DNA from: Fibrobacteria bacterium
GTDB lineage: Bacteria > Fibrobacterota > Fibrobacteria > UBA11236
Assembly: GCA_044338885.1 (NCBI GenBank)
Contig: JBIIWL010000001.1
Location: 1-29,244 of the forward strand
DNA: 29,244 bases
Direction of reading: 5' to 3'
In this document: positions 1 to 29,244 of the stretch, in pieces
How positions within the stretch are numbered: the first letter of the stretch is position 1
Layout of the letters: each line of letters opens with the position of its first letter
Notes under the pieces: generated by a model
Databases searched by the model: none
The model's input: the letters and a program-made list of their open reading frames with translations, nothing else
Told to the model about the DNA's origin: nothing
Position numbers and translations under genes: made by a program

Positions 1-112
1 TGGCCAAAACCGTCGTGATCGCAGCCGTCAAAGACGTCTTGCCGTGGTCGACGTGGCCGATCGTGCCGATGTTAACGTGCGGTTTGGTCCGCTCGAATTT
101 CGCTTTCGCCAT
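1..112 (-). CDS. tuf: Elongation factor Tu, 5' part (truncated by window edge)
   Basis: Reverse complement from the ATG at 112 reads [37 protein letters not shown], the EF-Tu N-terminus with its P-loop. A GGAG RBS lies upstream. It follows the Thr-Tyr-Gly-Thr tRNA cluster as in tufB operons. Confidence 0.98.
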
Positions 113-172
113 GATGCGCTCACTCCTGTGGAGATCAGTTTGTGGACAAGGGCCAAAAATTTAGGGCTGTGA

Positions 173-201
173 ATTATAGAAACAACAACTGGATTTGGCA
201 T
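173..201 (-). promoter_or_regulatory. Possible sigma70-type promoter for tuf
   Basis: Perfect TATAAT at 178-173 on the minus strand, with a weak -35 (ATGCCA, 201-196) at 17-bp spacing. Confidence 0.35.
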
Positions 202-378
202 CGGTTTCAACACTTAATCCGTTTTTCTTCATTCACTTAGGCGAGGAGGGTGGCGGAGGCACAGGGGGTCGGCCGGGGGCCAGGCGGGGTCGGACTCGGT
301 GGTAATCCCGGTCAAGGCATGGTCTTGAGGCCTCGCGGAATCAGTTGAAAATGGGCCCTGCTGCTATACTAGGGCCTC

Positions 379-431
379 AAGTCCTCACCCCCGGCCCCTC
401 TCCAGCATAGCTGGAGAGGGGGGCCCTTCCG
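379..431 (+). repeat. Palindromic REP/MITE-like element, copy 1
   Basis: AAGTCCTCACCCCCGGCCCCTCTCCAGCATAGCTGGAGAGGGGGGCCCTTCCG contains a perfect 12-bp stem (395-406/410-421) with an ATA loop. Near-identical copies lie at 1361-1413 and 6699-6746. Confidence 0.9.
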
Positions 432-647
432 GTGTCCCTAAAAAGAAGGGTGGGCACCCAGAGGCCCCAACCCCCACCCCCAAATTCTGCCTTTTGGAGT
501 GAAATTCTGGCCTAAAGAGGGGTTATCGGGCTAATACTGAGCACAAAATCGCCCGAATGAGACCAAAGAGGCTCGAAGGAGCCGCGGCTGTGGATCTGAA
601 CGTGCGGGGAGACTCTTTGAGAGCCAAGCTCGAGGATTTGCTCCGAG

Positions 648-722
<75 letters not shown>

Positions 723-792
723 AAAAACCACCGGAACACTCGAAAAACCGTAAAACAGTGGTTTTGCGACCGTACTCACTTCAAGAACGCGG

Positions 793-868
793 TGGAGCGA
801 GCTAACGGACTCGAACCGTCAACAGCCACCTTGGAAGGGTGGTACTCTACCAATTGAGTTAAGCTCGC
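793..868 (-). tRNA. tRNA-Gly(TCC), CCA encoded
   Basis: GCGAGCT/AGCTCGC acceptor stem, CCACC-CTTCCAA-GGTGG anticodon arm, GTTCGAGTC T-loop, 3' TCCA. Confidence 0.97.
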
Positions 869-907
869 CCGACCACTGTGTCCTGAACCTGATTCGTCAG
901 CTTGAAA

Positions 908-989
908 TGGGCCGAAGTGGATTTGAACCACTGTAGGCGAAGCCAGCGGATTTACAGTCCGCCCCCATTAACCACTCGGGCATCGACCC
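908..989 (-). tRNA. tRNA-Tyr(GTA), CCA not encoded
   Basis: GGGTCGA/TCGGCCC acceptor stem, GCGGA-CTGTAAA-TCCGC anticodon arm, long variable arm. The discriminator A is followed by TTT. Confidence 0.96.
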
Positions 990-1048
990 TTTTCAAGCCC
1001 TGCTGTGCGTGCGTTGCCGCGTACACTGCAGACGTCAAACGGTAGGAA

Positions 1049-1121
1049 AGCCAACGAAGGGACTCGAACCCCCGACCCTCTGATTACAAATCAGAAGCTC
1101 TACCAACTGAGCTACGTTGGC
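1049..1121 (-). tRNA. tRNA-Thr(TGT), CCA not encoded
   Basis: GCCAACG/CGTTGGC acceptor stem, TCTGA-TTTGTAA-TCAGA anticodon arm, GGTTCGAGTCC T-arm. Confidence 0.97.
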
Positions 1122-1233
1122 CCGAATCTCACCGTTGGTCCGCCGAAATTGCGCGGGGCGAACCCCGTGCGTTTTGACTGAACCACGACGGGCTGGTTAA
1201 AGTCCCATCGTTCCCCGATCTACGGGGTCGCAA

Positions 1234-1263
1234 AATCTAATCAAGGCATGGGGGCATTTCCAA
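1234..1263 (-). promoter_or_regulatory. Possible promoter of the tRNA-tuf operon
   Basis: TTGGAA-18 nt-TAGATT on the minus strand, followed by a GC-rich discriminator-like stretch, about 110 nt upstream of tRNA-Thr(TGT). Confidence 0.3.
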
Positions 1264-1360
1264 AGGATTTTTATTGGGGGGGGTGTTCAGGCCGCAGGGT
1301 TACCCTCAGCCCCGCCTTCGCGGGGCCAGGCTCCCGACCCTCTCGTTGTTGTAAAGACCG

Positions 1361-1413
1361 CGGAAGGGCCCCCCTCTCCAGCTATGCTGGAGAGGGGTTG
1401 GGGGTGAGGACTT
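1361..1413 (-). repeat. Palindromic REP/MITE-like element, copy 2
   Basis: The reverse complement equals copy 1 over 53 bp except GG to AA at the variable dinucleotide. Confidence 0.9.
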
Positions 1414-1427
1414 GTGCCTTAGCTTGT

Positions 1428-1450
1428 GAGAGGGGTTGGGGGTGAGGACT
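1428..1450 (-). repeat. Partial (23-bp) direct duplicate of the repeat arm
   Basis: GAGAGGGGTTGGGGGTGAGGACT is identical to 1390-1412 and lacks the hairpin. Confidence 0.85.
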
Positions 1451-1503
1451 ACGTCCCAGAACAGTTTAAGGTCCACAATCCATACCGAACCTATGTTTCC
1501 ACT

Positions 1504-2883
1504 ATGACCCCCGTTTTGCCACAACCCCTATTGACCATCGCCGCTGATATTAAGGCCGCGGGTGGTGAGGCGTACCTTGTGGGCGGCTGGGTGCGCGACT
1601 ATTTGATGGGTATCCCGTGCGGTGATTTTGATCTAGAAGTGTACGGTTTGGCGGTCGACCCGCTGCTGGCGATCTTGAAGAAGCACGGTAAGCCGAATAT
1701 GGTGGGCAAGGCCTTCGGCGTGATCACCATGACTTTGCGCGACGGCAGCATTTACGACATCGCGTTTCCGCGCACCGAAAAAAAGGTGGGCGACGGCCAT
1801 CGCGGGTTCGACGTCACACCCGATCCGCATCTTGATTTTGCGACCGCATCATCGCGTCGCGACTTTACCGTGAACGCGATGGGCTTGCGTTTGCCTGATC
1901 TTGAATTGATCGACTGTCATGGCGGCCGCGCCGACCTTGACGCAAAGCTGTTACGCCACGTCTCACCGGCGTTCTCAGAAGACCCGCTGCGCGCCCTGCG
2001 TGCGGTGCAATTCGCCGCGCGCTTCGACTTCGACATCGCGCCGCTCACGCAGGCGCTGTGCGCCGTGCAGCCGCTCGAAGAACTGCCGCGCGAGCGCTTG
2101 TTTGCCGAGTTTAAAAAGTTGATGCTGAAATCGGCGCGCCCCTCGATTGGTTTTGAATGGATGCGCCGCATGAACATGCTGCGCTACTTCCCCGAGCTGG
2201 CGGCGCTGATCGGCGTGCCGCAAGAGCCCGAGTGGCACCCTGAGGGCGATGTGTGGACGCATACCATGATGGTGGTCGACCAAGCCGCACGTTTGCGCAC
2301 CTCCAAATATTCAGAGACGGAAAACCTCGGGCTGATGTTCGGCGCGCTGTGCCACGATTTGGGTAAAGCCACCACGACGCTCTTTAAAGATGAGCGCTGG
2401 CGCAGCCCCGCACACGAAGGTCGCGGCGAAAAACCGGCGCGCGCGTTTTTGGGGCGGCTCACCAACGAGGCGGGTCTCATCGACGAGGTCGCGAACTACG
2501 TGCGTGAGCATCTCAAACCGTCGCAACTGTATAACGTGCGGCACGAGTTGCGGCCCGCGGCGATTCGCCGCTTGGCGCTGCGCATCGATATTGAAAAGCT
2601 GGTGCGCCTGTCGCGGGCCGACCATTTGGGGCGCACGTCGGAAGAGGCGCTGGCGGGTCAGTTCCCCGCGGGCGATTGGCTGCTTGAGGAGTCGAAGAAC
2701 CTCGACGTATTGGCCCAAAAGCCGATGCCGTTTTTAACGGGCAAGTATTTGCTCTCGATCGGACTTAAACCGGGGCCGGAGCTGGGGCGGCTGATTCAGG
2801 AAAGCTTCGAGCTTCAGCTCGAGGGTGATTTGGCGGACGTCGCGGCCGCCGAGGCGTGGGCGCGGGGCCGGATGGCACAATGA
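1504..2883 (+). CDS. cca: CCA tRNA nucleotidyltransferase with HD domain
   Basis: Motifs LVGGWVRD, DFDLEV (DxD), RRDFTVNAM, EDPLRALRA, HPEGDVWTHT and CHDLGK. The flexible loop RTEKKVGDGHRGF is retained. Start placed at ATG 1504 because the longer ORF start runs through the repeat. Confidence 0.9.
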   Translation: MTPVLPQPLLTIAADIKAAGGEAYLVGGWVRDYLMGIPCGDFDLEVYGLAVDPLLAILKKHGKPNMVGKAFGVITMTLRDGSIYDIAFPRTEKKVGDGHRGFDVTPDPHLDFATASSRRDFTVNAMGLRLPDLELIDCHGGRADLDAKLLRHVSPAFSEDPLRALRAVQFAARFDFDIAPLTQALCAVQPLEELPRERLFAEFKKLMLKSARPSIGFEWMRRMNMLRYFPELAALIGVPQEPEWHPEGDVWTHTMMVVDQAARLRTSKYSETENLGLMFGALCHDLGKATTTLFKDERWRSPAHEGRGEKPARAFLGRLTNEAGLIDEVANYVREHLKPSQLYNVRHELRPAAIRRLALRIDIEKLVRLSRADHLGRTSEEALAGQFPAGDWLLEESKNLDVLAQKPMPFLTGKYLLSIGLKPGPELGRLIQESFELQLEGDLADVAAAEAWARGRMAQ

Positions 2884-2961
2884 TGGTGGGAATCGGCCCC
2901 GGTAGGGGCAAATGATTTTTTGCCCCTACATACGCCCACGCACCTAACCTATTTTCCCCCT

Positions 2962-3528
2962 ATGATCTCAGACCTTCGTGCCGACTGGCGGGCCATCTAC
3001 CGCAACGACCCCGCCGCCCAAGGGCTTCAACCTTTGCTCTACCCGGGCCTGCACGCCCAGGTGCTGCACCGTTGCTTCGCGCACCCGCTGTACAATATCG
3101 GGCTGTTCTTCTTGGCGCGCCTTGTGTCTGAAATCTCGCGCTTTCTCACCGGCATCGAAATTCACCCCGGTGCCAAAATCGGCCCTGGGCTTTTCATCGA
3201 TCACGGCCATGGCATTGTGATCGGCGAAACCGCGATCATCGGTGATGACTGCATTCTGTTCCACCGGGTCACGCTCGGCGGCACGGGTAAGCACGGCGGC
3301 AAGCGTCACCCCACCATCGGCAGCCGCGTGCTGATCGGCACCAACGCGACGCTCTTAGGCCCGATCACTGTGGGCAACGACGTTAAGATCGGTGCGGAGA
3401 CGGTTGTGATCATGCACGACATCCCCAGCGACTGCACCGTCGTCGGTGCGCCGGGGCATATCGTCAAGCTCAACGGTCAACGTATGGAGCGCAAGCTCGA
3501 GCGGACGGTGGAGCCGTCGGCAACTTAA
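2962..3528 (+). CDS. cysE: Serine O-acetyltransferase
   Basis: [55 protein letters not shown] and hexapeptide repeats. ATG at 2962. Confidence 0.93.
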
Positions 3529-4247
3529 TCCTTCGGCGAAACCAGCGGCGTAACGGGAGCCTTTGCGCCCTCAGGCATTTTCTCCATACGCCGCCCACGC
3601 AGATCGAAGATGTCTCGCTTGATCTTTGAATCTTTCGAGTCCCGCAACCCCTGCAAGATCACCGATAGACTCGGGTATTGCTGTGTGCCCCGCACGATCA
3701 GAGTGTCTCGTCCCCGGCTATTTTTAGCTGTGAAAATCATTCGAAAACAAATGGTGTCTCCTGCCGCGGCGGTGACGGCCTTCTTGGCGAGCGGCACAGG
3801 GGCGTCGATTTCAAAGTCATAAAGATTGCGGCTGGCCTGAACTTCAATAGAACCGAAGCCACTGATGGGCGTAAACGAGCAGCTTGTGGTAGAGGGGCAA
3901 TACGCACCTCCCCAATAAGCGCTACGCCCAGCGTATGAGGGGGAAAGCTGTCCATTTTTGGTGCTGTCATAGAGCACAAAACCAAACGTCATATTATCAA
4001 AGAAAGCTTGAACTTTTTCGATATAGAGCGAGTCGAAAGTCAGGGGAGACGCACCCTGATTCACAACGGCCACCTTGTTGGTATAGGGGAAAAAGTAGCG
4101 CTGCCCGTTTACGGTCATTGTGTCGGTACCGGATTGACCTTCGTAGACCGTGTCTTTTGAAAAGGCCCAGGTGCGGGTTTGAGCACTCGTCGAGGAGAAA
4201 AAACCCGATAAGGCAAGCCCACAAAGTAAGTGTAATGCTCGGCTCAT
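3525..4247 (-). CDS. Exported hypothetical protein with short C-terminal FDLRGR-type tail
   Basis: ATG at 4247 with an upstream GGAG. Signal peptide [22 protein letters not shown], beta-rich body, C-terminal [10 protein letters not shown]. Its stop overlaps the cysE stop (TTAA). Confidence 0.75.
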
Positions 4248-4447
4248 AAAAATCTCCCCTCCAATCTCATGCTCGAAAACACAATCACCAATTCTATCTA
4301 GGTCGGCGCAGTGACGATCCAACTGACAATTTACCCCCCGCCACTTCAAATACAAGTCATACCCGCGACTGTGAAAACATTTTACCCTGATCTGTTTGAC
4401 CGCTAAATCTTCGTCGTCTCTTTCTGCGTTCGCTACTATTCTCCCCC

Positions 4448-5626
4448 ATGCACATCCTCGTCGACGAAAACATCCCCCAAGGCCGTGAGGTCTTTAGCGC
4501 CTACGGCACCGTCTCCACCTTCCACGGCCGCAAGCTCACCGCCGCCGAGGTACGTACCAGCGGCGCCGACGCCCTGCTCGTCCGCAGTATCACCAAGGTC
4601 AACGCCGACCTATTGAGCGGGTCAAACGTCAAATTCGTCGGCACCGCCACCATCGGCGTCGACCATATCGATCAAGACTATTTGCGCGCCCACAACATCG
4701 GCTTTAGCGCAGCACCCGGCTGCAATGCCCGCTCGGTGGCTGAATATTTTGTCGCCGCGCTGCTCCACCTGCACGTCAAACACAGCGTGTTTCCCGAAGG
4801 ATTAGAGGGCAAGACGCTCGGCATCGTCGGTCACGGCAACGTGGGCAAACAAGTGGCCGCCATCGCGCCTGCGCTCGGCCTTAAAGTGCTCGTCAGCGAT
4901 CCGCCACTGGCAGATGCTGGCGCGACACCGCCGCCCGGCGGATTCAAAACACTGCACGAACTCGCGGCGCAGTGCGACATCATCACCATGCATACGCCGC
5001 TCACCAAAACCGGCGCGCACCCCACGCTGCACATGGCCAACAGCGCGTTCTACAATGCGCTCGCCAAACCGATCGTACTCATGAACATGGGGCGCGGAGA
5101 GGCTATGGACGAAGCCGCGCTGATCGAAGCGGTCGACTCGGGGAAGGTGCGACATCTCGTGCTAGACGTCTTCCCCGGTGAACCGAATGTGAACCCCGAA
5201 CTGGGCACACGCGCCGACTTGATTTCGCCTCACATCGCGGGCTACTCAATCCAGGGCAAACTCAACGGCACCACACAAATTCATAACGCCTTCTGCACAC
5301 ACTTCGGGCTGCGCTCACAAAGCGGCGTCGAATACCCCAAACCCATTGCGCCGCTGATTCACTTCGGCCTGCTCGCCATACCCGCCGACGCGACGGTGGA
5401 GACCGAACTGGACGCCGTCGTGCGTCACGCCTACACCATCACCCGTGACGATGCTGATTTGCGTGGGTTTTTGGGTGACGCTGACTTTGCCACCTCGTTC
5501 GACGGGTTACGAAAGCGTTACCCCGTGCGCCAAGAATTCGCAGGATTCACCGTTCGGGACGTGCCGCACGAAAAAAAATGGGTAGCCGAAAAATTAACAG
5601 CCTTGGGTTTTCGCGTCGAAAACTGA
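4448..5626 (+). CDS. pdxB: Erythronate-4-phosphate dehydrogenase
   Basis: ILVDENIP, ADALLVRSITKV, FVGTATIGVDHID, APGCNARSVAEY, GIVGHGNVG, PHIAGYS and the PdxB C-terminal FDGLRKRYPVRQEF. Confidence 0.93.
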   Translation: MHILVDENIPQGREVFSAYGTVSTFHGRKLTAAEVRTSGADALLVRSITKVNADLLSGSNVKFVGTATIGVDHIDQDYLRAHNIGFSAAPGCNARSVAEYFVAALLHLHVKHSVFPEGLEGKTLGIVGHGNVGKQVAAIAPALGLKVLVSDPPLADAGATPPPGGFKTLHELAAQCDIITMHTPLTKTGAHPTLHMANSAFYNALAKPIVLMNMGRGEAMDEAALIEAVDSGKVRHLVLDVFPGEPNVNPELGTRADLISPHIAGYSIQGKLNGTTQIHNAFCTHFGLRSQSGVEYPKPIAPLIHFGLLAIPADATVETELDAVVRHAYTITRDDADLRGFLGDADFATSFDGLRKRYPVRQEFAGFTVRDVPHEKKWVAEKLTALGFRVEN

Positions 5627-5894
5627 GGTTCGGTTTTGGGCTGGTGACCCAAAGTTTTCAACATATGGTCAATCTTGCCCAGAATGGCCTATCACCCCTA
5701 TAAAATGGGGGTAAAACCAACGTGGTCACACCTTTGTGGTGGTTTGTGGGCCACCGGATTTTTTAGCCGCGACACGGTATGTTGAACGTACACCGCGGGG
5801 TGACGACAAAAAACAGAATCCGAAAATGATTCTGTGACCACCTCCACGGCCATTGCTTGTGACGATCCCTTCACCCCCGGGAAAGGAGACTCCA

Positions 5895-6668
5895 ATGTCC
5901 GCATCGCTGTTCTCTCAAGACACCGCCGTACGTCACGTGTTACGCCAACGCCCGCGCCTCGCCGAACACCTTGCGGCATTCGGGGCGGAGCCGTGGGAGC
6001 GCCCCCAGGCCACGCTCAACGAACTCTTCCGCAATCGTGAGACACTTGAAAAATTTATGGCCATGGCCGAAGCACTCCCCGTGCCCGAAGGGCCGCGGCA
6101 CTTGGAAAACTGGGTCGATCAACCGGCCTCGCACCTCGCCGACCACCTCACCCAACACCACCGCGACTTCTTCAACGTCACGCTCCCCGACATCGCGGGA
6201 CTATTTCGCGACTGGGATTCGCTCGACCCTGAGATCACAGAACTGCGCGATGACTTCAACCGCTTTATCGCGACCATGCGTCGCGAGATCGAGTATGAAG
6301 AAGAACTGTTCTTCCCCCGCGTACTGCGGTACGACGCCTGCCTGCGCGACCCGCGGGTGAACCCTGAATTCAACGGCGGGTCTTTACGGGTGGCGGTCGC
6401 CTACAGAAAAAGTCACGTCACCGGCGTTCAGCCCGAACTGCTGGACCGCATCACCACCCGGATGCGCGACACCCATGCCTACCAAGACGGCAATGCGTGG
6501 GCCGAGCTGTTGACCGCCCGCCTGGAAGATTTCAAGGGGCAATTTGAGGAGCACGAGCGCCTCGAAGCCGATGTGCTCTACCCCATGGCCCTCGAAATGG
6601 AAACCACGCTATACAACCTCTCGATTGCAGGCGTGAAAACCCCGGTGAATCAGGGGGTTGGTGTGTAG
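5895..6668 (+). CDS. Hemerythrin-domain protein, RIC/YtfE-like
   Basis: AAGGAG RBS then ATG at 5895. ScdA-like N-terminus, LADHLTQHH, EEELFFP and HERLEADVLYP segments typical of RIC hemerythrin domains. Confidence 0.7.
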   Translation: MSASLFSQDTAVRHVLRQRPRLAEHLAAFGAEPWERPQATLNELFRNRETLEKFMAMAEALPVPEGPRHLENWVDQPASHLADHLTQHHRDFFNVTLPDIAGLFRDWDSLDPEITELRDDFNRFIATMRREIEYEEELFFPRVLRYDACLRDPRVNPEFNGGSLRVAVAYRKSHVTGVQPELLDRITTRMRDTHAYQDGNAWAELLTARLEDFKGQFEEHERLEADVLYPMALEMETTLYNLSIAGVKTPVNQGVGV

Positions 6669-6698
6669 GCCTAAGGGATTTAGACTGGTTTTGGACGC

Positions 6699-6746
6699 AG
6701 TCCTCACCCCCGCCCCCTCTCCAGCATAGCTGGAGAGGGGGGCCCT
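6699..6746 (+). repeat. Palindromic REP/MITE-like element, copy 3
   Basis: The 48-bp core is identical to copy 1 except GG to GC. A 13-bp partial repeat, GAGGGGGGCCCTT, follows at 6769-6781. Confidence 0.9.
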
Positions 6747-6940
6747 CCCGCTGGCCTTACTCAAGAGTGAGGGGGGCCCTTGCTCTGGCCCCACAAAATC
6801 CCCCCTGTTTTCAGGGTATTCCAACCGTGATACAGGCCCTCGGTACGGCCTGTCTTTGCTAAATTGCCGAATCTCGATCTTTACCTACCAAAAAAAGACG
6901 AAGAGACGATTGTAGACAACACGCTAAAAGGAGTCCGGTC

Positions 6941-9745
6941 ATGGCGAAAGCCTCGAAATACGTTTACTTGTTCGGCGGAAAAAAGACGGACGGTGATTCG
7001 TCCATGCGCAACTTGCTCGGTGGCAAGGGCGCCAACCTCGCCGAGATGGCCAAGATCGGCTTGCCCGTTCCGGCCGGCTTCACGATCACCACGGAAGTGT
7101 GCACCCACTACTACGCCAACAAGCGCACGTACCCGGCCGCGTTGCAAAAGCAAATCGAGGACGGCATCAAGCACCTCGAGTCGAGCATGGGTTTCAAGTT
7201 CGGCGACAAGAACAAGTTCCCGCTGCTGGTGGCCGTGCGCTCGGGCGCACGCGATTCCATGCCCGGCATGATGGACACGATTTTGAACCTCGGCCTCAAC
7301 GATGATAGCGTGCAGGCTTTGGTGAAGGCGACCGGCAACGAACGCTTTGCGTGGGATTGCTACCGCCGCTTTGTGCAGATGTACGGTGACGTGGTGCTCG
7401 GCGTTCAGAAAGAAGCCGGCGAAGATCACGAGCCGTTTGAAGTTGCGATCGAGACCCTGAAAAAAGAACGCCTGGGCAATGCCCACGCCGACGACAACGA
7501 TCTCTCCGCTGACGATTTGAAGGAAATGGTCGCCCGCTTCAAGAAGCTGGTCAAAGACCGCACCGGCAAGAGCTTCCCGACCAATCCGTGGGAACAACTC
7601 AAGGGTGCGATCGGCGCCGTGTTCTCCTCATGGATGAACGACCGCGCGATCGTGTACCGCCGCAAGTACGGCATCCCTGCCGAATGGGGTACCGCCGTCA
7701 ACGTGCAGGCCATGGTGTTCGGCAATACCGGCGAAGAGTCGGGTTCGGGCGTGGCCTTTACGCGTGACCCGGCGACGGGCGAAAAAGTGTTCTACGGCGA
7801 GTTCTTGATGAACGCGCAGGGCGAAGACGTGGTGGCCGGCGTACGTACGCCCGACGCCGTGGCCAAGTTGGCCGACAAGCAGCCCAAGTCGTACAAAGAG
7901 TTGGAGCGCATCCGCGGCGTGCTCGAGAAGCACTTCAAGGACATGCAGGATTTCGAGTTCACCATCCAAGACAAAAAGGTGTTCATGCTCCAGACCCGCG
8001 CCGGCAAGCGCACGGGTGTGGCCGCGGTGCGCATCGCGGTCGAAATGGTGAAAGAAAAGTTGATCGATTGGGAAACCGCCGTGATGCGCGTGCCCGCCGA
8101 ACAGCTCGACCAGGTTTTGGCACCGATCTTCGACCGCACCGCGGCGAAGAACGCGGCCGTGATCGCAACGGGTCTGCCTGCAGGCCCGGGCGCCGCGACC
8201 GGCAAGATCTACTTCAGCGCCGAGAAGGCCGTTGAAGCCGCCGACAAGGGCGAGAAGGTGTTGCTCGTGCGCGTGGAAACCTCGCCTGAGGATTTGCGCG
8301 GCATGATCGCAGCCGAAGGCATTCTGACCGCGCGCGGCGGCGTGTCCTCTCACGCGGCGCTCGTGGCCCGTCAGATGGGCAAGGTCTGCGTGTGCGGCGC
8401 TGCCGCATTGCACGTCGACTACGACAAGCGTACGCTGACCGTCGACGGTAAGGTCTACCGCGAAGGCGACTTCCTCTCCATCGACGGCACGGCCGGTACG
8501 GTGTGCGCGGGTGAAGTCAAGACCGCCGCCTCCGAAGTGGTGCAGGGCTTGGTCGAAGGCGATGCCACGGCGCGCAAGAGCCGTACGTTTGCCAACTTCC
8601 AGCAGCTGATGAAGTGGTGCGCGCAGTCGACCCGTATGGTCGTCCGCACGAACGCCGACAACCCCGAACAGACCCGCAACGCCGTGGCGTTCGGCGCCGT
8701 GGGCATCGGCCTCACGCGTACCGAGCACATGTTCTTTGAAGGCGATCGCATCGATGCCATGCGCGAGATGATTCTCGCCGGCTCGGTCGAAGCCCGTAAG
8801 GTCGCGCTCGCGAAGTTGCTCCCCTACCAGCGCGCAGACTTCCTCGGCATCTTCAAGGAATTGAAGGGCCTGCCGGCGACCATCCGCTTCTTGGATCCGC
8901 CGCTGCATGAGTTCTTGCCTCACAGCAAAGAACAGCAGATGGACCTCGCGCGCAAGATGGGCATTCCGGTCGAGAAGATCATCGCCCGCGTGCACGAACT
9001 CCACGAGTTCAACCCCATGCTCGGTTTCCGTGGCTGCCGTCTCGGCATCCGCTTCCCGGAAATCACCGAGATGCAGGCGCGCGCCGTGTTTGAAGCCGCC
9101 GCACTGGCCCAAAAGGCCGGCGTGAAGGCCAAGCCCGAAGTGATGATCCCGCTGGTCGGCTTCAAGAAAGAGCTCGACTTGCAGGTCGCCATCGTGCATG
9201 AGACCGCCAAGAAGGTCGAAGCGGAAAAGAAGATCAAGCTGTCCTACCAGGTCGGCACCATGATCGAAGTACCGCGCGGCGCCCTCACGGCTGACGAAAT
9301 CGCGCACACCGCGGAGTTCTTCAGCTTCGGCACCAACGACTTGACGCAGACCACCATGGGCATGAGCCGCGATGACTCGGGCTCGTTCCTCGGCGCGTAC
9401 CAAGAAGAAGAGATCGTGAAGAACAACCCGTTCGCCAGCATCGATGAGACCGGCGTGGGCCAGCTCATGGAGATCGCGATCGAGAAGGGCCGCAAGACCC
9501 GTCCCGATATCAAGCTCGGCATTTGCGGCGAACACGGTGGCGATCCGGCCTCTGTGAAGTTCTGCCACAAGATCGGCCTCGCTTACGTGAGCTGCTCGCC
9601 GTTCCGCGTGCCGATCGCTCGCCTCGCGGCAGCGCAGGCTGCGATCGCCGACAAGCGTGCGGCCGCCAAGGCTGGTAAGGCTTCGAAGGGTAAGGCTAAG
9701 CCTGCCTCCAAGAAGACCGCCAAAAAGGTCGCCAAGAAGAAGTAA
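6941..9745 (+). CDS. ppdK: Pyruvate, phosphate dikinase
   Basis: [56 protein letters not shown], phospho-His motif [53 protein letters not shown]. Confidence 0.98.
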
Positions 9746-9783
9746 AAGTCGGGCGGAGTCATCCGCCGGATTTTGAAACGAAG

Positions 9784-9814
9784 AGGCCGGGGTCGCAAGA
9801 CTCCGGCCTTTTTT
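9784..9814 (+). terminator. Intrinsic terminator after ppdK
   Basis: AGGCCGGGGTC-GCAA-GACTCCGGCCT stem with a GNRA loop, followed by a T run. Confidence 0.85.
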
Positions 9815-9954
9815 GTTTAGCATCGTAAGGAAACGTTTCCAAACCTTTGCGAAGCATGAACCGCAGACGTGTAGAGCAAACACCTAAGGGTCGTAGCCCT
9901 CATTGTCTTGTAATTTGTCTGCTCTCACGACTTGAATCACCGACAGGAGTTTTC

Positions 9955-10677
9955 ATGACACCATCGCTCTCGCGGATCCTCAGTCTTTCCGCCACACTGT
10001 GCGCCGCACTCACAACCGCCCACGCGCAACCCCTCCCCGGCGGGGCGTTCACCCTCGCGCCTCTCCCCTACGCCACCGACGCCCTCGAGCCCGCCATCGA
10101 CAAAGCCACGATGGAAATCCATCACGGCAAACACCACCAGGCCTACGTCACCAACTTGAACAACGCCATCGCCGCAGACGCCGCCCTCGCGACTCTTTCA
10201 CTCAGTGAACTGGTCGCCAAAGCCGGTACGTTATCGTCCACCGTACGCAACAACGCAGGCGGCCACTGGAACCACACGTTCTTCTGGAACATCATGGCGC
10301 CCGTCGGTCAGGGCGGGGCACCATCGCCCGCATTGTTAAAAGGCATCAACGACACCTTCGGGTCGCTCGAGGCCTTTAAGGCCGCGTTTAACAAAGCGGG
10401 CCTCGCACGCTTTGGCTCGGGCTGGAGCTGGCTGATCGTTGATGCCAACGGCAAGCTGGCCATCACTACAACGCCGAATCAAGACAACCCTCTGATGGAT
10501 GTGGCCGAGGTGCGCGGCACACCTGTGCTCGGCAATGATTTGTGGGAGCACGCCTACTACCTCAAGTACAATAACCGGCGGGGTGATTATTTGGGCGCGT
10601 GGTGGCAGGTGGTCAACTGGGATGTGGTCTCCGAACACTACGCGGACGCCATCAAGGACTCGAAGGCGAAGAAGTAA
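9955..10677 (+). CDS. sodA: Superoxide dismutase, Mn-type signature, with signal peptide
   Basis: HHGKHHQAYV, NNAGGHWNH, FGSGWSWL, PNQDNP, DLWEHAYY. AGGAG RBS before ATG 9955. N-terminal Sec-like peptide ending AHA. Confidence 0.9.
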   Translation: MTPSLSRILSLSATLCAALTTAHAQPLPGGAFTLAPLPYATDALEPAIDKATMEIHHGKHHQAYVTNLNNAIAADAALATLSLSELVAKAGTLSSTVRNNAGGHWNHTFFWNIMAPVGQGGAPSPALLKGINDTFGSLEAFKAAFNKAGLARFGSGWSWLIVDANGKLAITTTPNQDNPLMDVAEVRGTPVLGNDLWEHAYYLKYNNRRGDYLGAWWQVVNWDVVSEHYADAIKDSKAKK

Positions 10678-10725
10678 AAGCGTCGTAAGCCTTTCAACTC
10701 AAAACCAGTTCTTCAATCCAAAACA

Positions 10726-10753
10726 AAAGGCGAGATCGTGCGATCTCGCCTTT
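10726..10753. terminator. Bidirectional terminator between sodA and the convergent lipoprotein gene
   Basis: Perfect inverted repeat AAAGGCGAGATCG-TG-CGATCTCGCCTTT. Confidence 0.8.
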
Positions 10754-10780
10754 ATTGTGTCCGTCGATTTTTAGGGGGCC

Positions 10781-12034
10781 TCAACGCTTGGGCAACGGAT
10801 TCGGAGGGATGGGCGGACTGATGATCAGGCCACCGGTCGCGCCGTATTCGACGACAAGGCCTGGCAATTGACCAGAAGGGTTCGATGGATCGACGTTCGG
10901 ATCCCAAACGGACCCCGGGCCGGAATATGGCAGCGTCAGCGTATAAGTGGATTCGGGAAGCGGAATCGAAAACTGCCCCCTATACACCGGTGCTGAAATC
11001 GGCCAGCTGCCCAACGAACCGGCATACACGTAAAACGCAACGGTGTGCGCCGTGTCGGCCCGCGCATGGTCAAACTCCAGTGCACTCACCAGCGGTGACG
11101 AAGGGAACCAACCCGAAGCGCTACTGTCAGCCACCGTATCCCCGTTCACCACCATGACCAGTCGTTTGAAGAACAATGCCTGTTTGGCGGTCACAAGCGG
11201 ATCCGAAGATCTGAGCGTATCGGGCAATCGAAACCGTGCCACCATCGGCTGAAAACGATTGGTGAGGGTCATCGAGACCGGCTTCGTCTCAGCAATGATC
11301 ACGTTTTCGGCAACCGCGGTCCCGTGATGCATGGTCTCGCCGGCCGCATCAAGAGTTTTCACCTCGATGGTCCAGGTGCGTAGCGGCTTGACCGTATAGG
11401 ATTTCAGGATTTGCTGTGGCGTGGCGGTCGCCACCGTCAAGACTCCGTTCACATTTTCTGAAGCCACAATGGTGTCGCGGATCACGGAGTCTGAGGCACT
11501 ATTCGATGTCAATGTGATGATGAGTCGATCCATGCGGAGCGCCGCCGTCTTGGCCAACGGTGGTTCGGGAACGGCGTTTAGCCTGATGCTGAGGACGATG
11601 TGTGAAAGCGTCGTGGGCCCGAAATCATTCGGCACGGGAATGCTCACCTCGGCTGTATCCGTCCCGCCGGGCCCTACCGCGATCACCCGGTACGTCTCCC
11701 ATTCCGGCGTGCCGCTGGGGATACTATAACTGATGCGGCCTGTGGTCGTTTCGAAGCTGGCCACAAAAAACGACAACGCAGGTGTGATGGAATAGTGAGT
11801 GACAGGCCCGCCGGTGGAGTTCACGTTCAATCTGTACTGACCATTGATTGTGTCTTCGAGGGCGTCGGAATACGTAATAACGGGGGCCAGGGGTTCTTCG
11901 GTCTCATACTTAAAGCTCTCATCGATGACCGTATCGAGGCAGCCCACAAAGGCCAGCGCAGCGAACGACGCGCACAGCGCGACGAGCGATGAAAATTTGA
12001 ACGCGATGCGATAACCTTGAGCAAATCGTGACAT
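10781..12034 (-). CDS. Lipoprotein with putative Ig (He_PIG-like) domain; paralog of 12076-13458
   Basis: Lipobox FVG-C, the segment GGPVTHYSITPALS..FETTTGRIS, a beta-rich body and a Pro-rich C-terminus. Confidence 0.75.
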   Translation of the reverse strand: MSRFAQGYRIAFKFSSLVALCASFAALAFVGCLDTVIDESFKYETEEPLAPVITYSDALEDTINGQYRLNVNSTGGPVTHYSITPALSFFVASFETTTGRISYSIPSGTPEWETYRVIAVGPGGTDTAEVSIPVPNDFGPTTLSHIVLSIRLNAVPEPPLAKTAALRMDRLIITLTSNSASDSVIRDTIVASENVNGVLTVATATPQQILKSYTVKPLRTWTIEVKTLDAAGETMHHGTAVAENVIIAETKPVSMTLTNRFQPMVARFRLPDTLRSSDPLVTAKQALFFKRLVMVVNGDTVADSSASGWFPSSPLVSALEFDHARADTAHTVAFYVYAGSLGSWPISAPVYRGQFSIPLPESTYTLTLPYSGPGSVWDPNVDPSNPSGQLPGLVVEYGATGGLIISPPIPPNPLPKR

Positions 12035-12075
12035 GATGAAAATTTACATCCTTAAAAATCGCAACTTGCGCTCTA

Positions 12076-13458
12076 TTAAGGAGGTGGTGGCGGAGGATTG
12101 GGGTCATCCGCCGATGCGGGGCCCGTGTAAGAACCAGGGGGCGAATACACGGTCGTACCCGGCACGTAAGGCCCGGTGAAGAAATACCGAATGATCGGGA
12201 GCGCCGGGTTCCATCCGTTGGCGGTACCGAAGAACAGAATCTCCAGCTGATCGATTTTATTGGCCGGAATATAGCGGGTACTGATCAAACGGCTCCCCGT
12301 CGTGGGAAAGCTGCCACCAGCGGCGAGCGTATCGTATAGGGTATCGCCGGCGCTCAGAATGGCGGCGCGCGTATACGTCAGCGGGATGTTGTACCCCGCA
12401 TACACATTCCCCACGTTGGCGTAGATCTGAACCTGCGCCGTGAAGGCCGCAAAGCGCGCGGCGAGATTGAGCGATGTGGAATGGACCGTGGCACTCGTAA
12501 GCATCGCGATCGTATCAGCCCCGACATGAATGACCGAGTCTTTGCTGTCGAGTGTCTTCACGGTGACGATGTACCCGAAGCCCGCGTACAACGGGTAAAA
12601 CTTGCCGAAGGTTTGCGCGGCGCCCGGTGACGCCACAAACCCTTCCGTGCCCGCGTCCACAGTATCACGCACCTCAAACCCGCCCGGCAACGTGGGTGTG
12701 ATGCTCACCATCAACTTGGACAGCGGAATACCCGAGGCCAAGCCAAGGTTCACGGACAACAGGGCGCCCGTCGCATCGCCGGGCAATGTCGTATTCTCGA
12801 CCACGGACAGCATGATAAAGGCTGTATCGCGACCTGTGGAGTTCTGCGCGATCACCCGATAGAGTGTGGCCGCCATGGGAGAAAACGGGGCACCCGAAAT
12901 TAAGCCCGTCGCGGTGTCAAACCGCATACCGGAAGGCAAGCCCGGCCTTAGGGTAAACACGTTCTCACCCCCGCCGGTTGAAATCACCGGGTGCGAGGCC
13001 TGCACGAACTGTGTGTCGACCACAGGGGTCAGGTAAGAAATGGATGGTTTGGGCTGCAAAATATGCAGCACGATCCGCGCCGTATCGGCCCCCCCAAACC
13101 CGACGCCGATGACGCGATGTGTGGTCACAGGCCAAGACACCGTTGGTGTTCCGGAAACCAACCCCGTCAGGGTATCGAATGAGAGACCCGGTGGTAAGGG
13201 CGGCTCCACGGAGAAGGACTTGACTTTGCCGCCTGAGTCCGACACGAACACGACGTACGACAGAGGCTGACCCACCGTATCAATCGAGGCGGGTGTGATG
13301 CCGATGATCGGTGGCGCCGGCGCCTTGTAGGTCAGGTCTTCGCCCAAACAGCCCGTCAGCACCAGCGACGGGAGAAGAACCGCCAAGAGGGCGGCCCCAA
13401 GACGTATCGGCCTATCCCACAGCCCCAAAAACCTCGATTTAGCGCCAAAAAACGCCAT
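12076..13458 (-). CDS. Lipoprotein with two putative Ig (He_PIG-like) domains
   Basis: ATG at 13458 with an upstream GGAAGG. Lipobox LTG-C. Repeats LPPGLSFDTLTGLVSGTPT and LPSGMRFDTATGLISGAP. Ends DDPNPPPPPP. Confidence 0.8.
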   Translation of the reverse strand: MAFFGAKSRFLGLWDRPIRLGAALLAVLLPSLVLTGCLGEDLTYKAPAPPIIGITPASIDTVGQPLSYVVFVSDSGGKVKSFSVEPPLPPGLSFDTLTGLVSGTPTVSWPVTTHRVIGVGFGGADTARIVLHILQPKPSISYLTPVVDTQFVQASHPVISTGGGENVFTLRPGLPSGMRFDTATGLISGAPFSPMAATLYRVIAQNSTGRDTAFIMLSVVENTTLPGDATGALLSVNLGLASGIPLSKLMVSITPTLPGGFEVRDTVDAGTEGFVASPGAAQTFGKFYPLYAGFGYIVTVKTLDSKDSVIHVGADTIAMLTSATVHSTSLNLAARFAAFTAQVQIYANVGNVYAGYNIPLTYTRAAILSAGDTLYDTLAAGGSFPTTGSRLISTRYIPANKIDQLEILFFGTANGWNPALPIIRYFFTGPYVPGTTVYSPPGSYTGPASADDPNPPPPPP

Positions 13459-13588
13459 GCTAACCCTTCCCAAAATCCATAGTGTCGCTCTTCATAGTAT
13501 AGAGCCGAAAGCCCCACTTCATGCCCTGTTTTCGCGAGCGGTCATCACATTCTGGGGACAAGACGTCCCGGAAACCGCAACGATCGGT

Positions 13589-14248
13589 TTACATCATGCC
13601 CGCGATGGGGTCTACGAATTCGTCTGAAAAGGTGGGTTGGGCCTCGGCGTGGTAATCGCGCTCGCGGTACTGGCGGGCGCTATCGGCAAAGAGCTTGGCG
13701 AACTTGAAGTCTTCGTATTGCGACAGCAGCGTAAGGCCCACCTCGAAGATGGATTGGAAATACCGATTGCCCATTTTGAGTTCACGCAGGGCCGTCATGA
13801 GAATGTCCATCGCGTCGGCAGAGGCTACGATGCGCCCTTCGATGCCGTCTTTGGCGGTGAGAGCCGCATGCGTGAAGCGGTCGCGCAGCGGTTGCGGCAG
13901 CTCTTTGAAAATTTCGTCGCGCACCAGATCGGGGACGATATCCTTAAGGACCTTACCGAGTTTACCGCCCTGAAACCGATGTTTGATCGGGTGGGGAATG
14001 TCGGACAAAATGGTTTCTTCGAAATCGTGAAGCAGCGCCTGGCGCAGCACCTTCTCCACGTTGATCGCGGGGTTTTCTTCGTAGTCCGCCGTGAGCAAGG
14101 CCAGTATCGCGACGTTGAAGCTGTGGGAGGCGACGTTCTCGCCCTGAATCATCGGCAGCGTCCCAAAGCGCTGGATCGAGCTCATGGTTTTGAGCCGTTC
14201 GAAAAAAGCGAACAAACGATCGGGACGAAGGTCAGGTTGCGGTGACAT
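13589..14248 (-). CDS. yfbR: HD-domain 5'-deoxynucleotidase, YfbR-like
   Basis: IQRF, ENVASHSFNVAILA, ALLHDFEETILSDIPHPIK, IVASADAMD. GGAG RBS before ATG 14248. Confidence 0.8.
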   Translation of the reverse strand: MSPQPDLRPDRLFAFFERLKTMSSIQRFGTLPMIQGENVASHSFNVAILALLTADYEENPAINVEKVLRQALLHDFEETILSDIPHPIKHRFQGGKLGKVLKDIVPDLVRDEIFKELPQPLRDRFTHAALTAKDGIEGRIVASADAMDILMTALRELKMGNRYFQSIFEVGLTLLSQYEDFKFAKLFADSARQYRERDYHAEAQPTFSDEFVDPIAGMM

Positions 14249-14367
14249 GAGAGCTCCGGGAGAAAAAGCGGACAACGAGGAGGAAGTTAACAACCACCGG
14301 AGGGCGCGGATTCAGGGGGTGTGACGGGGGTCACGGGGCGGGGGGAATTTTGGTGGGGAACGTAGGG

Positions 14368-14439
14368 AATGCTCAATACTCAATGAACACACGGCCTAGT
14401 AAGCTTTTCCTGAGCATTGCTCATTGAGCATTGAGCATT
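14368..14439 (-). repeat. Heptamer-based (CATTGAG) inverted repeat / long hairpin
   Basis: AATGCTCAATACTCAATGAAC (14368-14388) and GCTCATTGAGCATTGAGCATT (14419-14439) form a 21-bp stem with a 30-nt loop. Confidence 0.8.
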
Positions 14440-14507
14440 TTAACCTTGATTAGGTGGATTAACTCCGCCTGTTGTAACCCGATCGCTGACCGCCATCAGC
14501 TTGGGCC

Positions 14508-14951
14508 CTATCGTCCCGCCAACAAGGCGGCGGCGACGTCGCTGGCGCGGCGGTCGATGACGTACAGGATTTGCTTGACGCGCCACTTGCGCCAGGTTTG
14601 AGCGTGCTTGACGGTCCACTCTTCTTGGATCTTGGCGCGATTGAAATCACCGCGTTCACCGTGATACCAGATCTCATTGCTAATCTCACGGATTTGGTCG
14701 GCCATATCGGAGGGCAGGTGGATAAACCCGCGCAACTTCACGATGTGACGCGCGGCCGACAGCAGCTCTTCAGGGGCGTAGCTGAAGGCCGACTGCTCCA
14801 AAATGTCTTGGCGGTGACGTTCGATAAACTCAAGCAAGTGCGCGGAAATTCCGGACAATTTTCCGGACTCCCACTCAGCATTGAGTGTTTTCATTTCTTC
14901 TTGGGTGGTCGGTTCGACCTCTCGAAGTACTCCCTTAGGCATGGGAAGCAT
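14508..14951 (-). CDS. Hypothetical cytoplasmic helical protein
   Basis: AAGGAG RBS before ATG 14951 (alternative ATG 14942). The start overlaps the gmhB stop, suggesting coupling. The C-terminal EIWYHGE..EEW..KH..WRKWR segment is Trp-rich. Confidence 0.7.
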   Translation of the reverse strand: MLPMPKGVLREVEPTTQEEMKTLNAEWESGKLSGISAHLLEFIERHRQDILEQSAFSYAPEELLSAARHIVKLRGFIHLPSDMADQIREISNEIWYHGERGDFNRAKIQEEWTVKHAQTWRKWRVKQILYVIDRRASDVAAALLAGR

Positions 14952-15552
14952 CCGCTCCTTCTGTCGAAGTCGCACCGTCCCGAGCTCCCTGTTTGCGGGC
15001 CCCGGCAACGCTTTTAGCGAACTCCAACAGCGTTGTAAATTCCTTTAAATACCCTGTATTGTCAAGCTCAGAACCGCTCACCGAGCCAGGAATCAAAACC
15101 GCCTTTGTGCCCGCAGACACACCCGCCAACACATCGCGGGGCATATCGCCCACCATGTAGCTGCGGGTCAAATCAAGGTTATGCTTTTTGGCTAAGTCAA
15201 AGAGCATGCCGGGTTTTGGTTTGCGGCAGGGGCAGTCGCAATCATAGGCCGCGACCGGCGCGCCGGGTAAATGAGGGCACACGGCGATTTCTTCGATGGT
15301 CGAGCCATGGTCGTGGAAATAGCCGCAGATCCGGTCATTTAGAGCCTGCACATCCTCTAGGGAGAAAAACCCGCGGGCCACCCCACTCTGGTTGGTTACC
15401 CCAAAGAGGCGGTAACCGGCGCCCTGCAAAAGGCGCAAGGCCTCCTCGACGCCGGGTAGTGGCTCAAAATCCTCAAACCGGATCATATACACCGCATCGC
15501 GGTGGAGGGTGCCGTCCCGGTCGAGAAAAATGGCAGGAGAAGGGGTTGTCAT
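14935..15552 (-). CDS. gmhB: HAD-IIIA phosphatase, D-glycero-D-manno-heptose-1,7-bisphosphate phosphatase-like
   Basis: IFLDRDGTL, VTNQSG, Zn motif CPH..CDCPCRKPKPGM, SYMVGD. Confidence 0.88.
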   Translation of the reverse strand: MTTPSPAIFLDRDGTLHRDAVYMIRFEDFEPLPGVEEALRLLQGAGYRLFGVTNQSGVARGFFSLEDVQALNDRICGYFHDHGSTIEEIAVCPHLPGAPVAAYDCDCPCRKPKPGMLFDLAKKHNLDLTRSYMVGDMPRDVLAGVSAGTKAVLIPGSVSGSELDNTGYLKEFTTLLEFAKSVAGARKQGARDGATSTEGADASHA

Positions 15553-15585
15553 GAACTCTCGTCGATTCTACGGGTGAGGCGGGTA

Positions 15586-15668
15586 TGCCCAAGGCGAGAC
15601 TTGAACTCGCACGACCTTACGGCCAAAGGATTTTAAGTCCTCAGCGTCTACCATTCCGCCACTCGGGC
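15586..15668 (-). tRNA. tRNA-Leu(TAA), CCA not encoded
   Basis: GCCCGAG/CTTGGGC acceptor stem, GAGGA-CTTAAAA-TCCTT anticodon arm, long variable arm, GAGTTCAAGTCTC T-arm. Confidence 0.96.
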
Positions 15669-15825
15669 CCGCTCTCTCATCGTGCACCCGCGTTGCCGCC
15701 GATGCGCACCTCTCGGTTCTGTCGCCAGACCCGAAAGCGGCGAGAAAGATAACTTGGGGCCGCGCCCTCACACATACAGAGTGACGTGAATTCTGTGCGG
15801 GGCATGCAACATGTAACTTGTTGGG

Positions 15826-16653
15826 ATGTCCTCTCTGTGGCGCGCGGCCATCCGCGACCGGTTTTCAGCGACGGGTGCCCTCCTCCTGGCGTTCACCTTC
15901 GCTATGGCCCAAGCCGCGCCCCGGGCCCCGGTGACCAAACCCGCCCCCCCCAATACCCCCCAAAAACAACTGGTCGAGGTCTCCATCCCCTACCCGAATG
16001 CGGGCATTTATCTGTACCGCGGGATTTACGGGTCGTTTGCCGGCGGGCTCTCGCGCGAGGCCGATACCACCTCGGGCAAAGAGTGGCAAGACGCATTGTT
16101 CCAATGGCAAGGCGAGGTGGGCTATTTCTACACCTCGTTTTTCTCGGGCGGCATCGGGTTTCGCATTAACGCCGGCGCTCCCTCGGACTCGCAACAAATC
16201 GTTAAAAACCGCTACTTCCTCCTCGCACGGGTCCATAAGGCATGGCCCAAGGCCGCCGCGTATGCCGGCCTCAACCTTGGTGTGGACGACGTTAATTTTT
16301 CACTGAACTCGAGCGATACCGGCACATTCGCCGAACCGTTTCAGGAAACCAACGCCGGCCTTGGTTTCGAGGTCGGCGGCGGCTGGAAGTTCTCACCCTA
16401 TGTGGCGGCCACTTTGGGCCAGCGTATGGATATTTCGCTCGTGCGTCAGAGTGCGGACAACCCGTACCGCGCGCTCAACTTCGTCACCCAACCCGGCCTA
16501 ACTCTCGACCTTTTACGCGTGCACTCGGTGCTCGGCACCAACGTGAAGGCCCTGTATTTATTGACTGAATGCCAGTTCGGGCAATCGCTCACCGAACAAG
16601 GGACGTGGCGCGATCAGTTCGCCTGGGTCATGGGGCTGAGCGTTGCGTTTTAA
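15826..16653 (+). CDS. Putative small outer-membrane beta-barrel protein
   Basis: Signal-like N-terminus ending AQA, Pro-rich linker, amphipathic Gly/aromatic strands, and C-terminal WVMGLSVAF with terminal Phe. Confidence 0.7.
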   Translation: MSSLWRAAIRDRFSATGALLLAFTFAMAQAAPRAPVTKPAPPNTPQKQLVEVSIPYPNAGIYLYRGIYGSFAGGLSREADTTSGKEWQDALFQWQGEVGYFYTSFFSGGIGFRINAGAPSDSQQIVKNRYFLLARVHKAWPKAAAYAGLNLGVDDVNFSLNSSDTGTFAEPFQETNAGLGFEVGGGWKFSPYVAATLGQRMDISLVRQSADNPYRALNFVTQPGLTLDLLRVHSVLGTNVKALYLLTECQFGQSLTEQGTWRDQFAWVMGLSVAF

Positions 16654-16667
16654 AAGAACGTGATCGA

Positions 16668-17819
16668 CTAGGGCACTATCACCTTGTGGTTGAACCGGCC
16701 CGCGCGTGATGAGACGCGTACAACGTAGACCCCCGTTTTCTGCAGGGCAGCCGGTCGGAAGATTTCGTTGCTCGTCCCTCGCGCTGTAAACACCGGGGTA
16801 CCGTTCAGCGCGTAGACCCCTAGTGAATAGGGTTCCACGGCATGAATCACGAGTTCGCCGTTGCGGATCAACAGCGCGCCTTGAGCGCCGCCACTGGGCG
16901 GCCCATTCGCATTGAGGGATGTCGAGGTGTAACCGGCGAGGTATTCAAGACCGCGCAAGACGAGCCCTGCGAAAAACTCGGCGAAGGGCGTTGTGCCGCC
17001 CGTGTTTTGATGAATAAGGCCCGTGTAAAAAAAGCGGTTTCCCGTCGTTGAGTCTTCGCGGTACCAGGCCATGGGGTGCGGGTTCATAGACCACTCTGGC
17101 GTGAGGGCCTCGCTCAAGGTCGACTCATCGAGGTTGTAGAGCACGCGCACGCCGGGCCACGTGGGCGCCGTGAGCGTGAACGTGTACCACTCATCGGCGG
17201 CCACACGCATGGTGTCGGGGAGGCCCTGCAGAATGGGGCGGTTGCGCACGGCGGTATCCAACGTGCGCTTGATGGTGCCCGCCGGCGTATTCGGACCATG
17301 CAACGCATAGTGCATGCTCGACACTGTATCCCGAAACCAATTCCATTCGTTCGCCTCGTTGGCCGCCGAGGAATGAACGCCCAGCCAACCACGTTGCAAA
17401 CCGGGCGTGGTCATCCAGGTTTTAAACGCCGTTACAAACGGTTGAAAATTGGTTTGTACCACGTTGGCTTGGATGTACCCGCTCTGGAACCAATAATTGA
17501 ACAGGATGATATCGTAGGTCGCAAGGTTGGGGAGCGGCGTGCCGCTCCCGCTGAGCAGCGCGCTCCCGGAAATCGAATCGAGTTGAAAGCCAACCGCGGT
17601 TTTGAGTTGATTGAGCCGTTGGCTGAGCACGCGCCGTGAGGCCCCGTGCGCCGTATTGGCGGCATCGGTCCCGTTGATCACCAAGATGCGTTTACTGGAG
17701 AGCTGACTTTGGGGGTTGGGCGCGACTTGGGCCCTCACGGGGGTGGGCACGACGAGCGGGGTCCCTAAAACCATGAGGGCAAGGGCGGCCAATCGGGATT
17801 TTTGAAAATTGAACGACAT
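16668..17819 (-). CDS. Exported ThuA-like domain protein with T9SS-like C-terminal domain (paralog 1)
   Basis: AGGAG RBS, ATG 17819, signal peptide ending VRA. ThuA motifs WLGVHSSA, DEWYTF, LDES, HPMAWY, RFFYTGLIH. Tail YSLGVYALNG...TGVYVVRV...KVIVP. Confidence 0.8.
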   Translation of the reverse strand: MSFNFQKSRLAALALMVLGTPLVVPTPVRAQVAPNPQSQLSSKRILVINGTDAANTAHGASRRVLSQRLNQLKTAVGFQLDSISGSALLSGSGTPLPNLATYDIILFNYWFQSGYIQANVVQTNFQPFVTAFKTWMTTPGLQRGWLGVHSSAANEANEWNWFRDTVSSMHYALHGPNTPAGTIKRTLDTAVRNRPILQGLPDTMRVAADEWYTFTLTAPTWPGVRVLYNLDESTLSEALTPEWSMNPHPMAWYREDSTTGNRFFYTGLIHQNTGGTTPFAEFFAGLVLRGLEYLAGYTSTSLNANGPPSGGAQGALLIRNGELVIHAVEPYSLGVYALNGTPVFTARGTSNEIFRPAALQKTGVYVVRVSSRAGRFNHKVIVP

Positions 17820-18007
17820 TGCGGGCTCCTGAAGTGCGATGAATCTAACGCGCCAAGGCCTCCTGCGCATTGATTTTCCTTGATACGGGCACCGTTCTAT
17901 TCTGAATCGGGCCGCCTCTTTTTAAGCCATATACGCTCTTGACCCCATCGTTTTGACCCCGATTTGAGGGCTTATTGATCGGCATCGACCTTGCTTTCTA
18001 ACCCCGT

Positions 18008-20266
18008 ATGAACAAACCCAACCAACCCGCCCCAGCCCAGCCCGGTCAAGAGAACGTGCTCGACCTCTATGGTCAAGAACTCGTGGCCCGGGCTCGCGAG
18101 GGGAAACTCGACCCCGTGATCGGCCGCGACGAAGAGATTCGCCGCGTGATCCGTATTTTGTCGCGTAAAACCAAGAACAACCCCGTGCTCGTAGGCGAAC
18201 CCGGTACAGGTAAGACCGCCATCGTCGAAGGCTTGGCGCAACGCATCGTGCGCGGCGATGTACCCGAGTCGTTGAAAGACAAAAAAATCTTCAGCCTCGA
18301 TATGGGCAGCTTGATCGCCGGCGCGAAGTACCGCGGCGAATTCGAGGAGCGCCTGAAGGCGATCCTCCAGGCGCTTGAGGACGACGGCGGCAACACGCTG
18401 CTGTTCATCGACGAGATCCACACCCTGGTGGGTGCGGGCAAGGCCGACGGCGCGATGGACGCGGGCAATTTACTCAAGCCCAAACTCGCGCGCGGCGAGC
18501 TGCACTGTATCGGCGCCACCACGCTCAACGAATACCGTTTACACATCGAGAAAGACGCCGCGCTCGAACGCCGCTTTCAACCCGTGATCGTGGCCGAACC
18601 TTCGCAAGAAGAGAGCGTGTCGATTTTACGTGGCATTAAAGAACGCTTCGATGCCCACCACGGCGTGCGCATTCAGGACAACGCCATCGTTGCCGCGGTC
18701 AAACTGTCGTCGCGCTACATCGCCGATCGCTTTCTGCCCGATAAGGCCATCGACTTGATGGACGAGGCCGCGGCGATGGTGAAGACCCAACTCGACACCA
18801 TGCCTGAAGAACTTGATTCGCTTTCGCGTAAGCTGTTGCAATACCAGATCGAAGAGAAGGCGCTTAAGTCTGAAAAAGACGAGAAGAGCCGCGAGCGGCT
18901 TAAGGCGCTGCGCACAGAGATCGAAGAGCTGTCCAAGCGCGTCGACACCATGAAGACGCAATGGGATGAACGCGCCCGTTACATCGCCGCCACGCGCGCC
19001 GCGCGCGGTAAGGTGGAGGACGTGCGCCGCGCCATCGAACAGGCCGAGGCCGCCTACGATTTGAACAAGGCCGCCGAGCTGAAGTACAAGACCTTGCGTG
19101 ACGCGGAGGCGAAGTTGAAGGTTGCCGAAGACGCGGCGGCCAAGAGCCGGGTTGGCCAAACCGAGTTTCACGAAGAAGTGACCGAAGACGAGATCGCCGA
19201 AGTGGTCTCGCGCTGGACGGGCATCCCCGTGACGCGCTTGCGCGCGGAGGAGAAAGACAAACTGTTGACTTTGCCCGCGCATTTAGCCAAGCGCGTGATT
19301 GGGCAGCGCGAAGCCGTGCAAGCGGTCAGCGATGCGATTTTGCGCAACCGCTCAGGCCTGGGCCGTGAGAACCGGCCGATCGGTTCGTTCCTCTTTTTGG
19401 GACCCACCGGTGTCGGCAAAACCGAGCTGACCAAGGCCGTGGCCGAGTTGTTGTTCGACAGCGAAGACCGCGTGATCAGGCTCGACATGAGCGAGTATAT
19501 GGAGAAGCACGCGGTGAGCAAGCTCATCGGCGCGCCGCCGGGTTATGTCGGTTACGAAGAAGGCGGCCAACTGACCGAAGCCGTGCGCCGTCAGCCCTAT
19601 TCGGTACTCTTGTTCGACGAGGTGGAGAAGGCTCACCCCGACGTGTTTAACATGCTGTTGCAGGTGCTTGACGACGGCCGCCTCAGCGACTCACAGGGCC
19701 GCACGGTGAGCTTTAAGAACACGCTGGTGGTGATGACCTCAAACATCGGGTCTGCCGTGATTGCGGCCGCGGCGGGCAGCGGCAAACCGCTGACGACTGA
19801 GGACCTCATGCCCGAGATCCGCAAGTTCTTCCGCGTGGAGTTCGTGAACCGCATCGACGAAATCATCGCGTTCCAACCCCTGGAGCTCGAAGACCTGGTG
19901 CAGGTGGCCACGCTCCGCTTTGGCGACTTGGCCAAGCGTTTGCGCGAACGCGGTATCACGGCGGAGCTTAGCGAGCCGGCGGCGCGTGCGGTGGCAGAGC
20001 TCAGCTACGACCCACAGTTTGGGGCACGGCCGATCAACCGCTTCATCCAACGGCGGCTGGAGAACCCGCTCAGCCGGGTGCTGGTGGCCGGCGCCTTGCG
20101 CCCGGGCACGCACCTGGTGATCGACTACCGCGACGACGACTTCTTGTTTAACGGACAAACCGCTGATGAGATGGCGCGGGCGGAAAAAGATTTGGGGGTT
20201 ATGGGTGAGTCCTCCGGGAGTGAAGGCCCTCTGGATGCAGAGGACGCAGAGTTTACGGAGGTGTAA
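18008..20266 (+). CDS. clpB: ClpB-type AAA+ disaggregase lacking the N-terminal domain
   Basis: [15 protein letters not shown], Walker [17 protein letters not shown], a full coiled-coil M-domain, second Walker [30 protein letters not shown] and GARP. Confidence 0.93.
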
Positions 20267-20325
20267 CGCGAGACGGAGCGTCGAGCCGTTCGACGGCACG
20301 ACGCGCTGTGGCCTGTGAATCAAAT

Positions 20326-20383
20326 AGTTCGACAATAAAAAAGCCGTTCGCGGGGTAGCGAACGGCTTTTTTATTGTCGAACT
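20326..20383. terminator. Bidirectional terminator, 26-bp perfect inverted repeat
   Basis: AGTTCGACAATAAAAAAGCCGTTCGC-GGGGTA-GCGAACGGCTTTTTTATTGTCGAACT, between convergent clpB and the barrel gene. Confidence 0.9.
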
Positions 20384-20392
20384 TGAGGTGGC

Positions 20393-21856
20393 TTAGATGC
20401 CCATCTCGAGACGCATCATGTAGTACCAGTCTTTCCACTCGATGTTGGTGACCGGCGCATACGACTGCTCCGCCTTCCAGTTCACGAGACGCTGGTTGTC
20501 GTTGGCGGCCTGAGCATAAATGGTCAAACCACGCACCACAGTTTTCTTTGCAAGCAAAGACCACTTCCAGTTGTCTTTAGTGACCTCATCAAGATCCCTC
20601 TTGAACAAGTTGGGGTCCTGTTCGGAAATCGTTCCAGACGGACCACTGTTCACGAAGGGCAGAGTCGGCATCTGGTAACGGTAGGCGTTCTCAATTGAGT
20701 TCGGAAACGGCGAGTTGTAGTACTCCATCTGGAACGAGAGGACGTCCAGGAAACGGAAGGTCGGTGCATTGAAGCCGAACATCACAGGCATGCGTTCCGT
20801 TTTCTTCTCGTAGTAGAAGTCGTAATCCTTCACACCGAGGAGCGCGATTTCACCGAACACCTTGAGATCTTGGGGCCCCAGCATGTCCATTGTGACATAG
20901 GCTTTGGGATCGAAAGATGCGCGAGCCATAAGTTTCACACCCTGGAAGGTGTAGAAGCTGGTGGTATCGTAGATGTAACGCGGGTTCAGTGTAGAACCAA
21001 GTCCGTTATCAACGCGCGCGCCCGTCAAATCGGTTGCCGGCAGAGAATCGACAAAATTGGGATTCTCCCGAATGATCCCGCTTCCGTTGCCGAAGTTGGT
21101 GGCATTCTCACCATAGCGAACCTTGGGCGAGGTTACGCTCGGTTTCACGGCGAGACAGTGATGACAAGACACGCCGCCACCCACCTCAACGCCGCGAGCC
21201 GGGAAGGCCGTTACGATGTAGGTCGGAGAAATGTCGCCGGTGGGCGGCAGATCACGTTCGACGGGGAGCAAGAACTCATGTTGAAGCTTACCGCCAAACA
21301 TGGGCACGTTGACCCGAACACCCTGCATCATGTAGCCGTTGCCCATGAGGTTCCAGCCACCCGAGCTCAAGTAGCCGGGATAGGCCCCCGAACGCAACAG
21401 GTATTCGCCGAGGTTCGCCGCATCAGCATTGTACTTGTAAGGGAAAAACCCCGCTTGCAAGGTCGCGACCGGTTTGGTCACGTCACCGAAGCGATACTCC
21501 ATGTCTGCACGGGAAATACCCGGGCCGAACTTGGTCGAGGTCACAAAGGGACGCACATTCGCTTCGCCCGGAGGGGGATTCTCGATGTCGTACCAGAACA
21601 TGCCACCCACGCCGGCGCGCACCTGGAGGCGGTCACTGACGTGGATTTCTTGAGTAACCCAAACCGAAGTCCGCTGGATGTAGTTCGCATCCTGGACGGA
21701 TTCATTCCATTTGCCCTTCACAACCTGACCGAAGTCAATCAAGGACCCCATGGACAAGGGCATCAATTTCACGTTATCCTCGGCGGGTTCCGCGAGGGTG
21801 GGGATTGCTGTCAGGCAGGTAGCCACGACCGCAGAAATCAGATTTCGAAAATTCAT
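20393..21856 (-). CDS. Putative large outer-membrane beta-barrel protein (paralog A)
   Basis: AGGAG RBS, signal peptide ending TLA, many amphipathic strands, the block GFFPYKYNADAANLGEYLLRSGAYPGYL, and C-terminal YYMMRLEMGI. Confidence 0.75.
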   Translation of the reverse strand: MNFRNLISAVVATCLTAIPTLAEPAEDNVKLMPLSMGSLIDFGQVVKGKWNESVQDANYIQRTSVWVTQEIHVSDRLQVRAGVGGMFWYDIENPPPGEANVRPFVTSTKFGPGISRADMEYRFGDVTKPVATLQAGFFPYKYNADAANLGEYLLRSGAYPGYLSSGGWNLMGNGYMMQGVRVNVPMFGGKLQHEFLLPVERDLPPTGDISPTYIVTAFPARGVEVGGGVSCHHCLAVKPSVTSPKVRYGENATNFGNGSGIIRENPNFVDSLPATDLTGARVDNGLGSTLNPRYIYDTTSFYTFQGVKLMARASFDPKAYVTMDMLGPQDLKVFGEIALLGVKDYDFYYEKKTERMPVMFGFNAPTFRFLDVLSFQMEYYNSPFPNSIENAYRYQMPTLPFVNSGPSGTISEQDPNLFKRDLDEVTKDNWKWSLLAKKTVVRGLTIYAQAANDNQRLVNWKAEQSYAPVTNIEWKDWYYMMRLEMGI

Positions 21857-21889
21857 GTTCGGCTCCTTTCGGGTTCGCTGTGCGGTCCG

Positions 21890-23254
21890 TTAAATGCCGA
21901 ACTGGAATCGGATGAGGTAGTACCAATCTTTGCCGTTGCGGTTGGTGATAGGCACCATGGTCGGCAAAAGCCCTTCAAGCACGTGGAAGGTTCGAATGTG
22001 ATCGCTCGCGGCTTGAGCGTAAATATCGATCCCCTTGGTGACTTTCTTCTTGCCGTACAAGGTCCACTTCCAATTATCGCGTTTGGCGGTGGCGTTATAG
22101 CGTGCCACAGAAGCAGGATCCGCAAAGTCCGGGAGCTGCCAGATGGGCAAGGCGGAGTACAGGGGCTCTTTAAAGCTGTTGAAGAACTGAGAGTTGTAGT
22201 ACTCGAGCTCAAAGGAGAGGACGTCGAGCATCTTGAACGTGGGGATGTTGAAACCACCCATGATCGGCATGCGTTCGGTGCGCTTCTCGTACATGTAGTC
22301 GTAATTCTTCCAGCCTAAGACCGCGACTTCACCGTACAGCTTCAGGTCTTCAGGACCGAAATATGCCTCGGGGAGCGAGATGAACGCCTTAGGATCAAAC
22401 GAGGCATTTGCAGTCAGTTTGACGCCTTGGAACGAATAGCGTTCCGAGCTATCGCGAATGGGCGCGCCCGTGGAGTCGAAACCCGTGATCACGAAGTTAT
22501 TGCCCGAAGGATCGTTGGGGGTTTCGCGGCTGGGTTTGACCGAAAGGCCGTGGTTCCAGGCCACACCGGCGCCCAAGCGGACACCTTCAACCGGAGTCAC
22601 GGAGGCCACCAAGGCCGGCGTGATGCTAAACAAAGGCGGCAGATCGCGCTCCATAGCCATCAGGAAGTCGACATCGACGCGCTTATCCCAATATTGGGCA
22701 TTCGCACGGAGACCTTGAACCATGTAGGCGGCGCTGTTCAGCATGCTCCAACCACCGGTGGTCAGGTAACCCGGGTAGGCACCCGAGCGCATCAGGTATT
22801 CGCCGAGGTTCTTGGCGTCAGGGTTGTACTTATAAGGGAAAAAGCCCATTTGCAACCGAGCCGTGGGGTTCTCGAGGTCGCCAAAGGTGTAAACACCCTG
22901 GGCCTGGGAGATACCGGGGCCAAACTGGGTCTGGCGGGAGGACACCGTGTTGGGATCGTTGGGAATCGAGTACCAGAAAATACCGCCCACACCGACGGTG
23001 AGCTGGAGTCTTTGGTTGACCACCGCTTCTTGAGTGATCCAGACACCCATACGCTGAAAGAAATCACCATTGAATTCGTAGTCTTTCGCGTTGTTTTCGG
23101 TGTAGCTGGTGCCACCTTTAACGATTTGACCATTATCAAACTGGCCAGAAATCGAGATGCGTTTGTATTCGATTTCTGCGTCCTCTGCCGCAAAGGCTGC
23201 AAAAGGCGCGGCGAGGACAAGTGCCGAGAGGGAAATGAGGCTACGTACGTTCAT
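21890..23254 (-). CDS. Putative large outer-membrane beta-barrel protein (paralog B)
   Basis: AGGAG RBS, signal peptide ending AFA, the block GFFPYKYNPDAKNLGEYLMRSGAYPGYL, and C-terminal YYLIRFQFGI. Colinear with paralog A. Confidence 0.75.
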   Translation of the reverse strand: MNVRSLISLSALVLAAPFAAFAAEDAEIEYKRISISGQFDNGQIVKGGTSYTENNAKDYEFNGDFFQRMGVWITQEAVVNQRLQLTVGVGGIFWYSIPNDPNTVSSRQTQFGPGISQAQGVYTFGDLENPTARLQMGFFPYKYNPDAKNLGEYLMRSGAYPGYLTTGGWSMLNSAAYMVQGLRANAQYWDKRVDVDFLMAMERDLPPLFSITPALVASVTPVEGVRLGAGVAWNHGLSVKPSRETPNDPSGNNFVITGFDSTGAPIRDSSERYSFQGVKLTANASFDPKAFISLPEAYFGPEDLKLYGEVAVLGWKNYDYMYEKRTERMPIMGGFNIPTFKMLDVLSFELEYYNSQFFNSFKEPLYSALPIWQLPDFADPASVARYNATAKRDNWKWTLYGKKKVTKGIDIYAQAASDHIRTFHVLEGLLPTMVPITNRNGKDWYYLIRFQFGI

Positions 23255-23316
23255 ACCATGCTCCTAGAAGTATCGGGGGCTGCTCGACATCGGATCAATC
23301 CGGGTAGAGTCGCCCT

Positions 23317-23344
23317 AATGTAGGCCTCAAGACCCAATTGTCAA
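23317..23344 (-). promoter_or_regulatory. Sigma70-type promoter for the barrel pair
   Basis: TTGACA (23344-23339), a 16-nt spacer, then TACATT (23322-23317), about 60 nt upstream of ATG 23254. Confidence 0.55.
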
Positions 23345-23520
23345 TTCACTTTTTCAAAAAAAACGAAAGGTTTGCCGGATCTGGTAGTAAATCACTGTGG
23401 GCCGGTGGAATTATCGGGTGAATTTTCGCTCGAACGCGATTTTATGAGCGTGATTCATATAGTCACTGTACTTTTATCCTCTAAAGGCCTCGCACCGCGA
23501 GGATAAAAGAGAGGGATACA

Positions 23521-24702
23521 ATGACTATCAATAAGATGCTCGGATTAACCGTTTTACTGGCTTTGACGGGTTCGGTCTTTGCGCAGGGCGTTCCTGGAAA
23601 AGATCGCCCCATTCGCGTCGGCCAATTCAAGGGCACGGGCCAAGGCCGCTACTGGCACACCAACATTCACACCTCGGGTACCCAGCTGGCCGCCATTTTG
23701 GCTAACCCGGACAGCACCGGTTTGGGTGCCGATTTAGTGAAGCCCACCGCAGGCTTCACCTTCACCCAGTTTGGTCTGCCGTCCGGTACCGGTACGCCGA
23801 CCACCGTGCAGCGCGACGCCTTTATCACAGCCCTCGACTCGCTCGACGTGGTGCTGATTAGCTGCTTCGTGGAAATCGGTAACTCGATTGCCGCTGGTGC
23901 CCCGCGTACGGCACTGATGAACCACATTCAAACCAAGGGCTACATCGCCGTCCACGCGACGACTGACTCCTACGGTACCTGGACGGGCTTGGACAGCATC
24001 CACGCTGCACGCTTCCAGAACCACCCGTCTGCCGATCGTAACGGCCGCTTGCGCCTCGACTCGTTGGACCTCTCCTACGCCCTCGCCGATTCTAACTGGA
24101 AGTTCCTCAACAAATCGCTCGCCGATACGACCTTCCTCGAAGAATGGTTCTCGTTTACCACCAACGGTAACGTGATCCGTAGCTACCCGGGCGTGAAGGT
24201 GACCGTCAACATTGACGAAGCCTCCTATGCCGGTGGTTTGGGTGGCGCCCGCGCCATGGGTACGGATCACCCGATGAGCTGGTACCGTGTGCTGCCGACC
24301 GGTGGCCGCTTCTTCTACACCGCCGTGGGTCACCGTGCCAACATCTGGGCCGGTACCACCGCCAACCCCCGCTTCCTGCGCCGCCAGCTGTACAACGCGA
24401 TTTTGTGGACCTCTGGCTACGATACCACCAGAACAGTGTCGATCCAGCCCCAGGCCGCCAAGTCCCTCCGCTTTGCAGACGTGTCTCGCATGAGCGCTGG
24501 CGAAGGCGCCCTCACTGTGACCTTGCTGCAACCCGGCATCCACAGTGTTGAGCTCACGACTCTGGACGGCCGTCGCGTTGCGATCCGCCGTGGTGAAGGC
24601 CGCGATTTCGCGTACAACTTCTCGAGCCTTAACTCGGGCGTGTACTCGGTCGCCGTCAACACGCAGAATGGCCGTTCGAGCCAGCTCGTGACGATTCGCT
24701 AA
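23521..24702 (+). CDS. Exported ThuA-like domain protein with T9SS-like C-terminal domain (paralog 2)
   Basis: Signal peptide ending VFA. YWHTNIH, IAVHATTD, RFQNHP, EEWFSF, IDEASY, DHPMSWY, GRFFYTAVGH. Tail LTTLDGRRV...SGVYSVAV. Confidence 0.85.
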   Translation: MTINKMLGLTVLLALTGSVFAQGVPGKDRPIRVGQFKGTGQGRYWHTNIHTSGTQLAAILANPDSTGLGADLVKPTAGFTFTQFGLPSGTGTPTTVQRDAFITALDSLDVVLISCFVEIGNSIAAGAPRTALMNHIQTKGYIAVHATTDSYGTWTGLDSIHAARFQNHPSADRNGRLRLDSLDLSYALADSNWKFLNKSLADTTFLEEWFSFTTNGNVIRSYPGVKVTVNIDEASYAGGLGGARAMGTDHPMSWYRVLPTGGRFFYTAVGHRANIWAGTTANPRFLRRQLYNAILWTSGYDTTRTVSIQPQAAKSLRFADVSRMSAGEGALTVTLLQPGIHSVELTTLDGRRVAIRRGEGRDFAYNFSSLNSGVYSVAVNTQNGRSSQLVTIR

Positions 24703-24717
24703 AGACAATTGCCAACA

Positions 24718-24761
24718 GGCATAAAAAAAGGGCGAGGGTAACCTCGCCCTTTTTTTATGCC
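24718..24761. terminator. Intrinsic terminator, 20-bp perfect inverted repeat
   Basis: GGCATAAAAAAAGGGCGAGG-GTAA-CCTCGCCCTTTTTTTATGCC, with a GNRA loop. Confidence 0.88.
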
Positions 24762-24834
24762 CATCCCTGACGAAGCGGATTGATCGTTGGGTATTATTGA
24801 ACGTTCAAGCATTTCAAGAATCAGACCACGACTC

Positions 24835-26724
24835 ATGCATCGCTTTCTTTATTCAAAAATGGCTTCAGGGGCACTCCTCTTTTTGGGAGCACTTCTCGTT
24901 TATGTCAATACGATGTCTTCGGGGATTGGGACCGAAGATCCCGGTGAACTTGCCGCTGTTTTGCACACGATGGGCATTGCGCATCCCACCGGCTACCCCC
25001 TTTATACAATGCTGGGCTCGTTATTCGTCCGCATTCCCATTGGCGACTACGGCGCATGGCGGATGAATCTATTTGGAGCACTCCTCACGGCGCTCGCGGT
25101 GTATCAGTTTTGGGGGCTATTCCGGTTCATATTCTCAAACCGTGGTCGCACAGCCTTTTCATCGTCTACGCGCGCGCAAGGTTCCACAGAATTTCAACGC
25201 GGCCCTCTTTCCGATGAATGTGCGGCACTTGCCGCACCATTGATTTTCGCCTTTTCTGCCGTGTTTTGGCAGCAGGGTGTCTTTCTTGAAGTGTACGCGC
25301 TTCACCTCGTCTTTCTAGCCGTGGTGACGCGATTGTTCCTGACGTCCCTTGTTGAGGAAGGTCAACAAAAGGGGCGGCGCACGTGGCTGCTGTTCGCCTA
25401 TGTGCTGGGTCTGAGCTTTGCCCATCACATGATGACGTCATTATTAGCGCCGGCTTTCTTGTGGCTGTTCTTTCGCGTGCAGGGCTTCAATCGCCGCGCC
25501 TTCATGCTCATCGCCTACGCGATCCCACCCTTTGTTTTAGGCCTCACCGCCTACCTGTTTATTTTGATTCGCTCGGCTACGGCTCCCCTGATGAATTGGG
25601 GCGAGCCAAACAATTGGGGCGCGCTTTGGAAGCATGTCCGGGGCGCACAATACGGTGAGCAGATGTTCTCGTCGTGGGAGATCGCGGTTCGTAAGCTGAC
25701 TCAGTTTGCGGTTGATTTACCCGTTGATTTCGGGTGGCCGGTGATAGTGCTCGCTATCGCAGGGATTGTGGTTCTCTATCGTACGCTGCCGGGCTTATTG
25801 ATTTTTTCGGGGCTGGTGTTCGGCACGGGCTTGGTGTATGCGGCAAACTATGCGTTTGATGATCCAAATTTCCACCTCCACCCGCACTTTATGGTGGCCT
25901 TGTGGGCCGGGGCTGCACTTGGTGGATTATGGACAGTGAAGGCCGGAAAACTGACGCTCGCCGTGCGATTGATTTGCGCGCTGCTAGCTCTCTCTCCGCT
26001 GCTTTTGAATTTCAAGACGATGGATAAAAGCCGCGATACGCTGGTATCAGACTATTCACGCAACGTTCTCGAATCATTAGACTCAGGGGCGGTACTGTTC
26101 ACCAACGAATATGAACGACTGGGAAGCCCGGCTTTTTATTGGCAGATCGTTCAGGGTTATCGCAGCGATGCGGTGGTGCTTGACATTATTCTTTTGGGCA
26201 ACCCCTGGTTTTTCTCTCACCTTGAAGCGCGGCACCCATGGCTCATGAAGGCTTCACGCGCAGAGATTGCGGTGTATCGTGAGGAGCTCCATCGGTTTGT
26301 GCACGGGCCTCGTGATACGGTGGCGTACAATGCGCGACTGCGTGCTATGTTCCGTTCGATCATTGAGAACAGCCGAAGGGCGAATCGGCCCGTTTATTTT
26401 ACCTCGGGAATCAATGCGGACGAAGCACCGGGTTATCGCCTTGTGCCCTCGGGCATGGTGTTCCGGCTTGAACCGGACTCAAACACGACGGCCTACATTC
26501 CACCCCGCGACTTCACCCTCGCCCCCCTACCCTCACCTTCGGTCAATCGTCTCTCGGAACAAATACGAGTGGAGTATGCGGAAGGTTACGCCAATCAGGG
26601 CGCTCACGTGCTGGAACACCGCGATACGGTGCGCGCGGCAGAGCGGTTTCGCAAGGCGTTGGCGATGTATCCGAACTTTCCCGCCGTACGGGAGTTGTTG
26701 AATTCAATTGCGCCTATGCGGTGA
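24835..26724 (+). CDS. DUF2723 / TMEM260-like multi-pass GT-C glycosyltransferase with C-terminal TPR-like repeat
   Basis: EDPGELAA..MGIAHPTGYPLY, EVYALH, GLSFAHH, PLMNWG, many TM segments, and a C-terminal YANQG..AERFRKALAMYPNF. Start uncertain (24787 TTG, 24835 ATG or 24859 ATG). Confidence 0.82.
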   Translation: MHRFLYSKMASGALLFLGALLVYVNTMSSGIGTEDPGELAAVLHTMGIAHPTGYPLYTMLGSLFVRIPIGDYGAWRMNLFGALLTALAVYQFWGLFRFIFSNRGRTAFSSSTRAQGSTEFQRGPLSDECAALAAPLIFAFSAVFWQQGVFLEVYALHLVFLAVVTRLFLTSLVEEGQQKGRRTWLLFAYVLGLSFAHHMMTSLLAPAFLWLFFRVQGFNRRAFMLIAYAIPPFVLGLTAYLFILIRSATAPLMNWGEPNNWGALWKHVRGAQYGEQMFSSWEIAVRKLTQFAVDLPVDFGWPVIVLAIAGIVVLYRTLPGLLIFSGLVFGTGLVYAANYAFDDPNFHLHPHFMVALWAGAALGGLWTVKAGKLTLAVRLICALLALSPLLLNFKTMDKSRDTLVSDYSRNVLESLDSGAVLFTNEYERLGSPAFYWQIVQGYRSDAVVLDIILLGNPWFFSHLEARHPWLMKASRAEIAVYREELHRFVHGPRDTVAYNARLRAMFRSIIENSRRANRPVYFTSGINADEAPGYRLVPSGMVFRLEPDSNTTAYIPPRDFTLAPLPSPSVNRLSEQIRVEYAEGYANQGAHVLEHRDTVRAAERFRKALAMYPNFPAVRELLNSIAPMR

Positions 26725-26748
26725 GCGCCGAAATACGTTGGCCTCAGC

Positions 26749-27399
26749 TTAGTGTTTGTGTCCCGAGTGGTCTGAGTCGCGCGGTGGGATACGCGGCGGG
26801 TGCAGACTCATTTTGGCGAGCGAATCGGCCGTAATGGGAAAGTGGACCCACCGCTCAGTCGGGGCGCTGAAACGGCGGCGCACGGCATCGCCTTCAAATA
26901 AGAAGTATTCCATGATGGGGGGATGGTCGACCTCCGGTCTTTCATTCCAAACTTCGGAGTAGACCGAAATCTTTTTGGTCCCCGCTTTGATTTTGCCGCC
27001 TAAAACAAAGGTGTGATTCCCCGCCTGAATCGAATTTGAGTCTAGGCCATCATCGCGTCCGGTTCCGCCGAATTTCCAAGCCACGGCCGAGAGGTACACA
27101 GGCTTTCCATCGGCCTTGAGTTTGATTTTTTGTTGGAGGTAGTGCTCCATTCGAAGCTCGTAGCGGCGATAGGCTTGCACGCCGGTGTCAGCATACAAGG
27201 GGAAGGTAAAGACGGTGTTCATCAAATCTTGGGCATCGGCTTCAATGGTGATCGTCACCGAATCGGGCGCTTTGTACCGAATATCGGCATAGGCGAGGGC
27301 GAAATGTTGCGCGCGGGCCGCAAGGGGCGCGAGCACAAGGCTCAGTATCAAGAAACGGGCAAAACGAATCACAGAATCCTCCAAAAACCGGCGAATCAA
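26749..27399 (-). CDS. Exported hypothetical protein with His-rich C-terminus (DUF6702/HupE-associated-like, tentative)
   Basis: Signal peptide ending ARA-QH. Pattern A.I.Y.....TITIEADAQDL...YLQQKIKLKADG. Ends DHSGHKH. Confidence 0.65.
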   Translation of the reverse strand: MIRRFLEDSVIRFARFLILSLVLAPLAARAQHFALAYADIRYKAPDSVTITIEADAQDLMNTVFTFPLYADTGVQAYRRYELRMEHYLQQKIKLKADGKPVYLSAVAWKFGGTGRDDGLDSNSIQAGNHTFVLGGKIKAGTKKISVYSEVWNERPEVDHPPIMEYFLFEGDAVRRRFSAPTERWVHFPITADSLAKMSLHPPRIPPRDSDHSGHKH

Positions 27400-27574
27400 T
27401 AAGGTAGAAGTCCCCTAGAGCCCAAGGCAAGCCGCGTGAGCAATACGGGCCATTTTCCAAGGAAATAGTTTACCTAAACAGCATTCTTTGATTCGTTCGT
27501 ACCATTGACAGGATTTGCCCCATTTGATCCAGAAGTATCAAGCACGACCTCCCTCGACCCTTTAGATTAAAAAG

Positions 27575-28759
27575 ATGTCACTATTTAAAACCTTTAAGTG
27601 GTATGCACCTCTGATCGCCATCACCATGGTCGCATCGCTTGCAGACGCCGCACCGATCCGGGTGGGGATTTTCAAATCGATTGGTACGGGGCGCTTCTGG
27701 CACACGAACATCCATACGGCCGGCTCCGCAATCGTCTCGATCCTAACCAACCCCGACTCCGCTAATTTGGGGCCGGATTTGATAAAACCGACGGATGGTT
27801 TCATTGCAACACAATTCGGCAAAGTGACAGGAACTAGCACCACGACCGATGCGGAAGAGGACGTGTTCTTCGCGGCTTTGGACAGCCTTGATGTTGTGAT
27901 CTTCCCGACCATCGTCGAAATGGGAAATGTGATTAGTCGACCTGAACAACGTATCCGACTCTTGGAGTATTTTCGCACACGGGGTGTTGTTAGCATACAC
28001 GCCACGACGGACAGTTATGGAGCCTGGCCCGCATGGGATTCGATCCATGGCGCGCGTTTCTTAAATTTTCCACCGAGTGACCGACAAGCAACATTGCACC
28101 TTGACTCGGATTCGAACAAAGAACCCTCTTGGAGAGCCCTAAACAGGGGGCTCCCGGATACCGCACGGTTCTTGGAAGAATGGTTTTCATTCACGACAAA
28201 CGCCGATGTCATTCGCTCATCACCAGGGCTTAAAACTACCGTCCGCATTGATGAAGCCTCCTATCAAGGCGGAATCGGGCAAGCCCGGACCATGGGCGCT
28301 GATCACCCAATGAGTTGGTACAAGGAGTCAGGTGATGGAGGACGTTTCTTTTATACGGCACTCGGACACAGGGCTCAGACTTATGCAGGTGTCACAAATA
28401 ATCCCACCACTCCGGAAGCAGCTTACTTCTTCCGCCGCCAGCTGTACAACGCAATCCTCTGGGCCGCAGGCGTGGACTCGACCGGTACCGTAGTCTCCGT
28501 TGCCGACCGTAATCGCACCGCACCCGCGCGTTTCGCCGATCACGCACAGGTGACGTTTAACACGGGGGCACTTACGGTTTCAATCCTGAACGATTCACCA
28601 AACACCGTTGAAGTGTTGGGGGTGAATGGTGGACGCGTGGCGTTAAAGCGCGCCGAGGGTCGCGCCGAGCATCGCTTCGACGCATTGCGCTCTGGCGTCT
28701 ATGTCGTGTCGGTCACGTCGGGTGGTCAACGCCTCACGCGTATGGCGGTAGTGGAATGA
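27575..28759 (+). CDS. Exported ThuA-like domain protein with T9SS-like C-terminal domain (paralog 3)
   Basis: Signal peptide ending ADA. FWHTNIH, SIHATTD, EEWFSF, IDEASY, DHPMSWY, GRFFYTALGH. Tail VLGVNGGRV...SGVYVVSV. Confidence 0.85.
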   Translation: MSLFKTFKWYAPLIAITMVASLADAAPIRVGIFKSIGTGRFWHTNIHTAGSAIVSILTNPDSANLGPDLIKPTDGFIATQFGKVTGTSTTTDAEEDVFFAALDSLDVVIFPTIVEMGNVISRPEQRIRLLEYFRTRGVVSIHATTDSYGAWPAWDSIHGARFLNFPPSDRQATLHLDSDSNKEPSWRALNRGLPDTARFLEEWFSFTTNADVIRSSPGLKTTVRIDEASYQGGIGQARTMGADHPMSWYKESGDGGRFFYTALGHRAQTYAGVTNNPTTPEAAYFFRRQLYNAILWAAGVDSTGTVVSVADRNRTAPARFADHAQVTFNTGALTVSILNDSPNTVEVLGVNGGRVALKRAEGRAEHRFDALRSGVYVVSVTSGGQRLTRMAVVE

Positions 28760-29244
28760 GCATGGGCCTCAAAGCGCTATTGCTCGTGTGTGGCCTCACA
28801 GCCTCAACGTTCGCCGCACCGATCCGGGTGGGGATCTTTAACGGTGTAGGAACCGGCACATTCTGGCACACGAACGTCCATACGGCGAGTAACGCTATTT
28901 TCAATATTCTGGCTGCCCCAAGTCAATCAAGACTGGGTGCAAACCTGCTGATTCACCGTACTGGTTTCATACCATCGGTTTATGGATTATTATCGGCGAC
29001 TAGTGGTGCCCCCAATCCAGAACAACGCGCTCAGTTCCTCGGCGCCCTTGATTCTCTTGATGTTGTGATTTTTAACAACAACACCTCGATCGACCGCATC
29101 TTCACCGATAGTTCCGAGCGTGACCGAATCGAACGGTTCATTCGAGCCAAGGGTGTTGTTAGCGTTCATTCCTCATCAGATAACCGAGGAACATGGGAGG
29201 GCTGGAATTCGCTTTCAGGGGGACGATTTCAAAACCACCCTGCG
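28756..29244 (+). CDS. Exported ThuA-like protein (paralog 4), truncated by window edge; not in the supplied ORF track
   Basis: Hand translation from ATG 28756 (ATGA overlap with the previous stop) is open to the end: MSMGLKALLLVCGLTASTFAAPIRVGIFNGVGTGTFWHTNVH...ALDSLDVVIF...GVVSVHSSSD...GGRFQNHPA. Confidence 0.88.
   Translation, partial: MSMGLKALLLVCGLTASTFAAPIRVGIFNGVGTGTFWHTNVHTASNAIFNILAAPSQSRLGANLLIHRTGFIPSVYGLLSATSGAPNPEQRAQFLGALDSLDVVIFNNNTSIDRIFTDSSERDRIERFIRAKGVVSVHSSSDNRGTWEGWNSLSGGRFQNHPA

Follow-up and report, generated by a model that had tools for sequence, protein, structure and literature searches.

The window analysed here, a 29,244-nucleotide stretch from the genome of an uncultured Fibrobacteria bacterium, encodes several exported proteins rich in the tripeptide D-[ST]-[AILMTV], hereafter the sequon, together with a candidate membrane glycosyltransferase (Table 1). 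The first-pass annotation had counted 6, 8, 10, 5, 6 and 5 sequons by hand in six of the exported proteins, and we reproduced these counts exactly; their total of 40 compares with 7.6 +/- 2.6 expected from 1000 shuffles of each mature protein (z 12.5), while nine cytoplasmic proteins of the window carry 9 sequons, as had also been counted, against 8.4 expected from per-protein shuffles. Likewise, 26 of the 27 DT-x triplets in the six do carry A, I, L, M, T or V at x, the sole non-conforming one being a DTQ in 12076-13458. The pattern is weaker for DS-x, of which 14 of 25 conform, and DT-x conformity across all exported proteins of the genome is 69%, compared with 96% in these six. Their sequon density, about 1.9 per 100 aa versus a mean of 0.77 for the genome's signal-peptide proteins, ranks them between the 85th and 99th percentiles of the latter, so that the window samples the rich end of a property shared by the whole genome.

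Table 1. Features of the window, with observed and shuffle-expected sequon numbers where given.
Feature	Coordinates	Strand	Remarks
Exported 240-aa protein, unknown family	3525..4247	-	6 sequons vs 0.9 expected; 99th percentile of density
Lipoprotein, 417 aa	10781..12034	-	8 sequons vs 1.4 expected; paralogue of 12076..13458
Lipoprotein, 460 aa, He_PIG Ig-like domain	12076..13458	-	10 sequons vs 1.6 expected
Signal-peptide protein, 275 aa	15826..16653	+	1 sequon
Exported ThuA-like protein	16668..17819	-	5 sequons vs 0.7 expected
Two paralogous signal-peptide proteins, labelled barrels by the first-pass annotation only	20393..23254	-	2 and 1 sequons
Exported ThuA-like protein, C-terminal all-beta domain	23521..24702	+	6 sequons vs 1.3 expected
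Short-form DUF2723/TMEM260-like GT-C membrane glycosyltransferase, candidate transferase	24787..26724	+	PF11028; likely start 24835
Signal-peptide protein, 216 aa	26749..27399	-	3 sequons vs 0.5 expected; one inside signal-peptide n-region
Exported ThuA-like paralogue of 23521-24702	27575..28759	+	5 sequons vs 1.5 expected

The positions of the sequons are retained between related proteins. The two lipoproteins share four sequon positions at 32% identity, and all five sites of 27575-28759 align with sequons of 23521-24702 (five of the six in the latter) at 53% identity. In an AF2 model of 23521-24702 (pLDDT 88.9) the sequons occupy helix and strand termini. Five of this protein's six sites each persist in 68-100% of 77 ThuA-like homologues (34-97% identity), with the sequon aspartate conserved in 94-100%, serine and threonine swapping for one another, and the +1 residue varying inside the allowed class. 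For the two proteins labelled as barrels, the claim that their sequons fall in the same variable loop stands as regards the region, which is gapped in both (A 270-297, B 260-268), but not as regards the alignment columns, which differ. A Pfam search with the product of 3525..4247 gave no match.

Genome-wide, the 399 signal-peptide proteins hold 1025 sequons versus 405 +/- 18 expected from per-protein shuffles (O/E 2.53, z 33.6), while the 739 cytoplasmic proteins hold 623 versus 590 (O/E 1.06); at least three sequons are found in 36% of signal-peptide proteins, compared with 11% after shuffling. The excess in exported proteins is specific to each position of the tripeptide. At -1 it is seen with D (O/E 2.54) and not with E (0.86) or N (0.85); at position 0 it is seen with S (2.91) and T (2.18), every other residue staying at or below 1.3; and at +1 it covers A, I, L, M, T and V (1.8-4.3) and weakly S (DSS 1.8), other residues reaching about 1.25 at most and being mostly depleted. 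In a ranking of all tripeptides DSL comes first, DST second and DTL fourth, with DSV and DSI in the top ten. Flanking residues show a weak bias, mostly below 1.7-fold (W 2.0 at one position), so that a longer motif does not explain the signal. In membrane proteins, an inside/outside comparison with a crude positive-inside predictor gave ratios of 1.49 versus 1.72 and 1.83 versus 1.77 and did not separate the two sides.

Such numbers could in principle be an artefact of composition, beta-rich folds, repeat families or the gene and signal-peptide calls, both of which are home-made heuristics, and there are indeed paralogues among the six window proteins. However, per-protein shuffles preserve composition, neither E/N-[ST]-X nor D-other-X is in excess, singleton proteins still give 2.33 (2.41 with one protein per cluster), and for three other phyla and for Bacteroidota the same pipeline returns ratios near 1, with annotated CDS as well. 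We find an artefactual origin barely credible.

The excess is shared by the phylum. Pooling 19 other genomes, we counted 1076 sequons versus 436 expected in exported proteins (O/E 2.47, z 31), with an O/E of 1.17 in their cytoplasmic proteins; the excess is two- to threefold in every relative sampled and equally strong in all families sampled. By contrast, the same pipeline gave 0.7-1.2 on loci from Verrucomicrobiota, Acidobacteriota and Planctomycetota. These negative controls are the nearest named ppdK loci, reused from a search in which ppdK proved uninformative as a taxonomic marker, its nearest named loci lying in three phyla at no more than 80% identity and without synteny. The placement of the lineage in Fibrobacterota, proposed by the first-pass annotation, is instead suggested by the near-absence of SusD (PF07980, in 1 of 61 genomes of the phylum) together with 82 and 29 Fib_succ_major domains in same-class genomes. 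Across both genome and phylum, the surplus of D-[ST]-[AILMTV] in exported proteins is real and has been selected for.

The same tripeptide, D-(S/T)-(A/I/L/V/M/T), is the acceptor of the general O-glycosylation system of Bacteroidota (B. fragilis, T. forsythia, P. gingivalis and F. johnsoniae), which was described in 2009 and whose enzyme adding the first sugar is still unknown (PMC12871550). Beyond the identical three-residue motif and position preferences, including a slight preponderance of DS over DT and a preference for L at +1, the two cases are alike in that the excess here is found only in non-cytoplasmic proteins. The idea of glycosylation in Fibrobacterota is not new, as motif enrichment in this phylum was already stated in a 2025 review (PMC12871550), where glycosylation was suspected. 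What is seen in this lineage, which belongs to a different phylum from the Bacteroidota, is a sequence signature. Another difference is quantitative: at 0.78 vs 0.23 sequons per 100 aa, density here is roughly threefold that of the sampled Bacteroidota, with a true excess over chance. Six named Bacteroidota had 167 sequons versus 198 expected (O/E 0.85), an absence of excess that was unexpected. The known system thus needs no excess and cannot be diagnosed by one, which means that Fibrobacterota must either add strong selection or owe their excess to another cause. The phylum of a genome labelled 'Kapaibacterium' was dropped as a Bacteroidota control, no SusD being found in that phylum.

Two conserved GT-C families stand out as candidate transferases. 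The first is represented in the window by 24787-26724, which matches PF11028 with E 4e-34 and 118 bits (cut-off 24), has an acidic EDPGE motif close to its N-terminus and three sequons in its C-terminal half, and whose sole PDB relative is human TMEM260 (9rql, 2e-15). The genome holds four DUF2723 copies, one of them inside the window, and a crude hydropathy scan of the family finds 6-15 segments; PF11028 was found in 30 of 31 relatives, and of 14 control genomes B. thetaiotaomicron alone had it. Like human TMEM260, the four genes here encode an acidic D-x-G-E N-terminal loop and many membrane helices, and D35-C36-G37-E38 is invariant across ten long-form DUF2723 proteins. The long form also has a TPR tail and adjoins a homologue of polyprenyl-phosphate sugar synthases: its cluster on contig C95, conserved across the class, comprises nusB, DUF2723, GT4, a flippase-like gene, an ArnC/GtrB-like GT2 (homologous to ArnC, GtrB and DPMS) and rmlD. 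Unlike this long form, whose GT2 may supply a lipid-linked monosaccharide donor, the window copy has no GT2 or flippase-like neighbour. Human TMEM260 is an ER protein O-mannosyltransferase, and mannose transfer by its bacterial homologues is putative; the acceptor of TMEM260 is a long IPT-domain signature rather than D-S/T-X (preprint 10.64898/2026.03.17.711096). As a check on DUF2723 as a predictor of the excess, we took 80 metagenome loci that carry long-form homologues: one outside clade was enriched in sequons (55 vs 20.8), two further clades were not (24 vs 19.7 and 4 vs 7.9). Since Bacteroidota glycosylate without an excess, this mixed result speaks neither for nor against the family.

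The second family is a YfhO-like GT-C of 796 aa, which adjoins a GT2 on contig C16 and occurs in 60 of 61 genomes of the phylum. Its Pfam model matches at the C-terminal end only (E 3e-8), and comparison with plasmids gave two weak matches only. The arrangement resembles the three-component extracytoplasmic glycosylation system of Firmicutes, in which a GtrB/CsbB-type GT2 and a small flippase serve alongside a YfhO GT-C. There, YfhO decorates teichoic acids, which these Gram-negative bacteria do not have; that a protein would be the acceptor of the YfhO-like enzyme is pure conjecture.

A complete 1.6-Mb relative, G019, helps to tell these candidates apart. It keeps the excess (2.49-fold, z 13.5) and retains sequon positions no less well than other relatives, but it has no DUF2723, PMT_2, Wzy_C or Wzx by family models, and DUF2723 was also missing by protein and profile searches. 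The persistence of the signal without DUF2723 argues against this family as the only sequon transferase, and the YfhO-like gene is present in G019. Among other transferase families, Wzy_C (at E 1e-5) and PMT_2 had no match in either the genome studied here, which is 83% complete, or G019, and family searches for STT3 and PTPS_related gave no matches. The PglL/PilO-type (Wzy_C) O-oligosaccharyltransferases of Neisseria, Burkholderia and Acinetobacter also O-glycosylate exported proteins generally, from a lipid-linked glycan, but these systems lack a strict three-residue sequon such as the one seen here. Nor did we see LFG-like synteny, metG lying 16 kb (G002) or 44 kb (G036) from the nearest Wzx-type gene or on a separate contig (G061); the metG-wzx arrangement has been described only for Bacteroides and near genera. 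The Bacteroidota glycan has a mannose-rhamnose-glucuronic acid core on the Ser/Thr of the sequon, and the only hint of such a core here is that genes of the rhamnose pathway (rmlD, rmlC) occur in the two clusters around the GT-C genes.

The loss of several candidate genes from G019 alongside an intact signal also fits a view of the motif as a fossil, in which an ancestor glycosylated these sites and the sequons have lingered since the system was lost. We consider this very improbable: the genome retains four DUF2723 genes, the YfhO-like GT-C, polyprenyl-phosphate GT2s and sugar-nucleotide genes, the uniform strength of the excess across families and the class-preserving swaps at conserved sites speak against decay, and sequons are lost no faster even in G019.

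A more serious alternative is that the tripeptide is selected by some other process that reads sequence, be it a different Ser/Thr modification, an envelope chaperone, a sorting factor or a protease. It draws on two of the observations above, namely that the sampled Bacteroidota glycosylate the motif yet show no excess, and that the signal in G019 outlasts DUF2723, Wzx, Wzy_C and PMT_2. Nevertheless, we know of no other process of such specificity, and Fibrobacterota are the sister phylum of Bacteroidota. [quoted passage not shown] On balance, another process of this kind seems unlikely.

We thus favour O-glycosylation: the excess probably arises from general O-glycosylation of proteins in the periplasm by a system that recognises the three-residue acceptor of Bacteroidota. 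In such a system, a sugar or glycan would be assembled on a polyprenyl-phosphate carrier and flipped to the periplasm, where a membrane transferase, perhaps the DUF2723/TMEM260-like protein or the YfhO-like protein beside its GT2, would place it on the Ser/Thr of the sequon, and selection would keep and multiply sequons on exported proteins. Glycosylation of the motif is our inference, as is the choice of enzyme. The proposal, made in the first-pass annotation, that the secretome is O-glycosylated at the Bacteroidota motif came through all attempts at refutation at the sequence level and can be regarded as indirectly supported, given an excess that survives shuffling, is position-specific, is limited to exported proteins, is conserved and shows no effect of paralogy.

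Going further, one may speculate, at rather long odds, that Fibrobacterota, as a core trait, coat almost their entire secretome heavily with O-glycans, with about three times the sites of Bacteroidota under positive selection, and that the YfhO-like enzyme found in almost every genome of the phylum, alone or together with DUF2723, is the sequon transferase to which the DUF2723-less G019 points. Overall, finding the footprint of this motif in a second phylum, and far more strongly there, offers an independent lineage in which to look for shared genes, G019 offers a natural gene-loss genome that discriminates between candidate transferases, and Fibrobacter succinogenes offers a cultured organism in which glycosylation of the motif can be tested. 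Glycosylation of the sites, if it occurs, would make glycoproteins of most of the machinery with which Fibrobacter degrades cellulose and of its outer-membrane vesicle cargo, which would bear on the stability of these proteins, on adhesion and on their expression in other hosts.

The first-pass annotation had proposed a general protein O-glycosylation system because exported proteins of the window are rich in D-[ST]-[AILMTV], the acceptor sequon of general O-glycosylation in Bacteroidota. Translation of the six open reading frames concerned reproduced its sequon counts exactly (see table), and 26 of the 27 DT-x triplets in these proteins conform to the sequon, as it had stated. Shuffling each mature protein 1000 times predicts 7.6 +/- 2.6 sequons for the six, which contain 40 (z 12.5); in the window's nine cytoplasmic proteins 9 are seen and 8.4 predicted. 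A signal peptide or lipobox is present in all six. Three of them are ThuA-like, two are lipoproteins paralogous to each other, of which one has a He_PIG Ig-like domain, and the last is a 240-aa protein without a family match. A signal peptide was also called by the heuristic scan in an Fe/Mn superoxide dismutase ORF of uncertain start codon, which has ~67 extra N-terminal residues ahead of Sod_Fe_N and is without a sequon.

Positions of the features discussed (C, contig; L, extracted locus; G, genome of the phylum, G000 being the window's own)
Feature	Position	Remarks
Exported protein	window 3525-4247	6 sequons
Exported protein	window 10781-12034	8 sequons
Exported protein	window 12076-13458	10 sequons
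Exported protein	window 16668-17819	5 sequons
Exported protein	window 23521-24702	6 sequons
Exported protein	window 27575-28759	5 sequons
C-terminal domain of ThuA-like protein	window 24484-24699	residues 322-392
Short-form DUF2723 GT-C gene	window 24787-26724	PF11028 match, E 4e-34
Pyruvate phosphate dikinase	window 6941-9745	
Superoxide dismutase ORF	window 9847-10677	
Long DUF2723 cluster, one strand	G000 C95:2910-10355 (L145)	nusB, DUF2723, GT4, flippase-like PF03706, GT2, rmlD
YfhO-like GT-C, 796 aa, about 11 helices	G000 C16:6310-8697 (L293:1310-3697)	GT2 next
Short-form DUF2723 array	G008:C10:1-11000 (L195)	
Short-form DUF2723 array	G005:C2:199000-209000 (L196)	
1829-aa protein	G002 L291:13674-19160	37 sequons

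The window corresponds to contig C159 in an assembly of 2.0 Mb (313 contigs, 83.6% complete, 2% contamination), and the difference between exported and cytoplasmic proteins holds throughout this genome. With ORFs from a codon-usage caller and signal peptides and lipoboxes from a von Heijne-type scan, both heuristic, the 399 signal-peptide proteins without further membrane helices contain 1025 sequons against 405 +/- 18 after shuffling (O/E 2.53, z 33.6), and the 739 cytoplasmic proteins 623 against 590 (O/E 1.06), with membrane proteins at about 1.6. At least three sequons are carried by 36% of exported proteins, compared with 11% after shuffling. The preference in exported proteins is position-specific: D alone is favoured at -1 (2.54; E 0.86, N 0.85), S (2.91) and T (2.18) alone at 0, and A, I, L, M, T and V at +1 (1.8-4.3), where S is weakly favoured (DSS 1.8) and other residues reach about 1.25 or less, most of them being depleted. 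DSL ranks first, DST second and DTL fourth among exported-protein tripeptides, with DSV and DSI in the top ten, and none of these five is prominent in cytoplasmic proteins. This profile agrees with the Bacteroidota acceptor established by experiment (review PMC12871550), which likewise rejects E at -1 and prefers L. Paralogy can be ruled out as the cause of the excess, which persists in singletons (2.33) and with one protein per family (2.41); so can a longer motif, flanking biases being mostly below 1.7-fold (W 2.0 at one position).

Alignment of the ThuA-like protein encoded at 23521-24699 with 77 homologues (34-97% identity) showed that five of its six sequon sites persist in 68-100% of the homologues, with D conserved at 94-100%, S and T freely swapped and the +1 residue varying inside the allowed class. 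Two ThuA-like paralogues of the window (53% identity) share five of six sites, and the two lipoprotein paralogues (32% identity) share four. In the AlphaFold model of the ThuA-like protein (pLDDT 88.9), the six sequons lie at helix or strand ends or in short helices. Beyond a low-confidence linker, the model also has a separate seven-strand, all-beta C-terminal domain, which as predicted would resemble a secretion-type C-terminal domain.

SusD, a hallmark of Bacteroidota, was found in one of 61 genomes of the phylum, and the Fibrobacter succinogenes major paralogous domain occurs in 82 and 29 copies in two same-class genomes and in 12 copies in a same-phylum genome, with none in the window genome's genus. 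We therefore infer from these markers that the genome is a member of Fibrobacterota and of its class Fibrobacteria, placed in a different order from Fibrobacter, in agreement with the first-pass guess. The pyruvate phosphate dikinase gene departs from this placement, its nearest named relatives (72-80% identity, no common neighbours) being Verrucomicrobiota, Planctomycetota and Acidobacteriota. Across 19 other genomes, sampled modestly (60-500 kb each) at every rank from genus to class and in ten families of other classes, pooled exported proteins hold 1076 sequons where 436 are expected (2.47, z 31; cytoplasmic 1.17), and O/E is 1.7-3.6 in every relative that supplied over 3.5k aa of exported sequence, the Fibrobacter-like family lying at the low end (1.7-2.2). 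The densest protein of the analysis by far, of 1829 aa, comes from the window's genus.

With the same pipeline, 80 loci of Verrucomicrobiota, Acidobacteriota and Planctomycetota gave an O/E of 0.7-1.2. Unexpectedly, the excess is also absent from exported proteins of six named Bacteroidota species (Parabacteroides, two Prevotella, Phocaeicola, Hymenobacter and Persicobacter; 590 kb, Flavobacteriia not included), in which 167 sequons were counted for an expectation of 198 (0.85), at a density of 0.23 per 100 aa versus 0.78 in Fibrobacterota. These loci (L278-L289) are chromosome pieces labelled 'plasmid' in PLSDB (NZ_OY725801.1, NZ_CP082843.1, NZ_CP095062.1, CP012852.1, NC_022111.1, OY726012.1), and neither the use of annotated CDS nor that of global residue frequencies changes the result. 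Of their exported proteins, 52% carry one sequon or more, in line with the 'about half' given in the literature. The excess is therefore no general hallmark of the known O-glycosylation system; it belongs to Fibrobacterota and needs additional selection to account for it. [quoted passage not shown]

As to the enzyme, the oligosaccharyltransferase, core flippase and ligase of the system 'remain undiscovered' according to PMC12871550. DUF2723 (PF11028), a TMEM260-like GT-C family, has four copies in the window genome, and human TMEM260 is the only solved structural relative of the window protein. Of 31 relatives, 30 have PF11028; B. thetaiotaomicron is the only one of 14 control genomes to carry it, and among 72,556 plasmid records the matches are all from Bacteroidota. 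The long form has about 950 aa and bears a TPR tail; it is conserved throughout the phylum, matching in other classes at E about 1e-246. It adjoins nusB in class families f1-f5 and one family of another class (f12, G058), is directly followed by GT2 in the Fibrobacter-like family, and is adjoined by a YfhO-like paralogue in two genomes. The two-helix GT2 of its conserved C95 cluster has full-length homology to ArnC, GtrB and dolichol-phosphate mannose synthase, and this cluster is laid out like an extracytoplasmic glycosylation system that draws on a polyprenyl-phosphate sugar. The context in two Bacteroidales is unlike this one: in Parabacteroides distasonis (L278) and Prevotella nigrescens (L279), a polysaccharide deacetylase gene and queG come after DUF2723.

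Short forms (620-750 aa) have multiplied in the window's genus, with up to eight matches per genome, often in tandem arrays of three or four, and other genera have mostly one long form. Among metagenome loci, one long-DUF2723 clade outside the Fibrobacterota clade (L213-L215, L219, L223, L230, L241) has sequon-enriched exported neighbours (55 vs 20.8), and two other such clades have exported neighbours without enrichment.

A natural exception is G019 (loci L089-L093, L165-L184, L294), a complete, reduced genome (1.6 Mb, 31% GC) of the same order, in which searches with HMMs, protein sequences and profiles show DUF2723 to be absent; nor were PMT_2, Wzy_C or Wzx-type flippases found in it. Over 500 kb its sequon signal is 135 vs 54 (2.49x) with the same positional profile, and it keeps 33% of sequon positions versus 36% in other relatives. 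DUF2723 is not required for keeping sequons. G019 retains both a GtrB-like GT2 and the YfhO-like GT-C, members of which occur in 60 of the phylum's 61 genomes. The C16 YfhO-like gene of the window genome faces a cluster of rmlC, rmlD-like, DegT aminotransferase, sugar dehydratase, nucleotidyltransferase, flippase-like PF03706, GT4 and GDP-mannose dehydratase genes. We regard DUF2723 as a reasonable though tentative candidate for the sequon transferase, and the YfhO-like enzyme as an alternative that is distinctly less probable; the transferase may also belong to a family not yet recognised.

Overall, the sequon observation is confirmed and extended to the genome and the phylum. A search of the accessible literature found no Fibrobacter glycoproteome. 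O-glycosylation is the best available reading, indirect though its support is, and survived every test at the level of sequence; it has already been voiced in PMC12871550, which proposes Fibrobacterota for study to trace the origin of the system. Our analysis adds a quantitative, position-specific sequon profile with controls, the contrast between Fibrobacterota and the sampled Bacteroidota, and conserved gene clusters of two GT-C families together with the natural exception of G019.

Follow-up and report, generated by a model that had tools for sequence, protein, structure and literature searches.

A short-form TMEM260-like GT-C glycosyltransferase gene in a Fibrobacteria genome: a probable accessory enzyme, with a long-form paralog as the better candidate for sequon initiation

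Human TMEM260, a protein O-mannosyltransferase of the PF11028/DUF2723 family with structures 9RQL, 9RQM and 9RQN, is the described enzyme most similar to the gene analyzed here. Loss of the human protein causes SHDRA syndrome. TMEM260 has a wrist/palm/fingers architecture and recognizes a linear sequon: Dol-P-Man is bound in the wrist, and the palm and the TPR hold sequon peptides in an extended state for glycosylation (bioRxiv 10.64898/2026.03.17.711096). D52 is the essential donor-aligning aspartate, and a D52A enzyme is inactive (PMC10214176; bioRxiv 10.64898/2026.03.17.711096). The second relevant system is the general O-glycosylation of Bacteroidota, whose initiating transferase was reported as undiscovered in papers of 2022 and 2025 (PMC12871550; PMC8729774). 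The published model has a core glycan moved en bloc by an oligosaccharyltransferase (PMC12871550).

We analyzed a window of 29,244 nucleotides from an organism that appears to belong to the Fibrobacterota rather than the Bacteroidota. The gene under study, P0001, occupies a single intact open frame between two ThuA-like genes. Its features and those of its surroundings are as follows.

23521..24702, + strand: upstream ThuA-like exported protein, for context only (PF06283, E 7.8e-18)
24734..24751, + strand: hairpin resembling a terminator, with a T-run after it, in the gap between the ThuA-like gene upstream and P0001 (consensus match only)
24835..26724, + strand: P0001, short-subfamily TMEM260/DUF2723 GT-C glycosyltransferase gene, 629 aa (intact open frame, PF11028)
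24835..26031, + strand: GT-C transmembrane core ('wrist'), residues 1-399, helices H8-26 to H371-396 in the AF2 model
24937..24948, + strand: DPGE motif, residues 35-38; D35 corresponds to TMEM260 D52 by residue-level alignment
24982..24999, + strand: HPTGYP motif, residues 50-55; H50 corresponds to TMEM260 H67 (donor site) by alignment
25651..25653, + strand: codon of Y273, which pairs in the alignment with the sugar-contacting Y267 of TMEM260
26032..26544, + strand: Rossmann-like 'palm' domain, predicted periplasmic, residues ~400-570 (AF2 strands and TMEM260 alignment)
26035..26043, + strand: sequon DTL, residues 401-403, kept as a sequon in 14/64 homologues
26113..26115, + strand: codon of E427, which pairs in the alignment with catalytic base D441 of TMEM260
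26314..26322, + strand: sequon DTV, residues 494-496, kept in 23/64 homologues
26554..26718, + strand: short C-terminal TPR ('fingers'), residues 574-628 (three DSSP helices and profile match)
26623..26631, + strand: sequon DTV, residues 597-599, kept in 26/64 homologues
27575..28759, + strand: downstream ThuA-like exported protein, for context only (PF06283, E 5.2e-22)
Contig C95, 7138-9894, - strand: long paralog, 918 aa, TPR-rich, outside the window

An earlier note on this DNA had proposed that the gene encodes a TMEM260/DUF2723-like GT-C enzyme, and its description of the gene held up well. The DPGE...HPTGYP motif, the DTL, DTV and DTV sequons of the soluble C-terminal half and the location between ThuA paralogs 2 and 3 are all as it described, and the multi-TM body, the TPR-like end, the Pfam family and the likeness to TMEM260 structures were each recovered below.

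Residues 35-214 of P0001 matched Pfam PF11028 'TMEM260-like' with E 3.7e-34 and 118.5 bits, above the cut-off of 24.2. No other Pfam family was found at E<=0.1, with PF02366, PF13231, PMT, PMT_2, STT3 and Wzy_C all absent, and an NCBIfam search returned no family. The best structural matches in the AFDB Swiss-Prot set were TMEM260 of human, Dictyostelium and mouse (E 8e-23, TM 0.68-0.75), and the Foldseek match to the TMEM260 model ran the length of the protein, from residue 10 to 628. The match to ArnT was weaker, with E ~6e-7 against 8e-23. A Foldseek search of the PDB matched PglB, STT3, ArnT, ALG9/12 and Pmt4, with PglB ranked first in a copy (to April 2026) that lacked TMEM260; a later PDB copy, searched by sequence, gave 9rql. 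The short-form family profile matched this solved human TMEM260 with E 5.6e-57 over positions 12-469, and in the profile alignment the palm of P0001 paired with the first part of the Rl domain of TMEM260, as far as residue 483. Taken together, P0001 is a full-length bacterial homologue of TMEM260, GT-C in fold and with D35, H50 and Y273 kept at the donor site. ArnT/PMT_2-type and PglB/STT3 enzymes share with it the GT-C fold, an Asp in the first loop and, as predicted for P0001, a donor linked to polyprenyl phosphate, at Foldseek E ~1e-5 to 1e-6, but their similarity is much weaker, their Pfam families do not match P0001 and their soluble domain is a different one.

The AF2 model of P0001 was highly confident (pLDDT 94.8, pTM 0.94). 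It showed approximately 11-12 TM helices, an alpha/beta domain (~400-570) and three terminal helices. Strands at 420-423, 447-450, 520-522, 534-539 and 542-547, with helices on their flanks, make up the palm. The terminal helices span 574-594, 598-611 and 616-628 (DSSP on the model). A single-sequence search of this end gave no Pfam TPR match at E<=0.1, whereas positions 579-624 of the short-form family profile matched consensus TPR proteins (E 8e-17 to 1e-7) as well as OGT TPRs. Judged by the profile, the C-terminal end is a genuine TPR, though a very short one.

In the profile alignment, six residues of P0001 pair with residues of TMEM260: D35 with D52, H50 with H67, Y273 with Y267, E427 with D441, R443 with R457 and D445 with D459. 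The D35 column was Asp in 63/63 short-form homologues, and H50, P51, G53, Y54 and P55 were invariant among 64. Y273 was Tyr in 49 of these and Phe in 15. R443 and D445 of the palm were invariant among short forms. P0001 retains every family-invariant residue: D35, E38, H50, P51, G53, Y54, P55, W145, E152, H198, R246, W255, R443 and D445. The base position was more variable in short forms, with D in 28, E in 20, Q in 6 and other residues in 10 of 64, so that 48/64 are acidic; in long forms the same column was Asp in 20/20.

The likeness to human TMEM260 takes in the Pfam family, the layout of GT-C wrist, Rossmann-like palm and TPR fingers, and the residues at D52, H67 and Y267 of the donor site. 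P0001 also has an acid at the base position, and its C-terminal domain is predicted from sequon content to be non-cytoplasmic, as in TMEM260. Differences were also seen. Identity to P0001 is ~17%, TMEM260 has five TPR helices against three, and its base is Asp rather than Glu. The column aligned to its phosphate-binding R264 is Gly or Ala in short forms, and an invariant Arg, R246, lies 24 residues upstream instead. TMEM260 is a single gene using a dolichyl donor, whereas P0001 has several paralogs and its donor would have to be undecaprenyl-based. TMEM260 serves IPT/TIG domains; we considered such domains as acceptors here by analogy and rejected them, as no PF01833 match was found in the source genome or in four congeners. 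We found no functional study of a bacterial DUF2723/PF11028 member in the literature searched, and we therefore infer the donor, acceptor and activity of P0001 by homology, at the low identity of the structural alignment.

The sequon D-[ST]-[AILVMT] was counted in 400-kb samples of single genomes, with exported proteins called by a crude home-made signal-peptide rule. In the source genome the enrichment was specific and genome-wide: the observed/expected ratio (O/E) was 2.66 in signal-peptide proteins, approximately 2.7-fold, compared to 1.12 in cytoplasmic ones, and control tripeptides gave 0.77-1.16. In exported proteins the enrichment was confined to D at position -1 and to A, I, L, M, T and V at +1, a profile that equals the published Bacteroidota motif at each position. 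These results are indirect evidence that the source organism uses D-(S/T)-x sequon glycosylation, with the sequon of the Bacteroidota system. P0001 resembles what that system calls for, as a predicted periplasm-facing transferase of a lipid-linked sugar with a sequon-reading human relative. It differs in that TMEM260-type enzymes move a single sugar rather than a glycan en bloc, and in that the distribution of short forms does not follow the sequon signal.

P0001 itself carries three sequons (DTL401, DTV494 and DTV597) against 0.8 expected from composition, a weak excess for a single protein, and all three lie within the C-terminal domain. Across 64 short-form homologues this domain held 102 sequons against 29 expected (O/E 3.55), and the TM region gave O/E 0.66. 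The sequon O/E of the C-terminal domain resembles that of exported and not of cytoplasmic proteins, which suggests that the domain faces the periplasm. Conservation of the three individual sequons was considered and rejected; each is kept in only 14-26/64 homologues, though their density is high. The two ThuA-like neighbors are sequon-rich, as the earlier note had said, with 6 sequons against 1.5 expected upstream and 5 against 1.6 downstream.

In the tree, DUF2723 proteins separated into long and short forms, two deep clades with 100/100 support. Long forms keep the D, E, H, R246, Y273, R443 and D445 positions in 20/20 sequences, and their homology to short forms reaches the palm. They differ in motif (FWDCGE...PHPPG.P against EDPGEL...HPTGYP), in an 'FTNG-DNDTFPLW' stretch that is invariant round the base Asp in two phyla, and in ~300 additional residues with Pfam TPRs. 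Of 251 Bacteroidota genomes at least 95% complete, all 251 contained the long form and ~57 a full-length short form. Within the phylum of the source genome the family was found in 122/124 high-quality genomes, mostly as a single long copy. Of families of this kind, only TMEM260-type GT-C enzymes were found in all genomes examined. A Fibrobacterota lineage and Ignavibacteria-type genomes also carry the sequon signature. This analysis further adds the division of the family into a long form that is universal and a short form that is dispensable.

The source genome carries three short-form paralogs, each in a separate supported subclade. Five congeners carried 0, 0, 2, 3 and 5 copies, which included tandem arrays and one copy with two stop codons. 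The positional ortholog of P0001 in a congener was 46% identical, compared to 58-81% for its neighbors, and orthologues in other assemblies were 46-72% identical. No short form was found in three sequon-enriched genomes, G044, G086 and G243 (O/E 2.65, 1.96 and 1.63), all of which have the long form. G044 belongs to the same genus, is 99% complete, and matched the source genome in its DS/DT split and in its position-specific sequon profile. The earlier note had named a correlation of DUF2723 with sequon enrichment across FCB genomes as a check; the short form does not follow the sequon signal. One Bacteroidota genome with the long form only, G277, showed no enrichment (O/E 1.05, 28 predicted exported proteins), an exception that may be a product of the crude signal-peptide rule. 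The clade of P0001 looks accessory: it is patchy, variable in copy number, evolving faster than its neighbors and dispensable for the sequon signal.

The genomic setting of P0001 was compared with that of other short forms. Adjacency to ThuA was seen in 2/78 loci of other genomes, both in close Fibrobacteria MAGs, and in one congener. The hairpin between the genes suggests that P0001 is transcribed separately from ThuA paralog 2. A functional link between P0001 and ThuA was rejected in favor of lineage synteny, because none of ~76 other loci had the adjacency and because of the intervening hairpin. In other short-form loci glnE lay directly upstream, overlapping or abutting (29 loci), with nusG-rplKAJL-rpoBC downstream; in an alternative setting the short form lay between alaS and dnaG-relA. 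These neighbors were rejected as a functional hint, all being housekeeping genes. No LPS or polysaccharide genes lay beside short forms in any of ~80 loci, and no donor-synthesis genes adjoin P0001.

Candidate genes for donor supply were found elsewhere in the genome. In this class the operon of the long form, on C95 in the source genome, also holds a GT4, a flippase-like protein, an ArnC-like GT2 and RmlD. The C95 GT2 is a full-length ArnC homologue (9hwj E 1e-50, GtrB 5e-30, DPMS 1e-16), and a TIGR00374 flippase-like gene adjoins it; a GtrA-type flippase was not found in the genome. Among other transferases, the assembly, which is 83.6% complete, yielded no gene of the Wzy_C (PglL/WaaL), STT3, PMT or PMT_2 type. 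One YfhO-like GT-C on another contig, C16, matched solely the C-terminal end of the profile, and that marginally; it is a rival candidate for the general initiating role.

The reading we favor, at somewhat better than even probability, is that P0001 is an accessory periplasmic glycosyltransferase dependent on an Und-P-sugar, acting probably on proteins and not as the general initiator. It would be an inner-membrane GT-C enzyme with a reduced version of the human TMEM260 architecture. The wrist would bind a polyprenyl-phosphate-monosaccharide donor through D35, H50 and Y273, the palm would supply the acidic E427 at the catalytic-base position, and the three-helix TPR would serve as the fingers. 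The ArnC/GtrB-like GT2 of the genome would make undecaprenyl-phosphate-sugar in the cytoplasm, and once this had been flipped P0001 would move the sugar in the periplasm to a hydroxyl in an extended segment of an exported polypeptide. As one of three diverged short paralogs, it may act on some acceptors only, or make a decoration peculiar to its lineage. General initiation at D-(S/T)-(A/I/L/V/M/T) sequons would be better assigned to the long, TPR-rich C95 paralog, since the long form is universal in the family and carries the donor-synthesis operon. Points against this reading are the Gly or Ala at the R264 column and a base column that is acidic in only 48/64 short forms; the results would also fit a glycan or lipid acceptor as well as a peptide. 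A short form could, moreover, duplicate the activity of the long form on the same sequon as its redundant isozyme.

The proposal of the earlier note was that P0001 itself could initiate. Its family, its fold and the sequon signal of the genome were confirmed, but the role of initiator was not. That P0001, as the enzyme or as a fully redundant isozyme, adds the linking sugar to D-(S/T)-x in exported proteins generally would agree with the right family, the conserved donor site and acidic base position, the linear sequon read by TMEM260 and the strong sequon enrichment of the genome. The sequon-rich exported neighbors, the sequons of its own C-terminal domain and the failure to find Wzy_C, STT3 or PMT-type transferases in the assembly also fit. 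Because G044, G086 and G243, in which no short form was found, keep the enrichment, however, and the profile of G044 is indistinguishable from that of the source genome, a general initiating role for P0001 is unsupported. The short form is present in only ~57/251 genomes of a phylum in which the glycosylation is described as phylum-wide (PMC12871550), copy number runs from 0 to 5 within one genus, with one copy interrupted by stop codons, no donor-synthesis genes are adjacent, and ThuA adjacency is limited to close relatives. We consider this role for P0001 quite improbable.

A non-protein acceptor also has to be weighed. P0001 would then act in the manner of ArnT, GtrC or YfhO on LPS or lipid A, on exopolysaccharide, or in branching of an attached O-glycan. 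Decoration of glycans or lipids is the role of many bacterial GT-C enzymes that use Und-P-monosaccharides, ArnT and PglB come next after TMEM260 among the structural matches, and the copy-number variation, tandem arrays and fast divergence are typical for surface-glycan decoration genes. The TPR is cut down to three helices, the acid at the TMEM260 base position is present in only 48/64 short forms, and in five congeners Wzy_C counts and short-form copies go in opposite directions. Against these points, the whole TMEM260 architecture is kept, including the palm and TPR that clasp the peptide, palm residues R443 and D445 are invariant, the structural match to TMEM260 is far stronger than that to ArnT (E 8e-23 against 6e-7), and LPS or polysaccharide genes were adjacent in none of ~80 loci. 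We regard a non-protein acceptor as unlikely. Gains and losses of copies within the genus, the congeneric copy with two stop codons and the faster evolution of P0001 relative to its neighbors could also indicate a decaying or non-catalytic duplicate with no present enzymatic role, but the frame of P0001 is intact, its AF2 model is very confident, every family-invariant residue is present and orthologues at 46-72% identity persist in other assemblies. Decay is the least probable of these explanations, and very improbable.

We tentatively put forward a wider proposal, possible but rather doubtful, that DUF2723 provides the missing periplasmic protein O-glycosyltransferase machinery of Bacteroidota, Fibrobacterota and Ignavibacteria. 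The long form would put the linking hexose on D-(S/T)-(A/I/L/V/M/T) in unfolded Sec-exported chains, using Und-P-sugar from the ArnC-like GT2. Short paralogs would be lineage-specific extra transferases that act on the same chains, at other acceptor subsets or adding a second sugar. Initiation would then follow the stepwise pattern of eukaryotic O-mannosylation, with no en bloc transfer by an oligosaccharyltransferase. The split between the clades turns the open question of the initiator into a concrete experiment on the long form, with short forms as contrast, and spares effort on the wrong paralog. P0001 is a natural minimal TMEM260-like enzyme, with a three-helix TPR and Glu at the base position, and could help to show how acceptor specificity is set in the family.

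The frame at 24835-26724 (+) was open and encoded a 629-aa protein, P0001. DPGE occupied residues 35-38 (from nt 24937), HPTGYP residues 50-55 (nt 24982-24999), and three D-[ST]-[AILVMT] tripeptides, the sequon published for Bacteroidota general O-glycosylation, lay at residues 401, 494 and 597. PF11028 'TMEM260-like' was the sole Pfam family matched (E 3.7e-34), and an NCBIfam search gave no useful family. The gene and its surroundings were as follows:

23521-24702 (+): ThuA-domain gene, upstream flank
24734-24751 (+): terminator-like hairpin with a T-run, between ThuA paralog 2 and the DUF2723 gene
24835-26724 (+): DUF2723 gene, encoding P0001
27575-28759 (+): ThuA-domain gene, downstream flank

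The open frame, motif positions, sequon tripeptides, Pfam match and ThuA-domain flanks therefore show that the earlier note described the motif, sequons and position of the gene correctly. The window gene is a true TMEM260 homologue of the short type, and it is intact.

An AF2 model of P0001 built on 64 homologues was very confident (pLDDT 94.8, pTM 0.94) and comprised three parts:

Residues up to about 396: multi-helix membrane core
Residues about 400-570: alpha/beta domain with five strands
Residues 574-628: three terminal helices

The best three matches among AlphaFold Swiss-Prot models were TMEM260 of human, Dictyostelium and mouse, aligned from end to end (E about 1e-22, TM 0.68-0.75), and ArnT and PglB came next (E about 1e-6). 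Foldseek comparison with a PDB copy without TMEM260 returned only GT-C enzymes (PglB, STT3, ArnT, ALG9/12, Pmt4). The 64-homologue profile matched solved human TMEM260 (9rql, 9rqm, 9rqn; E 5.6e-57). The relationship to TMEM260 put forward in the earlier note thus held by Pfam family, by full-length model and by the 9rql match.

In TMEM260, Dol-P-Man is held by D52, H67, R264 and Y267 in a transmembrane 'wrist', the catalytic base is D441 in a Rossmann-like 'palm', the acceptor is bound by five-helix TPR 'fingers', and the substrates are extended peptides with a linear sequon (bioRxiv 10.64898/2026.03.17.711096). P0001 aligned D35 with D52, H50 with H67 and Y273 with Y267, and in the palm E427 with D441, R443 with R457 and D445 with D459. 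Across the 64 homologues D35 and H50 were invariant, the Y273 column held Y or F, and the catalytic-base column was acidic (D or E) in 48 of the 64, with Glu in P0001. Unlike TMEM260, the short bacterial family had G or A in the R264 column; R246 was invariant. The C-terminal TPR-like segment is real, since the last 46 profile positions matched consensus TPR proteins (E 8e-17), but it is short, with three helices in P0001 compared to five in TMEM260. The C-terminal domain of the short forms contained 102 sequons against 29 expected, and the membrane part was not enriched (O/E 0.66), which supports a probable periplasmic location for this domain. We infer donor, acceptor and activity: P0001 is most likely a periplasmic, Und-P-sugar-dependent transferase acting on extended exported polypeptides. 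No IPT/TIG domains were found in the genus, so the acceptor class of human TMEM260 is not applicable.

Four PF11028 genes were present in the assembly. Three were of the short type, namely the window gene and its paralogs on contigs C109 and C261; the 918-aa protein on C95, which has Pfam TPRs, was of the long type. A maximum-likelihood tree of 86 sequences split long from short forms with 100/100 support, and each of the assembly's three short paralogs fell in a supported subclade of its own. Long forms had two motifs of their own: FWDCGE...PHPPG.P, and 'FTNG-DNDTFPLW' surrounding the base Asp. The second was unchanged in 20 of 20 sequences drawn from two phyla. PF11028 occurred in 147 of 151 genomes of the phylum (122 of the 124 high-quality ones), nearly always as a single copy whose frame stayed open over about 930-1080 aa; short forms were seen there as extra copies only, and in this genus only. 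Congeners had none (G044, G098), two (G040), three (G036) or five (G034). All 251 Bacteroidota genomes, each at least 95% complete, matched P0001, with a full-length short-form match in only about 57; the remaining matches covered only residues about 10-240, in frames of 880-1070 aa. The window gene is an accessory paralog.

The premise of sequon-rich secreted proteins was upheld. ORFs were called throughout the Fibrobacterota-like assembly, which has 313 contigs totalling 2.0 Mb and is 83.6% complete. With exported proteins classed by a simple, crude signal-peptide rule, 282 predicted ones held 832 sequons where composition alone predicts 312 (O/E 2.66), compared to an O/E of 1.12 in 892 cytoplasmic proteins. 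Five control tripeptides gave 0.77-1.16 in both classes alike. In exported proteins D alone was enriched at position -1 (2.6-fold), and A, I, L, M, T and V were enriched 2.0-3.5-fold at position +1, where S was marginal at 1.4 and other residues were at or below about 1. This profile is the published Bacteroidota sequon. The closest named relatives of the window were Fibrobacteria MAGs (67% and 51% identity), so the signal reaches beyond Bacteroidota; pooled Ignavibacteria, Chlorobi and Kapabacteria loci showed it too (2.46 vs 1.17). Window genes listed with sequon enrichment were 3525-4355, 10781-12034, 12076-13473, 16668-17870 and 26749-27399 (-) and 23521-24702 and 27575-28759 (+). The two barrel proteins at 20393-23254 showed no such enrichment.

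Dispensability of the short form was assessed in five genomes, each sampled singly over 400 kb.

Exported-protein sequon enrichment and DUF2723 content
G044 (same genus, one contig, 99% complete): long only; O/E 2.65 (z 12.8)
G086 (same phylum): long only; O/E 1.96
G243 (Bacteroidota): long only; O/E 1.63
G260 (Bacteroidota): short and long; O/E 1.94
G277 (Bacteroidota): long only; O/E 1.05, from 28 exported proteins only

Neither the DS/DT split (3.06 and 2.15 in G044 vs 2.96 and 2.18 in the own assembly) nor the position-specific profile distinguished G044 from the own assembly. Insofar as an enriched motif is a readout of a working system, the sequon system can do without the short form. 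G277, without enrichment, reflects either failure of the predictor there or an inactive system. Over 420 kb its loci (L097, L105-L114, L185-L194) yielded just 28 predicted signal-peptide proteins, an unusually small number.

The long paralog heads an apparent operon:

C95 (L084) 2907-9894 (-): long DUF2723 gene (918 aa, TPR), then on the same strand GT4, a TIGR00374 flippase-like membrane protein, a 320-aa GT2 and RmlD

The GT2 was homologous over its full length to ArnC (9hwj, E 1e-50), GtrB (5e-30) and DPMS (1e-16). Und-P-monosaccharide glycosylation classically has three parts, a synthase, a flippase and a GT-C enzyme. As judged from sequence, the C95 operon has this arrangement, so the organism should be able to make a suitable donor. 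All four family- and order-level loci examined kept the full order, as did, apart from a missing RmlD, a locus from another family of the class; the remaining three loci examined at class level had GT2 directly after the long gene. The arrangement was absent from more distant families and from the eight Bacteroidota loci inspected. A He_PIG Ig-repeat protein lay near the operon on the opposite strand.

Reviews state that the transferase of the sequon system is unknown (PMC12871550, PMC8729774), and our literature search found no paper testing the DUF2723 family in this role. The earlier note had proposed P0001 as a candidate initiating O-glycosyltransferase. That role is plausible for the family, but the evidence points to the C95 long paralog rather than the window gene. 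Among other transferases, Wzy_C, PMT_2, STT3 and PMT had no match in the 83.6% complete assembly; Wzy_C genes were present in most relatives, G044 included, so their absence may be lineage loss or incompleteness. A rival candidate for periplasmic glycosylation is a marginal YfhO-like GT-C protein (C16, about 6200-8619 (+), 799-aa open frame), whose match to the YfhO profile (E 6e-9) was confined to that profile's C-terminal end. Its frame adjoins an RmlD-like gene, and similar frames occur in most relatives. Wzy_C (O-antigen ligase/PglL-type) and short-copy counts were 0/3 in the own assembly, 0/5 in G034, one weak sub-threshold match/3 in G036, 2/2 in G040 and 4/0 in G044; this opposition across five congeneric genomes could be chance or a genome-size effect.

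ThuA adjacency was found only in L005, L069 and G034, and the terminator-like hairpin was just past the ThuA-like gene, 84 bases ahead of the DUF2723 start codon. The G034 positional ortholog kept the barrel-barrel-ThuA-DUF2723 order and was 46% identical, compared to 58-81% for its neighbours. Another G034 short copy (C19) was interrupted by two stops, TAG and TAA. Short forms of other lineages sat behind glnE or beside alaS, both housekeeping genes. In three congeners (L216, G034:C2; L217, G036:C19; L219, G040:C2), short copies lay in tandem arrays of one to three, always at the same site, flanked by alaS and dnaG-relA. The gene glnE encodes glutamine synthetase adenylyltransferase and belongs to nitrogen regulation. 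At 29 loci of Ignavibacteria and some Bacteroidota (within L008-L082, e.g. L073:6962-9826), the short DUF2723 gene started within a few bases of the glnE end, upstream of nusG-rplKAJL-rpoBC.
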